Shown here: in pieces, positions 1 through 64,000 of the stretch
How the letters are laid out: the number at the start of each line of letters is the position of its first letter
Numbering within the stretch: position 1 is the first letter of the stretch
Source: Anaerolineae bacterium
GTDB lineage: Bacteria; Chloroflexota; Anaerolineae; DUEN01
Length of the DNA: 64,000 nucleotides
NCBI GenBank assembly: GCA_025060615.1
Contig: JANXBS010000020.1
Coordinates: 7,319 to 71,318, forward strand
Reading direction: 5' to 3'
Made by a program: the position numbers and the translations under genes
The notes under the pieces: model-generated
Told to the model about the DNA's origin: nothing
Databases searched by the model: none
The model's input: only the letters and a program-made list of their open reading frames with translations

Positions 1-1875
1 TATCTCGTCTTCCCCTACCGGCTCTATGACCTATTCGTGCGTGGCGCCCTGCCCGAGTTCGCGGCCTTCCTCTGGTTGCCATTGATCGCTTACTTGAACC
101 ACCGTCTGGCTCAAATCATTTCCACCGGGAAGCCTGCGCTTGAGATGATGCGCATCCCTATGTTCTTTCTGTTGAGCCTCGCGTGGGCTGGCCTTTTCTG
201 CACCCACAACTTGACTGCCCTCATGGCTGTGTTCATGGCTGCCCTGATGATCCCTCTCCTGGCCCTCACTCGCGCTTCAGCTTCTCCCCATCCCGCTTTG
301 TGGCCTGCTTTGGTGAATAGCAGCAAACTGATAGGGCTTCCTCTCCTAGCCGGTATCTTGGCGGGCATGATACAAATCGCGCCGTCTATCTGGGAAGCGC
401 CTTGGGTTAAGCTGGGGCTCGCCGCCAGCGATTTCGGGTTTCGCCGCCACTTGGCGAGCTGGGCTGATCTGATCACAATGGCCCCTGTGTTTCCTTATCC
501 CAACGCCGCTGAGCCGACGGTGCCTCTGCCTGGATATTTATTGATTAGCTTGGGAATGGCCCTGTTGGCATGGCTCTTCTGGCGGACGATGCCTGGGCGA
601 GGATACCTCACCGTAGCGTTGGCGATAAGCGGCATCACGCTTTTCCTCACCACAGAGGCCAGTTCACCCGTGTGGCATGGATTGCTGCCAGTGATGGGCA
701 GGCTTCAGTTCCCCTGGCGGTGGCAGGCGCCTCTCTCGCTGGCCTTTACGTGCGCGGTGGCGACCCTCCTAGAAGCCTTTTGGACGGCCCTTCCTCGTCG
801 AACGGCAGCCAGCGGCCGGTGGTTGACCGGCGTTAGCGCGCTGCTGGCCACCTACACCGGCGCCTACGCGACCCTCGGGCTAGCACCTAATCCGGCGCCG
901 TATACAGCCCGAGATCTCACCGTGGAACACATGTGGCAATTCGACGCCGAACATGGACAGGTGGGGGCTACTTGGACGGCGGAGTTTCTGCCCCGCTGGG
1001 TAAGCGAACAGCGATGGGCGCTCGGGCGCGCTCCATCCTCCGCTGAGGGGCCAACAGACGCTAGGCCCGTCACCTTTACCGCCATCCCTCTCGTTCAGGG
1101 TTACCTGCGTGAGAGCTGGTTCGTCACCGCCTCTCAGCCGTTAACGCTCCGTTTTCACCGCTTTTACTACCCCGCTTGGCAGGTCACCGTAGATGGCCAC
1201 CGTGTCCCCGCCTATCCAGATGGCGTCATGGGCCTGCTCGCCTTCGACCTGGAGGCCGGAGCTCATCAGCTAGAGCTCCGTTTCACTGTCACGCCAGCAG
1301 TTCAACTTGGCTGGCTATGCAGCGGAGTGACGCTACTGGGCCTCTCCTTCCTGGCGCTGCGTCCATATGGTCGCCTTAGGTTAAAGGTGGGACTGGCCGT
1401 GATAACGTTGCTGACCGTGATGACATGGAATCCTCTAGAGACGGCAGTCCATCCGCGGCCCATCGGCGCGGATTACGGCCCCGTACGCCTGGAGGCGATT
1501 GCCATCGGCAAAGCGCGCCCTGGAGAGAGGCTGCCCGTACATCTCTACTGGTCCGTTCAGAGGCCCACAGGGCCACTGACCGCCTTTGTGCATGTGGTAG
1601 GAGCGGACGGACGGATCGCCACGCAACGGGATGAACCGCTCGCTGGCCCATATACTCCCGCTGAGCGCTGGCGCTCTGGGATGGTGCTAAACTACACGCA
1701 CTGGGTGCCGGTACCCGCCGACATACCAGCAGGCGAGTACACCATCTACGTGGGCCTCTATCCCCCCGGCCAACCCGAAGCCCCCCTTCAACCTCTGAAC
1801 CGGCCCGATACGCGTCTGGCGGTGGGCGTTGTGAGGATAAGCCCCCTGACCATCTGGCCCGGCCGAACAGAATAA
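1..1875 (+). CDS. 5'-truncated multi-pass membrane protein (PTPS-related/YfhO-like GT-C fold) with C-terminal extracytoplasmic beta module
   Basis: Frame 1 is open from base 1 (YLVFPYRLYDLFVRGALPEFAAFLWLP), so the gene starts before the window. It has many hydrophobic segments, the QFPWRW and FYYPAWQVTVDG motifs, and a C-terminal LYW...AFVHVVGADG...QRD...RW..G...PAGEYTIYVGLY module. Confidence 0.7.
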   Translation, partial: YLVFPYRLYDLFVRGALPEFAAFLWLPLIAYLNHRLAQIISTGKPALEMMRIPMFFLLSLAWAGLFCTHNLTALMAVFMAALMIPLLALTRASASPHPALWPALVNSSKLIGLPLLAGILAGMIQIAPSIWEAPWVKLGLAASDFGFRRHLASWADLITMAPVFPYPNAAEPTVPLPGYLLISLGMALLAWLFWRTMPGRGYLTVALAISGITLFLTTEASSPVWHGLLPVMGRLQFPWRWQAPLSLAFTCAVATLLEAFWTALPRRTAASGRWLTGVSALLATYTGAYATLGLAPNPAPYTARDLTVEHMWQFDAEHGQVGATWTAEFLPRWVSEQRWALGRAPSSAEGPTDARPVTFTAIPLVQGYLRESWFVTASQPLTLRFHRFYYPAWQVTVDGHRVPAYPDGVMGLLAFDLEAGAHQLELRFTVTPAVQLGWLCSGVTLLGLSFLALRPYGRLRLKVGLAVITLLTVMTWNPLETAVHPRPIGADYGPVRLEAIAIGKARPGERLPVHLYWSVQRPTGPLTAFVHVVGADGRIATQRDEPLAGPYTPAERWRSGMVLNYTHWVPVPADIPAGEYTIYVGLYPPGQPEAPLQPLNRPDTRLAVGVVRISPLTIWPGRTE

Positions 1876-1882
1876 GCCTGCC

Positions 1883-2746
1883 CTACCGCCCGCCCATGCC
1901 GGAGAGGGTGATCCCCTGCACGAACCAGTTCTGACCCGCGATGTAGACTGCCAGGACCGGGGCCAACGCGATCACTGAGCCTGCCATCAACAGATGCCAT
2001 TGCACGTTGTACTGCCCCTGGAAGGTACTCAACCCCACCGGCAACGTACGCATTTCCAGCGAATTGGTCACCACCAGTGGCCACAGGAAGTCGTTCCAGG
2101 CGTTGAGGAAGATAAAGATCGTCAGCGCGGCCAGGACTGGGCCGCTCAGCGGCAGGATGATCTGCCACCAGATGCGCCAGGACGAGGCCCCATCGACGCG
2201 CGCTGCCTCGTCTAGGTCCAACGGAATGCTCAGCAGATACTGTCGCATCAAGAACGTGCTGAAGGCCGAAAATGAGGGCGGTAAAATCAGCGCCTGATAG
2301 GTGTCGTACCAACGCAGATAGCGGATCAGGATGAAGTTGGGGATCATCGTCACCTGGAATGGGATCATCAACGTCGCCAGGTAAAGTAAAAAGAGCGTGT
2401 TGCGCCCCCGAAAGCGCAGCCGAGCGAAGGCGAAGCCCGCCAATGACGACGTCAACAGTTGTAACAACGTGACGCTGCTGGCCACGATCAAGCTATTGAG
2501 ATAGAAACGGCCAAACGGCATAGCCGCAATGGCCTGAGCATAGTTCTCCCAGGCCAAACGGCGGGGGATCCAGATGGGCGGATATGTGAAGATTTCAGAT
2601 GGCTCTTTGAGCGAGGTGCTGAGCATCCACAGGAACGGCAATAACATCAAGCCGCTACCGACGATCAGGATTGCGTGCAAGACGATGTGAGCGGGTCGCG
2701 GCCGGAGGCGAAACGATTGAGCGGACTGAGGACGAAGGTGAGACAT
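1883..2746 (-). CDS. Carbohydrate ABC transporter permease (CUT1, MalG-like)
   Basis: 6-TM protein with the EAA motif LDEAARVDGAS and WNDFLWPL. Confidence 0.95.
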   Translation of the reverse strand: MSHLRPQSAQSFRLRPRPAHIVLHAILIVGSGLMLLPFLWMLSTSLKEPSEIFTYPPIWIPRRLAWENYAQAIAAMPFGRFYLNSLIVASSVTLLQLLTSSLAGFAFARLRFRGRNTLFLLYLATLMIPFQVTMIPNFILIRYLRWYDTYQALILPPSFSAFSTFLMRQYLLSIPLDLDEAARVDGASSWRIWWQIILPLSGPVLAALTIFIFLNAWNDFLWPLVVTNSLEMRTLPVGLSTFQGQYNVQWHLLMAGSVIALAPVLAVYIAGQNWFVQGITLSGMGGR

Positions 2747-2752
2747 CGGCTG

Positions 2753-3718
2753 TCACTCTCCCGCTTCGTAATGGACCCACCGTCGCTGCAGCCTAGTCTG
2801 CAGAAAGGTAAAGGCGAAGATAAAGATGAACAACACCCAAGCGATGGCAGCCGCCTTCCCCATGCGGCCGAACTCGAAAGCATTTTGGTAGATATAATAG
2901 ACGATGGTGAGCGTGGCCTGAGCTGGGCCACCACGTGTCATGACATATGGCTCGCTGAAGAGCTGAAACGCCCCGATCATCAGGATCACGGCCAGGAAGA
3001 AGGTCGTCGGGCTCACCATCGGGACCGTCACATAGCGGAAGCGTTGCCAGGCACTGGCGCCATCCACCTCTGCGGCATCATACAGCTCTTTGGGGATCGC
3101 CTGCAGGCCAGCCAGATAGATCACGATGCTGAAGCCCATATTCTTCCACAGCGTCAAGATCACCACCGCCGGCTTGGCCCAGACGGTGCTGTTGAGCCAG
3201 TCTGGCGGGCTTATGGGTAACCCCGTCCACTCGCCCAGTTTCCAGATCACGGCGCTGACGATGCCGAAATCGCGGTTGAACATCCACTGAAAGACCAAGG
3301 CCGCGGCCACGATGGTGGCGACCACTGGCATGAAATAGATCAGCCGGTATACCTTAACGCCCCGAATTGGCTGGTTGAGGGCCACGGCGAACAGCAGGCT
3401 GAGGATGATCTGCGACGGGACGATGGTGACGATGAAGAACGCCGTGTTCCATGCCACCCGCCGGAAGATGGGATCCTGCCCGATCAGCTGGGTATAGTTC
3501 GCCAGGCCAATCAACTGCGGCGGCGTGAGCAGGTTCCAGCGGGCAAAGCTGAGCGCCAGTGATCCAATGATGGGGAGCGCAGTGAAGACGAGAAAACCGG
3601 CGAAGCTGGGCAACAGAAAGAGATAAGCCTCCCATTGTTGGTCCGCCCGCCATCGCCGCCAACGACGCCTCGGGATCAGGTTCAGCGCAGATGTTCTTTC
3701 GTCCACAGGCTGTTTCAA
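2753..3718 (-). CDS. Carbohydrate ABC transporter permease (CUT1, MalF-like)
   Basis: EAA motif LYDAAEVDGAS; YLAGLQAIP; adjacent to the second permease and the binding protein. Confidence 0.95.
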   Translation of the reverse strand: MKQPVDERTSALNLIPRRRWRRWRADQQWEAYLFLLPSFAGFLVFTALPIIGSLALSFARWNLLTPPQLIGLANYTQLIGQDPIFRRVAWNTAFFIVTIVPSQIILSLLFAVALNQPIRGVKVYRLIYFMPVVATIVAAALVFQWMFNRDFGIVSAVIWKLGEWTGLPISPPDWLNSTVWAKPAVVILTLWKNMGFSIVIYLAGLQAIPKELYDAAEVDGASAWQRFRYVTVPMVSPTTFFLAVILMIGAFQLFSEPYVMTRGGPAQATLTIVYYIYQNAFEFGRMGKAAAIAWVLFIFIFAFTFLQTRLQRRWVHYEAGE

Positions 3719-3788
3719 GCCATCCTACACGGGTAAACTTTTCAACCCGATAGCCATGCCGGTACCCTCGCAGGAGCGTCAGAGGAGG

Positions 3789-3817
3789 CCCTGGAGGGAC
3801 ACTTCGCCCCTCCAGGG
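3789..3817. other. Intercistronic stem-loop between the binding-protein and permease genes
   Basis: Perfect 10-bp inverted repeat CCCTGGAGGG / CCCTCCAGGG with a 9-nt loop. The position is typical of structures that stabilise or attenuate ABC operon mRNA. Confidence 0.5.
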
Positions 3818-3922
3818 AGATCCTTTTTCAGCCTTTTACCTACCGATCTTGGCTTTCTATCCTGGGGTTCCTCTTCCACATCACTCCATTCGATCAGGAA
3901 AAGGCCGTGATCGAAAAACTGC

Positions 3923-5278
3923 TTACTTCGGATATCCATGCTCTTTGAGGAAAGCATTCACCTGCTCACAGAGCTGTGGAACCACCTCTTCTGGCGTCGC
4001 CTCGCCGGCCCATATTCGCTCCAGCGCCGGGTCAATGATGGAGCCGCTCAGCTCGCCCCACTCGGCGAAGTAGCCGAACCGCCCCACTTTGGCGTTTTCA
4101 CCCTCGATGAGGAAGGCCATGCGGTTGGCAGGAGGTTTACCAGCCTTTAGAAAGGCATCCGAGCGAGCGGTGGAGCGCAAGGCGGGGAAGATCTCACCCG
4201 ACTCGGTATAGATGCGCTGACCGCCATTAGTGCTCTGAAGCCAGCTCAGGAAGGTCCAAGCCTCTTCCTTGTTATCGCTCACCGCGCTCATGACCCAAGC
4301 CGCGCCGCCCGCAGCTGCCGCTCGCTGGCCGCCCTTCGGGATCGGCACGGGCGCCACGTCATAGTTCATTCCAGCCGCGTTGAAGGTGGAGACCCGGCTG
4401 GCATTCTGAATGATCATGGCCACCTGGCCACTCTGGAAGACCGCCGCGTCGCCGCCCGCCTGGTTCAGGCTGGCGGATCGCATGGCCAGGTTGCGATTCA
4501 TGAGATCCGCAAAGAACTTGATCCCCTCCATCGCCGCCGGCTCGGTCAAGGTGCACTTGGAAGGGTTGCGCATGTCATCCAGGATGCTGCCCCGATTCTG
4601 GCCCACCCAGAGCTGCCACTTGCCTCCCTCCATCCCCAGGGCATATCGGGCTACGCGGCCAGTGGGCTCCACCACTGTCAGCTTCTCCGCCGCAGCAACG
4701 AAATCGTCCCAAGTCCAGTTCTCGTTAGGGTACTCGACCCCGGCCTCGTCAAAGATGTCCTTGTTGTAGTAGAGCACCTCGACGCTCACATCGCGCGGCA
4801 GGCCATAGACGCTGCCATTCCACATGGCCGATTCCAGCAGCGCCGGCCAATAGTCGCTCAGGTCGTAGTTGCTCTTCTGGATCCAGGGATCGAGGTTCTC
4901 CAACACACCCTCCGCAGCATAACGCGGCGTCGGCCATAGGAAGAAGACGTCTGGGATAGCCGTCGGATCGCCGCCAGCGAAGAGGGTCTGCAGCTTGGTG
5001 AAGTAGTCGCTCCAGGGGTAATGCCAGTACTCAATCTTGATGTTGGGATGCTCGGCCATAAAGGCCTGGGCCACCTTCTCATGGGTGGCGCGCTCCTCAG
5101 CGCTACCCCAGAAGCCCCAGGTCAGGGTGACGACCTTTTCGGCAGCCGGTGTTTCGGCAGCCGGCTGCTCGGCCGCGGGAGGGGCCACTGGAGGCGGCGT
5201 GGGCACCACACAGGCGCTGATCGCCAAGGCGAAAGCCGACAGCACCATCATCACGTGAAGCATACGATCCTTGAACAT
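3923..5278 (-). CDS. Sugar ABC transporter substrate-binding lipoprotein (family 1)
   Basis: Start moved to ATG 5278 (SD AAGGAGGGAG). Lipobox LAISAC, Pro/Ala linker, GSVYGLP...VLYYNKDIFDEAGV. Confidence 0.93.
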   Translation of the reverse strand: MFKDRMLHVMMVLSAFALAISACVVPTPPPVAPPAAEQPAAETPAAEKVVTLTWGFWGSAEERATHEKVAQAFMAEHPNIKIEYWHYPWSDYFTKLQTLFAGGDPTAIPDVFFLWPTPRYAAEGVLENLDPWIQKSNYDLSDYWPALLESAMWNGSVYGLPRDVSVEVLYYNKDIFDEAGVEYPNENWTWDDFVAAAEKLTVVEPTGRVARYALGMEGGKWQLWVGQNRGSILDDMRNPSKCTLTEPAAMEGIKFFADLMNRNLAMRSASLNQAGGDAAVFQSGQVAMIIQNASRVSTFNAAGMNYDVAPVPIPKGGQRAAAAGGAAWVMSAVSDNKEEAWTFLSWLQSTNGGQRIYTESGEIFPALRSTARSDAFLKAGKPPANRMAFLIEGENAKVGRFGYFAEWGELSGSIIDPALERIWAGEATPEEVVPQLCEQVNAFLKEHGYPK

Positions 5279-5792
5279 TGCTCCCTCCTTAAAAATAAGA
5301 TCTCTGCTGAGCTGAATACTCCTCCTGCCAGCGGACAAGCGAAGACAAAACGCCGCTTCGCTTCTGCTGCCCGCTTCTAGAAAGCCTAAGTAAGAAAGGA
5401 GATCGACATCTCTTATGATAGCATCACTTGACAGTCCGAGCAAGGCCTTGCGCTGAGGGCTTCTCGGAAAACTACGAAGGACACAAAGGGTACAAAGCGC
5501 GGCCTTTTGTGCTTCCTAGGGGACCTCTAAGGCAAAGCGGCGCTACGCTCTTACAAGCCTTTTTACCTGCCCATTGGCCTGAGCTGGTCTCCTAAAGCCC
5601 CAATCACCGCAGAGACGCCTGCCCGCCCCTGAACACGGAAAGTGGGGTTGCCGCGCGATGAAAAATGTGATATCCTAAAAAGTAGAGACGCGGGATGAGC
5701 CGCTTTCCCCGAAGCGATCCGGTCGGCATCGAATCGGCTCCGCGATCCTACGGCTACTGGCGGTCAAAGGCCGCAGAACCGGAGGGGCCGAG

Positions 5793-7301
5793 ATGGAAGG
5801 CACCGTGGCACTTCCAATCCTCAGGTTGACCGACATCCACAAGTCGTTTGCCGGCGTCCACGCGCTGGCTGGCGTCTCTATGGAACTGCTCCCCGGCGAA
5901 ATCCATGCCTTGATGGGCGAGAATGGCGCTGGCAAATCCACCTTGGTCAAGGTGATGACCGGCGTCCATCAGCCCGACGCTGGCACCATCGAATTCGGAG
6001 GCCGCCCCGTGAAGTTCTCATCTCCTCTGATAGCTCGCGAGTATGGCATCGCCGCAATCTACCAAGAGCCTACCCTCTTCCCGGACTTGGACGTCGCCGA
6101 GAACATTTTTATAGGGCGCCAGCCGGTACACCCGAAGTCCCGCCGCATCGCATGGCAGGCGATGTACGAGGAGGCCGACCGGCTGCTGAGATCCCTGGGC
6201 GTGGACATAGACCCACGCGCCCGTGTGCGCGATCTCAGCTTCGCTGATCGGCAGATGGTGGAGATCGCCAAGGCGCTGTCCATTCGTGCTCGCGTCCTGA
6301 TCATGGACGAGCCCACTTCAGCGTTGACATTACGGGAGGCCGAGGAGCTGTTTCGCATCGCCCGACAATTGCGGGATCAGGGCACCTCCATCGTCTTCAT
6401 TTCGCATCGGTTGGAGGAGGCCTTCGAGCTGGCCGATCGCGTGACGGTTCTGCGAGACGGGCACTACATCGGCACTCGTCTCATCCGAGATGTCACCCCT
6501 GGCGAGGTGATCCGCATGATGGTTGGGCGCACGCTGGAAACGCTCTTCCCCAAGGAGTCGGTCAAGCCTGGGCCAGTGGCGCTACGTGTAGAGGGGCTCA
6601 CCCGCCCTGGCGCGTTCTGGGATGTGTCGTTTGAGCTACGGCAGGGCGAGATCCTGGGGCTAGCTGGGCTGGTGGGGGCGGGTCGTACCGATGTCGCGCG
6701 CGCTATCTTTGGGGTGGCGCCGGCCGAGCGAGGGACGATCTGGGTGGACGGCACCCCTGTCCGCATCCAAAGCCCTGAAGACGCGCTGGCCTTGGGGATC
6801 GCCTATGTGCCGGAGGATCGGCAGCAACACGGCCTGGTGCTGCCCATGCCCATCACCCACAACGTCACCCTGCCCATCTTGCAGGCGTTTGCCCGCATGG
6901 GATGGATGGATCGAACGGCCGAGGAGCGCGTGGCGGCGGAATACGCCAGCCGGCTTGACGTCCGCTCGGCCGGGCTGTGGCAGCCCGTGCGCGAGCTCTC
7001 GGGCGGGAACCAGCAGAAGGTGGTGCTGGCCAAATGGCTGGCCGCGCGGCCGCGCATCTTGATCCTAGATGAGCCCACCCGAGGGATTGATGTGGGCACT
7101 AAAGCGGAGGTGCATCGCCTGATGAGCCAGCTCGCCGGCCAGGGGATGGCGATCCTGATGATCTCCTCCGAGCTGCCGGAGATCCTAGGGATGAGCGATC
7201 GCATTCTGGTCATGCGCGAGGGACGCGTGACCGGGCATTTCACACGCGCTGAGGCAACGCAAGAGCGGATCATGGCCGCCGCCACAGGAGCGCTGACATA
7301 A
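5793..7301 (+). CDS. rhaT: Monosaccharide ABC transporter ATP-binding protein (CUT2, two NBDs), rhamnose-type
   Basis: Walker A GENGAGKST, LIMDEPT, LSGGNQQKV, LDEPTRGIDVG; same operon as a RhaS-like binding protein. Confidence 0.88.
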   Translation: MEGTVALPILRLTDIHKSFAGVHALAGVSMELLPGEIHALMGENGAGKSTLVKVMTGVHQPDAGTIEFGGRPVKFSSPLIAREYGIAAIYQEPTLFPDLDVAENIFIGRQPVHPKSRRIAWQAMYEEADRLLRSLGVDIDPRARVRDLSFADRQMVEIAKALSIRARVLIMDEPTSALTLREAEELFRIARQLRDQGTSIVFISHRLEEAFELADRVTVLRDGHYIGTRLIRDVTPGEVIRMMVGRTLETLFPKESVKPGPVALRVEGLTRPGAFWDVSFELRQGEILGLAGLVGAGRTDVARAIFGVAPAERGTIWVDGTPVRIQSPEDALALGIAYVPEDRQQHGLVLPMPITHNVTLPILQAFARMGWMDRTAEERVAAEYASRLDVRSAGLWQPVRELSGGNQQKVVLAKWLAARPRILILDEPTRGIDVGTKAEVHRLMSQLAGQGMAILMISSELPEILGMSDRILVMREGRVTGHFTRAEATQERIMAAATGALT

Positions 7302-7312
7302 GAGGTCGCACT

Positions 7313-8218
7313 ATGACATCTACGGAAGCCACATCGGTGATTACGCCGCAGATTCGGGAAAAGCTATTAACCTTTCAGAGAAACGAGATCACCGAAAATT
7401 TGATCTACACCCAGTTGGCCCGATATGTCAAGACACCGGAAAACCGTCGGGTATTGGAGCAGATCGCCGCTGATGAGCTGCGCCACTATGAAGTCTGGCG
7501 CAGTTACAGCGGCCAAGATGTACCGCCAGATCACTGGAAGGCGAGATGGTATATCGCCATCAGCCGGTTGTTCGGATTGACCTTTGGCCTCAAGTTGATG
7601 GAGGGCGGTGAAGGGAACACCCATGAAGACTACACACCATTGATCGGCATCCTGCCGGAGGCCGCGGCCTTGGCCCAGGAGGAGAAGCAGCACGAAAACA
7701 AACTGATTGGGCTGTTGGATGAGGAGCTGCTGCGCTACGTCAGCTCGATTGTCCTAGGACTGAACGATGCCCTTGTGGAGCTGACCGGCGCCCTGGCCGG
7801 GCTCACGCTGGCGCTGCAGAATACCCGGTTGATCGCCCTCACCGGCGCCATCACTGGGATCGCTGCCGCCCTTTCGATGGGAGCCTCAGAATACCTTTCC
7901 ACCCGTTCTGAGGAGGCCGAGAGCGGCTCTGGCCGATCGCCGTTAAAGGCCGCCGTTTACACCGGCTTCGCTTACATCATCACAGTATTGTTGCTCATTT
8001 TGCCCTATTTGTTGTTATCGAACTACTATGTCTGTCTGGCCATTGCGCTGGCCATCGCTGTACTGGTGATTGCGTTCTTCAACTATTACATCTCGGTGGC
8101 CAAAGATCAATCGTTCCGCAGTCGTTTTCTGGAGATGACCGGCCTGAGCCTCGGGGTGGCAGTACTGAGCTTTCTGATCGGGTATCTGTTCCGCACTTTC
8201 TTTGGCATCGAAGTTTAA
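7313..8218 (+). CDS. Ferritin/rubrerythrin-like domain + VIT1/CCC1 metal (Fe/Mn) transporter
   Basis: N-terminal ExxH motifs (DELRH, EEKQH), then IVLGLNDALVELTGALAG...LSMGASEYLS and a 5-TM C-terminal domain. Confidence 0.88.
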   Translation: MTSTEATSVITPQIREKLLTFQRNEITENLIYTQLARYVKTPENRRVLEQIAADELRHYEVWRSYSGQDVPPDHWKARWYIAISRLFGLTFGLKLMEGGEGNTHEDYTPLIGILPEAAALAQEEKQHENKLIGLLDEELLRYVSSIVLGLNDALVELTGALAGLTLALQNTRLIALTGAITGIAAALSMGASEYLSTRSEEAESGSGRSPLKAAVYTGFAYIITVLLLILPYLLLSNYYVCLAIALAIAVLVIAFFNYYISVAKDQSFRSRFLEMTGLSLGVAVLSFLIGYLFRTFFGIEV

Positions 8219-8225
8219 GAGACAA

Positions 8226-9233
8226 ATGTCTATGCGCACCTTAAACCAGCGCGGTCTCTTTTCCTGGATTCTGAGCGCGCGGGAGATCGGGTTGCTCGGC
8301 TTCCTGGTTGTGCTCATCATCGCCGTCAGCTTGCGCAGCCCGTATTTCCTCACTGTCGAGAACCTGCGCGACATTCTGCTCGACATCGCTATTCTCTCCA
8401 TCGTGGCCATCGGCCAGACGATGGTGATCATCACACGCGGCATAGACTTGTCGGTGGCCTCTAACCTGGCGCTGTCGGGCATGGTCGTCGGTATGACGGT
8501 AAGCTCCAACTGGGATCTGCCGCCGCTGCTTGCCCTAGTGATGGGAATGGGGATCGGGCTCGTCCTGGGCGCGTTCAACGGACTGATCGTCACCCGGGGA
8601 AACGTGCCGCCCATCATCGCCACCTTGGGGACGCTGAGCATCTATCGCGGGCTGGTCTTCGCCATCAGCGGCGGGGCCTGGGTCGACGCGGCCGAGATGC
8701 CTGAGAGCTTCAAGCTGCTGGCGCGCGGCTCGATCCTGGGCATCCCTAACCTGGTGTTCATCGCGGCGCTTGTAGCGTTGATCTTCTACTATTTCCTGAA
8801 CCACACGCGGACCGGCCGCGAGATCTATGCGGTGGGCAGCAATCCCCTGGCCGCTCAGGTGGTCGGGATCCGGGTGCATCGGATCGTGTTCTTAGTCTTT
8901 CTCCTGTCGGGGTTGCTAGCCGGGATGGGCGGGGTGCTTTGGGTCTCCCGCTACGCGTCGGCGCAGAGCGATTCAGCAGTGGGGTTTGAGCTGCAGACGG
9001 TGGCCGCGTCGGTGGTAGGCGGCGTGAATATCTTCGGCGGGTCGGGGACGATCCCTGGCGTGTTGTTAGGGTCGCTGTTATTGGGAGTGATCATCAACGC
9101 GCTGAACCTGGTGCGCATCTCGCCGTTCTGGAAGCTAGCGGTGCAAGGGCTGGTGATCCTGTTAGCTGTCATCTCTGATGCCCTGGTCTCGCGGCAGTTG
9201 CAGCGAGCCGCCTTGCTGCGGAGGGGAACATGA
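8226..9233 (+). CDS. rhaP: Monosaccharide ABC transporter permease 1 (rhamnose-type)
   Basis: GIDLSV, IIATLGT, GREIYAVGSN, ELQTVAASVVGG. Start moved to ATG 8226, 7 nt after the VIT1 stop. Confidence 0.85.
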   Translation: MSMRTLNQRGLFSWILSAREIGLLGFLVVLIIAVSLRSPYFLTVENLRDILLDIAILSIVAIGQTMVIITRGIDLSVASNLALSGMVVGMTVSSNWDLPPLLALVMGMGIGLVLGAFNGLIVTRGNVPPIIATLGTLSIYRGLVFAISGGAWVDAAEMPESFKLLARGSILGIPNLVFIAALVALIFYYFLNHTRTGREIYAVGSNPLAAQVVGIRVHRIVFLVFLLSGLLAGMGGVLWVSRYASAQSDSAVGFELQTVAASVVGGVNIFGGSGTIPGVLLGSLLLGVIINALNLVRISPFWKLAVQGLVILLAVISDALVSRQLQRAALLRRGT

Positions 9234-10234
9234 CATCGAGGCCGGGGGTCATGCGGCGTGGTCTCATACTTCCCGGCTGGCTATTGCGCTGGGAGGCATT
9301 GTTAGTCCTTCTGCTCCTCCTGGCCAGCGTGGTCAATGCCTCGCTTTCGCCGTATTTCCTGGACGTGCACAACCTGTTCGGCATGACGTTCAACTTCATG
9401 GAGCGCGGGCTGATCGCGCTGACGATGACGTTCATTATCATCAGCGGGAACATCGACCTCTCCGTGGCATCTAACCTAGCGATGAGCGCCATCTTGATGG
9501 GTGTGGTCTATCAGGCGGGTTGGAACATCTGGCTGGCGGCCTTGATAGGCCTTGCCGTGGGCACGTTGGGTGGGATGCTCAATGGGCTGCTGATCGCCAA
9601 AGTGCGGCTGCCGGCGCTGGTGGTGACATTAGGGACCTACGCACTGTATCGGGGGATTGCGTTCGTCGTCCTGGGAGATCAGGCGGTGACGAAGTTCCCG
9701 TCGGAGTTCACATATCTGGGACAGGGATACATCCCCGGCACGCCGGTGCCTGTACCATTGGTGCTTTTCGCGGTTTTCGCGGTGCTCTATGGCCTTCTGC
9801 TCCATCGCACCACCTTCGGCCGCTTCGTATATGCCATCGGATCCAACGAGGAGGCGTGCCGATATTCTGGTGTGAACGTGGACCAGGTCAAGATCGCGCT
9901 CTTTGCGCTATCCGGGCTGATGTCGGCGTTGGCGGGGATGGTCCTGGCGGCGCGGTTTGGAAGCGTGCGCCCCAACATCGCCACGGGCTTCGAGCTGGAG
10001 GTGATCACCACGGTGGTATTGGGGGGGGTAGATATCTTCGGCGGCCGAGGGACGATGCCAGGGGTGGTGCTGGCGCTGTTTCTGATCGGCGTCGCCCGCT
10101 ATGGGATGAGTTTGAAAAACGTGCCAGGGCAGACGCAGACGACGCTAATCGGGGTTCTGCTCATTGCGGCAATCCTGCTGCCACAAGTGTTGAGGCGGCT
10201 GACGGCGAGCGGGGTTGGACGGAAGACCGGGTGA
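9230..10234 (+). CDS. rhaQ: Monosaccharide ABC transporter permease 2 (rhamnose-type)
   Basis: GNIDLSV, GRFVYAIGSN, FELEVITTVVLGG; ATGA overlap with the previous permease. Confidence 0.85.
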   Translation: MTSRPGVMRRGLILPGWLLRWEALLVLLLLLASVVNASLSPYFLDVHNLFGMTFNFMERGLIALTMTFIIISGNIDLSVASNLAMSAILMGVVYQAGWNIWLAALIGLAVGTLGGMLNGLLIAKVRLPALVVTLGTYALYRGIAFVVLGDQAVTKFPSEFTYLGQGYIPGTPVPVPLVLFAVFAVLYGLLLHRTTFGRFVYAIGSNEEACRYSGVNVDQVKIALFALSGLMSALAGMVLAARFGSVRPNIATGFELEVITTVVLGGVDIFGGRGTMPGVVLALFLIGVARYGMSLKNVPGQTQTTLIGVLLIAAILLPQVLRRLTASGVGRKTG

Positions 10235-10396
10235 CTCTGCGGTTGACGGCTCGCAAGGGCATAATCCCCTTGGGAAGCCGGACGCTGAGGTATCGACGTG
10301 AAGCTTTCCATCCATTGTGGACAACGGCAACGGCGGGGTTGTCGTTGTGAAGGATTGAAGTCTGGAAACCATTAGTTTTTACAAGGAGGGAGGACC

Positions 10397-11452
10397 ATGA
10401 AAAGCAGAGTGCTCGCTCTCACCGTGGTAATGGCCCTGTTGTTGGCGGCGTGCGTACCCCCTACCACGCCCGTGGTGCCTGCGGCCCCGGCCGAGCAGGC
10501 TACTCCCACCCCGGCCAAGGGGTTCAAGATCGGCCTCGTCGTCAAAAACTTGGGCAATCCGTTTTTCGAAGCGGTGAACCGTGGCGCCCAAGAAGCTGCT
10601 AAAGAGCTGGGCGACGAGGTCATCTTCCAGGGGCCGGCCACTCCTACCGCCGAGGGGCAGATCGAGATCATTGACGCCCTGATCGCTCAGAAGGTGGACG
10701 CCATCGCCATCACCGCCAACGATCCAGAAGCGCTTGTCCCGGTGGGCAAAAAGGCGATGGACGCGGGTATCAAAGTCGTGACCTTCGACTCCGCCGTCGC
10801 GCCCGAGGGCCGGCAGCTCTTCGTCAACCAGGCCGACATGGAGCAGATCGGCCGCATTCAAGTGCAGATGCTCGCCGAGATGATCAACTACGAGGGTGAG
10901 ATCGCTATCCTCAGCGCCGCATCCACCATGACGAACCAGAACATCTGGATCGAGTGGATGAAGAAGGAGCTGGAGGATCCTAAATACGCCAAGATGAAGC
11001 TGGTTGCCATCGTCTACGGCGATGACCTGCGCGAGAAGAGCTACAACGAGGCGCAGGGGCTCTTCAAGTCATACCCCAACCTGAAGGGCATCATCTCGCC
11101 GACGACGGTGGGCATCGCGGCGACCGCCCGCGCGCTCCAGGATGCCGGCCTGTGCGGCAAGATCGCCCTCACCGGGCTGGGGCTGCCCAGCGAAATGGCC
11201 GAGTACATCAAGAACGGCTGCTGCAAGGAGATGGCCCTGTGGAACCCTGTAGACCTGGGTTACCTCACCGTGTATGCCACGCATGCCCTGCTCGACGGCA
11301 CGTTGACGGGCAAGGTCGGTGAGACCTTCAAAGCCGGCAGGATGGGCGAGTACACCACCCAGGACGAGGGGAATGGCGGCGTAATGGTGCTCATGGGCCC
11401 ACCCTTCCGCTTCAACGCCGAAAACATCGACGAGTGGGCCAAGGTGTATTGA
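10397..11452 (+). CDS. rhaS: Rhamnose ABC transporter substrate-binding lipoprotein
   Basis: SD AGGAGG and lipobox LLAAC. KNLGNPFF, TNQNxWI, YGDD..KSY, PTTVGI, LTGLGLP and LWNPVDLGY motifs are characteristic of RhaS-type proteins. Confidence 0.88.
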   Translation: MKSRVLALTVVMALLLAACVPPTTPVVPAAPAEQATPTPAKGFKIGLVVKNLGNPFFEAVNRGAQEAAKELGDEVIFQGPATPTAEGQIEIIDALIAQKVDAIAITANDPEALVPVGKKAMDAGIKVVTFDSAVAPEGRQLFVNQADMEQIGRIQVQMLAEMINYEGEIAILSAASTMTNQNIWIEWMKKELEDPKYAKMKLVAIVYGDDLREKSYNEAQGLFKSYPNLKGIISPTTVGIAATARALQDAGLCGKIALTGLGLPSEMAEYIKNGCCKEMALWNPVDLGYLTVYATHALLDGTLTGKVGETFKAGRMGEYTTQDEGNGGVMVLMGPPFRFNAENIDEWAKVY

Positions 11453-11466
11453 TCGGATGGAGCAAG

Positions 11467-11501
11467 GAGGTGGGGACAAGATATGCCCTTGTCCCTACCT
11501 C
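11467..11501. terminator. Probable bidirectional terminator hairpin between convergent genes
   Basis: GAGGTGGGGACAAG / CTTGTCCCTACCTC stem (one G-U), 7-nt loop, between stops at 11452 and 11513. Confidence 0.6.
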
Positions 11502-11512
11502 TACGCTTGCCC

Positions 11513-12931
11513 CTACTGAGGCCACGACCAGGGTAAGGTGTTCTGGTATACCCAAGCAATAGTGTGCAATGCCTGCGCGGCGATGAGCATCACCCCTGCT
11601 TGTAGCAACGCCTCTCGATCGGACAAAACGGCCGCCAGACGGTCGGCCAGCAGTAGCGTCAGGGGAATCGCCGCAGGGGCGAAGAGATCCCAATCCCGCT
11701 GGCCGCCGTAGTCGGGGTTCCACGTCCAGATGAAGAGCAGGTAGGCGCCGCTCGCCAGGCATAGCAGGTGTGTCCACGTCGTGCCATGGCGCATCTGCGG
11801 CCAAGCTAGGAGCGCTAAGCATACTAACGCCGGCAACACTACCGGCGCGATCAGCAGTTGCTCGTTCACGATGTCGAGTAGGTGTCCCCACGAGAACATT
11901 GTGTAATGTTCCCACCGAGTTGTAGTCTTAAACAGTGGCACTAGCCAGCGGCCATCGCCGCCGCCAGGCCGATCCTCGCCGACCAGATAGGCCAGGCCAT
12001 GTCCCCCGCTTTCCATCAGGGTGATCACTCCGCCCGACACGACGATCATGGGCAACGCGATCTGCCAGGCAGCAACCAGGCCTCCACTTGTCCCCGCTCT
12101 GCGACGAGCCCAGGCCCAGCCCAGGTATACCAGCGACGGAGCCAGCAATAATGTCGAAGGATGCAGCGCATGGGTGATCGCCAGTGCTGTCGCTGGCCAG
12201 ACGGGCATGAGCCGTCCCTGCAGGCAACGCCAGGCCAGCCACAGGTAGACCATCATCCCCAAAGACATCAACGTGTAGTTCTCCACGTAACCGAAGAAGA
12301 GCTGGATAGTCCCCAGCGTGATAACCAGGCCAAAAGTGAGCGGAGGCAAAGAGCGCTTTGCTCCTGACGGCTCATCCCTGCCCGTAGCGGGTAGCGTGGA
12401 CAGCTCTGCCGAGAGCCGGGCCAGCACATGGACAAAAACCCCACCTGCCAGCGTGCTGGTCAGCGCATATGCGGGCATGGCATCGGCCCAGCCCCATAGC
12501 CGATGGCCGAGCGCCCATAGCTGCGCATGCAGATAGACAGTGAGCGGGGCCTGCCAGTTGTAGGTGAGGCGAACCTCTGGGTGGGCAATGGCCTGGCTGA
12601 GGATGTAGGCGTCGCCCCAGCGGGTATGAGCCAGGCGGAATAGCCAGAAGGGAATTAGGCTAACGAGGCCGAGCAGCCATGGGAGATGAGGAACAGGTGG
12701 GCGGTTGGAGAGGCGATCCAGCCATGTGGCGATGCGTTGTGTCATCGGCGGCCAACAGATGAAGGCAGCCAGCCCGGCCAACGTCCAGCGCATGGGCATC
12801 GGCAGATACGTCGCCGGCCACACCCCCCAGGCGTATGACTCGTCCAGAAAGTGGACCAGCCCGTGCAAGAGGATGATAGCCAACGCAAGGACCCGCAAAC
12901 TGGCGAGGATCCAAGGCGATCGGACAAGCAT
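11513..12931 (-). CDS. Multi-pass membrane protein, probable GT-C fold transferase
   Basis: About 10 hydrophobic segments; WGDAY in the first loop, FFGYVENY, WNPDYGGQRDWDLF. Start moved to ATG 12931 because ATG 12940 directly abuts the TACAAT -10 element. Confidence 0.6.
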   Translation of the reverse strand: MLVRSPWILASLRVLALAIILLHGLVHFLDESYAWGVWPATYLPMPMRWTLAGLAAFICWPPMTQRIATWLDRLSNRPPVPHLPWLLGLVSLIPFWLFRLAHTRWGDAYILSQAIAHPEVRLTYNWQAPLTVYLHAQLWALGHRLWGWADAMPAYALTSTLAGGVFVHVLARLSAELSTLPATGRDEPSGAKRSLPPLTFGLVITLGTIQLFFGYVENYTLMSLGMMVYLWLAWRCLQGRLMPVWPATALAITHALHPSTLLLAPSLVYLGWAWARRRAGTSGGLVAAWQIALPMIVVSGGVITLMESGGHGLAYLVGEDRPGGGDGRWLVPLFKTTTRWEHYTMFSWGHLLDIVNEQLLIAPVVLPALVCLALLAWPQMRHGTTWTHLLCLASGAYLLFIWTWNPDYGGQRDWDLFAPAAIPLTLLLADRLAAVLSDREALLQAGVMLIAAQALHTIAWVYQNTLPWSWPQ

Positions 12932-12940
12932 GATAGGCAT

Positions 12941-12968
12941 ATTGTAACGCGAAGGGAGAGCTCATCAA
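12941..12968 (-). promoter_or_regulatory. Sigma70-type promoter (TTGATG-16-TACAAT)
   Basis: Read directly on the minus strand. Predicted +1 is about 12934, 3 nt before ATG 12931, with no SD. Confidence 0.5.
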
Positions 12969-13168
12969 AATAGAGGCGCATGACCACAACTGTAGCCTTC
13001 AAGTTCACCTAGCCTAAGCCGGCAGCCCTGACTCTGCTGTGCTACGAGGTCACCAACGCCTGTCACCGGCACACGATGCATGCCCGACGCCTTGCACATA
13101 GGAGTTGGCGGCAAATCAACCATGAAGACTTCGTTCTGCTCGAACAGCTCGCCCATAGAACAAAGAGT

Positions 13169-13197
13169 TTGTCACACGGTGTGCCGGATGCTATAAT
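13169..13197 (+). promoter_or_regulatory. Near-consensus sigma70 promoter (TTGTCA-17-TATAAT, with extended TG)
   Basis: TTGTCA 13169-74, TG 13189-90, TATAAT 13192-97; SD GGAGG 13225-29 before GTG 13235. Confidence 0.7.
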
Positions 13198-13234
13198 CGC
13201 CCCTGACTGACTCGAGACCCTGCGGGAGGCATGT

Positions 13235-16200
13235 GTGGCACGCGCCAACAGGTGGCTTGTCGCGTTCACCGGCCGCTACGAGTTGTTGCTGTTGATCGGC
13301 ATCCTCTTGGCGGCGCTGGCTCTACGGTTATACGATGTCAACTGGGACGAAGGACATCATACCCACCCTGACGAACGTTGGATCACGATCGTCGCCACGA
13401 CGATCCGCTGGCCTCAGGATCTCTCCAGCGCGTTTGATCCTCACGCCACCACCTGGAATCCCCTGTTCAACTACGAGGAAAGCCAAGCAACCGGCGAATA
13501 CCGGATGCGTCACTTCGCTTACGGCCATCTTCCCCTCTATCTGCTGACAACCACCGCCTGGATCTTACACAATCTCGCTCCTCTAGCCGAGAAGTTAAGT
13601 GCGCCAACCGACCTGGTGCGCTGGCTGGCGATGGCCAACACCTACGATGGCTTTCCTCAGGTAGGGCGTCCCCTCTCCGCCCTGCTGGACACCGGCACGG
13701 TCCTGCTGGTCTACGCGATCGGGAGGCGCATCTACGGGATTCGGGTCGGGCTCCTGGCCTCAGCACTCTCCGCGCTGACGGTGATACAGATTCAGCTGGC
13801 TCATTTTTACGCGTTCGATCCCGTGGCAACTTTCTTCATCATGTTGGCCTTGTTTAGCGCAGTGCGCCTGGCCCAGGGCGGAGGGTGGGGCTCGGCCATG
13901 CTGGCCGGGATCGCGGCTGGCTGCGCCGTCTCCTCCAAGTTTAGCGCCATGCCCATCCTGGCCGCGCTGGGGGTCGGCGCGCTGGTGCCGGCGTGGCGGG
14001 TGCTGCGACGGCACAATGTAAGCGACGCGCCAGCGATGGTCCAGCTGGGGATCACCGATGGGCTGGTGGCCACGGAGAGCCTGCGGGCTATGGGCTCTCC
14101 CGAGGCAGCCGGCTATCTCTCCCGTGGATTACTGTTGGCATTGTCGGCGTTTATCTGGGCCTTCATCGCTTTTGCCGTCACCTCACCCTTCGCGGTGCTG
14201 GACTGGGACGCATATCGTACGGCGGTGATCGAAGAGCAAGGGGCGATGGTGCGCGGCGAGGCCGATTTCCCGTATACGCGCCAGTACCGCGGCACGACGC
14301 CGTTCCTGTATCAGATCGAGCAGCAGGTGCGTTGGGGAATGGGCTGGCCGTTGGGGATGATGGCTTTCCTAGGACTGGGCTGGGCGCTGGCGCGGGCAGT
14401 GGTCGGCAGGGCGAAACCAGAAGAATCAGTCGTTTTGGCCTGGGTGGTCCCATACTTTGGACTGACAGGCCTTTTTATGGTCAAGTTTATGCGTTATATG
14501 CTGCCGCTGGTGCCCTTGTTCACATTGATGGGCACGGCGATGATGCACGCGTGGTGGGAGGCAAGTCGGCGAGTCGGTGAAGATGCCCTTGGCCCTTCGT
14601 ACGTCGTCCATCGTCTATCGTCTACCCTCTTACGTTTGGGCCGATTCTCACCCTGGATCGTAGCCGTGGTGTTGATCGGCACGGCGGTTTGGGCGCTGGC
14701 GTTCGTGAACGGGGTATACGGCGGAACGCACCCTTGGATTCAGGCCTCGCGTTGGTTCTACGAGCACGCGCCAGACGGTTCGGTGATCCTATGGGAGTAT
14801 TGGGATGATCCGCTACCCCTTTCTTTGCCAGAACCTAATGCGAATATGGCAGCGCACGGGTTTCAGCATATCGCCTGGGGGCCGTTCGAAGAGGACACGC
14901 CACAGAAGTTTGAGCTGATGAAGTCGGTGCTGCGTCAAGCCGACTTCATCGCGATCGCCTCGAATCGGATTTACCGGGCTGTGCCGCGCCTGCCGCAGCG
15001 GTACCCGATGACCATTCGCTACTATCAGCTCCTGTTCGAGGGCAAATTGGGCTTTGAGAAAGCGGCTGAATTCACGTCATACCCACGGCTGGGGCCGCTG
15101 GTGTTCGTGGATGATGATGCCGACGAGAGCTTTACCCTGTACGATCACCCCAAGCCGATCATTTTCCGCAAAGTGCGCGATCTGAGCGATGCCGAATGGG
15201 ATGCGCTGTTGGGTGGCTCGTGGCAGGAGGCCATCCCATATTATACCGGCTCACGGCGAGACCGAGAGCGAGCGCTGACATCGGCCGAGGGCAGCCGGCG
15301 CAAAAGCCTGCTGCTCGGTCGCCCGGTGGACGAGTTGCCTGTCGTGAACGACTTCCGCTGGAATCGAGTGGCCAGCCGCTGGCATGGTCTGGCGGTGATC
15401 GTATGGTGGATGACGCTGGCGTTGATCGGGCTGCTGGCTTGGCCGCTGACGTTCACCGTGTTCGCCAATTTGCGGGACCGCGGTTACGCCTTCTCGCGCG
15501 GGTTGGGATGGTTGGTGATAGGGTGGATCGTGTGGATCCTGGCCAGCCTGCGCCTTCTGCCCAACACGCTGCCCACACTGTTGTTGGCCCTGACGTTGCT
15601 AGCTGTGCTCTCCCTAGCGCTGTGGCAACGACGACGAGCGGAGATGGCGAGCTTCTGGCGGGCGCAATGGCCGTTAATCTTGGCGCACGAGGCGATCTTC
15701 AGCCTTGCCTTCCTGGCCTTCGTCTTCATCCGTCTGCTCAACCCGGATCTATGGCAGCCGTGGAACGGCGGCGAGAAGTTCATGGAGTTCGCCTTCCTCA
15801 ACGCGATCTTGCGTAGCGCTTACTTTCCGCCCTACGATCCGTACTACGCCGGCGGGTACATCAACTACTACTACTATGGCCAATACCTGGTGGCGCTGCT
15901 GATCAAGCTGACGGGCATCATCCCGTCGGTGGCCTTCAATTTGGCGATCCCCACGTTCTTCGCGCTGACCGTATCCGGCGCGTTTGGATTGGTGTACAAC
16001 CTGACCCCAACGGGCGGTATCCGCCGCGCCCGTTTCTGGGCGAAAGGCCTTGGTTGGGGACTGATCGGCAGCGCGCTGGTGACGTTGATCGGCAACTTGG
16101 ACGGCATGGGCCAGGTGTTGCGTAATCTGGGCCAGGTGGGCGGTAGCTCGTTTGAGAGCGCCATCCCCGGGCTGCAGACCCTCGTGCGGGCGGCTTGGGG

Positions 16201-17953
16201 CGTACAGGCAGTGCTCTTCAAAGGCGCTCATCTGCCCGAGTTCAACTACTGGGACCCCAGCCGAGTGATCCCGTTTACCATCAACGAGTTCCCGCTCTGG
16301 AGCTTCCTGTTCGCTGATCTACATCCGCACATGATCGGCATCCCTTTCACGATCCTGTTCCTAGGGCTGGCGTATAACCTGGTGGCCAGTTACGGTCGCC
16401 CATGGTTGGCTGAAGGCCGATGGGAGGGAACCTTGGCCTTTCTGGCCCTCCCGCTGACGCTGGGGGCATTGGGCGTCATCAACACTTGGGATCTGCCGAC
16501 GTATCTAGGCATGGGATTGCTGGCGTTCCTGCTCCGCGAATGGCGAGGATATGCGCTGCGACAGCCGGAGCCAGCCTTGCTCGGACACGTACGCTTGCGC
16601 CTGTTCTTGCCATACGCGGCAGCGTTGACTGGCTTGGCGCTAGGATTGTATCTGCCGTTCTACCGTTCCTACGCGGCGGTAGGATCCAGCGGCGTAGGCA
16701 TTGTGCGCCATCCCACCACGCTGGTTGGCCAGTGGCTGATGATGTGGGGATTCCTCGCCTTCCTCACAGTCTCCTTCGTCTTCAGCGAACTACGCCAGCC
16801 GTTGCCGCGTGGGCCGATGGGCAAAGTACGCCCCTCCGGGCTGGTGCGATGGGCACGCCTGTGGCTGGCATGGTGGGATCGGCCGGCTAGGCTGTTGGAA
16901 CTGCATGCCCTGCTGGTGCGAGCGCCCACCGCGGGATATGTATTGGCGCGCTGGGGACTCGGCCTGGGAATGCTGGTCGGGATCGCGGCTCTGCTGCTGA
17001 ACTATCGCGTCGTAGCGCTGCTGTGGCTGCCGTTGCTGGCGGCGACGCTTCTGCTCTTTCGAGACACAGTATCACCGGAAGATTTGTTCACCGGGGCGTT
17101 GATCTTCACTGGGCTGCTCATACTGGCAGGGGTAGAAGTCTTCTTCCTCAAAGATTTCCTGTGCGGTTGTCCTCCGGGCAGTGATACGGTCGGTGACTAC
17201 TATCGCATGAACACGCTGTTCAAGTTTTACATCCAGGCATGGGTGTTGTTGGGAATAGGAGGCGCAGCCGCGCTAGCTCGCCTGTGGCCGCGGGTGACAG
17301 ATCGCTGGCCATCCCACTGGCGGATTGCTTGGTCTGGAGCGTTCACGATCCTGCTGGCTTCTAGCCTGGTCTTCCCGCTCTTGGGCATCCCGGCACGAGT
17401 AGATGATCGGTTCCCGGGTGCGCGGCCGCCGCGCAATACGCTGGACGGCATGGCCTATATGACCGTAGGAGTATACACATGGCCAGATAGCAACAACCCG
17501 ATCGAGCTGCGATACGACTACGAGGCAATCCAATGGATGCTTGACCACATCCAGGGCACGCCTGTGGTGGCGGAGGCGCCGGCTTCTTGGTATCTAGTGA
17601 ATGGGCAGAATGTGGGGTATGACTACTATCGGGCAGGTGGGTTGCGCGTCGCCTCGTTGACAGGGTTCCCGGGACTGTTAGGACAACATCAGGGCGAGCA
17701 GCGCTATGGCGATCAGGTCGGCCCACGTGAGCGCGATGGGGTGGAGTTCTTCCAGACAACTGACCTTGCCCGTGCGCAGGCATTGATGGATCAGTTACGG
17801 ATTTCATATATCTATGTTGGTAAGTTGGAGCGCACCCTCTTCCCGCCTGAAAGCCTGGCCAAGTTCGATCAGATGACGGCGGAGGGCCGGTTAGAAGTGG
17901 TTTTTCAAAATGAACAGGTGAAGCTGTATCGGGTGATTCGCTCGAGTGGCTGA
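13235..17953 (+). CDS. Fusion of a PMT/ArnT-like GT-C domain and a DUF2298 (Chlor_Arch_YYY) membrane domain
   Basis: N half: HPDERW, IQLAHFYAFD, SSKFS, VKFMRY. C half: GGEKFMEFAFLNAI...GYINYYYYG, TINEFPLWSFLFADLHPH, YRMNTLFKFY. Confidence 0.8.
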   Translation: MARANRWLVAFTGRYELLLLIGILLAALALRLYDVNWDEGHHTHPDERWITIVATTIRWPQDLSSAFDPHATTWNPLFNYEESQATGEYRMRHFAYGHLPLYLLTTTAWILHNLAPLAEKLSAPTDLVRWLAMANTYDGFPQVGRPLSALLDTGTVLLVYAIGRRIYGIRVGLLASALSALTVIQIQLAHFYAFDPVATFFIMLALFSAVRLAQGGGWGSAMLAGIAAGCAVSSKFSAMPILAALGVGALVPAWRVLRRHNVSDAPAMVQLGITDGLVATESLRAMGSPEAAGYLSRGLLLALSAFIWAFIAFAVTSPFAVLDWDAYRTAVIEEQGAMVRGEADFPYTRQYRGTTPFLYQIEQQVRWGMGWPLGMMAFLGLGWALARAVVGRAKPEESVVLAWVVPYFGLTGLFMVKFMRYMLPLVPLFTLMGTAMMHAWWEASRRVGEDALGPSYVVHRLSSTLLRLGRFSPWIVAVVLIGTAVWALAFVNGVYGGTHPWIQASRWFYEHAPDGSVILWEYWDDPLPLSLPEPNANMAAHGFQHIAWGPFEEDTPQKFELMKSVLRQADFIAIASNRIYRAVPRLPQRYPMTIRYYQLLFEGKLGFEKAAEFTSYPRLGPLVFVDDDADESFTLYDHPKPIIFRKVRDLSDAEWDALLGGSWQEAIPYYTGSRRDRERALTSAEGSRRKSLLLGRPVDELPVVNDFRWNRVASRWHGLAVIVWWMTLALIGLLAWPLTFTVFANLRDRGYAFSRGLGWLVIGWIVWILASLRLLPNTLPTLLLALTLLAVLSLALWQRRRAEMASFWRAQWPLILAHEAIFSLAFLAFVFIRLLNPDLWQPWNGGEKFMEFAFLNAILRSAYFPPYDPYYAGGYINYYYYGQYLVALLIKLTGIIPSVAFNLAIPTFFALTVSGAFGLVYNLTPTGGIRRARFWAKGLGWGLIGSALVTLIGNLDGMGQVLRNLGQVGGSSFESAIPGLQTLVRAAWGVQAVLFKGAHLPEFNYWDPSRVIPFTINEFPLWSFLFADLHPHMIGIPFTILFLGLAYNLVASYGRPWLAEGRWEGTLAFLALPLTLGALGVINTWDLPTYLGMGLLAFLLREWRGYALRQPEPALLGHVRLRLFLPYAAALTGLALGLYLPFYRSYAAVGSSGVGIVRHPTTLVGQWLMMWGFLAFLTVSFVFSELRQPLPRGPMGKVRPSGLVRWARLWLAWWDRPARLLELHALLVRAPTAGYVLARWGLGLGMLVGIAALLLNYRVVALLWLPLLAATLLLFRDTVSPEDLFTGALIFTGLLILAGVEVFFLKDFLCGCPPGSDTVGDYYRMNTLFKFYIQAWVLLGIGGAAALARLWPRVTDRWPSHWRIAWSGAFTILLASSLVFPLLGIPARVDDRFPGARPPRNTLDGMAYMTVGVYTWPDSNNPIELRYDYEAIQWMLDHIQGTPVVAEAPASWYLVNGQNVGYDYYRAGGLRVASLTGFPGLLGQHQGEQRYGDQVGPRERDGVEFFQTTDLARAQALMDQLRISYIYVGKLERTLFPPESLAKFDQMTAEGRLEVVFQNEQVKLYRVIRSSG
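14561..14623 (+). repeat. Degenerate octamer and heptamer tandem repeats inside a CDS
   Basis: GCAAGTCG GCGAGTCG (14561-76); TTCGTAC GTCGTCC ATCGTCT ATCGTCT (14596-14623). Confidence 0.55.
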
Positions 17954-18028
17954 GGAAAACCAATAATACGTGGATGTCCTTGGGGTGTTGCTCTCAGATA
18001 TCCATCTATCCATCCTGGACAGGCGAAG

Positions 18029-20620
18029 ATGGGAGAGCTGTTGCGCTGGTGGATAGCCATCGAGGTGATCGGGCTGGTGGCCTGGCCGCTGGGCTGGCGG
18101 CTGTGTGGCAACCTAGCCGACCGCGGATACGGCTTGAGCAAGGCGCTGGGATTATTGCTGGTCAGCTATGTGCTATGGGTGACGTCAAGCTTCGGCTTCT
18201 TGGGCAACGACCTGGGCAGCATTCTGGCGAGTCTGCTGGCTGTGGCTGCGTGCTCGGCATGGGCGCTGCGCCGTGGCGACAGCAGCTGGGCTGCGCTACG
18301 AGACTGGATGCGCCAATACCGACGGCTGATCTTTTTCAATGAGGGGCTATTCCTGATCGCTTTCGTGGCCTGGGCTATCTTTCGCGCCTACGATCCGGCT
18401 ATCGCCGGCACCGAGAAGCCCATGGAGTTCGCCTTCCTAAACGGCATCCTGCGCAGCGACCGCTTCCCGCCGCTGGATCCATGGTTGGCAGGTTATGCCA
18501 TCAGCTACTACTACTTCGGCTATGTGATGCTGGCCGTGCTTGTGCGGCTGTCGGGCGTAGCATCGGCGGTGGGGTTTAACCTGGGCGTGGCGAGCTGGTT
18601 CGCGCTAACGGCCTTGGGCGCTTTCAGCGTAAGCTATAACCTGATCCATGGCATCCGACGGGAAGGGGAGCGCAAGCCGCGCTCGATCCGGGGGCTGGCC
18701 TTCGCGCTCTTGGGGCCATTGTTCGTGGCCGTATTGGGCAACTTAGAGGGGGTCTTCGAGGTCTTGCATGCGCGAGGGCTGGCCCCTGAGGCGTTGTTGC
18801 GCTGGCTAGATGTGAAGGACCTAGGAACGACTCCTCCCAGCGGCCAGTGGATTCCAACGGATAATTGGTGGTGGTGGCGGGCCTCTCGCGTTATTCAGGA
18901 TCGCGATCTGTTAGGGCGCAGCATCGGCGTGCAGCCCATTGACGAATTTCCCTTCTTCAGCTTCCTGCTGGGAGATATGCATCCTCACGTGCTGGCGCTA
19001 CCATTCGTACTGCTGGCGATTGGACTGGGGTTAAACCTGGTCTTGCACGCTCGTCAAGGGGTGATGGCTGGCAGTCAACCACCAACCCTTAGCGATCCGC
19101 CGTCCGCTGTCAGCGGTCGGTATTTCACGTCGCATGTTTCGCAGCTTGCAGATGATGTGTTGCACACTGCGTGGAACGTGGTAGATGGCTGGCCGATGAG
19201 GGTCCCCGGCTTCGCGCTGTACGCGCTGGCGCTTGGCGGGCTGGGCTTTCTCAACACGTGGGATTTCCCGATCTACCTGTTCTTAGTGACGGCGGCATTT
19301 GCCGTGCGGGAGATGGACAATGGACAGTGGGCGCCATGGATCGTCCGCCCTTTGCCCACCACCATCCTAGCAGGGGGGCTGTTGGGGGTGTTGGGCTTCC
19401 TGCTCTACCTACCGTTTTACCTGGGCTTTTCCTCTCAGGCAAGCGGGGTCTTGCCCAACCTCATCTTCCCCACCCGGCTGAACCAGTTCGGATTGATGTT
19501 CGGCACGTTCCTGGTGGTTCTATGCCTTTGGTTTACGATGTTCAGCGCAGAGATGGGCTGGCAACCGGTATTGCGGCGGTCACTGCGATGGCTGCCGTGG
19601 ACGCTAGCCGCTCCGATCGCGGTGATGGGGATGGCGGCTCTGCTGCTACCGATAACGCCGGCCGGACAGGCATTCCTGCGCGGTGTGTTCAGCCTACCCG
19701 AGGTCCAGGAGCAGGTGGGCGGGGCGAGCGTGGCCGAGATCCTCGCCCTCGTCGCTGGAGCGCGATTGCGCACGCCTGGCACTTCGTTACTGCTAGCGAT
19801 CGGCCTGGCGTGGGCATTGGGATTGATCGAAGGGCTAAGGATAAAAGTCGAAGGATGGAGGGCCAGGCTGAATGGCTACGTTTTGCTGATGGCCGGCACA
19901 GCGCTGTTGTTGACCTTCGCTGTGGAATGGGTGTATCTTAAGGATACCTTCGGCGTACGGATGAACACGGTTTTTAAGTTTTATTACCAGGCGTGGGTGT
20001 TGATGGCATTGGCGTCAGCCTACGCGGTGGCGCACATCGGACAATGGACTACGGAAGATGGACTATGGAAGGTGATCCGTCGTCTGTGGTTCGTTGTCAT
20101 CGCTGCGCTGGTAGGCGCCGGACTGGTCTACACCGTGGCCGCGGGGTACAGCAAGGCCAACGGCTTCCGGGGCGAGGCGACGTTGGATGGTCTGGCCTAC
20201 TTGCGACGCTTTCAGCCGGACGATGCGGCGGCCATAGCATGGCTGCAGGCAAATGTACAGGGCGCGCCAGTAGTGTTGGAGGCGCCAGGCGGATCGTATA
20301 GTCAATTTAACCGCATCTCGATGGCGACCGGGCTGCCGACGCTTCTGGGATGGGATGGCCATGAGCTCCAGTGGCGAGGCGATCGGTATGGGGAAGTGAC
20401 AGCTGGCCGGCCGGAGGCGATTGACCGCATCTACCGATCCGCGAAGGGGGAGGAACTGTTGGAGCTTATGCGGCGGTGGGATATCGAGTATCTGTACGTC
20501 GGCAGCCTGGAGCGAGAGAAATATCGCCTGACACCTGCGGCCTTGAGCCGGTTCGAGCAGGCGTTGTGGAAGGTATATGAGAACGAGACGGTGCGCATCT
20601 ACCGACGGCCGGGACCATAA
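18029..20620 (+). CDS. DUF2298 / Chlor_Arch_YYY membrane protein (GT-C-like)
   Basis: GTEKPMEFAFLNGILRS, ISYYYFG, IDEFPFFSFLLGDMHPH, RMNTVFKFYYQ; paralogous to the C half of 13235..17953. Confidence 0.85.
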   Translation: MGELLRWWIAIEVIGLVAWPLGWRLCGNLADRGYGLSKALGLLLVSYVLWVTSSFGFLGNDLGSILASLLAVAACSAWALRRGDSSWAALRDWMRQYRRLIFFNEGLFLIAFVAWAIFRAYDPAIAGTEKPMEFAFLNGILRSDRFPPLDPWLAGYAISYYYFGYVMLAVLVRLSGVASAVGFNLGVASWFALTALGAFSVSYNLIHGIRREGERKPRSIRGLAFALLGPLFVAVLGNLEGVFEVLHARGLAPEALLRWLDVKDLGTTPPSGQWIPTDNWWWWRASRVIQDRDLLGRSIGVQPIDEFPFFSFLLGDMHPHVLALPFVLLAIGLGLNLVLHARQGVMAGSQPPTLSDPPSAVSGRYFTSHVSQLADDVLHTAWNVVDGWPMRVPGFALYALALGGLGFLNTWDFPIYLFLVTAAFAVREMDNGQWAPWIVRPLPTTILAGGLLGVLGFLLYLPFYLGFSSQASGVLPNLIFPTRLNQFGLMFGTFLVVLCLWFTMFSAEMGWQPVLRRSLRWLPWTLAAPIAVMGMAALLLPITPAGQAFLRGVFSLPEVQEQVGGASVAEILALVAGARLRTPGTSLLLAIGLAWALGLIEGLRIKVEGWRARLNGYVLLMAGTALLLTFAVEWVYLKDTFGVRMNTVFKFYYQAWVLMALASAYAVAHIGQWTTEDGLWKVIRRLWFVVIAALVGAGLVYTVAAGYSKANGFRGEATLDGLAYLRRFQPDDAAAIAWLQANVQGAPVVLEAPGGSYSQFNRISMATGLPTLLGWDGHELQWRGDRYGEVTAGRPEAIDRIYRSAKGEELLELMRRWDIEYLYVGSLEREKYRLTPAALSRFEQALWKVYENETVRIYRRPGP
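20041..20103 (+). repeat. Heptamer array followed by a complementary-type heptamer array, inside a CDS
   Basis: ACAATGG ACTACGG AAGATGG ACTATGG AAGGTGA, then TCCGTCG TCTGTGG TTCGTTG TCATCGC. Confidence 0.55.
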
Positions 20621-20673
20621 TAGAAAGTCAACGGGTATCAGCAGGTAGCTTGTGGACTTGTAGGAGGACATGG

Positions 20674-22407
20674 TTGGCGGCCATGGAGCGGCCGATAGCA
20701 GCACGGATGACCTTTCTGGAATGGCTGACCCTGGAACGGGCGGCGTATGGTGGCCTTTTGCTGTTCGCCGGGCTGTGGCGCGTATTTCAACTTGGCCTGT
20801 ATCCGCTGAGGCCGGACGAAGCTCACCAGGCGTTGACAGCTTGGGAGGCAGCGCAAGGGCAACCTGTCACGCTGTGGGGGCTCAGCCCACTGCTGTTCAC
20901 ACTGCAGGAGCTCACCTTCATTTTCATGCAGGCCGGCGATGCAGCAGCCCGTCTCGGGCCAGCGCTGGCGGGCTTGGCCATCTGTCTGATCCCCTATGCC
21001 CTGCGCTCGCGGTTGGGACGTGAAGAGGCGTTGATAGCTGCGGGGTTTCTGGCCCTCTCGCCTACGCTGACGTATTTCTCGCGATATGCCTCCGGAGACG
21101 TGATGGCGGCGATGTTCGCGTTAGCGGCGTTGGCGGCCGGGCTGGCTGCCGTAGAGGATCGACGCTGGCTGTCCTGGGTGGGGGTGTCGCTGGCGTTGGC
21201 GCTGCTCAGCGGGCCGGGAGCCTACACGGCATTGCTGGCAGGGATACTGTGTTTCGGATTTTGGATTTGGGATTTCGGGTTTCGGGCGTCAGAACTTGGA
21301 GGCCGGAAGCTTGGGATTGGCCGGGGATGGCTGGCGGGCGGCCTGGTTTTTCTGTTGGGGGCAACGGCCGGGCTGCGGCATTGGGATGGCGTCGGCGCGG
21401 CGGCGGGGCTGTTGGGCGCGTGGGCTGCGCGTTGGTCACACCCAGAGCTGGAGTATCCGATCTATTGGCCGTTGCTTCGGCTGATCCTGGACGAGCCGTT
21501 GCTACTTGTCTTTGGCATGTATGGAGCCATTGTAGGCGTGCGCCAGGGTGATGGGCTCTCTAGGACGCTCACGTTGTGGGCGGGATTGGCTGTGCTGCTG
21601 CCAACGTTGACGCCGGGCCGGCAGCCCGAGGACCTGGTGATCGCCATCCCACCGCTGGCATTGCTGGCAGGACAAGGCGCAACCTCTTTTCTGCACTGCT
21701 TGGACTTCGGCCCTGCTCGCCTAGAGGTTGCAGCTTTCCTCGCTGTCATGGGGGTATTGCTGGTTACCCTATATGTCTGGGTTTCCGGCTACAGCCTGTG
21801 GGGTACTGCCCAGTATGTGATCGCCATGCTAGCACCGCTGGGGCTGATGACAGGGCTAGCGTTGTTTTACGGCGTCTGGGTCGGCTGGCGGGTGACAGGG
21901 CAGGCGGTAGCGCTGTTTGGCTCAGCCGTGGGACTGTTATGGACGCTCAGCGCAGGTTGGATTAACGCCCATGGGGTGGATCTGAACCGGCGGCCGGCGG
22001 TTCAGTGGGAGATGACATCTGAGGAAGTGCGGATGCTGGCCGGGCAGGTCCAGCGGTTGTCCACGCAGCGGGTGGGCGATCCGCATCTGTTGCCTGTGGA
22101 GATCGTAGACACACCACAGGCGCCGGTGTTGCGATGGTATCTGCGAGATATAGCCGATCTTCGGATAATCGGGGCTCCATTGCGAGGCGAGGCCGCTCCA
22201 GTGGTGATCACACCATTCACCGCAGAGTGGGCGCCGGGCGAGCAATATAGGGGACAGGACTTCTTGGTCACCGAACGATGGACACCGATAGGACTACACG
22301 GGCGTGAGTTGGTGCGTTGGCTATTGCTACGCCAGGGGTTGACGCTAGCGGAACAACATCGCGCCATCTTGTGGGTAGAGGAAAGCAACGAGGTGCTGGG
22401 GCAATAA
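20674..22407 (+). CDS. TIGR03663-like GT-C membrane protein (divergent paralogue)
   Basis: RPDEAH, GDAAARL, LALSPTLTYFSRY match the N-terminus of the downstream gene. Start is TTG 20674 (SD AGGAGG) or ATG 20683. Confidence 0.7.
   Translation: MAAMERPIAARMTFLEWLTLERAAYGGLLLFAGLWRVFQLGLYPLRPDEAHQALTAWEAAQGQPVTLWGLSPLLFTLQELTFIFMQAGDAAARLGPALAGLAICLIPYALRSRLGREEALIAAGFLALSPTLTYFSRYASGDVMAAMFALAALAAGLAAVEDRRWLSWVGVSLALALLSGPGAYTALLAGILCFGFWIWDFGFRASELGGRKLGIGRGWLAGGLVFLLGATAGLRHWDGVGAAAGLLGAWAARWSHPELEYPIYWPLLRLILDEPLLLVFGMYGAIVGVRQGDGLSRTLTLWAGLAVLLPTLTPGRQPEDLVIAIPPLALLAGQGATSFLHCLDFGPARLEVAAFLAVMGVLLVTLYVWVSGYSLWGTAQYVIAMLAPLGLMTGLALFYGVWVGWRVTGQAVALFGSAVGLLWTLSAGWINAHGVDLNRRPAVQWEMTSEEVRMLAGQVQRLSTQRVGDPHLLPVEIVDTPQAPVLRWYLRDIADLRIIGAPLRGEAAPVVITPFTAEWAPGEQYRGQDFLVTERWTPIGLHGRELVRWLLLRQGLTLAEQHRAILWVEESNEVLGQ
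21252..21286 (+). repeat. Five heptamer tandem repeats inside a CDS
   Basis: TTTCGGA TTTTGGA TTTGGGA TTTCGGG TTTCGGG, encoding FGFWIWDFGFR. Confidence 0.75.
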
Positions 22408-22487
22408 GTCAGCGAGAAATTCAACTATCTCGTCGCCTTGCTGCCCGAATGCCTGCTATCTTCTTGACCAATGGCAAGGGGTCGGAG

Positions 22488-25400
22488 ATGGAGAAGAACT
22501 CTACCGAATCACCGTGTGCATGGGACACATCCTTGTTGGCGCTCATTCGATGGAACTGGGAGAAGACAGCCTGGGCCGTGGTGATCGCGATCGCGCTCGT
22601 GGCTCGTCTATACGGGTTGAGCTGGCGGGCGATGAGCCACGACGAGAGTTTGCACTCACTGTACTCGTGGCAGCTCTACGATGGGCGCGGCTATGAGCAT
22701 AACCCGATGATGCACGGCCCGTATCTGTTTCACCTCAACGCGCTGTTCTATTTTCTGTTCGGAGTCAATGACGCTACGGCGCGGGTCGCAGTGGCGCTGA
22801 CCGGCACTGGTATGGTAGCGTTACTGTGGTACCTGCGTCCGTGGTTGGGCCAAGTTGGCGCGTTGGCCGCCGCTGTCATGATGACCATCTCGCCTTCGCT
22901 GCTGTACTACTCGCGCTACATTCGTCATGACGTGCTGCTTGCGATGTGGGAGCTGGTGCTAGTGATCGCCGTGTTCCGGTATTTGCAAGATCGGCGGGAA
23001 CATTGGCTATACCTGGCCGCCGTCGCCCTGTCGCTGGCATACGCAACCATGGAGGCCTCGTTCATCAACACTGTTATCCTAGTCGGCTTCTTGCTCGTCT
23101 ATTTGCTCTTCCTGTTCTGGCGCGAGCGATGGGATCGGCCAAGGCATCGCTTGCCATTCTTCGCTTCATTTGTGCTGGGGAGTGGTGCGGCGATCGTAGC
23201 GCTGTACAGCGTAATCGAGGCGGAACCAGGTCAGCCCTCACCTTTAGCATTCCTCTTCGTTGCAGGGATGATCTTGCTGCTATGGGCGATTTACTTACTA
23301 TTCACTGGCCTGGGACAGCATATCAAGACATATCCTGAGATGGATGTCCTAATCTGGCTGGTCTCCCTATCCCTGCCCCTCTTTAGCGCCTTTCTGATCA
23401 AGCTCATGGGATGGGATCCGTTGGATTACTCATCCGCCGGCATCGTGCGTTCAGGGAGCGTACTGCTGGTGATGTCGGCGGCAGCGATCGCAATCGGATG
23501 GGGATGGGCAGGTCAGCGCTGGCTGGTCGGCGCTGGGCTGTTCTACGCGATCTTCCTAACGCTATTCACCACATTCTTTACCAACGGCAAGGGATTTGCA
23601 ACGGGCATCATCGGCAGCTTAGGATACTGGATGGCACAGCAGGAAGTCCAGCGCGGAGGCCAACCATGGTATTACTACCTGCTCCTAGGCCCGATGTATG
23701 AGTTCCTGCCGCTGTTGCTCAGCCTGGGCGGGATCATAACCTTCGTCGCTGTGAATCTGTCTCCTGTCACAAGAGGCTTGCGGCCACTGCGGGCGCGTGT
23801 GCCAGCTAAGGTTGCCTTGCATCGCCAGCCTATATCGCAGCGAGAGACAGCTCCAGGGAGACTGCCTATCAACCCGGAGCCGGCGGCGCGAGCCGATCCA
23901 AACGAAAAGGAAGGCGCCACTGTGAGAGCGCCGCTAGTGCTGTATCTAATCTGGTGGACGTTATTCGCCTGGGGCATGTTCAGTTGGGCCGGCGAGAAGA
24001 TGCCATGGCTAACGTTACATCTGGCGTTTCCGATGACGCTGTTGGGTGGCTGGTTTGCGAATTGGCTGTGGGAACGGGTGGATCGCCAGGCGTTGCGTGA
24101 ACGAGCGTGGTGGAAGCTGGCGATCGTGTTGCCGCTGCTAGCCTTCACCCTGGGGCCGCTGAGCGATTTTCTGCGCCGATTGGTGGCCGGTCAGGCGTTT
24201 CGAGATACTACCATCAATGGACTGAGCGCAACGACGCAAGGGATGGCGGCCTTGGTGATGTCAGTAGCGTTGATCTACCTGGGGTGGGGCTACGCGGAGC
24301 GGTTGGGTGCCCGTCACAGCCTGTCAGTAGTGGCAGGCCTATTGATTCTTGGGCTAACGATGTGGACCGTGCGCGTCACCTGGATGCTGAACTACATCAA
24401 CTATGACCTGGTCAACGAGATGCTGGTCTACGCGCATGGCACGCCTGATATCAAATTCGTCATGAACGAGATCGAGATGATCTCGCGACGCACGGTGGGG
24501 GACAAGCAGATCAAGTTGGCCTACGATGACGATTCCACCTGGCCGCTGGAGTGGTATCTGCGCGAGTATCCCAACAAGGTGTTCTACGGGGCGAATCCTA
24601 GCCGCGAGGCGCTGGACGCGCCAGTGGTGATCGTGGGAGATAAGAACGAGAGCAAAGCCAGGCCGTTCCTGGGCAACAAATACCTGCGCTATAAGTACCG
24701 ATTGGTCTGGTGGCCACGCGAGGATTACAAGGGGCTAACCTGGGAACGGCTGTGGAACGGTATTCGGGATCCGGAGAAGCGACGCAAATTCTGGGATGTC
24801 CTGCTCTATCGGAAGTGGGATACGCCGCTGAACCAGTGGCCCTATGTCCACAACTTTTACCTGTACGTGCGACGGGACATCGCAGCGCAAGTATGGAATT
24901 TCGGCGCCGGGCCGGTGGAGACGCCGGCGGTAGTGGACCCCTACGAAAAAGGATACCGCGAGGTAGCTGCCATCCGCCAGATTGGCGTGACCGGACTGCC
25001 GGGCATGGCGCCAGGGCAGTTCCAGACGCCGCGCGGCGTGGCGATTGCCCCGGACGGCCGGATTGTCGTGGCCGACAGCGGTAACCACCGCATCCAGGTG
25101 TTCGACGCACAGGGTGACTTCCTGACGGCCTGGGGATCGAGCTGTGACCTGTATGCAGAGGGACGGCCAGGGTGTGTGGATCCTGACGGTAACGGGCCGC
25201 TCCAGTTAGGCGATGGCCAGTTCCATGAGCCGTGGGGGGTAGCGGCGGATGCGCAAGGCAACATCTACGTGGCCGACACGTGGAACCATCGCATTCAGAA
25301 GTTCAGCCCGGATGGCAGGTTCCTCAAGAAGTGGGGATTCTTCATCACGACAGGTGGGCAACTGGGTGAGCCGATAGGGATGTGGGGGCCGCGCGCCATC

Positions 25401-25904
25401 GTCGTGGATGAGCAGGGAAACCTCTACGTCACTGACACTGGCAACAAACGTGTGCAGAAGTTCGACCCGGAGGGCAACTTCCTAGGGCAATGGGGCGGTG
25501 GCGGCGTGGTCGAGGGACGCATGGACGAGCCCGTCGGCCTGGCCATCGACGCCCAGGGGAATTTCTACGTGGCAGATACCTGGAATCGGCGCATTCAGAA
25601 GTTCGACGCCAATTTCGCCTTCATCAAAGAGTGGCCGATCGCCGGTTGGGAGAGCCAATCCATCGTCAACAAACCTTACCTGGCCATAGATCGTGAGGCC
25701 GGGCTGGTGTACGCGACGGACCCGGAGGGATATCGGGTGCTGGTGTTCGACACAGAAGGCAACTTCCGGGCCGCGTTTGGCCAATATGGGTCTGATGAGA
25801 AGTCGTTCGGGCTTCCTAACGGCGTTGCCGTGGATGCCCAGGGCCACGTCTATGTGGCCGATGCCGACAACCATCGGATCATGGTGTTCCCGCGGGTTCA
25901 ATGA
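22488..25904 (+). CDS. TIGR03663-family (Agl23-like) GT-C membrane protein fused to a C-terminal NHL beta-propeller
   Basis: SHDES and HGP motifs, SPSLLYYSRYIRHD, GEKMPWL. About six NHL repeats (PRGVAIAPDG.IVVADSGNHRIQVFD, PWGVAAD..GNIYVADTWNHRIQKF). Start moved to ATG 22488. Confidence 0.82.
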   Translation: MEKNSTESPCAWDTSLLALIRWNWEKTAWAVVIAIALVARLYGLSWRAMSHDESLHSLYSWQLYDGRGYEHNPMMHGPYLFHLNALFYFLFGVNDATARVAVALTGTGMVALLWYLRPWLGQVGALAAAVMMTISPSLLYYSRYIRHDVLLAMWELVLVIAVFRYLQDRREHWLYLAAVALSLAYATMEASFINTVILVGFLLVYLLFLFWRERWDRPRHRLPFFASFVLGSGAAIVALYSVIEAEPGQPSPLAFLFVAGMILLLWAIYLLFTGLGQHIKTYPEMDVLIWLVSLSLPLFSAFLIKLMGWDPLDYSSAGIVRSGSVLLVMSAAAIAIGWGWAGQRWLVGAGLFYAIFLTLFTTFFTNGKGFATGIIGSLGYWMAQQEVQRGGQPWYYYLLLGPMYEFLPLLLSLGGIITFVAVNLSPVTRGLRPLRARVPAKVALHRQPISQRETAPGRLPINPEPAARADPNEKEGATVRAPLVLYLIWWTLFAWGMFSWAGEKMPWLTLHLAFPMTLLGGWFANWLWERVDRQALRERAWWKLAIVLPLLAFTLGPLSDFLRRLVAGQAFRDTTINGLSATTQGMAALVMSVALIYLGWGYAERLGARHSLSVVAGLLILGLTMWTVRVTWMLNYINYDLVNEMLVYAHGTPDIKFVMNEIEMISRRTVGDKQIKLAYDDDSTWPLEWYLREYPNKVFYGANPSREALDAPVVIVGDKNESKARPFLGNKYLRYKYRLVWWPREDYKGLTWERLWNGIRDPEKRRKFWDVLLYRKWDTPLNQWPYVHNFYLYVRRDIAAQVWNFGAGPVETPAVVDPYEKGYREVAAIRQIGVTGLPGMAPGQFQTPRGVAIAPDGRIVVADSGNHRIQVFDAQGDFLTAWGSSCDLYAEGRPGCVDPDGNGPLQLGDGQFHEPWGVAADAQGNIYVADTWNHRIQKFSPDGRFLKKWGFFITTGGQLGEPIGMWGPRAIVVDEQGNLYVTDTGNKRVQKFDPEGNFLGQWGGGGVVEGRMDEPVGLAIDAQGNFYVADTWNRRIQKFDANFAFIKEWPIAGWESQSIVNKPYLAIDREAGLVYATDPEGYRVLVFDTEGNFRAAFGQYGSDEKSFGLPNGVAVDAQGHVYVADADNHRIMVFPRVQ

Positions 25905-25947
25905 TGGGCGCGCGTTCGAGGAGCGAGAGACTTACGGAAGGTGTGCG

Positions 25948-26955
25948 ATGGCTCAACCGCCGATCTCCCCGCAGTTCCTGGTCACTGGCGCTCAGGGATG
26001 TATCGGTGCCTGGGTGATTTATCGGCTAGTGACGGCTGGTTATCAACCTTTCGCTTTCGATCTCGATCCTACTCCGCGCCGGCTGCGGCTGATCGCAACG
26101 CCAGAGGAGATCGAACGCGTACACTTCGTCGCCGGTGACATCACCGACGGCGACCATCTGATGCATATCGTGCTGACACAGAGGATCACCCACATCATCC
26201 ATTTGGCGGCCTTACAGATCCCCGCCTGCCGTGCGGATCCCCTCTTGGGGGCGAGGGTTAACGTACTGGGCACGCTCAATGTGTTCGAGGCGGCCCGCCG
26301 CTTGCGCGATCAGGTGCAGCGCGTGGTGTATGCTTCGTCGGCCGCAGCATTTGGGCCGGAGGAGGCTTATGGCCCCGAGGCGGTCCCCGACACGGCTTCG
26401 CTGGCACCGACTACCCATTACGGCGTATTCAAACAATGTAATGAGGGGAACGCTCGCGTCTACTGGCTAGAGCATGGTATCACCTCCATCGGCCTGCGGC
26501 CGTGGGCGGTATATGGGGTTGGACGTGATCAGGGATTGACTGCCGACCCTACCCGGGCGATCTTGGCGGCGTTGCAAGGTCGCCCCTTTCGCATTGGCTT
26601 CGGCGGTCGCGCCGACATGCAGTATGTGGACGATGTGGCGCGCGTCTTCATCGCCTGCGCGCTGACGCCATATCAAGGGGCAGGTGTTTTTAATCTGCGC
26701 GGCGATGTGGTGACGGTAGACGAGCTCATCGAAGCCATCGAAGCGGCCGTGCCAGGGGCTCGCCAGCTTATCACACATGGCGATCAGCAGATCCCTATTG
26801 CCCCATCGCTGGACGACAGTGGGTTGCGGGCGTTATTAGGGAAGGTGCCGCACACGCCTCTGCGGGAAGGGATAGCCTGCACAGCGGAGCGCTTCCGTCA
26901 GCTCCTGGCCGAGGGTCGGATAGGTGACATAAGCCGGGATGGCCGTGCAACGTAA
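25948..26955 (+). CDS. NAD-dependent epimerase/dehydratase (extended SDR)
   Basis: LVTGAQGCIG Rossmann motif, HLAA, YGVFK catalytic YxxxK. Start moved to ATG 25948. Confidence 0.9.
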   Translation: MAQPPISPQFLVTGAQGCIGAWVIYRLVTAGYQPFAFDLDPTPRRLRLIATPEEIERVHFVAGDITDGDHLMHIVLTQRITHIIHLAALQIPACRADPLLGARVNVLGTLNVFEAARRLRDQVQRVVYASSAAAFGPEEAYGPEAVPDTASLAPTTHYGVFKQCNEGNARVYWLEHGITSIGLRPWAVYGVGRDQGLTADPTRAILAALQGRPFRIGFGGRADMQYVDDVARVFIACALTPYQGAGVFNLRGDVVTVDELIEAIEAAVPGARQLITHGDQQIPIAPSLDDSGLRALLGKVPHTPLREGIACTAERFRQLLAEGRIGDISRDGRAT

Positions 26956-27055
26956 ATCGTGCTCGAGCTTGCAGGCAATCTGCTGGTTTAGGTTAAAATA
27001 TTGAGGAGTAAGAGCGTTTCTGTTTAGCCCATCGGATTAGACAGGGAGGTCAAGG

Positions 27056-28219
27056 ATGTCCAATCCCGCGGAGGTGTCAGATAAGGTGGCGAAAGGGCTG
27101 GAAGGCATAGTGGTCGCCACCACCCAGCTCAGCAAGGTAGACGGTATCGCGGGCCGCCTATACTACCGGGGATACAACATTGATGACCTGGCGGAACACG
27201 CGACGTTCGAGGAGGTCGCATACCTGCTGTGGTTCGGACATCTGCCGAACCGACAGGAGCTAGCCCAAATCCGAAGCATGATGGTCCAGCACCGCTTCAC
27301 GCTCTACCCGGAAGTGATAGACCTGCTGCGCCGTATACCTCGCCAGGCAGTGCCGATGTCCGTCCTGCGCTGCGTGGTTTCGTTCCTAGGCCATTATGAT
27401 CCTGACGCCGAGGACAACAGCCCAGAGGCATCTATCAAGAAGGCGTATCTGCTGACCAGCCAATTTGCCAATGCTATCGCTGCGTTCGATCGTCTGCGCA
27501 AGGGGCTGGAGCCAATCGAACCCCGCCGAGACCTGAACCACGCCGGCAATTTCCTGTACATGCTGACCGGCCAGGAGCCGGACGACGTTGCTAGCCGCGC
27601 GCTGGAAATGTATCTGATTCTGCTGGCCGACCACGGGTTTAACGCCTCCACCTTTGCCGCCCGGGTGACGGCGTCCACGCTGAGCGATATGTATTCGGCC
27701 ATCACCTCAGCGGTGGGCGCGCTCAAGGGGCCGCTGCATGGCGCAGCTAACGAAGGAGCGATGGAGCAGTTCATGGAAATTGGCTCTGTGGCGAACGTAG
27801 AAGTGTGGTTCCAAAGGGCTAAGGCGGAAAAGCGACGGATCATGGGAGTGGGGCATCGTGTGTACAAGGTCTTCGATCCGCGCGGCCGGCATCTGCGACA
27901 TGTCGCGCTGCAACTAACGGAGACCACCCAGGATCGGCGCTGGCTGGATATCGCGCTGAAGCTGGAGCAGGTGGTGAAGGATGATCCGTACTTCAACGAG
28001 CGCCGGCTGTATCCCAACGTGGACTACTACTCCGCGCCGTTGTTGTACACGCTGGGCATCGCCATAGATCTGTTCCCAACGATTTTTGCGATGGCCCGTA
28101 TCGTTGGATGGACGGCTCATGTCATGGAGCAATGGGCGGATAATCGGCTGATCCGCCCGAAAGAAGAGTACGTTGGGCCACTAGACCTGCCCTGGGTGCC
28201 GTTGGAGCAGCGTCATTGA
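27056..28219 (+). CDS. gltA: Citrate synthase (type I-like; citrate/2-methylcitrate synthase family)
   Basis: LYYRGY, DHGFNASTFAARV, GPLHGAANE, GVGHRVYK, YPNVDYYS. Confidence 0.93.
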   Translation: MSNPAEVSDKVAKGLEGIVVATTQLSKVDGIAGRLYYRGYNIDDLAEHATFEEVAYLLWFGHLPNRQELAQIRSMMVQHRFTLYPEVIDLLRRIPRQAVPMSVLRCVVSFLGHYDPDAEDNSPEASIKKAYLLTSQFANAIAAFDRLRKGLEPIEPRRDLNHAGNFLYMLTGQEPDDVASRALEMYLILLADHGFNASTFAARVTASTLSDMYSAITSAVGALKGPLHGAANEGAMEQFMEIGSVANVEVWFQRAKAEKRRIMGVGHRVYKVFDPRGRHLRHVALQLTETTQDRRWLDIALKLEQVVKDDPYFNERRLYPNVDYYSAPLLYTLGIAIDLFPTIFAMARIVGWTAHVMEQWADNRLIRPKEEYVGPLDLPWVPLEQRH

Positions 28220-28233
28220 ATCCATAGAAATTC

Positions 28234-29424
28234 ATGGAGGCAAGCTTGAGGAGCTCTGAGCCACTGGCACAGCGTGCGGCCGCGCTGCGGCAAACGTTTG
28301 TGAACCGCTATGGCCGAGAGCCGCAGATCCTCGTGCGCGCTCCTGGCCGGGTCAACCTGATCGGTGAGCATACCGATTACAATGATGGCTTCGTTTTGCC
28401 CGCAGCCATCGATCGAGAGGTCCTCCTGGCAGCGGCCCGTCGCAATGATGACCGAGTGCATCTGCTGGCAGTGGACCTGAACGGCGAGGACGAGTTTTCC
28501 CTGACGGCTATAGCTCGCCATGCGGAGCGACGATGGCCTAACTACCACCGGGGCGTGGCCGCGATGCTCCAGGCTCGCGGCTGCAGGCTGGTGGGAGCTG
28601 ATGTGGCGTTCTCTAGCAACATCCCCATCGGCGCCGGGCTCAGCTCCTCGGCGGCCGTAGAGATGGCGGCGGCCTTCGGCTTTCTAGCCCTCGCCGGCCA
28701 GGAGATGGACCGCGTGCAGATGGCGCTGGCTTGCCAGCAGGCGGAGCACGAGTACGCGGGCGTGCCCTGTGGGATCATGGATCAGTTAATCAGCGCGTTG
28801 GGCAGAGCCGATCATGCGTTGCTGATCGACTGCCGAGATCTGAGCTATCGCCACGTGCTGATGCCGAAGGGAGCGCGCATCGTGGTGGCGGACACCAGCG
28901 TGCGACGGGACCTAGCCAGCTCGGAGTATCGGGTGCGACGCGCTCAGTGTGAGGAAGCCGTTGATATCCTGCGGAATGAGCTGCCCGGCATTCGCGCGCT
29001 GCGCGATGTGAGCCTGGATGACCTGCTACGGCATCGACACCGATTGCCGGATGTCGTGTTTCGCCGGGCTCGGCATGTCATCACCGAAAACCAGCGCGTG
29101 TTAGATATGGCGACGGCCTTGGAGCGCGGTGATTTGGCATGTGCAGGACGGCTGCTGGCCGACTCGCACCGCAGCCTGCGAGATGATTACGAAGTAAGCA
29201 GTCCAGAGTTAGACGCGCTGGTGGAGGCAGCCATGGCTGCGCCCGGGTGTTTTGGCGCTCGCCTGACCGGGGCCGGATTCGGTGGGTGTACCGTCAGCCT
29301 GGTCGCTGACGGCGCGGTAGCAGACTTCGCTTACCACGTGTCCCAGGCATATCGGGAGCGCACGGGACGCCAGGCGCTCGTGTACGTGACCAACGCAGCC
29401 GATGGAGTGGGGTTTGTCAATTGA
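28234..29424 (+). CDS. galK: Galactokinase
   Basis: APGRVNLIGEHTDYNDGFVLP, PIGAGLSSSAA, GARLTGAGFGGC. Confidence 0.95.
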   Translation: MEASLRSSEPLAQRAAALRQTFVNRYGREPQILVRAPGRVNLIGEHTDYNDGFVLPAAIDREVLLAAARRNDDRVHLLAVDLNGEDEFSLTAIARHAERRWPNYHRGVAAMLQARGCRLVGADVAFSSNIPIGAGLSSSAAVEMAAAFGFLALAGQEMDRVQMALACQQAEHEYAGVPCGIMDQLISALGRADHALLIDCRDLSYRHVLMPKGARIVVADTSVRRDLASSEYRVRRAQCEEAVDILRNELPGIRALRDVSLDDLLRHRHRLPDVVFRRARHVITENQRVLDMATALERGDLACAGRLLADSHRSLRDDYEVSSPELDALVEAAMAAPGCFGARLTGAGFGGCTVSLVADGAVADFAYHVSQAYRERTGRQALVYVTNAADGVGFVN

Positions 29425-29429
29425 TCGGC

Positions 29430-30563
29430 TCATCGCAGATACCTGCGGACATTCTGGGCGTGCTCTTCGAATGTGCGGGCGAAGACGTGAGCGCCGTCGC
29501 CACGGGCGACGAAGTAAAGGAACTCGCTCTCCTGGGGCTGGAGCACAGCTCGAATCGAGTCCAGGCCAGGATTGCAAATAGGGCCAGGGGGGAGCCCAGG
29601 ATACAGGTAGGTATTATAGGGTGAGTCCACAGCCGCGTACTCTTCTAGCGAGACCGGGGTCTTCCACCACTGGCCAGTAGCCGGCTGATATCCCATTGCA
29701 TATTGGACGGTGGGATCAGCCTCCAAGCGCATGCCTCGACGCAGCCGGTTCAGATAGACACCAGCGATCAGCGGCCGCTCCTCCGGGATCACAGCCTCAC
29801 GCTCTACGATGGAAGCCAGGGTCAACACTTGGTGTGCGTTCAGCCCATCGGGGTGCGGCGTGGACGCCAAGAGCGGAGTCACTTTTTGATCGAAGTTGTC
29901 AAGCATGCGCCGGATGAGGTCCTCTGGGGTCGCCTGTTCAGGCAGCTCATATGTGTCAGGGAACAGATAGCCTTCCAGAGAGGCGCCCGCCGGCAGATCA
30001 GCTAGGAATGGGTAATCGCCCAGCGCGGCGGCCGTTGCAACTCCTGCCTCCACCTTGCGCAGGAAAGCCTGGCCGTTCATCACCCCTGAGCGTTCTAGCG
30101 CGTCGGCGATCTGGCCAGCGCGCCACCCCTCTGGCACCGTCACCAACACGCCCAACGCCCGGCCGTGTTGGAGGCGCAGCGCAATTTCCATCATGGTCAT
30201 ACTTGGAGCCAGCCGGAACTGACCTGCCTGCATCCCGACGTCGAGCCGGTGATAGCGCAGGTACCGCCGAAATAGCTCAGCGTCGGTGATGAGCCCGGCC
30301 GCTTCCAGTCGGCGTGCCACCGACGCCACCGACTCGCCCGGCTCGATGGTGAAGAGCACAAGTGTGCGATCGGTCCCGGCCGGCCGGGCAAGCTTCTCTT
30401 CATTGGCGCGCAGATAGACAGCCAGAGCTGCGTCGGACAAGCTGTCGCCGGGCAGGCCAGAACAGGCGGATAGCCAGAGGAATGCCCCGATAAGAGCCAG
30501 AATTGGCAGCCAGGCCTGACAAAATCGTCGCGGTTCGCCATATGAAGTCGAAAGCCTGAACAT
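29430..30563 (-). CDS. mltG: Endolytic transglycosylase MltG (YceG-like), lipoprotein-type
   Basis: [52 protein letters not shown]. Start moved to ATG 30563 (SD GAGGAG); LSAC lipobox. Confidence 0.93.
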
Positions 30564-30570
30564 CCTCTCC

Positions 30571-31317
30571 TCAGTCACTTGCCAGCCGCACCAGTTTCTC
30601 GCCGTCAATCAGCTCGATGGGCTTGCCGCGCGCCCAGCGGTGAGCCTGTGGCGAGATGTTGGCTGTCGTCACCAAATAGCCGCGGTCAGCTCCTTCATGG
30701 ATGATCACCGCATACAGGTCACGCACGATCGGCTCACCCACGGTGCCCCGATAGCGCTTACATTGGACGATGCCGCGCTCGCCATCCCGATCTACGATCA
30801 GATCAACCCCGTGATCGGCCGTATCCGGTGTGTTGATGACGCGATAGCCGCGGCGGCGGAAGAGCTCGCCTGTCCAGGCCTCGAATTCGCTGGGGGTGAG
30901 CTCAAGGAGTTGGGCCAGGGTGCGCGCTGCCCGCAGTTTCTCCTGGAGGCGCCGCCGCTCTCGTTCAGCGCGCCACCACAGCCATCCCCAAATGCCCCCT
31001 ACGAGGACCGTATGGGTGAGAAACACGGCCCACAGCCAGGATGAGGGGAGTAAGCGCAGGATGAAATCGAGCGGCCGACGGCCTGTGACAGCCCAGCTCA
31101 GGAAGAAGGGAAGATAGAGTAGGATCCAGGCGGCCGTCGCTATGGTCAGGGTACGCATGCCACGGCGGCGAACTCGCCGGATGCGAGCTCGCTGCCACGA
31201 GCGGCTTGCCGGAGGGGTGTAGTACGGCCCTAGCTCCAGACGAGCCTGCTCCTCTGGGTCAATGGTATCGGGGTCATATAGAGGAGAGAGCGATCGCTGC
31301 AATTCCTGCACAGGCAC
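30571..31317 (-). CDS. Membrane-anchored Mrr-type restriction endonuclease domain protein
   Basis: Two TM helices, then FE..T.ELF...GY, DHGVD, IVQCKRY, GYLVTT, IELIDG (Mrr_cat-like PD-QxK fold). Confidence 0.85.
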
Positions 31318-31577
31318 CCCCTGCTCAAGTCAATCCTAGGCTGCACCTAGCAATATGCGGTACTCCCTCAATAGAGGACCAACAGTGGCTTTAACAGTGC
31401 AATGGCGGCTTCCGCATCGCCTTTCTCCATACAGTTTAGCAGCCATCAGCGCAGCCGATCTCGCTGGCCGAGGGCCGCGATCGAGCCTGGACTCACGAGG
31501 GGGAAATCACTCTTCCCTGCGCTTTTGGGTCATAGACCACGGCCTTTCTCTGAGCGCCTCTAGAAGCCTTCGCCCTG

Positions 31578-31606
31578 AGGATACGTATTCTTAAGCATTC
31601 TGTCAA
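31578..31606 (-). promoter_or_regulatory. Sigma70 promoter (TTGACA-17-TATCCT) for the mrr-mltG pair
   Basis: Plus-strand TGTCAA 31601-06 and AGGATA 31578-83, with an exact 17-nt spacer. Confidence 0.65.
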
Positions 31607-31647
31607 GCGATACCCAAGCCTCTCTTTCCGGAGCGTGTACATTTGTC

Positions 31648-31676
31648 TTGTCTAATGGATGAAGGCGTGGTACCCT
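31648..31676 (+). promoter_or_regulatory. Divergent sigma70 promoter (TTGTCT-17-TG-TACCCT)
   Basis: 17-nt spacer with extended -10, about 50 nt upstream of GTG 31728. Confidence 0.5.
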
Positions 31677-31727
31677 GTAGAAGGCCTGTGAAAGTTTTTA
31701 GGGATCTGGTCTAGCTAGGAGAGAGCT

Positions 31728-32183
31728 GTGGGGCGGAACTGGAGACTTGTGATCTGGGTATTGCTGGGGTGGGCGCTGGCAGGCTGCGTGAATCGGCCAG
31801 CACAAGTGATCGTAGAATGGTCTACAGAGACGGAGGTCAACACCATTGGGTTTAACTTGTATCGGTCGGAGTCGCCAGAGGGGCCGTTCATCCGGGTGAA
31901 CGATCAGCTCATCCCTTCCTCCCCTGATCCGCTGGTAGGAGGCCACTATGTGTACACGGATACCCAGGTGGTCGCCGGCCGCACCTATTACTACGAGCTG
32001 GAGGATGTGGAGGCGAACGGGGTATCCACCCGCCACGGACCCATCGCCGTCACCGCGCAGCCGACATCGCCAGTCTGGGTATGGGCTGTTGCTGGTGCAG
32101 GCCTGGTGTTGGTGCTGGCCTTGGGCTGGCATGGGCTTCGTCATTTTTCGGCTGAATCGAGCCGCCCGGGGCAGCGTAGGTGA
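31728..32183 (+). CDS. Small lipoprotein with an FN3/Ig-like domain and a C-terminal TM helix
   Basis: SD AGGAGA; lipobox LAGC; EWST..E....GFNLYRS...YYYELEDVE..G...HGP; C-terminal VWVWAVAGAGLVLVLALGW plus basic tail. Confidence 0.75.
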   Translation: MGRNWRLVIWVLLGWALAGCVNRPAQVIVEWSTETEVNTIGFNLYRSESPEGPFIRVNDQLIPSSPDPLVGGHYVYTDTQVVAGRTYYYELEDVEANGVSTRHGPIAVTAQPTSPVWVWAVAGAGLVLVLALGWHGLRHFSAESSRPGQRR

Positions 32184-32301
32184 TCGCCCTCTCCGTAATC
32201 GAGGGCGTTGTCTTCGACTTCTAAAAGCCATCGCCTGGCTACGCGTACCAAGCCCGCTTCAGCGTGCCACTCCAGGGCGGTTCATCGCGCCCCTTGTTCT
32301 T

Positions 32302-34011
32302 TCAGCCCGACGATGGATCAGCCGGCTCGGCTTGCGCCGGCTGGATTCCGCCCCGTCGGGCGATCTCCCGTTGGAGGGATGTCAGCCAATCGGCCTTCTC
32401 ATGAAAGGCTACAGGGAACCAGGCCCAGCCCGATGGCAGTTCCGCATCCTTAGGTAGAACCTCACCGCTGGCGATCAAGGCCACACCGCCTATGTGACAG
32501 GGCACAGCCAAGGGCACGATGTACTCTTGCCCCGCCTCCTGGATCAGGTACTCCCGTTCGGCTTCAATGCCGCAGGCCTTCAGCTCAGCCCATAGGCGCT
32601 CTTGCCGTGAGTTGCCCATCCACAAGTCGTTGATCTCCTGCGCGCGGAGGAGGCGGGAGAGTGTGGTGGGGATGAAGGTGATGCGACGAAGGCGCCGGCT
32701 GGGGATGGGCCGTTCTAGCCGTCGCAGCGGGCCGAGCTCGATCTTATAGTAACGCTCGTAGGCGCGCGGGTGATTTGGTTCCTCGGGCAAGAGCTCCACC
32801 CGGGTCATGATGCGGTAGCGGCGTACCGGCGCGTAATAGTGAATCGCCCACGCCTCGTCGCCGAAGACGCGCGTCTGGTAGAAGGCTAAGTAGTCAGCCG
32901 CCACTAGGCGCGGCGCTCGCGCCAGCGGTATACGGTACCAGCCGGCCTCGCGGGCTAGGGCAAAGTCGCGCAGATTGTTCATGACCACTACGAGCACTCG
33001 GGCTTCCCCTTCGTCCCGATCCGGCCCGATAGCGTACAATTCAGGCGGTTCCATGATCTGACAGGCTCTTGGTTCCAGCCAGGTCGCCAATTCCGGGGCG
33101 TAGCGAGTCAGATCGGCCTGCAAGCGCAGCGCGGCCAGATCACACGCCCGCGCTTCCAACATGACATCGAACGGGCGTTGGCCTTTAGCAGCGCGTAGAA
33201 AGTGGATGAACTCGAAGGGATTCACGTAGTCGGCATGTTGCGTCCACAACGGTGGCTCCAGACGAGTCCCTGCTATTGTCTCGATCTGGCGCACCTCTGT
33301 GCGCGGAGAGGAAAAGTGCACTTTGGGACGCACGCCTTTGGGCCAGGTGTTCAACGCCAGATCGATGGCCTCGGCTAGCTCAATGCCTTCGGGGTTGTGA
33401 TTTAGATAGTGTAGATAGTCGAAGACCAGGGGGACGCCGGTGCGCCGGTGCACGCGGTAGACATCAGCCAGTGAGAAAATGCTGTCATCGTTCTCCAGGG
33501 CTAGACGGCGACGCGTGGCCTCAGGTAGGGCATCGTAGCGAGCGGCCCAGCGCGCGAGGGCTGCTTCGCGGTCCTCATAGGCTCCGCCGACGTGGACGAC
33601 GACCACTGCCTCAGGCCCCAGGCCCATCGCGTCTAGGATGCGCGCCAAGCCGATAAGGTAGCGCGCGGAACGCGCGGCAACGGCCTCCTCGGGCGAGCCC
33701 AGAGCTACATAGGCGCTGGGATGGAAAGACAGGCGCACCCCAAGCGCCGAGGCCATCTCCCCTACCAAGCTTAGCTCGGCCTCACACTCCTCAATCTGGT
33801 GGGCAAACTGTGGCAGGTCAGGATGAGCCAGGTATGGAGCTAGGTCAGCCGCCATGCGATACATGCGCAGGCCTGAGCGCTCCAGATAGCCCAGGATGTC
33901 ACGCAGATAAGCCAAGCTGACGCTGAGGTGAGGGGAATTCTGCCAACGCCGGGTGTCATGTGATTTAAGGCCAGCCTGGCCGAGCACTTTCACGGAAAAG
34001 CCGATGCGCAT
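32302..34011 (-). CDS. uvsE: UV damage endonuclease UvsE fused to a C-terminal PUA/EVE-like + degenerate DUF559-like region
   Basis: MYRMAADL, RLSFHP, VVHVGG, LALENDD, PLVFDYLH, PKVHFSS, HAD, DVMLEA in residues ~1-320, followed by ~235 extra residues. Confidence 0.85.
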   Translation of the reverse strand: MRIGFSVKVLGQAGLKSHDTRRWQNSPHLSVSLAYLRDILGYLERSGLRMYRMAADLAPYLAHPDLPQFAHQIEECEAELSLVGEMASALGVRLSFHPSAYVALGSPEEAVAARSARYLIGLARILDAMGLGPEAVVVVHVGGAYEDREAALARWAARYDALPEATRRRLALENDDSIFSLADVYRVHRRTGVPLVFDYLHYLNHNPEGIELAEAIDLALNTWPKGVRPKVHFSSPRTEVRQIETIAGTRLEPPLWTQHADYVNPFEFIHFLRAAKGQRPFDVMLEARACDLAALRLQADLTRYAPELATWLEPRACQIMEPPELYAIGPDRDEGEARVLVVVMNNLRDFALAREAGWYRIPLARAPRLVAADYLAFYQTRVFGDEAWAIHYYAPVRRYRIMTRVELLPEEPNHPRAYERYYKIELGPLRRLERPIPSRRLRRITFIPTTLSRLLRAQEINDLWMGNSRQERLWAELKACGIEAEREYLIQEAGQEYIVPLAVPCHIGGVALIASGEVLPKDAELPSGWAWFPVAFHEKADWLTSLQREIARRGGIQPAQAEPADPSSG

Positions 34012-34178
34012 ACGGTGGACTTCTCCTGGAAGGTAGCCCTATTGTGCATCCCTACAGTCACCGATGGCTTTCCAGATGAGAGAGTAGTATAATGTCCATG
34101 GAGTTTCATCCGGCAAAGAAACTCCATGATCTCTGAGTTCCGACCGTTGCAGTTCTTGCCCATAGGAGGGTGATTCAG

Positions 34179-35258
34179 ATGTCCGAAAAGACGGCATTCA
34201 CACCTCGCGAACGTGTCAGGCTGGCCCTTGACCACAAAGAGGCCGATCGCATCCCGATCCATGATAGTCCCTGGGCAGCCACGGTCGCTCGTTGGCAACG
34301 AGAGGGCTTGCCGGATGGCATCCCACCAGAGGAGTATTTCGGCTACGAATTGCGGCTGTTCAGCGTGGACCTCACCCCGCAGTATCCCGTGCGTGTCCTC
34401 TACCGATCTGAGGAATACATTGTTGAGACTACGCCTTACGGTGGCGTGCGTAAGAACCATCGGGATTACTCCACCACGCCTGAATTGATAGATTACGGGA
34501 TCAAGACACGGGAGGACTGGGAGGCAGCGAAACGTCGGCTCCAGCCGAGCTACACGCGTGTGGATTGGGTCAAGCTGCGCAACGACTACGAGCGGGCTCG
34601 CAGCGAGGACCTCTTCCTTGCCTACGCCGCCGTTACAGGATATGACCTGTGCCAGGCCTATATCCGTTCAGATGTCCTGCTCCCGCTATTGATCACCGAC
34701 CCTGACTGGATTCGCGACATTGCGGAAACGCAGGCCGATATGGTCATCGAGATGGCCAAGATCCTCATGCAGGAGGGATACGTCTTCGATGCGGCGTTTC
34801 TATTCAATGATATGGGATACCGCAACGGGCCGTTGTTCTCGCCGCGCCTCTATCGCGAGATCTTTCAGCCGGCTGATCGTCGCATGTTCGACTTCTTCCA
34901 CGCTCATGGGATGAAGGTCATCCTGCATTCCTGTGGCAACGTTAGGGAGTTCATCCCCGATCTGCTCGACATCGGCCTAGACTGCCTGCAGCCCTTAGAG
35001 GTCAAGGCCGGCATGGATCTGATCGAGTTGAAACAGCAGTATGGCAAGGACCTGGCGTTCATGGGCGGCATCGATGTGCGGGTCATGAGCGCCCCCGATC
35101 CGGCGGCGCTCGAAAGGGAGATTGCGACCAAGCTCACTGCGGCCAAGGTAGGCGGCGGTTACATTTACCACTCGGATCATTCGGTGCCCAACGACGTCTC
35201 GTTCGCCCAGTATTGCCGAGTATTGGACTTAGTGCGGCAATATGGGCAATACAGCTAG
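34179..35258 (+). CDS. Uroporphyrinogen-decarboxylase-family protein (MtaA/CmuA-like TIM barrel)
   Basis: RERVRLALDHKEADRIP, NDMG, ILHSCG, GGID, YIYHSDHSVP. Start ATG 34179 (SD AGGAGG). Confidence 0.8.
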   Translation: MSEKTAFTPRERVRLALDHKEADRIPIHDSPWAATVARWQREGLPDGIPPEEYFGYELRLFSVDLTPQYPVRVLYRSEEYIVETTPYGGVRKNHRDYSTTPELIDYGIKTREDWEAAKRRLQPSYTRVDWVKLRNDYERARSEDLFLAYAAVTGYDLCQAYIRSDVLLPLLITDPDWIRDIAETQADMVIEMAKILMQEGYVFDAAFLFNDMGYRNGPLFSPRLYREIFQPADRRMFDFFHAHGMKVILHSCGNVREFIPDLLDIGLDCLQPLEVKAGMDLIELKQQYGKDLAFMGGIDVRVMSAPDPAALEREIATKLTAAKVGGGYIYHSDHSVPNDVSFAQYCRVLDLVRQYGQYS

Positions 35259-35273
35259 TTTCTCCCCTAGAAA

Positions 35274-35314
35274 ATATGCCGAGGGGCGCTCGCTATCGTT
35301 GCCCCTCGGCATAT
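35274..35314. terminator. Bidirectional terminator-like hairpin
   Basis: Perfect 14-bp stem ATATGCCGAGGGGC / GCCCCTCGGCATAT between convergent stops at 35258 and 35323. Confidence 0.8.
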
Positions 35315-35322
35315 CGAACGCT

Positions 35323-36444
35323 TTACGGCACGCGGAAGCGGAAAACCCAGGGGCCCTGAATGCGTATCTCCTCGCCGGGACGAGCAGGATCCATCCCCAC
35401 TAGCTCCGTTACCGTGAGCTTCCATCGCCCTCGCCAGCTGGCTAGCGGGACGAAGAAGCTATAGCGATAACAGCCCATCTCCTCATGGGTAGCCCCTGAG
35501 ACGATCACCTCGGCACTAGCCCCCGTGTCGGCACGGCGCCTACTCCCTGCCTCTAGAGTGGCCACGGGCACCCAGTGTTCGCTCTTCCCCGTTGGTGGAT
35601 TAAAGCACAGGATGGCTCGCGTTTCGGAAGGGGTAACCACCACGCGCTCTAGTCGTATGGTTACATCACCCGTCTTCACGCTCCTATGGACCAAGGCAAC
35701 TCGACCTGGGATGAAGGGCACACTGAAGTCAAAAGTGAAGGGGCCAGCTAGCAACTCCTCACGCATCTGCATAGCGGGCGCAAGGGTCACAGTAGCGGCC
35801 GGCGGCAACTCAACCATGTTCTCCATAGGCTGTATGCCGCTCACCGGCATCAGGGCCACCAGATCTATTTTCAGATGCAGATTCAACGTCGTTGGCTGCC
35901 CCTGAATTGCTGACGCATCAAAGGCGGCAATATAGGCGCCCTGTCCAGGTGACAGTTGAACCCCCAAGATTTCAGACGCGCCCGCTATCCCCGCCCCTCC
36001 CATCTCAGGAAAGCGAGTGCCCTGGTCATCTGTCAGCGTGACTCTCGCCAGATTGGGATTTTGGTCCGGCGGTCCGCTCACGGTATAGCCCACTAGAATC
36101 TGATTGGCATCGGCATAGATTCGCTCCAGGGTGACCGTCCAGTCACCTATCGTCTGGCTGAGGTGCACCTTCTGAGTCAGATGCGTTTCTTCCACGTGCT
36201 GCCAGCTGCGAGCGAACTGGAACACTTGGCTTATTACTGGGCCGATGGCATAGGCTGCCGCGCCCACCATTAGGAATAGGCCTAGGGCCAAGATAGTCCA
36301 GCCTAAGCGGGTGATAGGCCGTGAGTGGACCTGGCGCACCTGAGGTGATACCTGAGCACGGATCGTTGGCCATAGATCCAAACTATTGGGCACTTCCTGC
36401 TCAGCCAACTCGCGCAATAGGCGTGTAAAGCGATGCTCTGTCAT
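35323..36444 (-). CDS. Probable transmembrane anti-sigma factor (DUF4179-like extracytoplasmic domain)
   Basis: Short N-terminus (LDLWPTIR), one TM, SQTIGDWTVTLERIYADANQILVGY...LTDDQG, and a second Ig-like repeat; directly downstream of an ECF sigma gene. Confidence 0.7.
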   Translation of the reverse strand: MTEHRFTRLLRELAEQEVPNSLDLWPTIRAQVSPQVRQVHSRPITRLGWTILALGLFLMVGAAAYAIGPVISQVFQFARSWQHVEETHLTQKVHLSQTIGDWTVTLERIYADANQILVGYTVSGPPDQNPNLARVTLTDDQGTRFPEMGGAGIAGASEILGVQLSPGQGAYIAAFDASAIQGQPTTLNLHLKIDLVALMPVSGIQPMENMVELPPAATVTLAPAMQMREELLAGPFTFDFSVPFIPGRVALVHRSVKTGDVTIRLERVVVTPSETRAILCFNPPTGKSEHWVPVATLEAGSRRRADTGASAEVIVSGATHEEMGCYRYSFFVPLASWRGRWKLTVTELVGMDPARPGEEIRIQGPWVFRFRVP

Positions 36445-36501
36445 TGGTTTCCCTCCTCGATTACAGAAAATCTCAGCAGGCGTTCAGGAAGGCGAAGCTG
36501 A

Positions 36502-37068
36502 TCAAGGCGAGTCATCCCACAATGGGCGCAGAAGCGCGCGCAGGCGCTCACGTGCAGCGTGCAACCGCCACTTGACTGTGCCCGTCGGGCAGGCTAGTGT
36601 ATCGGCCAGCTCAGCCTCATTCAGGCCCAGGTAGTAGCGCAGGACGATCGCTGCCCGTTGCGTCGGAGGCAAAGATTCTAACGCAACCCGGACGGCCTGA
36701 CTCGTCTCGGCAGCCTCGGCCAACTCCACCGGCCCAGGGGCTGGATCGGCCAGAGATTCCACCCAAGATGCCTCATCGTCCAGCTCCGCCTCCAGGGAAA
36801 TCTGGCGCTCACGCTGGGCAGCGGCCTTCACTGCGTCGTTGACGACGCTGCGCAGGAACCAAGGACCGAAGGGCCGGCCACTGTCGAACTGGCTGATACG
36901 CTCGTAGGCCCGTAGGAAAGCCGCTTGAACGATGTCTTCAGCCAAGGCTCGATCTCGGGTGATCAATGTGGCGGCCCGCACTGCTTGTACCTGATAGCGA
37001 CGGACCAGCACTTCTAGCCCGGAGATGTCCCCCCGTTTTAACCGGGCGATCGCCTCGTGCTCTTCCAT
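36502..37068 (-). CDS. ECF RNA polymerase sigma-70 factor
   Basis: LAEDIVQAAFLRAY...F.PWFLR, LPPTQRAAIVLRYY, CPTGTVKWRLHAARERLR. Start moved to ATG 37068 (SD GGAGG). Confidence 0.93.
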   Translation of the reverse strand: MEEHEAIARLKRGDISGLEVLVRRYQVQAVRAATLITRDRALAEDIVQAAFLRAYERISQFDSGRPFGPWFLRSVVNDAVKAAAQRERQISLEAELDDEASWVESLADPAPGPVELAEAAETSQAVRVALESLPPTQRAAIVLRYYLGLNEAELADTLACPTGTVKWRLHAARERLRALLRPLWDDSP

Positions 37069-37806
37069 GCACGCCCCTCCCCAAAAGTGAGAAGAAGATA
37101 ATCGTGAGGGCCCTCTACAGACATTATCCTTAAGCAGGAAAAAAGGTTGGGAGGACTCAGAATTGGAGAAACTTAGCCAGCAAAATAGGGGAAGGCGGCA
37201 CTGCCTAGTAAAGACCATTGTAGTGACGCCCGCAAAGGGCCAACACGAAGCTTAGCTCTGCCAGGGGTTCGCGCACCTGACGCACAAGAAGGGACGCCTA
37301 TGGTCGTAGAGATGCGGGTTTGCGTACAACTGGTGGCGAAATCAATAAAAAAAGTCAGCGCGCTTTTCAGGTCACAACTGTATGCTCCGACCGAACCGGC
37401 ATTGCTGTCATTGATTACTTCCATGGTCCGGTCAGAACCAGTGCCGTAACGCGCGTACATAGGCGCATAGTCACTTCTGACGTAGCTGATGCACAGGGAG
37501 CCATCCGATCGCAGCACTAGAGAAAAGTTAGCATTGGTTAGGCAGACGCTTGACTCGTATCACATGCTTTCCGATCCCTAGACATCTCGTTAGCTATACT
37601 AGCTCGGACAACCATACTCACGACATCGGCGAAGCGTCCTATAGTGGGCACATTTTTCGAACTGAATTGGCTGATGAATGGCACAGAAAGACAGCAGCAA
37701 CGCTCCAAAGACGCTCAGAGGCAAGCGGAACACTACAGTGGCAAGAGAAAGCTCATATCGACAAGAACCTCCCGTTGGCTAACATCATTGCCTCATCTCT
37801 CTTATC

Positions 37807-39441
37807 TCATGGCAGCTCTACGAACTTCACCCAATACGTATAGGGCATTGCAGCGATCTGGGTCATCAGCTCCGGGGGCACGCGCTCATCCAATCCCAGC
37901 ACCATAATGGCCTCACCCCGAGGGGTACGCCGGCCCACGTGCATGAAGGCGATATTGATGTCATTAGCACCGAGCAGGGTGCCCAGCCGGCCGATGACGC
38001 CAGGGCGATCTTGATGGCGGTCGAGCAGCAGGAAGCCCTGGGCCGGAAATGCCACCCACAGATCGTCAATCGCGACGATATAAGGCACCCCCTGTACCAC
38101 TGAGCCGCGTAGCACGAGGGAAGTCCCACTTGTAGTCAATTGCAGCGTCAGTAAGTTCTCATAACGCTCGGTGTGCTGGCGCTGCTTTCGCTCGATTAAG
38201 CGCAACCCGCGTCGCTCAGCGATCAAACGAGCGTTGACCAGGTTGATCCGTTCCTCCACCACCTCGGCCAGCAGGCCCTTAAGCGCGGCTGCAGATAAGT
38301 AGGCGATCTCGTATTCGGCGATGGGACCGAGGGCGGTGAGCTCGACCTGCTGGACGTTGGCATGTTCAAACTGGGCGGCAAATCGTCCCATGCGCTCAGC
38401 CAAGTCAATGTAGGGGGTGAGCGCCTCCATTGCTTTGGGCGGGATAATAGGCACGTTGACGGCGTTCTGCGCGATCTTACCATCCAGCACAGCCAACACT
38501 TGCTCGATAACGTCCAGAGCCACGCGCTCTTGCGCTTCGGCAGTGGAGCCGGCGATATGCGGGGTGAGCACGATGTTCGGGTGCGTACGCAGAGGATCGT
38601 TCGGAGCCAACGGCTCATGTTCATAAACGTCCAGGGCGGCGCCGGCGACCTGGCCCGACTCCAGCGCTTCCAGCAAAGCGGCCTCGTCCACGATCCCACC
38701 ACGAGCGCAGTTGACGATACGCACCCCACGCTTGCAGCGGGCTAGCCTCTCGCGGTTGAGCAGCCCGCGCGTGCTCTCGGTGAGCGGCAGGTGCAGGGTG
38801 ATGAAGTCTGACTCGGCGAGCAGGCGCTCGAGCGGGACCAACTCCACCCCCAGGTTCGCTGCGTACTCGGCGCTGACGTAAGGATCGTACGCGATCACTT
38901 TCATACGTAGCCCTTGGGCCCGCGTGGCCACCAGTGAGCCGATACGTCCCAGCCCTACGGTGCCCAGCACCTTGTCCTGCACCTCGACGCCGATAAACCG
39001 GTGGCGATCCCACTCGCCGCGGCGCATGGAGGCATCAGCCTGAGGGATGTTGCGGGCCAATGCCAGTAGGAGCGCAATGGTGTGTTCGGCCGCGGCGATG
39101 ATGTTACCAGTGGGCGCGTTAACCACCACCACGCCGGCCTGGGTGGCAGCTTCCACGTCAATGTTATCAATTCCCACCCCTGCGCGGCCGATCACCCGCA
39201 GCCGCGGCGCGGCGGCGATCATCTTGGCGGTGACCTTGACGCCGCTGCGCACGATCAGCGCGTCGTAGTCCGGCAGGATCGCCAGCAGCTCATCCGGCTT
39301 CAGAGGATATCGCTCATCCACCTCAGCGCGAGCGCGCAGTCGCTCAATCCCCACGGGCGACAACGGATCGGCGACCAAAATCCTTGGGCGATCGCCTGAT
39401 GAAGCCTGTTTCTCTCTCAGCTCAATTGTTGTGAGCGCCAA
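37807..39441 (-). CDS. serA: D-3-phosphoglycerate dehydrogenase (type I, ASB + ACT domains)
   Basis: RAGVGIDNID, NAPTGN, GLGRIG, NCARGG, LTPHIAGSTAE, DRPGVIGRLG; TTG start with SD AAGGAGG. Confidence 0.95.
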   Translation of the reverse strand: MALTTIELREKQASSGDRPRILVADPLSPVGIERLRARAEVDERYPLKPDELLAILPDYDALIVRSGVKVTAKMIAAAPRLRVIGRAGVGIDNIDVEAATQAGVVVVNAPTGNIIAAAEHTIALLLALARNIPQADASMRRGEWDRHRFIGVEVQDKVLGTVGLGRIGSLVATRAQGLRMKVIAYDPYVSAEYAANLGVELVPLERLLAESDFITLHLPLTESTRGLLNRERLARCKRGVRIVNCARGGIVDEAALLEALESGQVAGAALDVYEHEPLAPNDPLRTHPNIVLTPHIAGSTAEAQERVALDVIEQVLAVLDGKIAQNAVNVPIIPPKAMEALTPYIDLAERMGRFAAQFEHANVQQVELTALGPIAEYEIAYLSAAALKGLLAEVVEERINLVNARLIAERRGLRLIERKQRQHTERYENLLTLQLTTSGTSLVLRGSVVQGVPYIVAIDDLWVAFPAQGFLLLDRHQDRPGVIGRLGTLLGANDINIAFMHVGRRTPRGEAIMVLGLDERVPPELMTQIAAMPYTYWVKFVELP

Positions 39442-39457
39442 AGTTTCCCTCCTTCAT

Positions 39458-42037
39458 CTACCGAGTTTGCACGGTGATAATTTGCGGCAACAGCACCCGA
39501 TCCCCTTGCGGGTTGCCGGCGGCATCCGTGACGGGCAGGCGCGTCCCCGAGGCGGTCAGGTACATGCCGACCTCCAATTGATGCGGACCGGGCGATGCCT
39601 CTGGCGCTACGACGAGGCGCACCTCGTCCACCACTACCTCGCCGAATGCCCAGGTGTACGTCGGTCGCAGCCCCCCGCCGGGCAGGCCGTCACGCTGGCC
39701 TCGTACCTGGTGGTTTGCGTCGAGCAGGTGGACAAAAACGGTGTAGGATTCGGCTATGGGCGCTCGCGCCCGCCAGTACAGGCGCACGTGCAGCTCCTCA
39801 CCAGGTCTGACCACAGTCGGCCCTGCGTCGTATCCCAGCAAGCGGACCTGCCCTCCGAAATCCATGTCCACCTGTTGCGGGACGTGCGGCGGCGTGAACA
39901 GGCGAGCGGGCACTTCTTCAGCCGGCCCTCGCCAGCGATTGCGCAGCGTCGCCAACTGGAGAAGCGTTCGCTCGCCGGGCAGCCGCACCTGCCACGGCGA
40001 TTCGAGCACCCGTGGCCGCAAGCGGCGGCCGAGGTCCCACACCTCATCGCCCTCGTACACACCGACGGCCACGCCGAACTCCGGCGTATCCTGAGTCCAC
40101 CAAGTCACTGGGTTAAAGACCACGCGGATCACTTCGCCGGGCTGCCAGCGCTGGGTGGGATACCAGACTAGCGCGGCAGGCGGCTCGGTGGTCGCGCCGA
40201 CGACGTCGCCGTTGGCGTTCAGCTCGAAAAGAGCGATTTGGTAGTCGGTGGACAGGGAGCGCAGCGCCTCGAAGTACAGGGTGTATACCCGCTCATCGCC
40301 GCGCCGGCCCTCGATATCATAGCCATGGAGCCGCAGCACGCCTTCGCCCGTGTCGGGCCGCGCGAACTCGGCGTTGAGCGGATATTCTGGGACCGCATCG
40401 TTAGCCCGCAGGAAGCTGTAGAAGGCGTCGGGGAGCGGCCGCGGCGGCGCCCCGCGTTGGAGGAGGATGTAGCCATCCTCGGCAGCGATCACGCCGAATT
40501 CGCTGCCTCCGACCACGTGGTCTCGCATCCAGGTCAGGAAGTTGTCCTTATTGGCCGTAAACGTAGCCGCGTCCAGCAACAGATATTCAGTGTTCAGCGA
40601 GTAGGGGAAGAGGTTGATGCGGTCACGTTGGCTGAAGTGCGGATTGAGGTTGGATTGCGTTGAGAGGCTGGCGTTGCTTGGGATAAGCCTGGCGATGTCC
40701 TGAAGCCGGCGGTCATGCTCGCTCACCTCTGGCCAGGTGAACCCTTCCGCCAGCGGTGTGAAACCTCGGTGGTAGTGATAGGCCAGCGTACAGGTTAACA
40801 CCCACAGGCTGAGGACCATCGCGATACGCCGCATAAGAGGAACCTGATCCTGGTCAGTGAACGGGAAAGGCGATGAGCCATAGGGCGACGAGAAATGAAG
40901 GCGACCAGTTCCCAATTGGTGACTGATCCAGGCCGTTCCCATGATGCCGGAGACGATCACAAATGGGACCAGCGGCGCCGCGTAGTGGTATCGCTCCAGG
41001 TAGTGCATCTGCGCGTTGTCGCTGATCAAGTTGATGAGTAAAGAGGGCAGGAGCATAACCAGCGTGGCCGGGCTGAACAGCGAAAGCCATCCCACCGGCG
41101 CCAGCAACCGTACCATATAGCGTAGGTTGCCCTCCGTCAAAAGTTTGCCCAGTGCTATGGATATGACGGTGTTATCCTGGCCGGCCGAATCGCCAAACAA
41201 TTGAATTACCGAACCGTAATAGTTCAAATACGGTGATCGGCCACTGGTGTTAAAGGCCGGCACGATCACGAAAACGGCGATCAGAAACCAGGTGATTCCC
41301 GCGAGCGCTACCGGTATCCCCAGTCGTGGCCGACGCTGAATTGCGGCGGCGTATAGCCCCATCATCGCCACCAGGAGCGGTATCTCCTCTTTCGTCGCCG
41401 CGGCCAGCAGCCCAAAGGCTAGGAACCAGCGCGTGCGCCCACAGAGCAGCCCATACGCGGCGAACAGGAGCAGGCTGGCGGCTAGCGTCACGGCGTGGAA
41501 GTCAAAGAGGTTGGCCGCTTCCAACGCCGGGAAGAGCAGATATGCGGTTGGAAAGACGACCGCAGGTAGCCCCTTGCCCAGGCGATCGCGGGCCAGCCAG
41601 TAGGCTGGCAGCGCACCTAAGGCGAGGACAACTGTTTGCAGGATCAATAGCGCCCGCGGGTCGCTCCAAATCCAATATAGTGGCGCAATTAAAAAGTAGA
41701 TCGGCTCTACGTGCATAGCCAGCCGGGTGCCAGCCTTGAAGGTCTTGGCCCGTCCCTCCCAGTTGGTGAAGGCCAGCGGCCGGCCATGCGCCGTGTTCCA
41801 CACTGCCTGGTCCACGTTGCCCAGGTCGTACGCGTTCGTCTCTAGCCCATTATGGCGGGCGATAGTAATGGCGCTGAAGAAGACGGTATAGGCGATAATC
41901 AGCAGAGCTACTAACGCCCCACTCCAGCCGCAAGAGGTGTTGCGCCATACGTGTAACATTTTAGGCTTCACTTTGTGTTTTGCGGGCTTTGCATCTTTTC
42001 GTGCCCTTGCGGTCTCACCTCCTTCTTGTGATGCCAA
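39458..42037 (-). CDS. DUF2079-family GT-C membrane protein with two C-terminal beta modules
   Basis: YDLGNVDQAVWNT, MHVEPIY, NLFDFH, KEE, HYAAP, LLDAA. The start may be ATG 41959. Confidence 0.8.
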   Translation of the reverse strand: MASQEGGETARARKDAKPAKHKVKPKMLHVWRNTSCGWSGALVALLIIAYTVFFSAITIARHNGLETNAYDLGNVDQAVWNTAHGRPLAFTNWEGRAKTFKAGTRLAMHVEPIYFLIAPLYWIWSDPRALLILQTVVLALGALPAYWLARDRLGKGLPAVVFPTAYLLFPALEAANLFDFHAVTLAASLLLFAAYGLLCGRTRWFLAFGLLAAATKEEIPLLVAMMGLYAAAIQRRPRLGIPVALAGITWFLIAVFVIVPAFNTSGRSPYLNYYGSVIQLFGDSAGQDNTVISIALGKLLTEGNLRYMVRLLAPVGWLSLFSPATLVMLLPSLLINLISDNAQMHYLERYHYAAPLVPFVIVSGIMGTAWISHQLGTGRLHFSSPYGSSPFPFTDQDQVPLMRRIAMVLSLWVLTCTLAYHYHRGFTPLAEGFTWPEVSEHDRRLQDIARLIPSNASLSTQSNLNPHFSQRDRINLFPYSLNTEYLLLDAATFTANKDNFLTWMRDHVVGGSEFGVIAAEDGYILLQRGAPPRPLPDAFYSFLRANDAVPEYPLNAEFARPDTGEGVLRLHGYDIEGRRGDERVYTLYFEALRSLSTDYQIALFELNANGDVVGATTEPPAALVWYPTQRWQPGEVIRVVFNPVTWWTQDTPEFGVAVGVYEGDEVWDLGRRLRPRVLESPWQVRLPGERTLLQLATLRNRWRGPAEEVPARLFTPPHVPQQVDMDFGGQVRLLGYDAGPTVVRPGEELHVRLYWRARAPIAESYTVFVHLLDANHQVRGQRDGLPGGGLRPTYTWAFGEVVVDEVRLVVAPEASPGPHQLEVGMYLTASGTRLPVTDAAGNPQGDRVLLPQIITVQTR

Positions 42038-42163
42038 CAGCCCGAAGCGACAAACCTGGCACGAGATTTTACCCTATTTCGCCGATCTATTCCAATTCCC
42101 TCGGCAAGGCTCTCAGGCGGACATGCCTCTAGCACCCATGCGCCATGCCTACGCCGGAGAGCA

Positions 42164-43225
42164 TCACACAGGCTGGGAAGCCACATAAATCGGGTTGCTG
42201 AAGATCCACCCACGCCGCCGTCCCCAGGCTTGACGATACACCTCCACCCGATATACGCCTGGCTGCTCGCTGGTGAAGCGCAGCTCATGACCGTGGGTTG
42301 AAGCGATAAGTCGTCTGTTGCGTAACAGCCGGATAAAGCCTGGATGTGGAAGATGGACTTCAAATGACGTGGGCTCTCCGGCTGGCAACGTATCGCCCAT
42401 GATGGCTGAAGCCGAGGACTGGCGTGCCAGAAAGCGGAAGCCAGTGGTCCTCGCCGGCAGATCATAGCCGATCCAGCAGTGTCCTTGCCGCAAGGCATCT
42501 AAGATCAGCGCGCGATCGTGTGCCACATCCCCTATAAACGGTTCAGGCACCAGGATGTGGGTATTCACCGCGCGAAAGCAAAGCTCGTAAGGAAGCAGAG
42601 TCCACTTCCAGGGGCCAAACCTCACCGAAAAGGCATGAGCATCCGAACCTCCCAGCGCGACAACAGGCCGCTGGCTAGTCAGCCGATCCCATCGCTCCAG
42701 CGTCTCAGGGAGGGGGCCAGTGGTCAACAAAAACGGCGCTTTAACGATTAGCAGAGCTCGCACGAGATTGGAAGCATAGCCACGGAACTCCGACAGATAA
42801 TTCCACAGCTCGATCCCGGTATATCCCGTCACTTCCCAATTGAGCCAGGGAAAGCGCTTAGGGAAAAATCGGGTGCTGCGCTCATCAGGATGGGCTAAAA
42901 ACGCCAGCCCTCCCTGTCCAACCACCGCATGGATGAGCGTCTGTGGATCCTTTCGCCACTTGGTGACTTCCTCCTGGATGCCCAGGCACAAGAGATGATC
43001 GCCTTCGGGATTACGATCGGGATCGTGCACTTCCTCGCCGATCAACACCAGGACCGACCCGTATCGCCCCTCAGCCGAACGGACCAGGACGTTGTGGTCG
43101 GTGACGATGAGGAAATCCAATCCCGCCGCCTGAGCGGCCCGGGCCAGGTCTGCGTGGGTACCTGAGCCATCGCTGAAGCGGGTGTGCATATGGATATTAC
43201 CTGTGTACTCATACCAGCGAGTCAT
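42164..43225 (-). CDS. PHP-domain metallohydrolase (CehA/McbA-like)
   Basis: HMHTRFSDG, VTDHN, GEEV, LAHP, GIELWN, GGSDAH; C-terminal WIFSNPIYV. Confidence 0.85.
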   Translation of the reverse strand: MTRWYEYTGNIHMHTRFSDGSGTHADLARAAQAAGLDFLIVTDHNVLVRSAEGRYGSVLVLIGEEVHDPDRNPEGDHLLCLGIQEEVTKWRKDPQTLIHAVVGQGGLAFLAHPDERSTRFFPKRFPWLNWEVTGYTGIELWNYLSEFRGYASNLVRALLIVKAPFLLTTGPLPETLERWDRLTSQRPVVALGGSDAHAFSVRFGPWKWTLLPYELCFRAVNTHILVPEPFIGDVAHDRALILDALRQGHCWIGYDLPARTTGFRFLARQSSASAIMGDTLPAGEPTSFEVHLPHPGFIRLLRNRRLIASTHGHELRFTSEQPGVYRVEVYRQAWGRRRGWIFSNPIYVASQPV

Positions 43226-43310
43226 GATGTCTCTTTGAACCCAACAGTAAGGACAAGGATCGTCTTTGCTCTAAACCACCTTGCCCTTTAGGATGCCATA
43301 AAAATCTATT

Positions 43311-46300
43311 TCACCGATGCAACATCGGAAGGAATACCGCACGCGTGACGACAGCAACGTGAACCGGCTCTGACCATCCTCCTATGCGGCCGGCCGCGTC
43401 ACGAGCACGCGCCCGAAAGCGATAGCTGGTCAACGGACGTCCCTTAAATAACATTTCTGAAGCTATAGTGTCTGTAAGCCAATCCGTCCACTCAGAGGCA
43501 TCGCTGGCCTGTACCTGAACATCAAAGTTGACCACACCAGCGGCGTCGTCCTCCCCTTCCCAGCGCACCGTGAAAAACGGAAGCGCAGTCAGCTCTGGGG
43601 CAAACATACGCGCCGTAGGAGGGGCCATATCCACCGAGACCGTGAGCATCTTCTGGCTTCCCAACCTAGCGTGATCCACCGCTCGCGCCTGTATCACCGT
43701 TTTCCCCGGTCGCCCCACCACTATCGACAACGTCCCTCCCTGCCACATGCTATCATCCGTTCGCCAGGCTATCTCTCGAATGCCTGATGTAGCGTCAGTG
43801 GCAGTTAGCGTGATTGTCACCGGTCCTAGGAACCAGCCATTCTCGCCCGGCTGTCCATCCAACCTGAACGAAAGCAAGGGTGGCTGTGTGTCCACTCGCA
43901 CAGGGAATGGCTCTGACTCGGCGAAGCGGCCATGGACGTCCTCTGCCCTGAACTGCGCCAAGCTCTCCCCCTCGCCCAGGGAAGTAGGAATACAGGCCAG
44001 CCTTATGGGCACGATAGCCCCGGCCGATGCATCGGCCTCAGCGTATGTCCAGCCACCCCACGTCGCTCCGCCATCGCCAGAGACGCGACAGGCCGATCCT
44101 GCCGGCTCAAAGCCACCAGGCGTCCACACCGTGATGGTCAAGCGGCTGCGCGTGGTGTCGGTGATCCAATCGGCTGGCCCGGCGTCCTCCCAGGCGCCCG
44201 GCCCTGGCATCTCTGCGAAGGCGAGTGTTATCGGCCGGGGATTAGAGGCGTTGCCGGCTCGATCGAATGCGACCGCAATAAGTTGGCCAGCTCGCGCGCC
44301 GGTTGGCAACGCCCATGCGGCCTCAGGCGGCTGCAGCGTGGGATACTCTACTACCAGCACCCGATCGAGCATTAGATCGGCAGCACCGCTATTGCGCACG
44401 CGAAACCGTAAGCCCACTGAAGCCGGAGCATCGTACCAGAAGTCCACGGGAATGTCTTGGTAGGCATTCGGTGATAGAAAGTGCAGGCCGCGCACATCTG
44501 CCAGCCCCAGCAATCGCCCTCCAGGCTCGGCTGTCACCTCAAGTCGGGCGACAACACTCGAGGTCAACTCGGGGCCGGTGCGCAGCCGGAAGAGCGCCCG
44601 ATAGATACGGCCTACGGGCAATGTCTGCACCGGCTGGCTGGTCCATGTCCCGGCGAATCCAGCCTTTGTCCCCCAGGCCAGGCCATTATGCGCTTCAGGA
44701 TCACCTACCGGTCCGCCAGGCACGCCCTGGAAATCCTCGCCTTCCCAGCTCCAAGCTGCGCTCACCCCCATCCCTGCGAAGCCGGCCAGCCCGCCGTCGC
44801 TGCTGGTCAGGCCGAGGGTGATAGTAGGCGGCGGGCTAGTCGGTGGCAGCAGCCACGCTGCGCCCTGTGGTCGTTCTTGGTCTACGCCTAGCCATAGCCG
44901 GTTTTCCCCGCGCACGGTGCCGCTGATCGTCTCAGCGCTGACCGTGAGCGTGGCGCTCACGCCGATCTGAGCGAAATCTAAGGCCATGCCCCAGCCGTCA
45001 GCCGGCGTAGTATCCTCGCCGACGATGCGGCCATCTGCCCAGAACGTGACACGGTTGACCTCGTCAACGGGGGCGGCGTTAGCCTCCAGCCAGACGCCGC
45101 GGCCGCCGTAGTACCATCCGGCCCATGGGTCAGTGATGCCTAGGCGTAGAGGTGGGCGCTCACCGGAGCGACGGACCTCCACGCCCGTGTAGTAGTGCGC
45201 TAGGATCTGCAGCTCATCCCAGCCGTATGTCTGAGCCCAGCGGTAAGCCCCCCATTGACTCATCCCGTGACCATGGCCGCGTCGCGGCTTGCCCAGGCTA
45301 ACGGGATCGGGCACCGCTTGCAAGTAGGGTAATCCGCCGTCAAGTGTGGGATGTCCGTGATCGGCACTGTACTTGGCAAGGATGGGACGGTTTCGATAGG
45401 CAATGTATTGCCCGGCCGTCGCCAAGACAGCCTCATCGCTGGCCGGATGGGTCGTGTCGCACATCACCTGATAGTCAACCCAGTCGGTGACGTCGAAGTC
45501 GGGCTTGCCTTGGAGCACATGGTACCAAGCATAGGTACGGGCAGCGATGGCCTGCGCGCGCACCACGGCTGATGGCCACCGCGCGGGCACCTCATGGGGG
45601 ACCACACGGCGCACGTATTCCTCGAATGGGATCACATCTATGGACCAAGGGAGACGGTCACGGCAAGTGTTGCTGGGATGGTGAGCGACGCGGATGGTGG
45701 AAGGTGGGATGAGTACCTCCGTCGGGTGCAGATCTCCCGCTAAGACGTTTCTACCTGAGGAGGCGTCTCCACCGCTGAGGCCCGTGAGGCGGCGAGGCGA
45801 TAGACCATCTAGAGACACGAGCCAGATAGTGCCGGCGCGCAGGTAGGCCAGGGTGCGGCTATCCGGCGACCAGCGAGGGGCATAGGCGCCGTTCGTGTCC
45901 AGAATACGCAGGGGATTGCCGTCTCGATCGGCCAGCCACAGTTCGGCCTGTGCCAGCGTCTCAGCGCCGGTAGGCATACGTTCCACGGCCAGCCAGCGGC
46001 CATCTGGGGAACGCTGGGGCCGCCCCAGAAGCCAGCCGGGGCCGCCTAAAGCTTCCTTCAGTGTTTTGGCCGAGGCAGGTGAGACAACAGGCGAAGCCGC
46101 CATAGCAAGGGCCTCCCCGGCTGGTATCGGTCGTTGACTGCCATCGAGCCCAATCCGAAACGATCCATCTGGCGTGGAGACGATCACAGCGTCACCAGCG
46201 TTGGTCCAGCCTAATAAGGCAGCCGGGCTCGTTCTAAGGGACTCATGGGTTTTGTCAAGCAGGAATGAACTAAGGTGCTCAGCCTGCACTGAGGGTTTCA

Positions 46301-46349
46301 CTAGGGACAAGGTTACTAGCAGAAACGCGCTCCCCAGAAGTTTTTTCAT
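43311..46349 (-). CDS. Secreted SpoIID/LytB-domain protein with PD40, Ig-like/FN3 domains and C-terminal VFLPMLHR
   Basis: Signal peptide; SPDGRWLA and WSPDSRTLAY repeats; FEEYV..VVPHE, AQAIAARTY, GHGHGMSQWGA, ILAHYY; DATSGI and YRFRARARDAAG. Confidence 0.85.
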   Translation of the reverse strand: MKKLLGSAFLLVTLSLVKPSVQAEHLSSFLLDKTHESLRTSPAALLGWTNAGDAVIVSTPDGSFRIGLDGSQRPIPAGEALAMAASPVVSPASAKTLKEALGGPGWLLGRPQRSPDGRWLAVERMPTGAETLAQAELWLADRDGNPLRILDTNGAYAPRWSPDSRTLAYLRAGTIWLVSLDGLSPRRLTGLSGGDASSGRNVLAGDLHPTEVLIPPSTIRVAHHPSNTCRDRLPWSIDVIPFEEYVRRVVPHEVPARWPSAVVRAQAIAARTYAWYHVLQGKPDFDVTDWVDYQVMCDTTHPASDEAVLATAGQYIAYRNRPILAKYSADHGHPTLDGGLPYLQAVPDPVSLGKPRRGHGHGMSQWGAYRWAQTYGWDELQILAHYYTGVEVRRSGERPPLRLGITDPWAGWYYGGRGVWLEANAAPVDEVNRVTFWADGRIVGEDTTPADGWGMALDFAQIGVSATLTVSAETISGTVRGENRLWLGVDQERPQGAAWLLPPTSPPPTITLGLTSSDGGLAGFAGMGVSAAWSWEGEDFQGVPGGPVGDPEAHNGLAWGTKAGFAGTWTSQPVQTLPVGRIYRALFRLRTGPELTSSVVARLEVTAEPGGRLLGLADVRGLHFLSPNAYQDIPVDFWYDAPASVGLRFRVRNSGAADLMLDRVLVVEYPTLQPPEAAWALPTGARAGQLIAVAFDRAGNASNPRPITLAFAEMPGPGAWEDAGPADWITDTTRSRLTITVWTPGGFEPAGSACRVSGDGGATWGGWTYAEADASAGAIVPIRLACIPTSLGEGESLAQFRAEDVHGRFAESEPFPVRVDTQPPLLSFRLDGQPGENGWFLGPVTITLTATDATSGIREIAWRTDDSMWQGGTLSIVVGRPGKTVIQARAVDHARLGSQKMLTVSVDMAPPTARMFAPELTALPFFTVRWEGEDDAAGVVNFDVQVQASDASEWTDWLTDTIASEMLFKGRPLTSYRFRARARDAAGRIGGWSEPVHVAVVTRAVFLPMLHR

Positions 46350-46370
46350 AGTTTATCCCTGCCAGCAAGT

Positions 46371-46505
46371 CTATTCCCTTACTCGTACGAGCAGCTTCTC
46401 GTGTTGGCGCAATGCCTGCGTAAGGTCTACAACGAGCCGCAGACGGCGGCACTCATTGCCGAAGTAGCCGAGGCCTATCGTAGGCAGGGGGCCTTACGAG
46501 CATAA
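46371..46505 (+). pseudogene. Probable 3' relic of a diol/glycerol dehydratase small subunit gene (PduE-like)
   Basis: Translates to LFPYSYEQLLVLAQCLRKVYNEPQTAALIAEVAEAYRRQGALRA*, resembling the PduE C-terminus (LRPYRSTKEELLAIA..L...Y.A...AAFVREAA..Y). No start codon or upstream homology. Confidence 0.5.
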
Positions 46506-46522
46506 CCAAGGCGCGAGGCGCG

Positions 46523-47320
46523 TCACCCCTGTTTCATGAACGCCACGCGAGCCTCATCGGCCAACAGGTACAGAGGATCGGCCTGGATCAGCGGCAGGAT
46601 GATCTCTCGCATTTGGCCGGCGTGGATCAGCCGTGCATGGGCCTGTCCCACACGCCCTTCCCGCATGGCTCCTGCCTGTCGCAACGGCTCATCTATTCGG
46701 GAGAAGTTACGCTTCCAGCCCCACAGGTGAAGCCGACCGGACACCACGAGCTCACGGCCATCGGCATCCACGACGATGGCGTGGGTAATCTGATACTGGA
46801 GGTGATACGGCACCCCAGCTAGCTCCTCCAACGCATGCAGGGAAGTGTTGCTCTCCTGCGTGCATCCCAGCAGCAGGATGTAGCCGCCACGATCCATCAG
46901 TCGGATGTACGGGCTGCCGGGACCGCACGGCGTGGTACAGTGCTCGTGGCCGGTCGTATACCATTCGGCCTGCGCGCCGATGGCTGTGACCGAATGCGTG
47001 GGATGCAGGCTACGGCGGGCTTCAGGCCGCCGTCGAAACGCCTCTGGAATGCGGCCGATCCAGCTCGCGCACGGGGTGGAGCGCACATCCATGCGCGGTG
47101 GACGGTCTGGCCCATCCTCCGGCGAGCCGGTGAGGGCCGGCGCCAACACCGTCCCGCCGGGCGATACCGCTGCGATGAGGGCGTCTACGACCGTGTCGGC
47201 GCCTCCTTCGACCCATCCCAGGCTGCTTAACGAGGAATGAACCAACACCTCGTCGCCGGGTCGCAGCCCCAGCGCGCGCAGGTCTGCAACGATCTCTACG
47301 GCCGTTAACCCGCGGTTCAT
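46523..47320 (-). CDS. AAC(3)/YokD-family N-acetyltransferase
   Basis: LVHSSLSSLGWVEGGADTVVDAL, GGTVLAP, SLHPTHSVTAIG, GGYILLLG...NTSLHALEE. Confidence 0.9.
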   Translation of the reverse strand: MNRGLTAVEIVADLRALGLRPGDEVLVHSSLSSLGWVEGGADTVVDALIAAVSPGGTVLAPALTGSPEDGPDRPPRMDVRSTPCASWIGRIPEAFRRRPEARRSLHPTHSVTAIGAQAEWYTTGHEHCTTPCGPGSPYIRLMDRGGYILLLGCTQESNTSLHALEELAGVPYHLQYQITHAIVVDADGRELVVSGRLHLWGWKRNFSRIDEPLRQAGAMREGRVGQAHARLIHAGQMREIILPLIQADPLYLLADEARVAFMKQG

Positions 47321-47345
47321 TGGAGCCCCCTTGACGAAATCGAGT

Positions 47346-49754
47346 TCATAGCACGACCTGAACCTGAACCGGCAGGTAGATCGCCTGCATGGCTTGATCT
47401 ACCCCTTCACCCGCTATATCTACCCTCTTTCCGCTGTCCGGATCGTACATGCCCAGACAGATCCTGTACAGCCCCGGCGATAACGTCGGAGCCAGATTGA
47501 TCGCATAGAGATCGGGCACCAGATCGCCCGGACGCCAGCGGCTGGTGGGCCAGGAGTTGCCCAGCGGCGGGCTATCTCCCTGGCCAGCGAGCTGTCCGGA
47601 TGAGTCCAGCAGGTGCACGAAGACAGTGTAATCTCGATCTGGCGTAGCTTCGACCTGCCAGAACAGGCGCAGATGTAGCGTCTCCCCTGGGTGAACCTGA
47701 ACGCGGCCTTGGCCATTCTCTAGAGCGAAACCGGCCAATACCACTCCATTCGCTAACCGTGCTCTTATCGGCTGCGCCTGATCCGGAAGTTTGTCGCGGC
47801 GAGTGGCGATGGTCACTTCGCCAGAAGCGGTGAAGGATGCCAAATAGACTAGCGTATCTCCCTGGAAACGACGTGGCACAAGGTCGCCATCTTCCCCAAT
47901 GTAGGGCAACCGCGTGCTCGGATCCCATACGTTGGGGCCGCGAATCCATCCCAAGGCCATTGCATACACCTTTCCCGGCTCCAGCAGCCAATCTATGGTG
48001 TTCGCCCGCACTTCGACTATCCGGCCCGGCTGCCAGAGGCTCGTAGGATACCACACCAAAGCAGGCTGCGGAAATTCGGTGGCAGCGATAAGCGTACCAG
48101 GCTCCTCCACCAGATAGAGGATCAAGCGATAGTCCTCCTGCAGTGGGCGCAATGCCTCGAAGTACAGCGAGAGATGTGGAGCCTGGCCCGAGCGGGGATC
48201 AACCTCGTAGCCGAGGAAACGGATTACATCGCCAAAGCGGCCGGACATCCGTATATCGGGGTTGACGTCCTCAGGCAGGGCAAATCGGTAAAACGAATCG
48301 GGAAGCGGCCGGCGAGGAGCCCCCCGTTGAAATAGCACATACCCATCATCGGCAGCGATCAGGCCAAAATCCCCGCTCTCTAGGAGCCGTTGACGAAGGT
48401 AAGTCTGGATGTCGCCATAGTTGTTGCCAGGGTAGCTTTTCACATCAAGGAGGGCGTATTCGCAGTCCAGCGAATAGGGTAGTAGATGGATGGTGGACCG
48501 ATGCGTGAAGTGCGGATTAAGGTTGTCTTGAGTGCAAAGGCTAGCGTCATCCGGGATCAACCTCGCGAACTCTGCCAACCCGCGCTGATGTGAGGTGGGC
48601 CTCGGCCACTGAAAATCAGCGGCAAAGGGCATCCACGGCGAGCGGCTCGAAGACCACGCCGAGGCGAGCAGCAAGAGGCCCAGGGTTGCCGTCTGGGCTG
48701 GCTTCAGCCATGTCGGACGCCGCAATTGCGTCCAGCCCCACAGGGTTGCCAACCCGAGCGCGGCAGCGGCGGTGGCGATAGGAATCAAGGCGGCCACATA
48801 TTGGCGGCCGAACGTCCTCATCTGGCGGTCGCTACTCAGCAGGTTGATGGCCAACTCAGGGATCGCTGGTATCAACGCGGGGAGATTCAGCAGGGGTAGG
48901 CCGGCTAAGGGCAGCAGATAGTTCAGATAATACCTGCGAGCGACGTGATCCGTCAGGTTGGCTAGCATGTGTGAGGCGGCCGCGCGTGACATCGCAGCTT
49001 GATAACGGGACAGGTACGGAGAGCGACCGACGATGTTGTAAGCCGGAATGATGACGAAAGTGGCGATCGTGAACCAGGCCAAGGCTAGCAGGACGACGAC
49101 GATGCCGAAGCATCGCCGTTTTTGCATCAGCCAGGCCCACACTCCTAAGCCGGCGACCGCTAATGGGATGTTCTCCTTCGTCGCCATTGCCAGGGTGGCG
49201 ACGAGGGCAAATGGCCCATTGCGCTTCTCTTCCACGAAGTCGAAGGCGGCCAACAGCAAGGGAGCGGCCAGGGCGACGGCGTGGAAATCGCTGGTGACTA
49301 ACGAGTGTAGGCCAGGATGGGCGAGATAGGCCAAAGCGAGGCTCGCGCCAGCGGCTTCACTGTACAGCCGGCGACGGGCCAGGCGATATGCCGGGATCGC
49401 CCCCAAGGCCACAGCCGCAGCCTGAAGGATCAATAAGGCCCGCACATCTTCCCATAGCCAGTACAGAGGGACTAGGAGAAAATAGATCGGCTCGACGTGC
49501 ATCCCCAGCCGAGTGGGCTCTCGGAACCAGTTGTCCTTGCCAACCCAATTGGTGAATCGCAGCGGCCGGCCATGGGCTGTGTTCCACAAGGCTTGGTCGG
49601 CGTTCCCCAGATCGTAACCGGCTGTCTGGAATGCCTCATGGCGGGCGACCGACAGCGCGCCGAAGTATATCGCAAACGCCAGGGTGGCCAGGATCGTAAG
49701 CAGCAAACCCCACTTGCGGAACACGATCAAGCTTTTCACGGCTTGTGTCGCCAT
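47346..49754 (-). CDS. DUF2079-family GT-C membrane protein with two C-terminal beta modules
   Basis: YDLGNADQALWNT, MHVEPIY, DFH, KEN; close paralogue of 39458..42037. Confidence 0.8.
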   Translation of the reverse strand: MATQAVKSLIVFRKWGLLLTILATLAFAIYFGALSVARHEAFQTAGYDLGNADQALWNTAHGRPLRFTNWVGKDNWFREPTRLGMHVEPIYFLLVPLYWLWEDVRALLILQAAAVALGAIPAYRLARRRLYSEAAGASLALAYLAHPGLHSLVTSDFHAVALAAPLLLAAFDFVEEKRNGPFALVATLAMATKENIPLAVAGLGVWAWLMQKRRCFGIVVVLLALAWFTIATFVIIPAYNIVGRSPYLSRYQAAMSRAAASHMLANLTDHVARRYYLNYLLPLAGLPLLNLPALIPAIPELAINLLSSDRQMRTFGRQYVAALIPIATAAAALGLATLWGWTQLRRPTWLKPAQTATLGLLLLASAWSSSRSPWMPFAADFQWPRPTSHQRGLAEFARLIPDDASLCTQDNLNPHFTHRSTIHLLPYSLDCEYALLDVKSYPGNNYGDIQTYLRQRLLESGDFGLIAADDGYVLFQRGAPRRPLPDSFYRFALPEDVNPDIRMSGRFGDVIRFLGYEVDPRSGQAPHLSLYFEALRPLQEDYRLILYLVEEPGTLIAATEFPQPALVWYPTSLWQPGRIVEVRANTIDWLLEPGKVYAMALGWIRGPNVWDPSTRLPYIGEDGDLVPRRFQGDTLVYLASFTASGEVTIATRRDKLPDQAQPIRARLANGVVLAGFALENGQGRVQVHPGETLHLRLFWQVEATPDRDYTVFVHLLDSSGQLAGQGDSPPLGNSWPTSRWRPGDLVPDLYAINLAPTLSPGLYRICLGMYDPDSGKRVDIAGEGVDQAMQAIYLPVQVQVVL

Positions 49755-51955
49755 AGGCGCGGCAGCACCTGCACACGTAGAGGCAGCAAGATGCGATCGC
49801 CTGCGGGCTGGCCAAACGCGTCCACGACGTTCAGCCGGACGCCTGTGGCCGGATCGTACATCCCCACTTCAAGCCAATAATCCCCAGCCCGCGCATCCCA
49901 GGGTATTTTGAGCCTATACCGGTCCACGATCACTGTGCGTTCGGGCCAGGCATCGGTGGGCATTGTCCCGTTCACCGGCGGGTTATCCTTCGCTGCGGCC
50001 AGGGTTCCATCCGGCGTAAGTAGATGTGTGAAGACCGTGTAGGAACCGACCTGCTCTCCTGCTTTCCCCGAGGGCGGTTCCACGAGCAGCCAATACAACT
50101 GCAATGTAATCCTCTGACCCGGCATAGCTAGAGGCGGATCTACGTGCGCGTTGATCAGCCGAAAACGGCCGCCCAGCGTGCCCAGCCCAGCCGGCGACCA
50201 GCTTGGATCGGCCCCCACGCGATACAAGCTGCCCCTGGGCATGTTTAGCTTCATCATGGGCCGGCCCGCCGCCAACCGCTCGACGAACTCCGTCCCTTCG
50301 TCATCGCCCACCCAGATCCAAGGCTCACTATTGGAATGGGGCAGCTTCTCTAACAGGGCATCCCACCGTGGTCCTGGCGCCAGAACCAGGTCAACCTGAT
50401 CCCGCAAAAACGGATAGAGATGGCGAAACACGATCCCATCGGTGGTGATCACCGTCTCTTGCGGGATCGTCCTCTGTGCCTGTAGGAGAGCGATGGTTGC
50501 TGCGTAGGGTTCACGGATGAGCCGGGAAGAGATGTACGCGTTCCACGCCGGCTTCAGAAGGGCAATGCCGGCCAAGACAACGAGCCCGGCGGCGATGAAG
50601 ACCGCGCGCGGCCACCACGAGGGCGGAAGATACGATGGGCGCACTGTGATCAGGGCGAAGTCGGCGGTGAGGATCGTTAATAGCCCTGTACGGGCCAACA
50701 CGACAGCTCCTAATAACCACGGAGCATCAGAAAGCATACTGGCCAGGATCGGGTGTTCGATCGTGTTCAGCCCGGTGAACAGCACCACATAGGTTAAGCC
50801 GCGCAGATGGGGCATCAGCAGGATGATCAACGGCAGCAGATAGACCAGGTACTGCGGATTCCACGCTTTGAAATAGAGGAACAGCAAGGCCACGGTGAAC
50901 CCGGTCAGCGCGAGGACGCGATGCGGCGTGTTGTCATGGCGTCGCCGCGTCCAAACGGCCAGATAGATCAGCCCGAACACCAGCGTGACCAACGCCCAGG
51001 GCACGCGCGAGGCATGCAGGGAGACATCCGCCAGCGGATCAGCGCGATCGCCGACCACGGCCCCGATGCGGTCAAAGCCATCTAGCAACGCCCAAATCGT
51101 AGACCAGCTCGACCGGGCGACCAGGCTGCGAGCGAAGGCCATGAAATAGGCCGGGCTAAGGGCATAGGCGATAGCCGCAATGGGAACCATAACGAGTAGC
51201 CCGGCGCCGATCAACGCAATCTTGGAGCCCCAGCCGCGCAGCGCACGCAAAGCCGGCCCCAACAAGACGATAGGGAATAGCTTAATAGCCGTCCCTGCGC
51301 CGATGAGAAGCCCCGCCAGCACCGGCCGTGCTGCCAGGATTGCCCACAACCCCAACAACAGGAAGGCTAACGGCAGTGAATCAAACGCGCTGGTCATGGT
51401 GTAAACCGGCACGAACAGCCCAGCATACAGCCAAGCTGTGCGCACTGCCCTATCCTTGTCCCATGTGTGCAAGGCGATCCCGTATAGCGCAAGGAAGCTT
51501 ACCGTCTCGCAGGCCAGCAGGAAGAGCGCTAGTGGGACATGAAACCACAATCGATCGTCCTCCCACAATGGGATCGGACGCACCAGCTGATACAGGGCGA
51601 CTGTCAGCCAGGGGAACGGGGGCGGATATTCCGACCAGTAATCCCGGAACGGGAAGGCCCCTCGATCTATCTGGCTAGCTCCGCCTAGATAGTAGACGAA
51701 ATCTGAATAATCACGGACATAGCCACCCGGCCGGTACAGGAGCGCGGTGAAGAAGCGAAAGGTAATGAACAACACCAGCAACAACACGAAGTCGCTGTGC
51801 GCCTGATAGCGCGCGCGAACAGAAGCCTCTAAATCGAACCCATTTCTCAGGCCTCTGAGACAGATAAGCTTCGGAAACCTGATCGGACGATCTCTTAGAG
51901 ATCCCCCGAGCCAACCTTGCTGGGGAGCTGTCTTTTGCTCGATTGTGTCGGTCAT
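49736..51955 (-). CDS. GT87/DUF2029-like GT-C membrane protein with one C-terminal beta module
   Basis: SDFVYY, DYWSEYPP, FDSLP, IKLFP, WNPQYLVY. Start moved to ATG 51955 (ATGA overlap with the upstream stop). Confidence 0.72.
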   Translation of the reverse strand: MTDTIEQKTAPQQGWLGGSLRDRPIRFPKLICLRGLRNGFDLEASVRARYQAHSDFVLLLVLFITFRFFTALLYRPGGYVRDYSDFVYYLGGASQIDRGAFPFRDYWSEYPPPFPWLTVALYQLVRPIPLWEDDRLWFHVPLALFLLACETVSFLALYGIALHTWDKDRAVRTAWLYAGLFVPVYTMTSAFDSLPLAFLLLGLWAILAARPVLAGLLIGAGTAIKLFPIVLLGPALRALRGWGSKIALIGAGLLVMVPIAAIAYALSPAYFMAFARSLVARSSWSTIWALLDGFDRIGAVVGDRADPLADVSLHASRVPWALVTLVFGLIYLAVWTRRRHDNTPHRVLALTGFTVALLFLYFKAWNPQYLVYLLPLIILLMPHLRGLTYVVLFTGLNTIEHPILASMLSDAPWLLGAVVLARTGLLTILTADFALITVRPSYLPPSWWPRAVFIAAGLVVLAGIALLKPAWNAYISSRLIREPYAATIALLQAQRTIPQETVITTDGIVFRHLYPFLRDQVDLVLAPGPRWDALLEKLPHSNSEPWIWVGDDEGTEFVERLAAGRPMMKLNMPRGSLYRVGADPSWSPAGLGTLGGRFRLINAHVDPPLAMPGQRITLQLYWLLVEPPSGKAGEQVGSYTVFTHLLTPDGTLAAAKDNPPVNGTMPTDAWPERTVIVDRYRLKIPWDARAGDYWLEVGMYDPATGVRLNVVDAFGQPAGDRILLPLRVQVLPRLWRHKP

Positions 51956-53721
51956 CGTCGATTGGAACGCTGATAGAGCGCGACTAGTGGCACTCCTTGA
52001 TAGTCCAATGTCCACACAGGCTGATGCTGCGCCATGTAGTCTACCACATAGTCGAAAAACGTCGTCTGTCGGTATTCGACGATGGCGAAGTCAGCCTGAT
52101 CCATGCCCCCCTCTGTCCACTTCACGCCGGAATCGTCGTAGAACGATCCCCACCCTGGCGGCCGGACCATCACCAAATCGTCTCGCAGTAACCCAGCCTT
52201 TTGATAGTAATACATCACATCCCAACTATTGGGCATGACCCATACCGTTGCTCCGGGAGCAGCCCGACGATTCAGCTCGGGCAGGACCGCCCGATAGGTA
52301 GACGCCCAGTAGATGGTCTCCAATTGCAGGCGATGAGCGCCGCGTACACCACCGATGGCCTCGTTGTAGTAGGCCAGCTCGAACGGATGCAGGCGGACGA
52401 TGGCGAGAGCGCCGGGCGCAAGCATGGCGATACCCAAGACGACGGTGAGGAGCTCGGGCCATGCCTTCCTCATAACGATGGGCGATGGGAGACTCCCGCC
52501 CGAGATCCGTCGTTCATCGTCTCGCGTACGCGCAAAAGCACGCGAGGAGAGCCAGCGTGCTGCTGTATCGAACCCTAGACCGACCAACGGCGCTAGAAAC
52601 ACATAGGTCGGCATAAGCAGGCGATCGCCATCGAAGGCGCGGCTGCTCGGCCGCATAAACCATGCCACGGGGAGCAGCGCCTGGATCAGCCACAGCCTGG
52701 CCGCCAGTTGCGTCGGCCCCGGCCGGATCCCCTGGGCCGCGCCGATCGCGGCCAGCGCCAGCAACGGGACCGGCACCGTCACCAGCACCGTAACGATTGG
52801 GAAGTGCCATGGTGGCTCTAGGTAGGTTTTGCCGAGGTAGTACTGGTAGATCTCGTAGTGGCTAACGGTGAAAAAGCGTGCCCAGTTGATCAGTTTGGAA
52901 CCGGTTTCCGACCAAAACCAAGGGAACAATACGATGAGTGTCAGCAGGCCCAGCGGGCCCATCAGGATCAGACGCCCCCACAGGTCCCAGCGTCGCCGCT
53001 GATCACGAGAGGCGAGCACCCACAGCACCACGCCTATCGAGGCCAACACGTTGCTGATCTTCGTGGCAAGCGCCAGCCCGAAGGCCAGCCCGGGCACAAT
53101 CCACGTCCACAGCTGGCTGAAACCTCGCAAGCTGCTCCAAGAAGGCTTCACCGTAGAAGGATCCTGGGCGTTTCCAGCGGCCTCCGTGATGAGGGTGAGC
53201 CGCCAGAAGACCCACACGGCAAAAAACCACAGGGCCGCCGCCGGCAAGTCCAGCCCTGCGACATGCGCGTGGAAGAAAAGCCGGGGCATATCAAGCAACG
53301 CCAAAGCTCCTACCAGCGCGCCGATCCGCCCAGCCCCGGCCTGACGCACGGCTACATAGATCCACGCAGCCAACGTTGCAGACAACGCCATCGGCCCTAC
53401 CCGGTGCGCCGTGGGCAGAGGAAGCCAATTTCGGGTCAACGCCCACCCCAACCCGCTGATCGCCTTGGCCAGGGGGGGATGCTCGTGGTTTAAGCCGAAG
53501 CTAAGGCCGATGGCCGTTGGGTTTAGTGACTCACTCACATCCCCACGGACCAACCCACGAATCAGCATCCCCAGCCAGAGGATGATGCGCTGGCCGTTTT
53601 CGGCGTAGACCGGCTCATCCCACCCGACGGCCAACGTCCGCTCAGTGGCGAAGAGTACCCCAAATACGCTGATGGCCAGGATCAATGCAATCCAGCGATC
53701 CTGATGATCCCACCGGCTCAC
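51952..53721 (-). CDS. PMT/ArnT-like (GT39/83) membrane glycosyltransferase
   Basis: GWDEPVY, NHEHPPLAK, FFHAHVAGLD, GLALATKIS, HPFELAYYNE; GTGA overlap with the upstream gene. Confidence 0.8.
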   Translation of the reverse strand: MSRWDHQDRWIALILAISVFGVLFATERTLAVGWDEPVYAENGQRIILWLGMLIRGLVRGDVSESLNPTAIGLSFGLNHEHPPLAKAISGLGWALTRNWLPLPTAHRVGPMALSATLAAWIYVAVRQAGAGRIGALVGALALLDMPRLFFHAHVAGLDLPAAALWFFAVWVFWRLTLITEAAGNAQDPSTVKPSWSSLRGFSQLWTWIVPGLAFGLALATKISNVLASIGVVLWVLASRDQRRRWDLWGRLILMGPLGLLTLIVLFPWFWSETGSKLINWARFFTVSHYEIYQYYLGKTYLEPPWHFPIVTVLVTVPVPLLALAAIGAAQGIRPGPTQLAARLWLIQALLPVAWFMRPSSRAFDGDRLLMPTYVFLAPLVGLGFDTAARWLSSRAFARTRDDERRISGGSLPSPIVMRKAWPELLTVVLGIAMLAPGALAIVRLHPFELAYYNEAIGGVRGAHRLQLETIYWASTYRAVLPELNRRAAPGATVWVMPNSWDVMYYYQKAGLLRDDLVMVRPPGWGSFYDDSGVKWTEGGMDQADFAIVEYRQTTFFDYVVDYMAQHQPVWTLDYQGVPLVALYQRSNRR

Positions 53722-56700
53722 GGCGTTTCCCCCACAGCGATTTCTCCCAGCATGACGTGATCCGCCGTTGGACTCCCAGTCGCATCCAACACCAGCAACC
53801 GTTCGAGCGAATCGGGACGATAGAGCCCGGCTTCTAGCAAATACACGCCGGCAGGAAGGTCTGGCGGTATCGTCAATCGGTAGCGATCGGCCAGGACCTC
53901 ACCCGGCAGCCAGCCGGTGGTGGGGAATTGCCCTTCGCCTGGCACCTGGTCCCTCTGGGCTACGACCGTGCGATCGGCGTCTAACATGTGCACGAAGCCG
54001 ATATGTGACACGTCCCATGTCCTCAGCGGTTGCCAGTACAGGGTGACCAGATACGTCTCGCCGGCCTTCCAGCGTCGCGCCGGCCGGCCGGCCTCATCGG
54101 TCAGGTCGCATCCCAACAAGATCACTTGGTTACTCAGGTTTACATCGAGGCGAAGCTGCATGGAAGGAACGATGAATGTGTGAGGCCGCCCACGCACGCG
54201 GATCGTGCCGGCTGATGCCCGGGCCACTTCCCGACCGGCCTCGTCCTGGATCACCAGGAACGCCTGATAGAGCCCATCAGACAGCCCTGGGGGAAGCAAG
54301 GCATTCCATATGTCGCGGACGATGGCGCGAGGAGGCCATCGTTCTGGTGAGTAAGCACCGCCTATTGGATGCGTAGACGGCCGTTCCCAAGTCTGACCCT
54401 GCGCATCCTGCAAGATTAATCGAACGTTGAACGCATGGGATGGGGCAACAGCGGTGAGGCGCTGCTTCTCCCCGGCCTGCCACCATAGCACTAGTGGCCA
54501 GGGCGCCCCGTCTGGAAGTTCATCGGCCTCATAGCTCAGGCCTAATAACGTGATATCGCCAGCTGCGAGGTCTAGCCGTTGTCTGATCTCCAGGCGCTTA
54601 GGATCGGCCGGAACCGGCTCCGGCCCGATGGTCACATGGCCAAGCCTCAAGCGATCGCCTAGTGGTGCGCCATCGCTCGCTGTGATCGTCAAGTTGCGCC
54701 CCAGCGAGGGCGAGAACAGCGCGATCTCTAGCTCGTAGGTGCCAGGCGGGGTGCCTGGAAACGCAGACACCGCCTGGGCGTCACGAATGCGCATTCCGGG
54801 TAGCCAGCGATCCAACGGCAGAAAGCCGTCCACCGGCGGCCGGTCGTGCCTGCCCCAGATGCGTCCAGCGCTGTCACGCAGCCCGACAAACACGCTGAGA
54901 TCAGGGACGGGCGGTTTCAACACTTCCCAGTACAGGCGCAGGTTGCCCCGTCCAGCCAGCAACGGATCAGCCGGCGGCTCCCAGCCGAGCAGCCTGATTT
55001 GCCCCTCGAACACGGCGTCAAGGGGGATCACGTCGGTAGGCAGTGGCCCTGGCGGCACCATCGGCCCCGGATAGACCCAGGCGTAGTCAATGCCCGCGAG
55101 CCTGACGGTAAACTCGGCCGGCTGCTCTCGAAAATACCGGATGACCTGAGGGGCTGGCAGGGAGCGCTGTACTTGATTGACATACAGAACCACATAGTGG
55201 GCCATCGCCCATGGCCAAAAGCCGTCGGGTAATTGCTGATTGAGCTCCATAGTGCGGCCGGCGAAGTACGGGTCCAGGACAGAGGGATACCAGGCCGCCG
55301 CCATCTGGTGCGCGGAGCCGTCCTGGGCCGATAGCCACTTCCCTGCCTGATCTAACCCCTCGCCGTTGCCGATCATGAGGATTTGACGGGCGACGGAGGC
55401 GCCGCCAGCGAGCGGGCTGTAGAAGGCCTGTAGATCGGGGAAAACCGACAGCAGAAAAGCCGCCTGAGCGATGGCTAACAAAAGTTGAGCGGTCGCAGAG
55501 GGGTGACGAGCGAGACGAGAAAGCGGACGATAGGTGATGGACGAGAGACAACGCGCGAGCGCATGGATGCCCGTGGCGGCGATCAGCGCCAGCGCGGGAT
55601 AGGCCGGGATCAGGTAGCGATCGAACTTAGTCTCCGCCATCGTCAGCCCGGCCATCAGCGCAACTAGGAAGATCAGCCACGCTGCGATCAACCCTGGCCG
55701 GTGAATCCGCTGCCGAGCGGCCGAGACGGCCATCGCCACGAGCGTACCCAGCACAGCCAATAACGTCACTGGCGAGGTGCGGAAGAGCAGCGCCAGCGGG
55801 TAAAAGGCCGGGCCGGGAGCGTCTACGGTTTGCCCTAAAAAGAACTGATGGCGCTCGCCCAGCTCGACCTGCGTGATCTGCGCGTTTATCTTTTGCACGA
55901 CGCTGATAGAATCCACCCACAGCGCCGGCCAGAGGGCGACCGCGGTGAGCACGGCCAGCATCACCCAGCCGACCAGGACCACCCCCAGCGTCCTCCATTG
56001 CCCGTTGTCCTTCGACCGCCGCTTATCGTCTATCGCCCATCGCCTTAAAACAGCCCAGCTCGCCACCACCGGCCACAGGATGAGCGCTGGCAGCTTGGTG
56101 ATGATCGCTAGCCCACCCAGGATGCCAGAGATAATCACCCAGCGTCGGCCGTGACCATCCAAATAACACAGGAAAGCCAACAGCGACAGGGTCATTAGGT
56201 TGCCCTGGAGCGCGTCGGTGGTGATCACCCGATTGTAGCCGAGCCAAAACGGCTCCAGTGCCAACAATACCGCCGCCATCAGCGCGATCTCCCGGCCGTG
56301 GACGCGACTGGCCCATCGGTAGATCAGCACGGTGCACAGCGAAGTGACCACGGCGAAGGGGATGCGGGCGGCAATGTAGTAGTCCAGGGATGGGTATGCA
56401 TCGCGTGGAAGGACGGTGATCTCCAAGGTGGGGATGGGCTCGCCGAGGACAGCGGACCGGCCGGCCAGCCCCGCGGCGATCAGCCATAGATTGGTGACTC
56501 CGGGATGGGCGCTGCCGTAGGTGTTTGCCCAATCACCGGCTTGCAAGGCCAGCAGAAACCGGGCACCGCGGCGCAGCCACTCCACGCTATCCACGACGAT
56601 GGGCTGGCCGATCCAGAGCAAGCGGAGCAGCAAGGAGATGAGGAACAGCCCAATTGAGAAGGCTAGAAGGGACGAAGAGCGGGAAACGGGAAACGAGAAG

Positions 56701-56822
56701 CGAGAGATGAGGGACAGAGCTTGTCGTCCCTGATCGTCCTGTTGTCCCGCTACCTCTGGCCTGTCGGTCAAGGCAAGCCTAGCTCCTCGCTGCCCCGTTC
56801 TCCCGTTGCCTCGTTGCTCCAT
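53718..56822 (-). CDS. PMT/ArnT-like membrane glycosyltransferase with three C-terminal beta modules
   Basis: HPGVT, LALEPFWLGYNR..TTD, LAIITKLP, TKFDRYLIP, QAFYSPL. Start moved to ATG 56822, 21 nt after the argS stop. Confidence 0.8.
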   Translation of the reverse strand: MEQRGNGRTGQRGARLALTDRPEVAGQQDDQGRQALSLISRFSFPVSRSSSLLAFSIGLFLISLLLRLLWIGQPIVVDSVEWLRRGARFLLALQAGDWANTYGSAHPGVTNLWLIAAGLAGRSAVLGEPIPTLEITVLPRDAYPSLDYYIAARIPFAVVTSLCTVLIYRWASRVHGREIALMAAVLLALEPFWLGYNRVITTDALQGNLMTLSLLAFLCYLDGHGRRWVIISGILGGLAIITKLPALILWPVVASWAVLRRWAIDDKRRSKDNGQWRTLGVVLVGWVMLAVLTAVALWPALWVDSISVVQKINAQITQVELGERHQFFLGQTVDAPGPAFYPLALLFRTSPVTLLAVLGTLVAMAVSAARQRIHRPGLIAAWLIFLVALMAGLTMAETKFDRYLIPAYPALALIAATGIHALARCLSSITYRPLSRLARHPSATAQLLLAIAQAAFLLSVFPDLQAFYSPLAGGASVARQILMIGNGEGLDQAGKWLSAQDGSAHQMAAAWYPSVLDPYFAGRTMELNQQLPDGFWPWAMAHYVVLYVNQVQRSLPAPQVIRYFREQPAEFTVRLAGIDYAWVYPGPMVPPGPLPTDVIPLDAVFEGQIRLLGWEPPADPLLAGRGNLRLYWEVLKPPVPDLSVFVGLRDSAGRIWGRHDRPPVDGFLPLDRWLPGMRIRDAQAVSAFPGTPPGTYELEIALFSPSLGRNLTITASDGAPLGDRLRLGHVTIGPEPVPADPKRLEIRQRLDLAAGDITLLGLSYEADELPDGAPWPLVLWWQAGEKQRLTAVAPSHAFNVRLILQDAQGQTWERPSTHPIGGAYSPERWPPRAIVRDIWNALLPPGLSDGLYQAFLVIQDEAGREVARASAGTIRVRGRPHTFIVPSMQLRLDVNLSNQVILLGCDLTDEAGRPARRWKAGETYLVTLYWQPLRTWDVSHIGFVHMLDADRTVVAQRDQVPGEGQFPTTGWLPGEVLADRYRLTIPPDLPAGVYLLEAGLYRPDSLERLLVLDATGSPTADHVMLGEIAVGETP
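55996..56044 (-). repeat. Seven degenerate heptamer repeats inside a CDS
   Basis: Minus strand: GGCGATG GGCGATA GACGATA AGCGGCG GTCGAAG GACAACG GGCAATG (RWAIDDKRRSKDNGQW). Confidence 0.65.
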
Positions 56823-56840
56823 CTCCTCGTCGCCTGTTCC
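56680..56840. repeat. Heptamer array (56680-56714) and octamer array (56785-56840) at the 5' end of a GT gene
   Basis: CGGGAAA CGGGAAA CGAGAAG CGAGAGA TGAGGGA; CCTCGCTG CCCCGTTC TCCCGTTG CCTCGTTG CTCCATCT CCTCGTCG CCTGTTCC. Confidence 0.65.
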
Positions 56841-56842
56841 CT

Positions 56843-58549
56843 TCACATGCGTTCGGGAGCCGTCATCCCCATCAAGCCCAGCACGCGCGCCAAGGTGATG
56901 CGCGAGGCATCCACCAGTTTGAGGCGTGCCCGGGTTAGGGCAGCATCGGCTGGGTCCGAGGAAAGCACACGACAATCGCGGTAGAAGGCGTGAAAGTTGG
57001 ACGCCAGGTCCATCGCGTAGAACGAGAGCTGGTGAGGAGCTAGCTTTTCCACAGCGCTCTCGATCACTTCAGGCAGTTCCAACATCTTGCGAATCAGCGT
57101 GAGCTCGGCGGGGTGGGTGAGCAGCGTCACGTCGCCAGTCTCCCAGCCGTCAGGGCCATCAGGCTGCCAGCCCTCTTCCTCTGCCTTGCGTAGGATCGAG
57201 CAGATGCGGGCGTGCGCGTACTGGACGTAATACACCGGGTTCTCATTGGTCTGGCGGGTGACCAAATCCAAATCGAAGTTCATAGGGCTGTCGGGCGAGC
57301 GGGTGAGCAACATGAAGCGCACCGGGTCCTTGCCGGGGATGGTCACCCCCGATTCGGGGTGGGTGATGGTTACCTCGTCCAGCAGATCGTCCAAGGTGAT
57401 GTAGTTAGCACGGCGGGTGCTCATACGCACCTGCTTCCCCTCGCGCACCAGGTTAATAAACTGATGGATCACCACCTGGATACGGTCGGCGTCGTAGCCG
57501 AGCGCCCGCACGCCCGCGATCACGTCGGGGTACTCGTCCTTGTGATCGGCGCCTAGGACGTTGATAATGCGGTGAAAGCCGCGCTCCAGCTTATTCACAT
57601 GGTAGGCGATGTCCGGCAGCCGGTATGTGGGCTCGCCGTTGGATTTAATCAGGACGCGATCTTTGTCGGCGCCGAAGGCAGTGGCCTTGAACCAGACGGC
57701 GCCGTCCTTGTCGTAGACGTAGCCGCGCTCGCGCAGGGCTTGCACTGTTTTCTGGATCGCGCTGGACGTATATAGATCGTATTCGTTGAACCACACGTCG
57801 AAGTAGATGCCCATGCGTTCCAGGGTGCGGCGGATATCGTCGAACAGCCAAGCCTCAGCGCGTTCCTTGAAAACCGGCCAGTCCTCCTCGGCCCAGGCGG
57901 TCCCCTGCTCTTCCACGATCGTCCGGGCGATCTCCCAGATGTAGTCGCCCTGATAGCCCTCTTCTGGGAACTCAGCGGGGCGCCCGATCAACTCCAGATA
58001 ACGAGCGCGCACGGATTGGCCCAGGATCTGCATCTGGCGGCCGGCATTGTTGAAATAGTACTCGCGGGTGACCTCGTATCCCGCAGCTTCCAGCAGGCTG
58101 GCGATGGTATCACCTAGCACCGCGCCCCAGGTGCGCCCAATGTGAAGGGGGCCGGTGGGGTTGGCTGAGACGAACTCCACCTGTGCCTTCTGCCCACGGC
58201 CGATGTCCAGGTTGCCCCAGGTCATGTTGGCCGCGCGGATCGTCTCTACTTGACGGGCGATCCAAATAGGCGCGAGGGTAATATTGATGAAGCCAGGGCC
58301 AGCCACGGCCACCCGGCCGATGTAGTCAGCGGGGGGCAGGTGCTGGACGATGATCTGGGCGATCCGAGGCGGGGCCATCTGGGCGGCGCGCGCCAGTTGC
58401 AATGCTACGTTGGTGGCATAATCCCCATGATCGGCCTGCTTAGGGTGTTCGACGAGGATGGTGGGTATCTCAAAGGGAGAGAGTTCACCAGCTTTCTGGG
58501 CACGACAGATGCCCTCTCGGATCAGCTCAGCGATGGCGTCTCGGATCAA
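56843..58549 (-). CDS. argS: Arginyl-tRNA synthetase
   Basis: HGDYATN, VEFVSANPTGPLHIG, EYYFNNAG.Q, DIAYH, MSTR, NPVYYVQYAHAR, MTAPERM. Confidence 0.97.
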   Translation of the reverse strand: MIRDAIAELIREGICRAQKAGELSPFEIPTILVEHPKQADHGDYATNVALQLARAAQMAPPRIAQIIVQHLPPADYIGRVAVAGPGFINITLAPIWIARQVETIRAANMTWGNLDIGRGQKAQVEFVSANPTGPLHIGRTWGAVLGDTIASLLEAAGYEVTREYYFNNAGRQMQILGQSVRARYLELIGRPAEFPEEGYQGDYIWEIARTIVEEQGTAWAEEDWPVFKERAEAWLFDDIRRTLERMGIYFDVWFNEYDLYTSSAIQKTVQALRERGYVYDKDGAVWFKATAFGADKDRVLIKSNGEPTYRLPDIAYHVNKLERGFHRIINVLGADHKDEYPDVIAGVRALGYDADRIQVVIHQFINLVREGKQVRMSTRRANYITLDDLLDEVTITHPESGVTIPGKDPVRFMLLTRSPDSPMNFDLDLVTRQTNENPVYYVQYAHARICSILRKAEEEGWQPDGPDGWETGDVTLLTHPAELTLIRKMLELPEVIESAVEKLAPHQLSFYAMDLASNFHAFYRDCRVLSSDPADAALTRARLKLVDASRITLARVLGLMGMTAPERM

Positions 58550-58603
58550 GGTGCTCTTGCCCTCCAGAGGGATTGGCTCTAATATGGGTTAGATTTGCCG
58601 TTT

Positions 58604-58646
58604 AGCGGAGCTGCCTTCCTGCTGAAAGAAGCGGCAGCGTACCGCT
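58604..58646 (-). other. Interrupted stem-loop at the 5' end of the predicted argS leader
   Basis: Nested pairings AGCGG/CCGCT, GCTGCC/GGCAGC and TTC/GAA, starting about 2 nt after the predicted +1 (58648). Confidence 0.45.
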
Positions 58647-58654
58647 TTCTGTGT

Positions 58655-58683
58655 AGTATACTGGCTTCGTATCAGCCAGGCAA
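58655..58683 (-). promoter_or_regulatory. Sigma70 promoter for argS (TTGCCT-17-TATACT) with a palindrome in the spacer
   Basis: Plus-strand AGGCAA 58678-83 and AGTATA 58655-60; CTGGCT-N7-AGCCAG at 58661-79. Confidence 0.6.
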
Positions 58684-58813
58684 GCCGCCCCCAGCCCTGG
58701 GCATATACACGATTTGTCCAGTGGGTTTTCGAGACATCTCTCGCCCATGCTGGCGAGGTGCGGAGGGCCCTTTCTCCGCATTCTATCTTTTATGCATCCG
58801 CCTCCTTGTAAGC

Positions 58814-58826
58814 TATAATTTGATCA
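58814..58826 (+). promoter_or_regulatory. -10 element giving a leaderless transcript
   Basis: TATAAT 58814-19 places +1 on the A of ATG 58826; no SD upstream. Confidence 0.6.
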
Positions 58827-59563
58827 TGCCTATTGCGGATACTCCTCTCCGGAACATTCAGCTTCTTCAGCAGGTCCGCCTCTTTCAAGACCTCAGCTCT
58901 GACGACTTGGCGATGATCATTCGAATAGCCTGGCATCGCCAGGTCGAACGCGGCTCCTTTTTCTTCCTTGAAGGTGAGCCGGCGACGCATCTCTATATCC
59001 TCACCCAAGGGCAGGTAAAGCTGGCTCAGCTTACGCCCGAAGGCCACCAGGTGATCTTGCGCTTCGCCTGTCCTGGCGAAATGTTCGGAGGCATCGCCGC
59101 CTTGGGGGCTTGGGAATATCCAGTCTCCGCCGAGGCCATGGACGATTGTCAGGCGCTGGCGTGGGATGGAGAGACGATGGCCCGACTCATGGAACAATAT
59201 CCACGCCTGGCCGTCAATGCCCTCCATCTGTTAGCTCAGCGCATTCAGGAGCTGCAAGATCGCCTCAGAGAGATGACGACAGAACGGGTAGAGCGCCGCA
59301 TTGCCCGCGCGCTGTTGAGGCTGATCCGGCAGGCGGGGCGTAAGGTGGAAGGTGGAGTGCTGATTGATCTCCCTCTCTCCCGTCAGGACCTGGCCGAGAT
59401 GACCGGCACCACCTTGTACACCGTCAGTCGAATTCTCAGCCGCTGGGAACACGAAGGCCTGATCGAGAGCGGACGAACTCGGGTCCTCGTCCGCCGTCCA
59501 CATGGCTTGGTAACCATCGCCGAAGATCTGCCCGGTGCCTCCGCTTCCGAAGAGCTCTTGTGA
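58826..59563 (+). CDS. Crp/Fnr-family regulator, NnrR/DNR-like
   Basis: cNMP-fold (GQVKL.Q...G..VIL...PGEMFGG); HTH LSRQDLAEMTGTTLYTVSRILSRW resembles the NnrR recognition helix; no FNR Fe-S cysteine cluster. Confidence 0.9.
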   Translation: MPIADTPLRNIQLLQQVRLFQDLSSDDLAMIIRIAWHRQVERGSFFFLEGEPATHLYILTQGQVKLAQLTPEGHQVILRFACPGEMFGGIAALGAWEYPVSAEAMDDCQALAWDGETMARLMEQYPRLAVNALHLLAQRIQELQDRLREMTTERVERRIARALLRLIRQAGRKVEGGVLIDLPLSRQDLAEMTGTTLYTVSRILSRWEHEGLIESGRTRVLVRRPHGLVTIAEDLPGASASEELL

Positions 59564-59589
59564 AAGATCAGGCAAATTCACCCGTTTTA

Positions 59590-59632
59590 TTTGCGCTGGC
59601 GCAAAGACCTCCTCTCTGGTTTCGGATATCTT
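59590..59632 (+). promoter_or_regulatory. NnrR-type operator TTTGCG-N4-CGCAAA plus -10 TATCTT (class II promoter of nosZ)
   Basis: Perfect palindrome 59590-59605 (centre 59597.5); TATCTT 59627-32 gives +1 at 59639, i.e. centre at -41.5. Confidence 0.8.
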
Positions 59633-59695
59633 AAAAGCGAGCAATCCTTGCGCGGTGCTCATCCTGTCCGTATCCGATCAAGGGAGGAGGTCGTG

Positions 59696-61732
59696 ATGAA
59701 GAACAGGGCCTGGCAGAGGTATCTTCCCATCGCAGTCGTCGTCGGGATCGTCGCGGTCGTTCTGGCCGCCGTGTTGCTGATCATCCGACAACCGGCGGAA
59801 GAGGCGGCAGCCCCACAGGCCACTCAACCAGTGGCGGCAAACGTATCCGGTGACGCGGCGGCCATTGCTCAGGAACGCGGGCTGACGCCTGATGATGTAG
59901 TAGCTGCGCTGAAGACTTACGTCCCCACCGGCAAGCACGATGAGTATGTCATGTTCTCCTCAGGCGGCCATTCTGGCCAAGTCTTGGTCATCGGCATCCC
60001 CTCAATGCGTCTGCTCAAGGTGCTTGGCGTCTTCACCCCAGAGCCATGGCAAGGATGGGGCTACTCTAAAGAAACCCAGGAGGTCCTAGCCGAGGGCAAC
60101 GTCAACGACCAAGCCATCACTTGGGCGGACACCCACCATCCATCTCTCAGCGAGACGGATGGCGAGTACGATGGCCAGTGGCTCTTCATCGGCGATAAAG
60201 CCAACTCCCGCGTCGCTGTCATTGATCTACGTGATTTCGAGACCAAGCAGATCGTCAAGAACCCCATCGCCATCAACGACCACGGGGGCACCTTCGTCAC
60301 ACCCAACACCGAATGGGTGGTTGAAGGCGGGCAATATGCTACGCCGCTGGGCTGGAAGTATGCCTCCATCGACGAGTATGTCCAGAGCTATCGCGGCTCG
60401 ATCACCTTCTGGAAGTTTGACCGTGAGAAGGGTCGCATCATCCCGGAGGAGTCCTTCGCGATGGAGCTGCCGCCCTATTGGCAGGACCTATGCGACGCCG
60501 GCAAGAAGGTGAGCGATGGCTGGGTCTTCTGCAACTCCTTCAACACCGAGATGGCCACCGGCGGCATCGAGGTCGGCAATCCCCCCTTTGAGGCCGGCAC
60601 CTCGCAACGGGACATGGATTACCTGCACATCATCCACTTGAAGAAGGCTGTCGAGGTGGCGGCAGCCGGCAAGACGGAACTAGTCAACGGCTTTCGGGTG
60701 ATCCCGCTCAGCACCTCCATCGCTGAGGGGTTGCTTTACTTCGCGCCGGAGCCGAAGAGTCCTCATGGCGTAGATGTGGCACCAAGTGGTGATTACATAG
60801 TTGTCGGCGGCAAGCTAGACCCGCATGTGACGGTGTACAGCTTCCAGAAGATCTTAGATGCCATCGCCAAGGAGCCAGCTGAGAGGGACCAATATGGCGT
60901 GCCCATCCTCAAGCTGGACGATGTGATGGAAGCCCAGGTCGAGCTAGGGCTGGGGCCGTTGCACACCCAGTTCGATGACAAAGGATATGCCTATACCAGC
61001 CTGTTCCTGGACAGCGCGGTGGCCCGCTGGACGCTGGGCGGCCCATACCAGGAAAAACATAGCGAGCCCGCGTGGTCGCTGGTCAGCAAGCTCCCTGTTC
61101 ATTACAACATTGGCCACCTAGCAGCCGCCGAGGGCGACACCGTCAGCCCCGATGGCAAATATCTGGTCGCTCTCAACAAGTGGTCGGTGGACCGATTTGT
61201 GAACGTGGGACCTTTGCTCCCGCAGAACTTCCAGCTTGTGGACATCTCGCAGCCGGGCGACAAACTGCAGCTCCTGTACGATATGCCCATCGGCATCGGC
61301 GAACCACACTACGCCCAGATCATCAAGGCGGACAAGCTTAAGGCATGGGAGGTCTATCCGGAGATCGGCTGGAACCCGCGCACGCAATCGAAGCATCCCA
61401 ACGCGGTAGAAGTCGGCCAGGAGCGGATCGAGCGACGCGGCAACACGGTGGAGATCTGGATGACCGCTGTGCGCAGCCACTACACGCCGGAGCGGGTGGA
61501 GGTCAAGAAGGGCGATCATGTGATCTGGCACATCACCAATGTCGAACGTGCTCGCGATGCCACTCACGGCTTTGCGCTGCCCGGGTATAACATCAACCTG
61601 AGCCTAGAGCCGGGCGAGACAGCCACCATCGAGTTTGATGCGACGCAGGATGGCGTGTTCACATACTACTGCACGGAGTTCTGCTCGGCGCTGCACCTGG
61701 AGATGGCGGGATACTTCCTGGTGCAGCCTTAG
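59696..61732 (+). CDS. nosZ: Nitrous-oxide reductase, clade II (Sec-type, no Tat motif)
   Basis: FSSGGHSGQV, DTHH, NDHGG, PKSPHG, GPLHTQFD, GHL and EPHY CuZ motifs; CuA HGF...YYCTEFCSALHLEM; start ATG 59696 (SD GGAGG). Confidence 0.97.
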   Translation: MKNRAWQRYLPIAVVVGIVAVVLAAVLLIIRQPAEEAAAPQATQPVAANVSGDAAAIAQERGLTPDDVVAALKTYVPTGKHDEYVMFSSGGHSGQVLVIGIPSMRLLKVLGVFTPEPWQGWGYSKETQEVLAEGNVNDQAITWADTHHPSLSETDGEYDGQWLFIGDKANSRVAVIDLRDFETKQIVKNPIAINDHGGTFVTPNTEWVVEGGQYATPLGWKYASIDEYVQSYRGSITFWKFDREKGRIIPEESFAMELPPYWQDLCDAGKKVSDGWVFCNSFNTEMATGGIEVGNPPFEAGTSQRDMDYLHIIHLKKAVEVAAAGKTELVNGFRVIPLSTSIAEGLLYFAPEPKSPHGVDVAPSGDYIVVGGKLDPHVTVYSFQKILDAIAKEPAERDQYGVPILKLDDVMEAQVELGLGPLHTQFDDKGYAYTSLFLDSAVARWTLGGPYQEKHSEPAWSLVSKLPVHYNIGHLAAAEGDTVSPDGKYLVALNKWSVDRFVNVGPLLPQNFQLVDISQPGDKLQLLYDMPIGIGEPHYAQIIKADKLKAWEVYPEIGWNPRTQSKHPNAVEVGQERIERRGNTVEIWMTAVRSHYTPERVEVKKGDHVIWHITNVERARDATHGFALPGYNINLSLEPGETATIEFDATQDGVFTYYCTEFCSALHLEMAGYFLVQP

Positions 61733-61734
61733 TG

Positions 61735-61790
61735 GGACAACGGACGAAGGGCGAAAGACGTTAGCCGATGGTCGTTCGCCCTTCGCCCTA
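61735..61790 (+). repeat. Heptamer-built palindromic hairpin after nosZ
   Basis: GGACAAC GGACGAA GGGCGAA AGACGTT ... GGTCGTT CGCCCTT CGCCCTA; arms 61744-59 and 61771-86 pair at 14 of 16 positions. Confidence 0.6.
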
Positions 61791-61804
61791 GGGAGGGCAG
61801 CGCT

Positions 61805-62482
61805 GTGGTGATCCGGATGGAGACGTTGGAGAAGCTCGTCGGGCCACGTACACCCGCCGAGCAGATGGCTCAGGACCGCTTACGCTATCTACTTCCCACG
61901 GTCCTTCTGGGGTTGGCGGCGTTCTGCTTGCTGGTATCCATCTTTGTGCCCTACTGGCGTATGAAGCTACTGGCCCCGCAATACCCTCGCGGGCTGCAGG
62001 TGCAGGTCTACGTCAACCGGCTAGCGGGGGACGTGCGGGAGATTGACGGGCTGAACCACTACATCGGGATGCGCCCTCTGAGCGAGGCTGCCCAATTGGA
62101 GCGCTCGTTGAGCATCTTCGTCATTGCCGTGCTCTCGCTGCTGGTGATCGCGGCCATCTATGTGCACAACCAGTGGGCAGCCCTGTTGTCGTTGCCGGCC
62201 TTGCTCTTCCCGGTCATCTTCCTAGGGGACCTTTACTTCTGGCTGTGGAACTTCGGGCAAAACCTGGACCCGAAAGCACCGCTGAGCAGCGCTATCAAGC
62301 CCTTCGTGCCGCCGGTATTGGGCGAGGGGGTGGTTGGCCAGTTTCGGACGATCGCCGCGGTAGATCGAGGGTTTTATCTAGCCCTCTTGGCCTCTGCACT
62401 CATCCTGCTCGGCCTGTATTTCCACCGGCGCGCGTATAAGCCGCTGGTGGATGCGGAGCGCCGGCGTCCGGCCGAAGGATAG
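61805..62482 (+). CDS. nosB: NosB-like 4-TM membrane protein of clade II nos clusters
   Basis: PYW.MKL.APQYP.GL...IDGLNHYIGM...GQNLDP.APL; lies between nosZ and nosD. Confidence 0.75.
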   Translation: MVIRMETLEKLVGPRTPAEQMAQDRLRYLLPTVLLGLAAFCLLVSIFVPYWRMKLLAPQYPRGLQVQVYVNRLAGDVREIDGLNHYIGMRPLSEAAQLERSLSIFVIAVLSLLVIAAIYVHNQWAALLSLPALLFPVIFLGDLYFWLWNFGQNLDPKAPLSSAIKPFVPPVLGEGVVGQFRTIAAVDRGFYLALLASALILLGLYFHRRAYKPLVDAERRRPAEG

Positions 62483-62486
62483 TGGT

Positions 62487-64000
62487 ATGGAATGGCCTCT
62501 GCGCCTGACTCTGTCCGCATGGATCCTCTTATGCTGGCTCTGGCCGGCGCCGGTGCTGGCTGCTCTAGGGCCATGGCAGCCCCTCGTTGTCTCGCCGCAG
62601 GGGCCGTATACAACGCTGACCGAGGCCCTGGCCGTGGCCCAGGACGGCGATACCATCGAGGTGCATGGAGGGAGCTACTCTGGCCCCCTGACCGTTGACC
62701 GACGCCTCGCGCTCATCGGCTACAATTGGCCGGTGATTGACGGCGGCGGGCGGGGCACGGTGGTCAAACTGGCCGCGTCGGGCATCGTGTTTCGAGGCTT
62801 CGTGGTCCGCAACAGCGGCGACTCGTTAGAGGAGGAGAACTCCGGCATCGCCGTGGAAGCGCCTGAGGTTGTCGTCGAGGGCAATCGGCTGGAAGGGACG
62901 CTGTTCGGTATTTACCTGAGCCGCGCCCATGGCAGCTTGATCCTGGGCAATATGATCCAGAGTAAGGACCTGCCCCTGCCACGCCGGGGCGACGCGATCC
63001 GCATCTGGTATAGCGACGGCGTGCGCATTGAGGGGAACACGGTGGAGCGTGGCCGGGATGCCGTTCTCTGGTACTCGGAGGGCCTGGTCCTGCGCGGCAA
63101 CACGCTCCGAGGCGGGCGGTATGGCCTGCACTTCATGTACTGCGACGATGCCTTAATCGAAGGAAACGTCATCACTGACAACTCAGTGGGCGTATTTTTG
63201 ATGTATAGCCGCCGCCTACACCTGCGCCGCAACATCCTGGCCCATAACCGGGGTCCCAGCGGCTACGGCATCGGCCTCAAGGACATGGACGACGTAGTGA
63301 TCGAGGAGAACCTGCTGTTGGATAACCGCGTGGGGGCCTTCCTGGACAACTCGCCGCGGGAGATCGAGAGCATCGGCTTGTTCCGCCAAAACGTATTCGC
63401 CTTCAACGATATCGGCATCAGCCTACTGCCGTCGGTACGTCGCAACCATTTTGTGGAGAATAGCTTCATGGAGAACCAGGAACAGGTAGACGTGGCCGGC
63501 GGCGGGCAACTGGAAGGAGACCTGTGGACGGTGGACGGGCGCGGCAATTACTGGAGCGACTATGCCGGTTTTGACGCGGACGGCGATGGAGTGGGAGATG
63601 TGCCCTACCGGGCCGAGCGGTTGTTCGAGAGCCTGATGGGTCGGCATCCGGAGCTGAGGTTGTTCCTCTACAGCCCAGCGGCCCAGGCGGTGGACTTTGC
63701 CGCTCGCGCGTTCCCACTGGTCAAGCCACAGCCGAAGTTGACCGATGACCGCCCGTTGATGGCGCCGGTGATCCCAGAGGGGCTTCCTGCACTGCCTCAA
63801 CCCTCACGCCAGCCGCTGGGGATCGCCTCAGTCGGCCTGCTGGCGGTGACGGCGACGTTGACCCTCCTCGCGCGCCGCACGGCTGACCTTCTCCTCGTCC
63901 GCCGTTCGTCGCCCATCATCCGTTACCCCCAGTCAGAACGGGAGGCTATGGTACATGTGCGCGATCTGACCAAGCGGTTTGGCCCTCTGGTGGCCGTGGA
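62487..64000 (+). CDS. nosD: NosD copper-insertion protein continuing in frame through a TM helix into a NosF-like ABC ATPase N-terminus (3'-truncated)
   Basis: Absent from the ORF track because it has no stop in the window. Manually translated and open from ATG 62487 to 64000: signal peptide, beta-helix, RYGLHFMYC, GNYWSDYAGFDADGDGVGDVPY, TM 63816-63872, then MVHVRDLTKRFGPLVAV. Confidence 0.9.
   Translation, partial: MEWPLRLTLSAWILLCWLWPAPVLAALGPWQPLVVSPQGPYTTLTEALAVAQDGDTIEVHGGSYSGPLTVDRRLALIGYNWPVIDGGGRGTVVKLAASGIVFRGFVVRNSGDSLEEENSGIAVEAPEVVVEGNRLEGTLFGIYLSRAHGSLILGNMIQSKDLPLPRRGDAIRIWYSDGVRIEGNTVERGRDAVLWYSEGLVLRGNTLRGGRYGLHFMYCDDALIEGNVITDNSVGVFLMYSRRLHLRRNILAHNRGPSGYGIGLKDMDDVVIEENLLLDNRVGAFLDNSPREIESIGLFRQNVFAFNDIGISLLPSVRRNHFVENSFMENQEQVDVAGGGQLEGDLWTVDGRGNYWSDYAGFDADGDGVGDVPYRAERLFESLMGRHPELRLFLYSPAAQAVDFAARAFPLVKPQPKLTDDRPLMAPVIPEGLPALPQPSRQPLGIASVGLLAVTATLTLLARRTADLLLVRRSSPIIRYPQSEREAMVHVRDLTKRFGPLVAV

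Follow-up and report, generated by a model that had tools for sequence, protein, structure and literature searches.

A 64,000-nt stretch (here called the window) of a contig from an Anaerolineae metagenome-assembled genome (MAG) raises the question of whether a concentration of large polytopic membrane proteins marks a single system for extracytoplasmic glycan assembly or several independent ones. An initial annotation had listed eleven such genes with a summed length of about 27.8 kb. Open reading frames, hydropathy and lengths bear this out: eleven genes, here named G1 to G11, are present at or near the positions first proposed, all encode polytopic proteins, and together they account for 43% of the window (Table 1). 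The at least eight membrane helices required of GT-C proteins were found by hydropathy, whose strict threshold undercounts membrane segments in some of the proteins, and, for G2 and G7, in the secondary structure of AF2 models. In agreement with this membrane character, the strand-specific AT skew in the regions of these genes (-0.19 and -0.14 at 16-24 kb, +0.18 and +0.16 at 48-56 kb) is that expected of membrane-protein codons. Gene starts follow the annotation of the source assembly (G2, 472 aa; G5, 574 aa, start at 20683; G6, 1151 aa, start at 22449; G7, 833 aa), and those of G11 and G9 are most likely the ATG codons at 56822 and 51955. The window begins inside G1, whose complete gene was taken from the source contig. 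BLAST identified the paralogous pairs G3C/G4, G5/G6, G7/G8 and G10/G11 (G3N and G3C denote the N- and C-terminal parts of G3), pointing to gene duplication rather than a chance assortment.

Table 1. Positions of the membrane-protein genes, shared-domain copies and a neighboring gene within the window
Feature	Position	Strand	Description or support
G1	1..1875	+	C-terminal 624 aa of a 750-aa polytopic protein, PTPS_related/YfhO-like; one shared C-terminal domain
Shared domain, G1 copy	1432..1842	+	hmmsearch profile A3, 96 bits; BLAST to G7, G8, G9, G11
G2	11513..12931	-	472 aa; unannotated family conserved in Anaerolineae, predicted GT-C fold
G3	13235..17953	+	1572-aa fusion; PMT-like GT-C domain and DUF2298/TIGR03662 domain
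G4	18029..20620	+	863-aa DUF2298/TIGR03662 (Chlor_Arch_YYY) membrane protein
G5	20683..22407	+	574-aa PMT_2 protein, divergent TIGR03663/Agl23 relative
G6	22449..25904	+	1151 aa; TIGR03663/Agl23-family membrane domain and C-terminal NHL beta-propeller (about 24954-25901)
Epimerase/dehydratase (NAD-dependent sugar)	25948..26955	+	Pfam Epimerase, 116 bits; directly after G6
G7	39458..41959	-	833-aa DUF2079 protein; predicted GT-C membrane domain, alpha/beta domain, two beta-sandwich domains
Shared domain, two G7 copies	39464..40396 (39941-40396, 39464-39916)	-	hmmsearch, 41 and 190 bits
G8	47346..49754	-	802-aa DUF2079 paralogue of G7; last gene of the G11-G8 operon
Shared domain, two G8 copies	47349..48290 (47865-48290, 47349-47810)	-	hmmsearch, 43.5 and 153 bits
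G9	49736..51955	-	GT87-family membrane protein, about 739 aa; one shared-domain copy
Shared domain, G9 copy	49760-50215	-	hmmsearch, 148 bits
G10	51952..53721	-	589-aa PMT_2-like membrane protein with GWDE motif, without C-terminal domain
G11	53718..56822	-	about 1034 aa; PMT/PMT_2 membrane domain, then three shared-domain copies
Shared domain, three G11 copies	54621-55052, 54186-54614, 53727-54197	-	126, 84 and 163 bits

Families, motifs and predicted folds

Eight of the eleven proteins score above curated Pfam or NCBIfam thresholds, with matches to PMT/PMT_2, GT87, DUF2079, DUF2298/TIGR03662 and TIGR03663; no match above the thresholds of these collections was obtained for G1, G2 and G10. 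PMT (PF02366) or PMT_2 (PF13231) exceeds its gathering threshold in G3 (PMT, 48.7 bits; PMT_2, 39.9 bits), G5 (PMT_2, 37.8 bits), G6 (PMT_2, 40.6 bits) and G11 (PMT_2, 47 bits; PMT, 36 bits). G9 matches GT87 (PF09594) with 37.2 bits at a cut-off of 25, over profile positions 3-235 of 237, and G7 and G8, which share 39% identity (BLAST E 1e-162), match DUF2079 (PF09852) above threshold with 223 and 202 bits, respectively. In G3, a PMT-like domain spanning residues 1 to about 520 precedes a DUF2298/TIGR03662 domain (residues 719-1567; DUF2298, 407 bits); the latter and G4 (DUF2298, 389 bits) both pass TIGR03662, with 563 and 522 bits at a cut-off of 300. G6 passes TIGR03663 with 269 bits (cut-off 126.25; NHL, 175 bits), whereas G5 (90.6 bits) and G11 (21.5 bits) remain under this cut-off. 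At the family level, G5 and G6 align over their full length (hhalign probability 100% over 565 columns), and both reach 94-97% with the PMT-like families. G10 scores below threshold on PMT_2 (13.9 bits, E 0.065), and its putative tie to this family is a weaker one, running through the similarity of its membrane region to that of G11 (BLAST E 3e-10). Full-length G1 stays under the thresholds of YfhO (14.9 bits, E 0.008; threshold 28.5) and PTPS_related (9.5 bits, E 0.41; threshold 26.4); its possible, likewise weaker, link to PTPS_related depends on a homologue in another locus (L031; phmmer 92 bits to G1) that passes this profile with 50 bits.

Structure prediction indeed returned the GT-C fold proposed for these proteins in both cases analyzed, G2 and G7. 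The G2 model (pLDDT 84, pTM 0.89) gave Foldseek matches of which nearly all the best were GT-C enzymes (ArnT, EmbA/EmbB, STT3, PimE, ALG3 and AftB), with ArnT in first place (TM 0.49/0.44) and PIG-U, a GPI-transamidase subunit with a GT-C fold, also among them; the E-values are weak (best 6.7e-3, at TM scores of about 0.45-0.49). This model supports a predicted GT-C fold for a well-conserved family that is absent from Pfam and NCBIfam and has at least 894 homologues, all named hypothetical and none with a Pfam match. The G7 model (pLDDT 90) matched ALG9 (E 2.7e-6), STT3, AftA and DPY19, and DUF2079 reached 91.8% with the PMT-like G3N family in hhalign, supporting a predicted GT-C fold for DUF2079 as well.

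The acidic motifs that had been assigned to the first loop are all found in the translations (HPDE in G3, GTEKPMEF in G4, RPDE in G5, SHDE in G6, YDLGN in G7 and G8, SEYPP in G9, GWDE in G10 and WGD in G2), and homologue alignments show most of them to be invariant within their families. An acidic residue (D/E) of the first extracytoplasmic loop is invariant in the G3N, G6, DUF2079 and G2 families, as illustrated by H-P-D-E in 27 of 27 G3 homologues, D69 and E70 in 24 and 22 of 24 G6 homologues, and H105, W108, G109 and D110 in the G2 family. Exceptions are the G5 family, which keeps the Glu alone (the Asp of the DE motif, present in G5, recurs in only 2 of 44 homologues), and DUF2298, whose motif does not conform to the proposed placement but follows about four predicted membrane segments in G4. 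Among 61 sequences of the G4 family, E129, M132, D316, H318 and H320 are invariant and E133 is found in 60; the YYYxG motif of TIGR03662 is also conserved (Y160-Y161-Y162-x-G164).

DUF2298 accounts for two membrane domains out of twelve, namely G4 and G3C, and it is conceivable, if rather doubtful, that it represents a machine other than a glycosyltransferase, for example a polymerase, ligase or exporter, that works with PMT-like partners. Consistent with this idea, its profile reached 26% or less against five GT-C-type alignments in hhalign and had no match among PDB sequences, its acidic motif lies outside the first loop, and its D/H-rich motifs (IDEFP...GDMHPH) and a conserved soluble domain at the C-terminus set it apart from PMT. 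However, G3 and most related loci (see below) join it to a PMT-like GT-C domain, and it shares the large polytopic architecture with invariant acidic residues. Moreover, sequence comparison often fails to connect one GT-C family with another, as seen for the G2 family and DUF2079, which score 2% against each other in hhalign despite their predicted GT-C folds. Our literature search found essentially nothing on either DUF2079 or DUF2298. The proposal of at least six GT-C families stands in part: the eleven proteins come from about six sequence families and most of the proteins are of GT-C type, with DUF2298 showing no detectable link to this class, and nine of the eleven proteins are supported as GT-C glycosyltransferases using lipid-linked sugars.

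Conserved units and a shared C-terminal domain

The view of the locus as one contiguous system did not survive closer comparison. The genes fall into at least five units, separated by housekeeping and other genes (ABC transporters, citrate synthase, galactokinase, DNA-repair genes, SerA and others), and linkage is conserved elsewhere for G3-G6 and G11-G8 only, with G1, G2 and G7 standing separately. The neighbors of G2 differ in each of five relatives examined, and G7 does not adjoin G8-G11 in relatives. A single biosynthetic cluster of all eleven genes was rejected, since linkage across the full set is not conserved in other genomes. The gene content of the clusters also varies between close relatives. 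Routine occurrence of such gene density with known substrates in related genomes had been named as grounds for abandoning the original proposal. The first half of this applies, as comparable densities of GT-C-type genes do recur routinely in related Anaerolineae; the second half, known substrates, does not.

Dozens of metagenome contigs carry the cassette G3-G6 with its gene order intact. A G5-like gene comes after the G4-like gene in 40 of 48 loci and a G3-like fusion before it in 27 of 32, with a G6-like gene further downstream in 20 of 31; three other loci have G1-like genes some 2 kb downstream of the cassette. The sugar epimerase/dehydratase gene following G6 may belong to the cassette here, although it adjoins it in one other locus only and is thus not a conserved partner. 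G11-G10-G9-G8 is a translationally coupled operon, with overlapping stop and start codons at all junctions (4 nt for G11/G10, ATGA formed by the G10 TGA and the G9 ATG, and about 19 nt for G9/G8). The order ArgRS-G11-G10-(one extra gene)-G9-G8 is kept at about 82% identity in a relative (L007), which thus contains orthologs of G8 and G10; a further G10 ortholog is present in locus L008.

Five proteins from four membrane families (G1, G7, G8, G9 and G11) carry at their C-termini a total of nine copies of a previously unmodelled beta-sandwich domain of about 140 aa, which hmmsearch (profile A3) and BLAST did not detect in G2-G6, G10 or elsewhere in the window. In the G7 model, it corresponds to beta-strand domains at residues 552-708 and 721-856. 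Elsewhere, more than 23,000 protein clusters contain the domain, and the G11 architecture of a membrane domain followed by the shared domain predominates among the best database matches. Of the top 44 carriers, each of which may match several families, 18 match PMT_2, 11 PMT, 3 TMEM260-like and 3 PTPS_related, with four further families matched once each; the carriers checked are mostly GT-C proteins, those with names being GT39, DUF2723 and Gpi18-like proteins of Chloroflexota. Structural matches of the beta-sandwich were generic (transglutaminase, arrestin, RbmA) and included no specific carbohydrate-binding module (CBM). Nearly invariant Trp, His, Gln and Asp residues would fit a possible sugar site. 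The domain, described here as a family of its own on at least six GT-C membrane families, may be a marker of a common acceptor.

Candidate reactions and pathways

On balance, we slightly favor the interpretation that the window comprises several independent transcription units encoding GT-C-type glycosyltransferases, a gene class strongly expanded in the Anaerolineae, that transfer sugars from polyprenyl phosphate at the outer face of the membrane. Family membership, the two fold predictions, synteny and domain sharing are results of the analysis, to which we add an inferred mechanism. The donor would most likely be a polyprenyl-phosphate-sugar, used on the outside of the cytoplasmic membrane. 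By means of the conserved acidic residue in the early part of the membrane domain, the sugar would pass to an extracytoplasmic acceptor, either a secreted protein or a polysaccharide of the wall or sheath. The shared domain would lie outside the cell and bind a common acceptor or the product polymer, in the manner of the carbohydrate-binding modules found in Emb and AftD enzymes of mycobacteria. As initially reported, no GT2 synthase was detected by family scans among the window ORFs of at least 150 aa, and no polyprenyl-phosphate sugar synthase was found nearby in the window or beside the cassette in other loci; the sugar donors would have to be made elsewhere in the genome. Transfer by GT-C enzymes is also favored by a report that the extracellular filament protein (archaellin) of a Chloroflexota isolate is probably O-glycosylated (PMC12488501).

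That all eleven genes serve one combinatorial, archaeal-like pathway for a single envelope glycoconjugate appears very unlikely. Their co-location within 57 kb, the shared domain connecting G1, G7, G8, G9 and G11, the G1-like genes near the cassette in other loci and the Chloroflexi/Archaea names of TIGR03662 and TIGR03663 in NCBIfam are consistent with such a pathway. Against it stand the unrelated genes that interrupt the units, the inconstant surroundings of G2 and G7, the lack of the shared domain in G2-G6 and G10, and the result that no STT3/AglB-type oligosaccharyltransferase was found among the scanned window proteins, which also led us to reject an archaeal-type N-glycosylation pathway. 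The archaeal connection as such is real for TIGR03662 and TIGR03663, the latter being named in NCBIfam after haloarchaeal Agl23 ("flippase activity-associated protein Agl23"). Since G6 is a full member of this family, the earlier statement that no flippase is visible is doubtful. G6, G5 or both could even act mainly as translocators (flippases or scramblases) that supply lipid-linked sugars to their DUF2298 and PMT-like partners. This idea is in line with the G5 family, 42 of whose 44 members have lost the DE-motif Asp, as would fit a non-catalytic role. It also agrees with the ability of Agl23 from Haloarcula hispanica to translocate Man5GlcNAc2-PP-lipid in liposomes, as purified protein, and to rescue a yeast rft1-delta mutant (PMC11182771). 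Nevertheless, we consider it unlikely, because the Agl23 family is homologous to PMT_2 transferases, the G6 homologues retain an invariant H-D-E...H typical of catalytic GT-C loops, and the propeller of G6, presumed to be extracellular, resembles an acceptor-binding module.

The units might also be unrelated paralogue expansions that O-glycosylate many secreted proteins instead of building polysaccharides, similar to actinobacterial Pmt and eukaryotic PMT/TMTC/TMEM260. The PMT/PMT_2 matches of G3, G5, G6 and G11, the shared domain on TMEM260-like proteins, the variable cluster content and the probably modified archaellin would all agree with this role. However, characterized GT87 relatives act on lipoglycans, not proteins. 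This activity, exemplified by PimE (PMC12041525), argues against a pure protein-glycosylation function, and tandem repeats of the shared beta-sandwich better fit polymer binding, so that we regard the proposal as improbable. Returning to transfer by several independent units, a bolder extension, to which we give equally little credence, is that Anaerolineae use their many GT-C families to build an undescribed major envelope polymer or glycoprotein coat, with the shared module directing enzymes to the same acceptor and the DUF2298/Agl23-like cassette supplying or polymerizing lipid-linked sugars. If true, Chloroflexota would possess an equivalent of the arabinogalactan/LAM assembly of mycobacteria, and DUF2298 would represent a membrane enzyme of a new type that processes glycans.

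Relation to known systems

The closest parallel is the assembly of arabinogalactan and LM/LAM in mycobacteria and corynebacteria (EmbA/B/C, AftA-D, PimE/MptA-D), which likewise involves many GT-C paralogues from several families in one genome. The mycobacterial arabinogalactan/LAM enzymes act outside the membrane on wall polymer. Both systems include GT87 members (G9 here, PimE/MptA-D there) and enzymes with C-terminal beta-sandwich or CBM domains that are, or in the window would be, extracytoplasmic, and G2 and G7 show structural matches to EmbA/EmbB, AftA, AftB, AftD and PimE. By contrast, the window belongs to another phylum, contains no Emb or Aft sequence family, carries a shared domain of a family of its own and has no decaprenyl-phosphate sugar synthesis genes nearby, and mycobacteria have no counterpart of its DUF2079, DUF2298 and TIGR03663 components. 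The cassette resembles the haloarchaeal Agl22/Agl23 step in that G6 passes TIGR03663 and G3C and G4 pass TIGR03662, its usual companion, with the respective genes adjoining here and in dozens of loci. It differs by the lack of AglB/STT3 and an Agl22-type GT2 synthase nearby, the additional NHL propeller of G6, the PMT-DUF2298 fusion in G3 and a bacterial host with peptidoglycan genes. YfhO and PgfM1/2, which glycosylate teichoic acid or wall polysaccharide in Firmicutes, are comparable to G1, whose weak C-terminal matches are to YfhO and PgfM2, but G1 is under every curated threshold and has the extra beta-sandwich. With GT39 (PMT1-7, actinobacterial Pmt) and ArnT-like GT83 enzymes, the window shares PMT/PMT_2 matches and a conserved D-E loop motif, although its scores are modest (36-49 bits) and its proteins have other C-terminal extensions in place of MIR domains. 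This host presumably lacks lipid A and would then have no ArnT substrate. GT83 is reported to rank among the most abundant glycosyltransferase families in genomes of Chloroflexi and Anaerolineae (PMC6306507, PMC11650866).

The locus illustrates that a large share of the membrane-protein coding capacity of Chloroflexota goes to GT-C-type enzymes. These bacteria are abundant in sediments, sludge and sponges, and their cell-envelope chemistry is poorly known. Our results extend a known enzyme class to uncharted substrates and leave current ideas standing. The four-gene cassette, the G2 family and the common C-terminal domain provide handles for further work, and a cassette with an Agl23-like protein bears on whether the Agl23 family flips or transfers lipid-linked sugars. 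The window also contains peptidoglycan-related genes, namely YceG and SpoIID-like.

Gene set and layout

All eleven genes proposed in the initial annotation as large polytopic candidates for GT-C glycosyltransferases (G1-G11) correspond to real, long open reading frames with hydropathy profiles typical of polytopic membrane proteins, and, with the likeliest start codons, they add up to the same ~27.8 kb that had been claimed. The respective regions show a strand-specific AT skew, as expected for hydrophobic codons. Annotation of the remaining genes in the window revealed ordinary functions between the candidates, including two sugar-type ABC transporters, an NAD-dependent epimerase, citrate synthase, galactokinase, YceG, a URO-D-like protein and a pair of ECF sigma and anti-sigma factors; SerA, a PHP protein and ArgRS are also encoded in the window. 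These interspersed genes divide the candidates into no fewer than five separate units, namely G1, G2, G3-G6, G7 and G11-G8. The idea that they form one system is therefore supported only in part, and only G3-G6 and G11-G8 are conserved as units. As stated initially, there is no GT2 synthase among the scanned open reading frames of the window, and the same is true for STT3. Promoter and terminator scans of the window did not exceed chance level, and neither tRNA genes nor Rfam elements were found in it.

Coordinates of candidate genes, shared-domain copies and selected neighboring genes in the window
Feature	Position (nt)	Strand	Pfam assignment or content
G1	1-1875	+	no above-threshold match
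G2	11513-12940 (gene 11513-12931)	-	no above-threshold match
G3	13235-17953	+	PMT/PMT_2 (N-terminal), DUF2298 (C-terminal)
G4	18029-20620	+	DUF2298
G5	20650-22407 (gene 20683-22407)	+	PMT_2
G6	22317-25904	+	PMT_2, NHL repeats
G7	39458-42037	-	DUF2079
G8	47346-49754	-	DUF2079
G9	49736-52015	-	GT87
G10	51952-53721	-	no above-threshold match
G11	53718-56975	-	PMT/PMT_2
Shared domain, G1	1432-1842		one copy
Shared domain, G7	39464-40396		two copies
Shared domain, G8	47349-48290		two copies
Shared domain, G9	49760-50215		one copy
Shared domain, G11	53727-55052		three copies
VIT1/rubrerythrin-type protein	7313-8218	+	
Mrr-type protein	30571-31317	-	restriction endonuclease domain
UvdE protein	32302-34011	-	569 aa; UvdE domain in residues 35-239 only
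SpoIID/PD40/Big_7 protein	43311-46349	-	1012 aa; PD40, SpoIID and Big_7 domains
AAC(3)-family protein	46523-47320	-	N-acetyltransferase
Crp/Fnr-type regulator, then NosZ	58595-62482 onward	+	NosZ Sec-dependent (clade II), 879 bits

Several neighboring genes merit a brief description. G1 closes a co-directional run located immediately upstream of window position 1 on the source contig (L009, 13194-20864), in which it is preceded by a Bat-type operon with genes for a MoxR-like AAA ATPase, a DUF58 protein, a BatA/VWA protein and a VWA/GATase1-like protein. A ribose-type ABC transporter operon has the VIT1/rubrerythrin-type gene between its ATPase and permease genes, an order also kept in a relative (L006). 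At the other end, the nos cluster probably runs on past the window, with a 225-aa membrane protein without a family match encoded downstream of NosZ.

Units conserved in relatives

Scanning metagenomes with an alignment of DUF2298 identified 80 loci, with sequence identities of 36-52%. Among those with enough flanking sequence, a G5-like gene directly followed the G4-like gene in 40 of 48 cases, a G3-like PMT-DUF2298 fusion directly preceded it in 27 of 32, and a G6-like gene of the Agl23 type, usually with NHL repeats, lay further downstream in 20 of 31, which establishes G3-G4-G5(-G6) as a conserved cassette. Many of these loci (L031, L039, L045, L057, L074 and others) contain genes for an LPG_synthase_TM protein and a GT4 upstream of the cassette, along with one or two SAM-dependent methyltransferases and a ~700-aa protein that joins a methyltransferase-like N-terminus to PMT_2. 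In the window, none of these upstream genes is adjacent to G3. No GT2 gene was seen at the cassette loci. The LPG_synthase_TM protein is similar to the flippase domain of MprF. G2 was also considered as a member of the G3-G6 unit and rejected, since it is divergently transcribed and its neighborhood differs in each of five relatives; in one of these relatives, at 86% identity, the ABC transporter is kept on one side, whereas G3 is not. At two loci from one metagenome assembly, a G2 homolog has genes of the mevalonate pathway (HMG-CoA reductase, thiolase) and GalT in its vicinity.

The second conserved unit, ArgRS-G11-G10-G9-G8, is retained in a related MAG (L007) with ~82% protein identity. 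Its genes overlap at every junction from G11 to G8, by 4 nt (G11/G10), an ATGA (G10/G9) and ~19 nt (G9/G8), consistent with translational coupling. L007 has an extra gene between the G10 and G9 orthologs (10587-12338, plus strand), whose product, a polytopic GT-C-like protein of 583 aa, carries the loop motif GEAPDE as well as a weak copy of the shared C-terminal domain, indicating that the gene content of this operon turns over fast. Among the genome contigs scanned for G10, those containing it came from two close relatives only. Downstream of G8, L007 encodes RecJ in place of the AAC(3)-like protein found in the window, and the SpoIID/PD40/Big_7 gene does not follow G8 there either; the AAC(3)-like, SpoIID-like and PHP genes in the gap between G8 and G7 were not counted as conserved partners. 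The AAC(3) gene, which starts 26 nt past the end of G8, and the SpoIID/PD40/Big_7 gene have the same orientation as the flanking G8 and G7. The adjacency of G7 and SerA is conserved elsewhere inside a different cluster, which in one relative reads PMT, PMT_2, DUF2079, DUF2079, SerA, DUF2079.

The density of the candidate genes is not unusual but typical of this lineage. Another contig of the same MAG carries an additional PMT_2-DUF2079 pair, a 15-kb stretch of a relative holds five such genes, three DUF2079 paralogs share one 12-kb contig, and the cassette loci contain four to six such genes each. CAZyme surveys of genomes from Chloroflexi and Anaerolineae (PMC6306507, PMC11650866) name GT83 as one of the most abundant glycosyltransferase families. 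Routine density combined with known substrates had been named as an argument against the initial interpretation; the density proved to be routine, but a literature search found no paper assigning a substrate, with DUF2079 and DUF2298 essentially absent from the papers searched.

Families, folds and conserved acidic motifs

The HMM and Foldseek searches suggested in the initial annotation yielded curated family matches as well as a predicted GT-C fold for G2 and G7. Apart from the Pfam assignments, G4 and the C-terminal half of G3 both passed the NCBIfam model TIGR03662 (Chlor_Arch_YYY), and G6 scored 269 bits on TIGR03663, currently named "flippase activity-associated protein Agl23", as compared to a cut-off of 126 bits, while G5 reached only 90.6 bits. 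The G5 and G6/Agl23 families are homologous (hhalign, 565 columns, 100% probability). G10 resembles the membrane region of G11 (BLAST E 3e-10) and weakly matches PMT_2 (E 0.065). G1 is truncated by the window edge; its full-length, 750-aa product has sub-threshold matches to YfhO and PTPS_related. A 770-aa G1-like protein from L031 (92 bits to G1, phmmer) passes PTPS_related with 50 bits, and because only this homolog does so, the tie of G1 to the family is indirect. PDB sequence searches with G1, G2, G4, G7 and G10 returned nothing meaningful.

Structural models were generated with AF2 for G2 and G7, for which the sequence evidence was weakest, and compared to the PDB with Foldseek. The G2 family comprises at least 894 homologs with ~50% identity, all from Anaerolineae or Chloroflexota and all named hypothetical, with no Pfam match or family model. 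The best matches of the G2 model (pLDDT 84, pTM 0.89) are nearly all GT-C enzymes, including ArnT (TM 0.49/0.44), EmbA, EmbB, STT3, PimE, ALG3, AglB and AftB, along with PIG-U, a GPI-transamidase subunit with a GT-C fold. Although the E-values are weak (6.7e-3 or worse), the match list is consistent, suggesting that G2 represents a new family with a predicted GT-C fold. Its members share the invariant residues H105, W108, G109 and D110 as well as the motifs HxxWGD and NPDYGGxRDWDLF-like. The model of G7 (pLDDT 90) matches ALG9 (E 2.7e-6), STT3, AftA and DPY19, and profile comparison connects DUF2079 with the N-terminal, PMT-like domain of G3 (91.8% probability). The candidates are thus mostly GT-C-type proteins, from about six families, but DUF2298 could not be linked to this fold: it reached at most 26% in hhalign comparisons with five GT-C-type alignments, and its profile matched no PDB sequence. 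However, this negative carries little weight, because two families with predicted GT-C folds, G2 and DUF2079, reach only 2% when compared to each other, making negative hhalign results between GT-C families uninformative.

The acidic motifs reported for the first loops were all recovered, but the GTEKPMEF motif of G4 is preceded by ~4 predicted membrane segments and thus lies outside the first loop. HPDE is kept in 27 of 27 homologs of the N-terminal half of G3, D69 and E70 in 24 and 22 of 24 G6 homologs, respectively, and D71, Q77 and N81 in all 41 DUF2079 sequences. In the DE motif of the G5 family, Glu is present in 42 of 44 members and Asp in only two, although G5 itself has the Asp. Given this predominant loss, the G5-type paralog may be catalytically different or inactive.

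The initial interpretation is partly supported. The analysis established family membership, two predicted GT-C folds, conserved acidic motifs, the organization of the operons and the sharing of a domain. An uncharacterized variant of extracytoplasmic glycosylation based on GT-C enzymes is the best description of the locus. By analogy with established GT-C enzymes, the donors would be polyprenyl-phosphate sugars, catalysis would occur at the outer face of the membrane, and the acceptor would be either a polymer of the envelope or secreted proteins. An extracellular filament protein of one Chloroflexota isolate is probably O-glycosylated (PMC12488501), which shows that the phylum has acceptors of this kind. 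Contrary to the statement that no flippase is visible, G6 belongs to a candidate flippase family. Purified Agl23 from Haloarcula hispanica translocated a lipid-linked oligosaccharide, and yeast rft1-delta was rescued (PMC11182771). However, PMT_2 transferases are homologs of the G6/Agl23 family, and the catalytic-looking H-D-E motif is retained in homologs of G6, so that the role of Agl23-type proteins in flipping or transfer is ambiguous. The archaeal-like character proposed for the locus holds for the TIGR03662 and TIGR03663 families, a component in common with Archaea, but the locus consists of several units rather than a single combinatorial pathway.

A shared C-terminal domain

Apart from the G2 family, the analysis yielded a second by-product that was not part of the initial annotation, a very common, unmodeled, GT-C-associated domain. 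All-against-all BLAST identified a soluble C-terminal segment of ~140 aa in G1, G7, G8, G9 and G11, which represent four membrane families. Profile searches detected nine copies in these proteins and none in any other open reading frame of the window. In the G7 model, the segments fold as beta-sandwich domains with generic structural matches (transglutaminase barrels, arrestin, RbmA, glycosidase Ig-like domains). Pfam returned nothing significant (best match Wzt_C, E 0.09), and no NCBIfam model covered the domain in the full-length carrier proteins.

Since a word-indexed protein search retrieved only short fragments, we compared the domain profile exhaustively with 1.84 billion cluster representatives; 32,441 proteins matched at E ≤1e-3 and 23,806 at E ≤1e-10. 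Typically, the best matches have ~1000 aa and, like G11, three C-terminal copies. When 44 top carriers were scanned with Pfam, allowing multiple families per carrier, most matched PMT_2 (18), PMT (11), TMEM260-like (three) or PTPS_related (three), with NosD, Chlam_PMP, MG2 and NPCBM_assoc found once each. Named carriers include a "glycosyltransferase family 39 protein" and a "DUF2723 domain-containing protein", both from Chloroflexota, and a "Gpi18-like mannosyltransferase". We infer that the domain binds a glycan or the acceptor on the extracytoplasmic side. Within it, Trp, His, Gln and Asp residues are nearly invariant.

Follow-up and report, generated by a model that had tools for sequence, protein, structure and literature searches.

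The window analysed here, a 64,000-nucleotide stretch of DNA from an Anaerolineae bacterium, raises the question of what purpose is served by a C-terminal sequence module that recurs at the ends of several different membrane enzymes. The original prediction counted nine copies of about 120 residues, and all nine are found, in frame, as the C-terminal ends of five open reading frames (Table 1), with a module length of 125-140 residues rather than 120. In BLASTP comparisons the canonical copies share 30-45% identity pairwise across 85-135 residues (B2 and E3 41%, E 4e-27; B2 and D1 39%; D1 and E3 45%). B1 and C1, which open the arrays of the two DUF2079 proteins and are 40% identical to each other, have degenerate forms of the motif, as do E1 and E2, the latter being the most divergent copy with BLASTP matches to C2 (6e-09) and E1 (4e-06). 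A profile built from the nine copies, which align significantly, revealed no tenth copy among the 905 six-frame open reading frames of the window. Furthermore, an external-only HMM, built from 30 outside homologues and zero window sequences, finds nine of nine copies (independent E-values between 1e-54 and 4.5e-06), with no other sequence in the six frames scoring at E<1, which excludes chance. Together with the BLASTP matches, this bears out the proposal of a real recurrent domain.

Table 1. Module-bearing proteins, their module copies and the module-less gene between proteins E and D (positions in the window; HMM, external-only HMM; i-E, independent E-value).
Feature	Position	Strand	Match
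Protein A, GT-C-like membrane protein of the YfhO/PTPS-related type, 5'-truncated, single module at the C-terminus	37..1875	+	
Copy A1, single; E76 and D80 positions degenerate	1468..1872	+	HMM i-E 2.7e-20
Protein B, DUF2079 GT-C membrane protein, two modules	39458..42037	-	Pfam DUF2079 1.4e-65
Copy B1, degenerate inner, 'YFEAL...ALVWYPT..W.PG' type	39944..40381	-	HMM i-E 3.6e-11
Copy B2, canonical terminal, the modelled copy	39461..39865	-	HMM i-E 1e-54
Protein C, DUF2079 GT-C membrane protein, two modules	47346..49754	-	Pfam DUF2079 2.4e-59
Copy C1, degenerate inner	47832..48245	-	HMM i-E 4.3e-12
Copy C2, canonical terminal	47349..47765	-	HMM i-E 8.9e-42
Protein D, GT87-like GT-C, C-terminal alpha/beta domain, one module	49736..51955	-	Pfam GT87 3.5e-09
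Copy D1, canonical, single	49760..50185	-	HMM i-E 4.3e-34
GT-C-like membrane protein of 589 aa without the module, lying between E and D	51952..53721	-	weak PMT_2 match, E 0.065
Protein E, PMT/PMT_2 (ArnT/GT39-like) GT-C, three modules	53718..56822	-	PMT_2 4.3e-12, PMT 7.5e-09
Copy E1, position-1 type, degenerate motif	54618..55022	-	HMM i-E 5.3e-27
Copy E2, position-2 type, most divergent	54189..54575	-	HMM i-E 4.5e-06
Copy E3, canonical terminal	53727..54146	-	HMM i-E 2.7e-43

Five proteins carry the module, and their Pfam families number four rather than the predicted five, with DUF2079 occurring twice; the DUF2079, GT87 and PMT types that had been named are supported by Pfam matches, whereas protein A yields no PTPS_related match. 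The reading frame of protein A is open up to position 1 and cut by the window start, and the remaining part shows a sub-threshold YfhO C-terminal match (residues 377-429, 15.3 against the 28.5 bits required) as well as PgfM1/M2 tail matches, while homologues with its layout carry PTPS_related and YfhO matches. The description of these hosts as unrelated transferase families does not hold, since all are of GT-C type, protein A probably so: the DUF2079 profile compares to a PMT_2-type profile with an hhalign probability of 96.4% (E 1e-9; 9.6% in the comparison with GT87), and the AF2 model of full-length protein D (pLDDT 83.9, pTM 0.82) has a GT-C fold with Foldseek matches to ArnT, ALG9, PIG-M, PimE and STT3. 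Proteins B, C, D and E belong to the GT-C superfamily by profile or fold. Regarding gene boundaries, the ATG at 41959 is one possible start of protein B, and protein E probably starts at the ATG at 56822 with GAGGAG upstream, a longer reading frame reaching 56975 overlapping argS (56843-58549). A protein identical to C is found on NCBI contig JAVQTP010000004.1.

The genes for protein E, the 589-residue protein, D and C are four consecutive, translationally coupled GT-C genes, the second of which has GTGA and ATGA stop/start overlaps with its neighbours E and D, the ATG of D overlapping the preceding stop. Three of the four carry the module, which fits enzymes acting on a single shared polymer. 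The 589-residue protein has no module according to the HMM of the nine copies, and the module is also absent from four further GT-C genes in the window. Other GT-C genes of the window encode PMT_2 with an NHL propeller (22317-25904) and PMT with DUF2298 (13235-17953).

The supposition that the module does not correspond to an already characterised domain was borne out at the thresholds of the databases searched. A Pfam/NCBIfam scan of the five full proteins gave nothing over the module region, a PDB sequence search with the module gave no match at threshold, and the nine copies scanned singly against Pfam at E<=10 gave chance-level matches (FlgD_ig 0.03, Big_13 0.066, Wzt_C 0.087). Sub-threshold matches within module copies, both from the window and from homologues, include DUF4832 and, repeatedly, Wzt_C (E 0.087 for the best window copy, then 0.097, 0.0032 and 2e-05); the Wzt_C gathering score of 30.4 bits is never reached, the best score being 25.1 bits (the E 2e-05 match) for the first module copy of homologue P0365. 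A sub-threshold ML-domain match occurs in one of 39 homologues (E 4.4e-4), with 0.13 for homologue P0016. The latter barely passes MalQ_N over a 42-residue stretch (25.5 against 24.1 bits), which is treated as generic sandwich likeness.

The predicted beta-sandwich fold is confirmed by the AF2 model of copy B2, an eight-strand beta-sandwich with a pLDDT of 97.8, and the guess that it would resemble Wzt-C agrees with two independently modelled copies, for which the closest solved folds are Wzt carbohydrate-binding domains (CBDs). In Foldseek searches these are the best PDB neighbours of B2 (8dky_A, TMq 0.62; 6o14_A, 0.60; 2r5o_B, 0.59), with E around 1e-4 and 10-16% identity, and D1, whose beta strands lie within residues 592-730 in the model of full-length D, matches Wzt-C 2r5o_A with a TMt of 0.55. 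NPC2/ML, RhoGDI, PmoB and CARDB score nearly as well for B2, the TM for NPC2/ML and RhoGDI against the module being 0.5-0.58. Judging from these models, the module is a discrete Ig-like (E-set-type) beta-sandwich domain without a curated Pfam or NCBIfam match.

Beyond the window, the family comprises 24,164 clusters at 50% identity (E<=1e-10) in metagenomes, which makes it a very common metagenomic domain without a match in the curated families searched. A compositional or low-complexity likeness of Pro/Gly/Leu-rich tails, with no domain behind it, might be suspected from the G+C richness of the genome (60%) and from the degenerate motif that four of the nine copies show; this artefact is ruled out by the cluster count, the confidence of the B2 model and the external-only HMM, and has practically no probability left. 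Hosts were sampled as 154 module-bearing reading frames at 80 genome loci, 39 full-length representatives and 115 of 120 homologues of E, a selection biased towards the best-scoring 150 of 33,093 clusters and, in the genome scan, towards a single motif pattern. Within this sample, every classifiable host is a GT-C protein (PMT_2/PMT, DUF2079, PTPS_related/YfhO, GT87 or TMEM260-like), all named sources are Chloroflexota, and the module array is C-terminal except in one reading frame with an extra uncharacterised tail. The arrays range from one to four copies, and module-bearing genes adjoin one another in many genomes. In Chloroflexota, the module appears to have become the standard C-terminal appendage of polyprenyl-phosphate-sugar-dependent GT-C enzymes from at least five Pfam families.

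On which side of the membrane this appendage lies can be approached through protein D, whose full-length model contains 13 hydrophobic helices by manual count, with short, alternating R/K-rich loops that place the N-terminus inside and the C-terminus outside. The model aligns with ArnT over 617 columns, gaps counted (Foldseek), and the C-terminal domain of ArnT is periplasmic. From the helix count combined with the positive-inside rule and from the ArnT alignment, we infer that the module is extracytoplasmic and follows the last transmembrane helix, in protein D after an intervening alpha/beta domain seen in the AF2 model. Protein A has two hydrophobic helices upstream of the module, and this extra hairpin, with an RPYGRLRLK loop, brings the chain back to the side of its YfhO-like soluble domain. 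The active sites of GT-C enzymes likewise face the extracytoplasmic side.

The copies within an array are not interchangeable. In 129, 125 and 138 of 139 proteins the best match in another protein sits at the same array position, and the median score is 115 bits between terminal copies, compared with 58-64 bits for inner copies; judged by these results, copies in multi-copy arrays are position-specific orthologues. Copies in different window proteins are about 40% identical, whereas orthologues elsewhere reach 68-89%, which, together with array positions that were fixed anciently, speaks against a shuffled module in the sense of recent exchange. A near-invariant set of polar and aromatic residues (W31, F44, H46, Q57, D59, W72, E76, D80, Y102, R109) is confined to the last copy and lost from inner copies, with H46, Q57, D59, E76, D80, R109 and others conserved at 0.94-1.00 across the 139 distant proteins. 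Copy number varies: 115 of 120 homologues of E bear modules, with zero, one, two and three copies in 5, 57, 33 and 25 of them. Close orthologues of E (59-66% identity) retain the position-1 degenerate copy only; their lineage can therefore dispense with the canonical copy.

Based on fold and position, the module may be an extracytoplasmic CBM-like domain that docks glycans or acceptors, a reading to which we assign about an even chance. From such an outside position, which follows the last transmembrane helix and shares the side of the GT-C active site, it would hold a cell-envelope glycan acceptor, or the terminus of one, beside the membrane-embedded catalytic site. The canonical last copy would carry the binding site in its near-invariant residues, with G100 leaving room, while the degenerate inner copies would serve chiefly as spacers or secondary sites; we infer both the glycan binding and this division of labour. 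The top-ranking Wzt CBDs and the recurring sub-threshold Wzt_C matches point to a carbohydrate-binding domain, and the target recognised by the Wzt CBD is the O-antigen cap (PMC9445017). Several observations count against a CBM: Foldseek likeness among Ig-like sandwiches is generic at a TM of about 0.6 and 10-16% identity, hydrolases or surface proteins should carry a general CBM too, whereas the module was seen on GT-C hosts only in the sample, the canonical copy is dispensable in close orthologues of E, and the same operon and window contain module-less GT-C genes.

A different reading is a domain without a small ligand, a structural spacer, oligomerisation or scaffold element that would project or dimerise the enzymes or dock GT-Cs to one another or to a common partner protein and so build up a multi-enzyme glycan factory; a scaffold was the second option of the original prediction. 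Stalks typically consist of tandem Ig-like domains, here one to four, the motif of inner copies is degenerate, copy number differs among close orthologues (zero to three in the homologues of E), module-bearing genes are often adjacent, and Wzt CBDs are themselves dimeric (PMC9445017). However, some ten near-invariant residues kept across 139 distant proteins would be unexpected of a mere spacer, the best conserved copy is the distal one and not the membrane-proximal stalk element, and the operon includes an enzyme without it, which makes such a role rather unlikely. What favours glycan docking over a scaffold is fold analogy and context.

The ligand could also be a different one. PMT, PMT_2 and TMEM260-like proteins are enzymes of the protein O-mannosyltransferase type, and in eukaryotic PMT and TMTC enzymes MIR or TPR domains bind polypeptide substrates. 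An analogous recognition of protein acceptors by the module would agree with the dominance of PMT_2, PMT and TMEM260-like hosts among the 39 representatives (29, 12 and 5), with its distal and putatively extracytoplasmic position, and with the frequent binding of peptides or strands by Ig-like sandwiches. Yet the same canonical type of module occurs on GT87, DUF2079 and YfhO/PTPS-like enzymes; characterised GT87 (PimE) and YfhO relatives act on glycolipids or polymers (for DUF2079 no characterised member was found), no match to a protein-binding family turned up, and the closest folds bind glycans or lipids, leaving protein recognition quite improbable. Sterols and isoprenyl groups are the ligands of the ML/NPC2 and RhoGDI sandwiches, and the place of these proteins among the best fold matches, the ML-domain match in one homologue, the restriction of the module to GT-C enzymes of whichever family in the sampled hosts, and an invariant Arg and His that could bind phosphate would be compatible with a canonical copy that binds a molecule common to all GT-Cs, either the polyprenyl-phosphate carrier or else the lipid-linked donor of the sugar. 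This has a very small probability, as the canonical copy is two domains away from the membrane in three-copy proteins, tandem arrays are unusual among lipid-carrier domains, and the Wzt CBD matches the fold at least as well. In a related and similarly improbable version, the terminal copy would form a non-lectin active or ligand site (His46, Gln57, Asp59, Glu76, Asp80, Tyr102, Arg109) for the carrier or lipid-linked donor, capturing, presenting or recycling the carrier on the outer membrane face or perhaps performing a small catalytic activity on it; a ligand common to all GT-C enzymes would account for the occurrence of the module on GT-C proteins alone, in any family, among the sampled hosts.

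Returning to the preferred docking role, the module can be compared with several known systems. ML/NPC2 and RhoGDI reach comparable Foldseek scores but are free-standing lipid carriers with no significant sequence relation to it. Other GT-C appendages, such as the ArnT periplasmic domain, the NHL propeller and DUF2298, resemble it in being C-terminal or fused; these domains are catalogued families, whereas the module is uncatalogued and comes after such domains without replacing them. Wzt_C (PF14524) is, like the module, a C-terminal sandwich of about 140 residues on an envelope-glycan enzyme or transporter, and the two share a fold that other Ig-like sandwiches approach almost as closely. In contrast to the module, which follows a transmembrane domain, is probably outside and forms tandem arrays on GT-C hosts, the Wzt CBD resides in the cytoplasm, joined to the ATPase of an O-antigen ABC transporter, and acts as a dimer (PMC9445017). 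A functional parallel would be EmbC, a mycobacterial GT-C arabinosyltransferase dependent on polyprenyl-phosphate sugars, with a soluble, extracytoplasmic, beta-rich C-terminal appendage, a placement like that proposed for the module, from which no Pfam or PDB sequence match to an Emb-type C-terminal domain was obtained. EmbC's C-terminal domain is a CBM that binds the acceptor glycan via conserved Trp residues and without which the polymer is not extended, and when Trp is mutated both acceptor binding and activity are lost (PMC3044687); the module may play the same role. The EmbC CBM, however, consists of two subdomains of different folds and is used once, in one enzyme family, whereas here one small module is used in one to four copies across at least five GT-C families.

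All nine ranges proposed for a repeated C-terminal module translate into in-frame segments bearing the signature described for them, which was found at the C-terminal ends of five ORFs of the window (~60% G+C), here proteins A to E, with each copy named after its protein and its array position. Pairwise BLASTP puts the identity among A1, B2, C2, D1, E1 and E3 at 30-45% over stretches of 85-135 residues, with E-values as low as 4e-27, and that between B1 and C1 at 40%; the weakest copy, E2, still matches C2 (6e-09) and E1 (4e-06). BLASTP links thus run among all nine copies, and they align significantly, contrary to the outcome that the original prediction had named as speaking against it. Protein identities of 22-45% between copies rule out an origin by recent duplication or as a DNA repeat. 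An HMM of the nine copies revealed no tenth among the 905 six-frame ORFs of the window. In a non-circular test, an HMM built from 30 external homologues only recovered 9/9 copies, with independent E-values from 1e-54 (B2) to 4.5e-06 (E2), and no further window match with E<1, which excludes chance. The copies are real, and the view that the module is an artefact is refuted, retaining next to no probability.

Coordinates of the module-bearing genes and of other features of the window
Feature	Position	Strand	Remarks
Protein A	37-1875	+	5' part lost at window start; module at C-terminus
PMT/PMT_2 + DUF2298 fusion, 1572 aa	13235-17953	+	second GT-C cluster
DUF2298 protein, 863 aa	18029-20620	+	second GT-C cluster
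PMT_2 protein, 585 aa	20650-22407	+	second GT-C cluster
PMT_2 + C-terminal NHL-repeat beta-propeller, 1195 aa	22317-25904	+	second GT-C cluster
Protein B	39458-42037	-	DUF2079 (Pfam, 1e-65)
SpoIID/Big_7/PD40 protein, 1012 aa	43311-46349	-	after aminoglycoside-3-N-acetyltransferase-like gene
Aminoglycoside-3-N-acetyltransferase-like gene	46523-47320	-	after C, same strand
Protein C	47346-49754	-	DUF2079 (Pfam, 2e-59)
D/C overlap	49736-49754	-	19 nt
Protein D	49736-52015, probable start 51955	-	GT87 (Pfam, 3.5e-09)
589-aa gene/D overlap	51952-51955	-	ATGA
589-aa polytopic membrane protein gene	51952-53721	-	between E and D; weak PMT_2, E 0.065
E/589-aa gene overlap	53718-53721	-	GTGA
Protein E	53718-56975, probable start 56822	-	PMT_2/PMT (Pfam, 4e-12, 7.5e-09)

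The module had been described as attached to five unrelated transferase families. Five proteins do carry it, but DUF2079 occurs twice, which leaves four families, and these are not unrelated, since all are of GT-C type, that of A tentatively so. A DUF2079 membrane-domain profile, built with the modules excluded, matches a PMT_2-type profile over 267 membrane-domain columns (hhalign probability 96.4%, E 1e-9), while DUF2079 and GT87 profiles give no significant match. The full-length AlphaFold2 model of D (pLDDT 83.9, pTM 0.82) matches the GT-C structures ArnT 5f15, ALG9, PIG-M 9wno (TMt 0.66), PimE 9dm5/9dm7 and STT3. For the truncated protein A, Pfam gives only a sub-threshold YfhO C-terminal match, to which NCBIfam adds weak PgfM1/M2 tails, its sole addition for any of the proteins. 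Sequence searches of the PDB with B, D, E and the module profile returned nothing meaningful (best Lap adhesin 0.13, HEV ORF2 0.23, lamin Ig 0.1). Read from its TTG at 56975, the longest ORF of E shares 133 nt (56843-56975) with the 3' end of argS; translation more probably starts from the ATG at 56822, which has GAGGAG ahead of it.

The 64-kb window holds about ten GT-C genes, comprising the five with modules, the 589-aa gene, which lacks the module and has no Pfam match above threshold, and the second cluster (13235-25904, +), in which the module is absent from all four genes. Translational coupling links E, the 589-aa gene, D and C. On the same strand, the SpoIID/Big_7/PD40 gene is followed in turn by the genes for a PHP-domain protein, for B and for SerA; downstream of the block formed by B and serA, an ECF sigma factor lies with its putative anti-sigma partner, a DUF4179 protein (35323-37218, -). 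Elsewhere, a Crp/Fnr-type regulator precedes a nitrous-oxide-reductase-like protein with nos propeller and cupredoxin/COX2 domain (58595-61732, +), an Mrr-type restriction endonuclease domain protein adjoins a YceG-like gene (30571-31317, -), and a 475-aa ORF without a Pfam match at E<=0.001 sits beside a sugar ABC transporter operon (11513-12940, -).

Copy B2, modelled with AlphaFold2 from a 39-row alignment, is an eight-stranded beta-sandwich (pLDDT 97.8, pTM 0.90), in keeping with the sandwich anticipated from sequence. The suggested Wzt-C-like fold is likewise borne out by Foldseek, where the top PDB matches of B2 are Wzt carbohydrate-binding domains (8dl0, 8dky, 6o14, 2r5o; TMq 0.59-0.62, E ~1e-4), followed by NPC2/ML, RhoGDI, PmoB cupredoxin-like, NIS1 and CARDB domains; D1, in the independent full-length model of D, also matches Wzt-C 2r5o. 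Sub-threshold Pfam matches to Wzt_C occur in the homologues P0365 (2e-05, residues 589-660, its first copy) and L012 (0.0032), and module copies of homologues give sub-threshold matches to DUF4832, ML and MalQ_N. From the model, the Foldseek matches and these Pfam traces, the module is predicted to be an Ig-like/E-set sandwich and may be a distant relative of Wzt_C. No curated family in Pfam or NCBIfam covers it, whether full proteins or single copies are scanned, and a PDB sequence search with the module profile found no sequence-related solved structure, so that the expected lack of a characterised match stands. By the available tests, the module lies outside every curated family.

Helices were taken from the model of D, as crude hydropathy counts were too low (6-9 per protein) and were dropped. 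The model contains 13 hydrophobic helices; Arg and Lys abound in the short loops placed inside (the N-terminus, KDR, AAR, LRG, RRRHDNT, RPSYLPPS), and the short loops placed outside are uncharged or have Asp (SAFD, LSDA), except for two with a single Lys (KL, FKAWN). Helix count and loop charges point to an N-in, C-out topology, under which residues 485-580 (alpha/beta domain) and 592-730 (module) would both lie outside. The alignment of D with ArnT, whose C-terminal soluble domain is periplasmic, spans 617 columns, gaps counted. In A, two hydrophobic helices linked by RPYGRLRLK lie between a YfhO-like soluble region and the module, a hairpin that would return the chain to the side of the soluble region ahead of the module. 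The module is thus predicted to be extracytoplasmic.

When 1.84 billion cluster representatives were searched exhaustively with HMMER, the module turned up in 33,093 proteins at E<=1e-3; of these, 24,164 also pass E<=1e-10 and 9,117 pass E<=1e-30. Among the 33,093, the top-scoring 150 are mostly proteins of ~1,000 aa with three C-terminal copies, a few having four; the module profile, run in a word-index protein search, retrieved nothing longer than 256 aa, and these fragments were of no use for architecture. The window is identified with NCBI contig JAVQTP010000004.1 of assembly GCA_033581235.1. Scanning genomes yielded more than 600 matches, of which the 80 best loci all belong to Chloroflexota MAGs (Anaerolineae, Anaerolineales, Caldilineae), a taxon list biased by the underlying pattern [SD]YTVF[VT]HL[LV], derived from a narrower alignment. 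Named homologues of E are also all from Chloroflexota (Anaerolineae, Caldilineae, Ardenticatenaceae, Kouleothrix, Roseiflexaceae), a picture that holds within a sample skewed to close relatives. These 80 loci contain 154 module-bearing ORFs with C-terminal arrays of 1-4 copies, and module-bearing genes very often stand side by side, two to four of them on one strand. Single-sequence phmmer left 102/154 host N-termini unassigned, which were resolved by BLAST single-linkage clusters and Pfam searches on representatives; the identifiable host classes are all GT-C, namely PMT_2/PMT (the majority), DUF2079, PTPS_related/YfhO, GT87 and TMEM260-like. Compared by host family, in a sample dominated by PMT_2 hosts, terminal modules gave 7/11 for DUF2079, 3/3 for TMEM260 and mixed results for the others, without a clear trend. 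The sole exception to the C-terminal position, at L053:4432-8385 (+), has a GT-C-like membrane domain and two canonical modules followed by at least 530 residues, the ORF running past the end of the locus; this tail has no Pfam match and looks, by eye, like a sugar-binding jelly-roll plus a glycoside-hydrolase-like region.

Among 139 three-copy proteins, the best cross-protein match of a copy lies at the same array position in 129/139, 125/139 and 138/139 cases (positions 1-3), with a median between-protein score of 115 bits for the terminal copy versus 58-64 bits for the inner ones; judged by sequence, the copies in these arrays are position-specific orthologues. All copies share L29, W31, Y41, L47, P68, T69, W72, G93 and Y95 (B2 numbering). 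Near-invariant in the terminal copy only are F44 (0.99), H46 (0.95), Q57 (0.98), D59 (0.99), P62 (1.00), G65 (0.94), E76 (0.94), D80 (0.99), G100 (0.99), Y102 (0.99) and R109 (1.00), a pattern repeated in homologues of E; the B2 model places several of them in strands 3, 4, 5 and 6 and the others in the long strand 4-5 loop with its helical turn. Of the window copies, B2, C2 and E3 have the terminal set bar single substitutions (e.g. Asp for E76 in C2), D1 has nearly all of it, E76 and D80 are missing from A1, and B1, C1, E1 and E2 are degenerate. Of 120 homologues of E, five have no copy, 57 one, 33 two and 25 three, and the closest orthologues (P0276-P0285, ~698 aa, 59-66% identity) end after a degenerate position-1 copy, so that copy number shifts between close relatives.

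By analogy, the module may be an extracytoplasmic CBM-like glycan-docking domain, the most likely reading, to which we give an even chance. The terminal canonical copy would bind an envelope polymer or polymer end, and the inner copies would keep it at a distance from the active site in the membrane. In EmbC, Trp mutants of the C-terminal CBM lose acceptor binding and LAM extension (PMC3044687), and the carbohydrate-binding domain of Wzt reads the O-antigen cap (PMC9445017). Several points speak against glycan docking: similarity among such sandwiches is generic, some orthologues do without the canonical copy, the module is missing from several GT-C genes nearby, and it was not seen on proteins other than GT-C enzymes. 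The restriction to GT-C hosts, together with the NPC2/RhoGDI fold matches, would suggest binding of the carrier lipid, which we rate lowest of the functional alternatives; recognition of protein acceptors is scarcely more probable, and a role as spacer or scaffold is unlikely, if less so than these two. The original interpretation is partly supported, as sandwich, Wzt-like fold and lack of a characterised match hold; the claim of unrelated families is wrong, and the function is putative.

GT-C enzymes build cell envelopes, how they find their acceptors is understood for very few of them, and the envelope chemistry of Chloroflexota is poorly known. Here, a single uncatalogued domain with tens of thousands of sequence clusters marks the C-termini of at least five Chloroflexota GT-C families, and its definition as a family would improve the annotation of many 'hypothetical' or 'GT39 family' proteins. 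Its ligand, once found, would indicate the common polymer assembled by such expanded GT-C sets, and the sharply conserved terminal-copy residues offer a direct target for mutagenesis.

A full-text literature search found no description of the module, including among GT-C accessory domains in Chloroflexi, and no paper mentioning DUF2079. A CBM or sandwich tail on a GT-C enzyme is a known concept and not new; the module itself is an uncatalogued, very abundant accessory domain family. It failed sequence membership in Wzt_C, Emb-type domains and all Pfam and NCBIfam models: it resembles Wzt_C in fold but without a qualifying sequence match, and its proposed role would resemble that of the accessory CBMs of GT-C enzymes of the EmbC type, to whose domains it does not belong by sequence. 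What is unusual in comparison is that a single module is common to at least five GT-C families, that its array positions are anciently fixed and position-specific, and that its terminal copy carries a sharply conserved residue set.

Follow-up and report, generated by a model that had tools for sequence, protein, structure and literature searches.

Gene organisation and family membership

Positions 13235-26955 of the window (the whole 64,000-nucleotide stretch of Anaerolineae DNA that was analysed) are occupied by five intact genes, A to E, which are co-directional on the + strand. Open reading frames and HMM searches bear out the original prediction of a run comprising a PMT-DUF2298 fusion, a DUF2298 protein, a TIGR03663-like protein, a TIGR03663-NHL protein and an SDR. 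The GC content of the module formed by genes A to D (0.58-0.63) is the same as that of the remaining window. The best promoter-like site in the region (TTGTCA-17 nt-TATAAT with an extended -10 TG; 13169-13197, + strand) lies 38 nt 5' of the start of gene A and is a consensus match only, agreeing at 11 of 12 positions in a region where promoter-like sites are in total no more numerous than in shuffles. A putative ribosome binding site, GGGAGG, can be read at 13225-13230.

Gene A (13235-17953) encodes a protein of 1572 aa in which a PMT/PMT_2-type N-terminal half (13235-15334, approximately residues 1-700) is joined in frame to a C-terminal half (15335-17953) belonging to the DUF2298 family, also known as TIGR03662 or Chlor_Arch_YYY. 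Gene B (18029-20620, 863 aa) encodes a stand-alone member of this family. Both proteins pass the curated HMM cut-off for TIGR03662/PF10060 DUF2298 (300.25 bits), residues 719-1567 of A scoring 562.7 bits (Pfam DUF2298, 406.8 bits) and residues 4-859 of B scoring 522 bits (Pfam DUF2298, 389.3 bits), and the DUF2298 half of A is 30% identical to B over its full length (E 4e-82). Members of TIGR03662 are described as strongly hydrophobic, 700-900 aa in length (more when fused) and marked by a YYYxG motif. This motif is present in A as YYYYG (aa 878-882, nt 15866-15880) and in B as SYYYFG (aa 159-164), in which Y160-Y162 and G164 are invariant in 42 sequences.

Residues 108-258 in the N-terminal half of A match PMT (about 48.7-51 bits) and PMT_2 (about 39.9-41.9 bits), and its profile matches yeast Pmt1 (E 1.7e-4) and Pmt2 (E 5.7e-4). 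Comparison of this half with the family of protein D by hhalign gave a probability of 90% (E 1.5e-6). Membership of TIGR03663 was rejected, as the score is just 18.1 bits against a cut-off of 126.25. Judged by sequence, the N-terminal half of A is therefore a third module of the PMT_2 superfamily beside C and D.

The TIGR03663 family is described as having an invariant DE dipeptide, an HGP tripeptide and two Arg residues near the N-terminus. Gene D (22488-25904, ORF from 22317; 1138 aa from the ATG at 22488) encodes a bona fide member, with a score of 269.4 bits for a membrane part plus alpha/beta domain (22488-24956, aa 1-823). The corresponding motifs are SHDES (nt 22635-22649; D52/E53), MHGP (22710-22721), AR and SRYIR, and these are kept in D orthologues. 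They align with those of an archaeal protein from Halogeometricum annotated as Agl23, to which D is 33% identical over 162 aa (E 3e-21), and the predicted link to Agl23 thus extends to a common DE, HGP and Arg signature. About 1,800 homologues of D were found, of which NCBI-sourced entries are named 'flippase activity-associated protein Agl23'. The C-terminal part (24957-25904) is an NHL-repeat beta-propeller (175.5 bits, 5 repeats), which resembles the NHL domains of Thin and TRIM71 (E 3e-62 to 3e-47) and the sensor domain of PknD (1e-15). Most D homologues carry this fusion.

Gene C (20674-22407, ORF from 20650; 577 aa) starts at a TTG codon at 20674 with an AGGAGG ribosome binding site. Its product scores 37.8 bits for PMT_2 and 90.6 bits for TIGR03663, below the cut-off of 126.25, and is 31% identical to D over 176 aa (E 5e-18). 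Within the DE dyad the Glu (nt 20818-20820) is present in 54 of 54 C orthologues and the Asp in only 4, while HGP is replaced by S-P, so that C lacks the TIGR03663 signature. On these sequence characters C is a divergent, degenerate TIGR03663-like paralogue lying below the family cut-off. The original prediction of two paralogues of each family consequently holds for TIGR03662, where A and B both pass, but only loosely for TIGR03663, where D passes and C misses the curated cut-off. TIGRFAM HMM scans had been proposed as a check, with a lack of matches counting against the prediction; since the families were matched (A, B and D above cut-off, C below), that objection does not apply.

Conservation of the module in the Chloroflexota

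Sediments, hot springs and wastewater sludge are rich in filamentous Chloroflexota of the Anaerolineae and Caldilineae, whose envelope is poorly understood; few members of the phylum are cultured and genetically workable. The module described here is among the largest and best-conserved envelope gene sets of the group. The order and architecture of A, B and C are conserved across Chloroflexota MAGs, with D present in about half of cases. The PMT-like::DUF2298 fusion of A is a single open reading frame in 48 of 49 related loci, and B is preceded by A in 45 of 52 and accompanied by a downstream C-type gene in 56 of 61 and by a D-type gene in 21 of 39. The predicted co-occurrence of TIGR03662 and TIGR03663, whose genes are adjacent in the window, is therefore seen widely. 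In the closest relative these four genes recur between different flanks. Fusions of A with B, giving single proteins of 2,400-2,700 aa that contain PMT_2 and two copies of DUF2298, with or without TPR repeats, occur in other lineages. Homologues of gene B number more than 7,000, and DUF2298 as a whole comprises about 9,400 cluster representatives. With this order and fusion recurring throughout the phylum, a bacterial instance of an archaeal-type module is a misleading description of the distribution: the module is standard in Chloroflexota of the Anaerolineae type, where it is widely conserved, and the window contains one more ordinary and typical copy, already named by standard HMMs.

Gene E (25948-26955, ORF from 25693; 335 aa from the ATG at 25948) belongs to the extended-SDR NAD-dependent epimerase/dehydratase family (PF01370 Epimerase, 115.8 bits) and has intact GxxGxxG (nt 25987-26007) and YxxxK (26419-26433) motifs. 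No NCBIfam equivalog was matched at cut-off (ErythonDh 75.7 bits against 325, GalE 63.6 against 262.3, dTDP-glucose 4,6-dehydratase 52.7 against 365). A gap of 43 bp that contains no terminator-like site separates it from D, which lies in the same orientation, and it is possibly co-transcribed with the module. The co-directional run goes on past E, with gaps of 100 and 14 bp, through genes for citrate synthase and galactokinase to 29424, so the adjacency of D and E carries little weight. An epimerase is found downstream of the module in none of 39 related loci, and in the closest relative its place is taken by AP_endonuc_2 and DUF3090. Gene E, which the original prediction had counted as part of the module, is a chance local neighbour outside it.

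Predicted folds and conserved residues

The AlphaFold2 model of B (pLDDT 85.4, pTM 0.91) was compared with the PDB using Foldseek, and the top 11 matches are all GT-C enzymes (probability 1.00). Matches with E below 3e-3 are confined to this class and comprise STT3A (8b6l_I, E 2.6e-5), AglB (7e9s_A, E 3.3e-5), DPY19, yeast STT3 and AftA, with ArnT next at 0.026. The C-terminal domain of B also matches the C-terminal globular domain of AglB (3vu0_B, probability 0.99). TM-scores are modest (0.26-0.41) and rmsd values large, so the fold assignment is based on the consistent ranking of matches rather than on close superposition. On the predicted structure DUF2298 itself has a GT-C glycosyltransferase fold, a point which the original prediction missed. 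Profile-profile comparison gave no sequence link between DUF2298 and TIGR03663, and searches of Pfam and PDB sequences gave none between DUF2298 proteins and STT3.

For the membrane part of D (pLDDT 85.1, pTM 0.87) the top 28 matches are likewise all GT-C enzymes (probability 1.00), although TM-scores are again modest. They include ArnT (5f15, E 1.5e-7, TMt 0.54), ALG12 (TMt 0.60), STT3, ALG9, Pmt1/2/4, PglB and EmbB. Gene C and the N-terminal half of A are placed in the GT-C class solely by way of PMT/PMT_2 HMMs and profiles. The cluster looks like five GT-C modules in four proteins (the PMT-like and DUF2298 halves of A, together with B, C and D), rather than simply a YYY protein accompanied by an Agl23-like one; the assignment is modelled for B and D and sequence-derived for C and the N-terminal half of A.

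In terms of sequence position, conserved Asp and Glu residues follow a transmembrane helix in the N-terminal half of A, in D and in the DUF2298 modules, C having the Glu only. In A this is the HPDER motif (aa 44-48, nt 13364-13378) after TM1, of which H44, P45, D46, E47 and R48 are invariant in 15 orthologues; the same half contains a soluble domain of approximately 200 aa. The C-terminal half of A carries GEKFMEF (nt 15770-15790), NEFP..ADLHPH (16283-16330) and NTWD (16481-16492). The invariant motifs of B are TEKPMEF (nt 18410-18430), SYYYFG (18503-18520), WWWWRASRV (18866-18892), IDEFP..GDMHPH (18938-18988), NTWD (19253-19264) and GWDGHELQWRG (20348-20380). All are placed on the extracytoplasmic side; by the positive-inside rule the invariant acidic and His residues sit in loops outside the membrane, and the flanking loops 83-97 and 208-219 are rich in Arg and Lys. 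The NHL propeller of D is probably also extracytoplasmic and is a candidate acceptor- or partner-binding domain.

A proposed role in envelope glycosylation

We marginally favour the view that A to D constitute one conserved Chloroflexota envelope-glycosylation module, which transfers sugars from polyprenyl-phosphate carriers outside the cytoplasmic membrane. It builds on family membership, the GT-C fold, motif conservation, gene order and fusions, from which we infer the lipid-linked donor, sidedness, complex formation and catalytic competence. The four proteins would lie together in the cytoplasmic membrane and, at its outer face, would take sugars from donors linked to polyprenyl phosphate and pass them to an acceptor outside the cytoplasm, which might be a polysaccharide bound to the wall or a protein of the envelope. 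The acidic residues conserved in the first external loops may be catalytic, namely DE in the N-terminal half of A and in D, and in DUF2298 catalysis could require E129, E133 and D150 together with the D-x-H-P-H cluster (D316/H318/H320 in B). The propeller of D, and the TPR repeats of fused relatives, may serve to dock the acceptor or a partner, and genes for the donor synthase and for any flippase of the GtrA type would lie elsewhere in the genome. Searches with phmmer (one GtrA and two GT2 queries) found no GtrA or GT2 polyprenyl-phosphate sugar synthase in the window; across 80 related loci they gave two weak GT2 matches and nothing else. The lipid-linked donor is thus a purely inferred component. 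A literature search returned no paper on DUF2298 function and no biochemical data for any DUF2298 protein, in keeping with the original prediction, which had described function, sugar and acceptor as unknown.

ArnT (GT83) and PMT/TMTC (GT39/GT105) are GT-C enzymes that use polyprenyl-phosphate monosaccharide donors, and PMTs carry an acidic DE dyad in loop 1. The module resembles them in that the model of D is closest to ArnT 5f15, the N-terminal half of A matches Pmt1/Pmt2 by profile, this half and D each have a DE dyad in the predicted first external loop, and soluble domains are added (NHL here and TPR in relatives, as against MIR in PMT and TPR in TMTC). In contrast to these enzymes, the modules have low Pfam scores (38-51 bits over roughly 110-150 aa), lack MIR domains and occur in fusion or in clusters with DUF2298, an association not known for ArnT or PMT. 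Mycobacterial EmbCAB/Aft proteins assemble a polysaccharide attached to the wall, using a polyprenyl-phosphate sugar whose synthesis is encoded at another place in the genome. They too are paralogous GT-C enzymes encoded side by side, each with C-terminal extracytoplasmic binding domains, and they appear among the fold matches (AftA for B, EmbB for D); however, they belong to other GT-C families and no arabinan or decaprenyl-phosphate pathway genes were encountered here. The likeness is confined to organisation. Three-component extracytoplasmic glycosylation systems consist of a GtrA flippase, a GtrB-type GT2 synthase and a GT-C transferase (PMC11127046). The module would follow the same general logic, but in it the GT-C component occurs alone and five-fold, with no GtrA or GT2 gene adjacent in the window and almost none in related loci. 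The Halogeometricum Agl23 homologue occupies the slot of the GT-C transferase in such systems, and its gene overlaps a GtrA-family gene by 4 nt, although this is a single example.

A bolder proposal, to which we give tentative and less than even credence, is that DUF2298 is an unrecognised catalytic GT-C family that works only in partnership with PMT_2/TIGR03663-type modules (the two are fused in A and in the giant relatives), and that the A-B-C(-D) machine is the principal synthase of an envelope glycan or glycoprotein occurring throughout the Chloroflexota. If so, the proteins called 'Agl23' would serve such machines as subunits for transfer or carrier handling, and would not be simple flippases. 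The GT-C placement and the constant PMT-like fusion and linkage provide a testable hypothesis for about 9,400 uncharacterised protein clusters.

It is also conceivable, though rather unlikely, that labour is divided within the module, D and perhaps C serving as ATP-independent scramblases of polyprenyl-phosphate-linked sugars or glycans and the DUF2298 modules alone, perhaps with the PMT-like half of A, as transferases. In this bacterium the carriers would be of the undecaprenyl type, not dolichyl. Agl23 of Haloarcula hispanica, the one TIGR03663 member that has been characterised, is reported to be a lipid-linked-glycan flippase and not a transferase; in proteoliposomes the purified protein flipped M5GN2-PP-Dol/Phy, and Agl23 also suppressed yeast rft1-delta (PMC11182771). 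D is like this protein in family membership by curated cut-off, in signature motifs (compared here using the Halogeometricum homologue rather than the H. hispanica protein) and in adjoining TIGR03662 genes, as TIGR03663-type genes do in most loci. A scrambling role would also suit the lack of a GtrA-type flippase gene near the module and the retention in 56 of 61 loci of C, which without Asp and HGP fits non-catalytic lipid handling. However, D has a predicted complete GT-C fold nearest to ArnT, with its conserved DE dyad at what would be the position of the PMT-type catalytic acids, and a flippase would not obviously need its large external propeller. D is approximately 500 aa longer than the H. 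hispanica protein and C is a sub-threshold paralogue. Any flippase activity in D would be by analogy; the identity of D to the archaeal homologue is just 33%, over 162 aa. Translational coupling of the Halogeometricum gene to a GtrA-family gene would make a second flippase redundant, and about half of loci have no D beside the module. The model of D bears on a current dispute, as the studied TIGR03663 protein is called a flippase, yet the family is predicted to have a complete glycosyltransferase fold and a catalytic-type dyad.

Less probable still is an oligosaccharyltransferase-like role, in which DUF2298 proteins would be analogues of STT3/AglB/PglB (GT66) transferring glycans en bloc to envelope proteins, while the PMT-like and TIGR03663 proteins add or deliver single sugars. 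STT3A and AglB are the best structural matches of B, including the AglB globular domain, both groups consist of large polytopic proteins that end in a soluble domain, and TPR (in relatives) and NHL (in D) are domains that commonly bind proteins and may do so here. The scores of DPY19, AftA and ArnT come close to that of STT3, which points to the GT-C class in general and not to oligosaccharyltransferases in particular, and TM-scores to GT66 enzymes are only 0.31-0.41. DUF2298 also differs in having approximately four extra N-terminal helices before the conserved external loop. Neither A nor B has a WWDYG-type motif (WWD[YWFN]G), there is no STT3 Pfam/NCBIfam match at E up to 10 and no PDB sequence match, archaeo_STT3 gave 17 bits against a cut-off of 450 on the N-terminal half of A only, and lipid-linked oligosaccharide assembly genes are not found nearby. 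The setting of a DUF2298 gene on Pseudobutyrivibrio plasmid pNP95, a polysaccharide cluster with GT2, DegT, O-antigen-ligase-family and NDP-sugar epimerase/dehydratase genes, likewise speaks against this role, and it supports the favoured view of a glycan-related function.

A self-contained, horizontally acquired operon of archaeal type with its own nucleotide-sugar supply from the adjacent epimerase, a reading in the line of the original prediction, is very improbable: Archaea have both families, as the family names and one haloarchaeal homologue indicate, and E is close to D with intact motifs, but E is downstream of the module in none of 39 related loci, is missing in the closest relative and is followed by citrate synthase and galactokinase genes, the GC content of the module is like that of the rest of the window, and conservation across the Chloroflexota with thousands of homologues argues for vertical inheritance in the phylum and not recent acquisition.

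Gene organisation and family assignments

The plus strand carries five long ORFs in tandem at 13235-26955. ORFs and HMM matches confirm the co-directional series described in the original prediction: a PMT-like::DUF2298 fusion (A), a DUF2298 protein (B), a TIGR03663-like protein (C), a TIGR03663::NHL protein (D) and an SDR protein (E). Likely starts were refined from the translations, inspection of ribosome-binding sites (RBS) and an independent gene call on an identical contig. A (13235-17953, plus strand, 1572 aa) begins with GTG behind a GGGAGG RBS and C (20674-22407, plus strand, 577 aa) with TTG behind AGGAGG; B (18029-20620, plus strand, 863 aa), D (22488-25904, plus strand, 1138 aa) and E (25948-26955, plus strand, 335 aa) each begin with ATG. 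The gaps A-B, B-C, C-D and D-E measure 75, 53, 80 and 43 bp, and a near-consensus promoter-like site (TTGTCA-17-TGnTATAAT, 11/12 matches, a consensus match only) is located at 13169-13197. No convincing terminator was found at the D/E boundary, and the co-directional run continues with genes for citrate synthase (27056-28219, plus strand) and galactokinase (28234-29424, plus strand). GC content is uniform (0.58-0.63); Rfam and tandem-repeat scans found nothing.

The minus strand at 11513-12940 encodes, divergently from these genes, a membrane protein that is polytopic, 472-475 aa long and marked by an L-D-E-S motif directly after its first hydrophobic segment. It has no match in Pfam or NCBIfam and approximately 890 homologues, at about 50% identity across the Anaerolineae, those with a named source being from Chloroflexota. 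We rejected this ORF as a sixth component: it represents a conserved Chloroflexota family, yet never adjoins the module in other species.

In the whole-protein scan A matches PMT (49 bits) and PMT_2 (40 bits) at aa 108-258, rising to 51 and 42 bits in a scan restricted to the N-terminal half, and aa 719-1567 match TIGR03662/DUF2298 (PF10060, also named Chlor_Arch_YYY) with 562.7 bits against a cut-off of 300.25. B scores 522 bits with the same model, and D scores 269.4 bits with TIGR03663 (“flippase activity-associated protein Agl23”; cut-off 126.25). The predicted TIGRFAM memberships thus hold for A, B and D but not for C, which reaches 90.6 bits with TIGR03663, under the cut-off, and 37.8 bits with PMT_2. 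Five NHL repeats form the C-terminus of D, the nearest propellers being those of Thin, TRIM71 and PknD. For E the only assignment is a generic one, extended SDR (PF01370, 115.8 bits): its GxxGxxG and YxxxK motifs are intact, and none of the named equivalogs for epimerases or dehydratases is matched.

The claim that two paralogues of each family are present stands, with two qualifications. The C-terminal half of A is paralogous to B over the full length (30% identity, E 4e-82), and the paralogy of C and D is distant (31% over 176 aa, E 5e-18), but C lies under the TIGR03663 cut-off and a third PMT_2 module is present. Similarity of the N-terminal half of A to C and D is undetectable by BLASTP; its family profile nevertheless aligns with that of D over the PMT_2 core in hhalign (probability 90%, E 1.5e-6) and also matches yeast Pmt1 and Pmt2. 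By these profiles, the PMT_2-superfamily modules in A-D number three, not two. DUF2298 shows no such link to TIGR03663 (hhalign probability 1%, no relationship), and a Pfam search at E up to 10 gave no further weak GT-C matches for DUF2298.

Predicted folds and conserved residues

No meaningful match among all PDB chains was obtained with the sequences of A and B or with the B-family profile, so the fold assignment rests on AlphaFold2 and Foldseek; for the TIGR03663 membrane domain, likewise, no solved structure was detectable by sequence. The model of B, built from a 42-sequence alignment (pLDDT 85.4, pTM 0.91), has GT-C glycosyltransferases as its 11 best PDB matches, all with probability 1.00. 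Its matches include human STT3A (E 2.6e-5), Archaeoglobus fulgidus AglB (E 3.3e-5), a DPY19 C-mannosyltransferase, yeast STT3 and AftA, with ArnT at E 0.026 and unrelated transporters at a probability of 0.33 or lower; TM-scores of 0.26-0.41 limit this assignment to the level of class. The C-terminal domain of B separately matches the C-terminal globular domain of AglB (3vu0_B, probability 0.99). For residues 1-823 of D (pLDDT 85.1, pTM 0.87) the best match is ArnT (5f15, E 1.5e-7, TMt 0.54), followed by STT3, ALG9, ALG12, Pmt1/2/4, PglB and EmbB. Taking these model matches together with the PMT/PMT_2 HMM and profile matches of C and the N-terminal half of A, each of the five membrane modules in A-D is predicted to be of GT-C type. 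Placing DUF2298 in this class is a contribution of the present analysis.

Among 42 DUF2298 sequences (B numbering) the invariant residues comprise a cluster at E129, K130, M132, E133, D150 and Y160-Y162, N238, a second cluster at W281-W283, S286, R287 and D291, a third at D305, E306, F307, P308, D316, H318, P319 and H320, the stretches N409 to D412 and R644 to T647, and a C-terminal motif (W775..H778, E779, Q781, W782, R783). Combined with the positive-inside rule, the AlphaFold2 helices suggest the following topology. Loops 26-33, 83-97 and 208-219 (RREGERKPRSIR) of B are basic and hence probably cytoplasmic, which would place the loops 121-178 and 236-318 outside the membrane. An external position is likewise predicted for the N-terminus of B, so the fusion in A would be topologically consistent, with an external soluble domain leading into the first transmembrane helix of DUF2298.

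The DUF2298 half of A retains the EK.MEF, YYY, D.HPH, NTWD and RMNT motifs and differs from B in having Asn for D305 and in its C-terminal motif. HPDER is invariant in orthologues of the N-terminal part of A, and SHDES and HGP are kept in D orthologues. In C orthologues the Glu is present in 54/54 and the Asp in only 4/54, with S-P where HGP would be expected; these losses make C a degenerate yet strongly retained paralogue that is possibly non-catalytic.

Distribution and synteny

Homologues of B number more than 7,000 (E below 1e-5), the best non-self match being 83% identical, and among the matches listed all those with a source name are Chloroflexota MAGs (Anaerolineae, Caldilineae). An exhaustive search by profile gave 9,379 cluster representatives at 50% identity, 4,657 of them with E 1e-30 or lower. 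The membrane part of D has about 1,800 homologues, the majority of them fused to NHL, and the name Agl23 is already in use for several NCBI-sourced entries. A scan of one genome per species yielded 80 loci, 79 of which are labelled as Chloroflexota lineages, the exception (L077) being labelled Proteobacteria.

Gene order was counted by tblastn of the window proteins against these loci, with denominators that differ for each feature. A single ORF holds the PMT-like and DUF2298 parts in 48/49 loci, and an A-type gene precedes B in 45 of the 52 loci with enough sequence. Downstream of B, a C-type gene is found in 56/61 loci and a D-type gene in 21/39, with NHL present every time; a homologue of E is found there in 0/39. 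The closest long-contig relative, whose D is 77% identical, has the same order A(1602)-B(868)-C(588)-D(1137), with different flanks (TauE upstream, AP_endonuc_2 and DUF3090 downstream). On the basis of these counts and flanks, the conserved unit is A-B-C with D often attached, and E is a local neighbour. The almost invariant PMT-like::DUF2298 fusion and the gene order are demonstrated by this analysis; the module in the window is itself a further copy of this kind, which standard HMMs already label.

Fusion of A and B in other lineages gives giants of 2,400-2,700 aa that combine PMT_2 with two DUF2298 copies and often a C-terminal TPR (e.g. proteins P0280, P0346 and P0297). At one locus (L086, 8001-18980) such a protein is followed by another DUF2298 gene, and no TIGR03663 gene was found nearby. 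Common extra genes at other loci encode a 744-aa PMT_2 protein, GT4 and LPG_synthase_TM; their homologues were not found within the window. DUF2298 also occurs in the Firmicutes, on plasmid pNP95 of Pseudobutyrivibrio xylanivorans (NZ_CP043029.1, 60347-82422), where its neighbours (two GT2, DegT, a glucosyltransferase-domain protein, an O-antigen-ligase-family gene and an NDP-sugar epimerase/dehydratase) constitute a plasmid-borne surface-polysaccharide cluster.

Possible functions and other features of the window

As the original prediction stated, TIGR03662 is uncharacterised: the literature searched contains no paper on the function of DUF2298 or TIGR03662, its mentions of DUF2298 are not functional, and TIGR03662, Chlor_Arch_YYY and PF10060 go unmentioned. 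Papers on a “YYY domain” were rejected, as they concern the unrelated Y_Y_Y propeller domain. On balance we favour A-D as a conserved multi-GT-C machine, in which the proteins would act as one complex at the outer face of the membrane and transfer polyprenyl-phosphate-linked sugars to an acceptor in the envelope, the NHL propeller of D (TPR in relatives) probably serving as a binding domain. GtrA and a GT2 polyprenyl-phosphate sugar synthase were not found in the window, and almost none occur near the module in related loci.

The main alternative, possible if rather doubtful, is that D and C are Agl23-type carrier-lipid translocators feeding the DUF2298 transferases, a role that would not exclude the machine. 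PMC11182771, with reference to Lu et al. 2020, describes Haloarcula hispanica Agl23 as a putative flippase of hexose-P-dolichol and reports that Agl23, once purified, translocated M5GN2-PP-lipid in liposomes and that it suppressed yeast rft1-delta. On Halogeometricum borinquense pHBOR02 (NC_014731.1, 284541-286912; positions 11917-14288 of locus L083), however, an Agl23-annotated gene overlaps a GtrA-family gene by 4 nt, and in three-component systems the large protein paired with GtrA, the presumed flippase, is a GT-C transferase (e.g. PMC11127046). Such an overlap is typical of a transferase-flippase pair and sits oddly with the flippase label of Agl23. Aligned with D over 162 aa, this homologue shows 33% identity and matches at DE, HGP and SR..R. 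The pHBOR02 record was the single archaeal Agl23-GtrA pair found in PLSDB; a Halarchaeum plasmid match is a C-terminal fragment at the end of its record and was uninformative.

En bloc protein glycosylation resembling that of OST, which the STT3 and AglB matches might recall, seems improbable; DUF2298 is not a member of the STT3 family, having neither an STT3 HMM match nor the WWDYG motif. Least credible is the archaeal-type operon with its own epimerase put forward originally, since the module appears native to and is widespread in Chloroflexota and other genes take the place of E in the closest relative. The original interpretation is supported in part, its family identifications being right.

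Counting A-D, nine modules with a GT-C-type family match occur in the 64 kb. A second concentration of such membrane proteins occupies the minus strand at 39458-56975, with two DUF2079 proteins (39458-42037 and 47346-49754), GT87 (49736-52015) and a 1085-aa PMT/PMT_2 protein (53718-56975); a 589-aa ORF (51952-53721, minus strand) has no family match, and a SpoIID-domain protein (43311-46349) and an aminoglycoside 3-N-acetyltransferase-like gene (46523-47320) lie between the GT-C-type genes. A 612-aa ORF (37-1875, plus strand) belongs to no Pfam family; its one similarity, local and very weak (21 bits), is to the C-terminal end of PgfM2, a streptococcal glycosyltransferase.

A ribose-type ABC transporter operon (5793-11452, plus strand) encodes an ATPase, two BPD_transp_2 permeases and a Peripla_BP_4 binding protein, with a 301-aa VIT1-matching protein (7313-8218; weaker rubrerythrin match) between ATPase and permeases. 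The minus strand carries a 248-aa Mrr_cat restriction-endonuclease-domain protein (30571-31317) and a 569-aa protein (32302-34011) whose UvdE UV-endonuclease domain spans only aa 35-239, which leaves a long unassigned extension. On the plus strand at 58595-61732, a gene for a Crp-family regulator precedes one for a NosZ-like protein of 713 aa, which has a nitrous-oxide-reductase propeller repeat and, more weakly and below threshold, a cupredoxin/COX2-like match.
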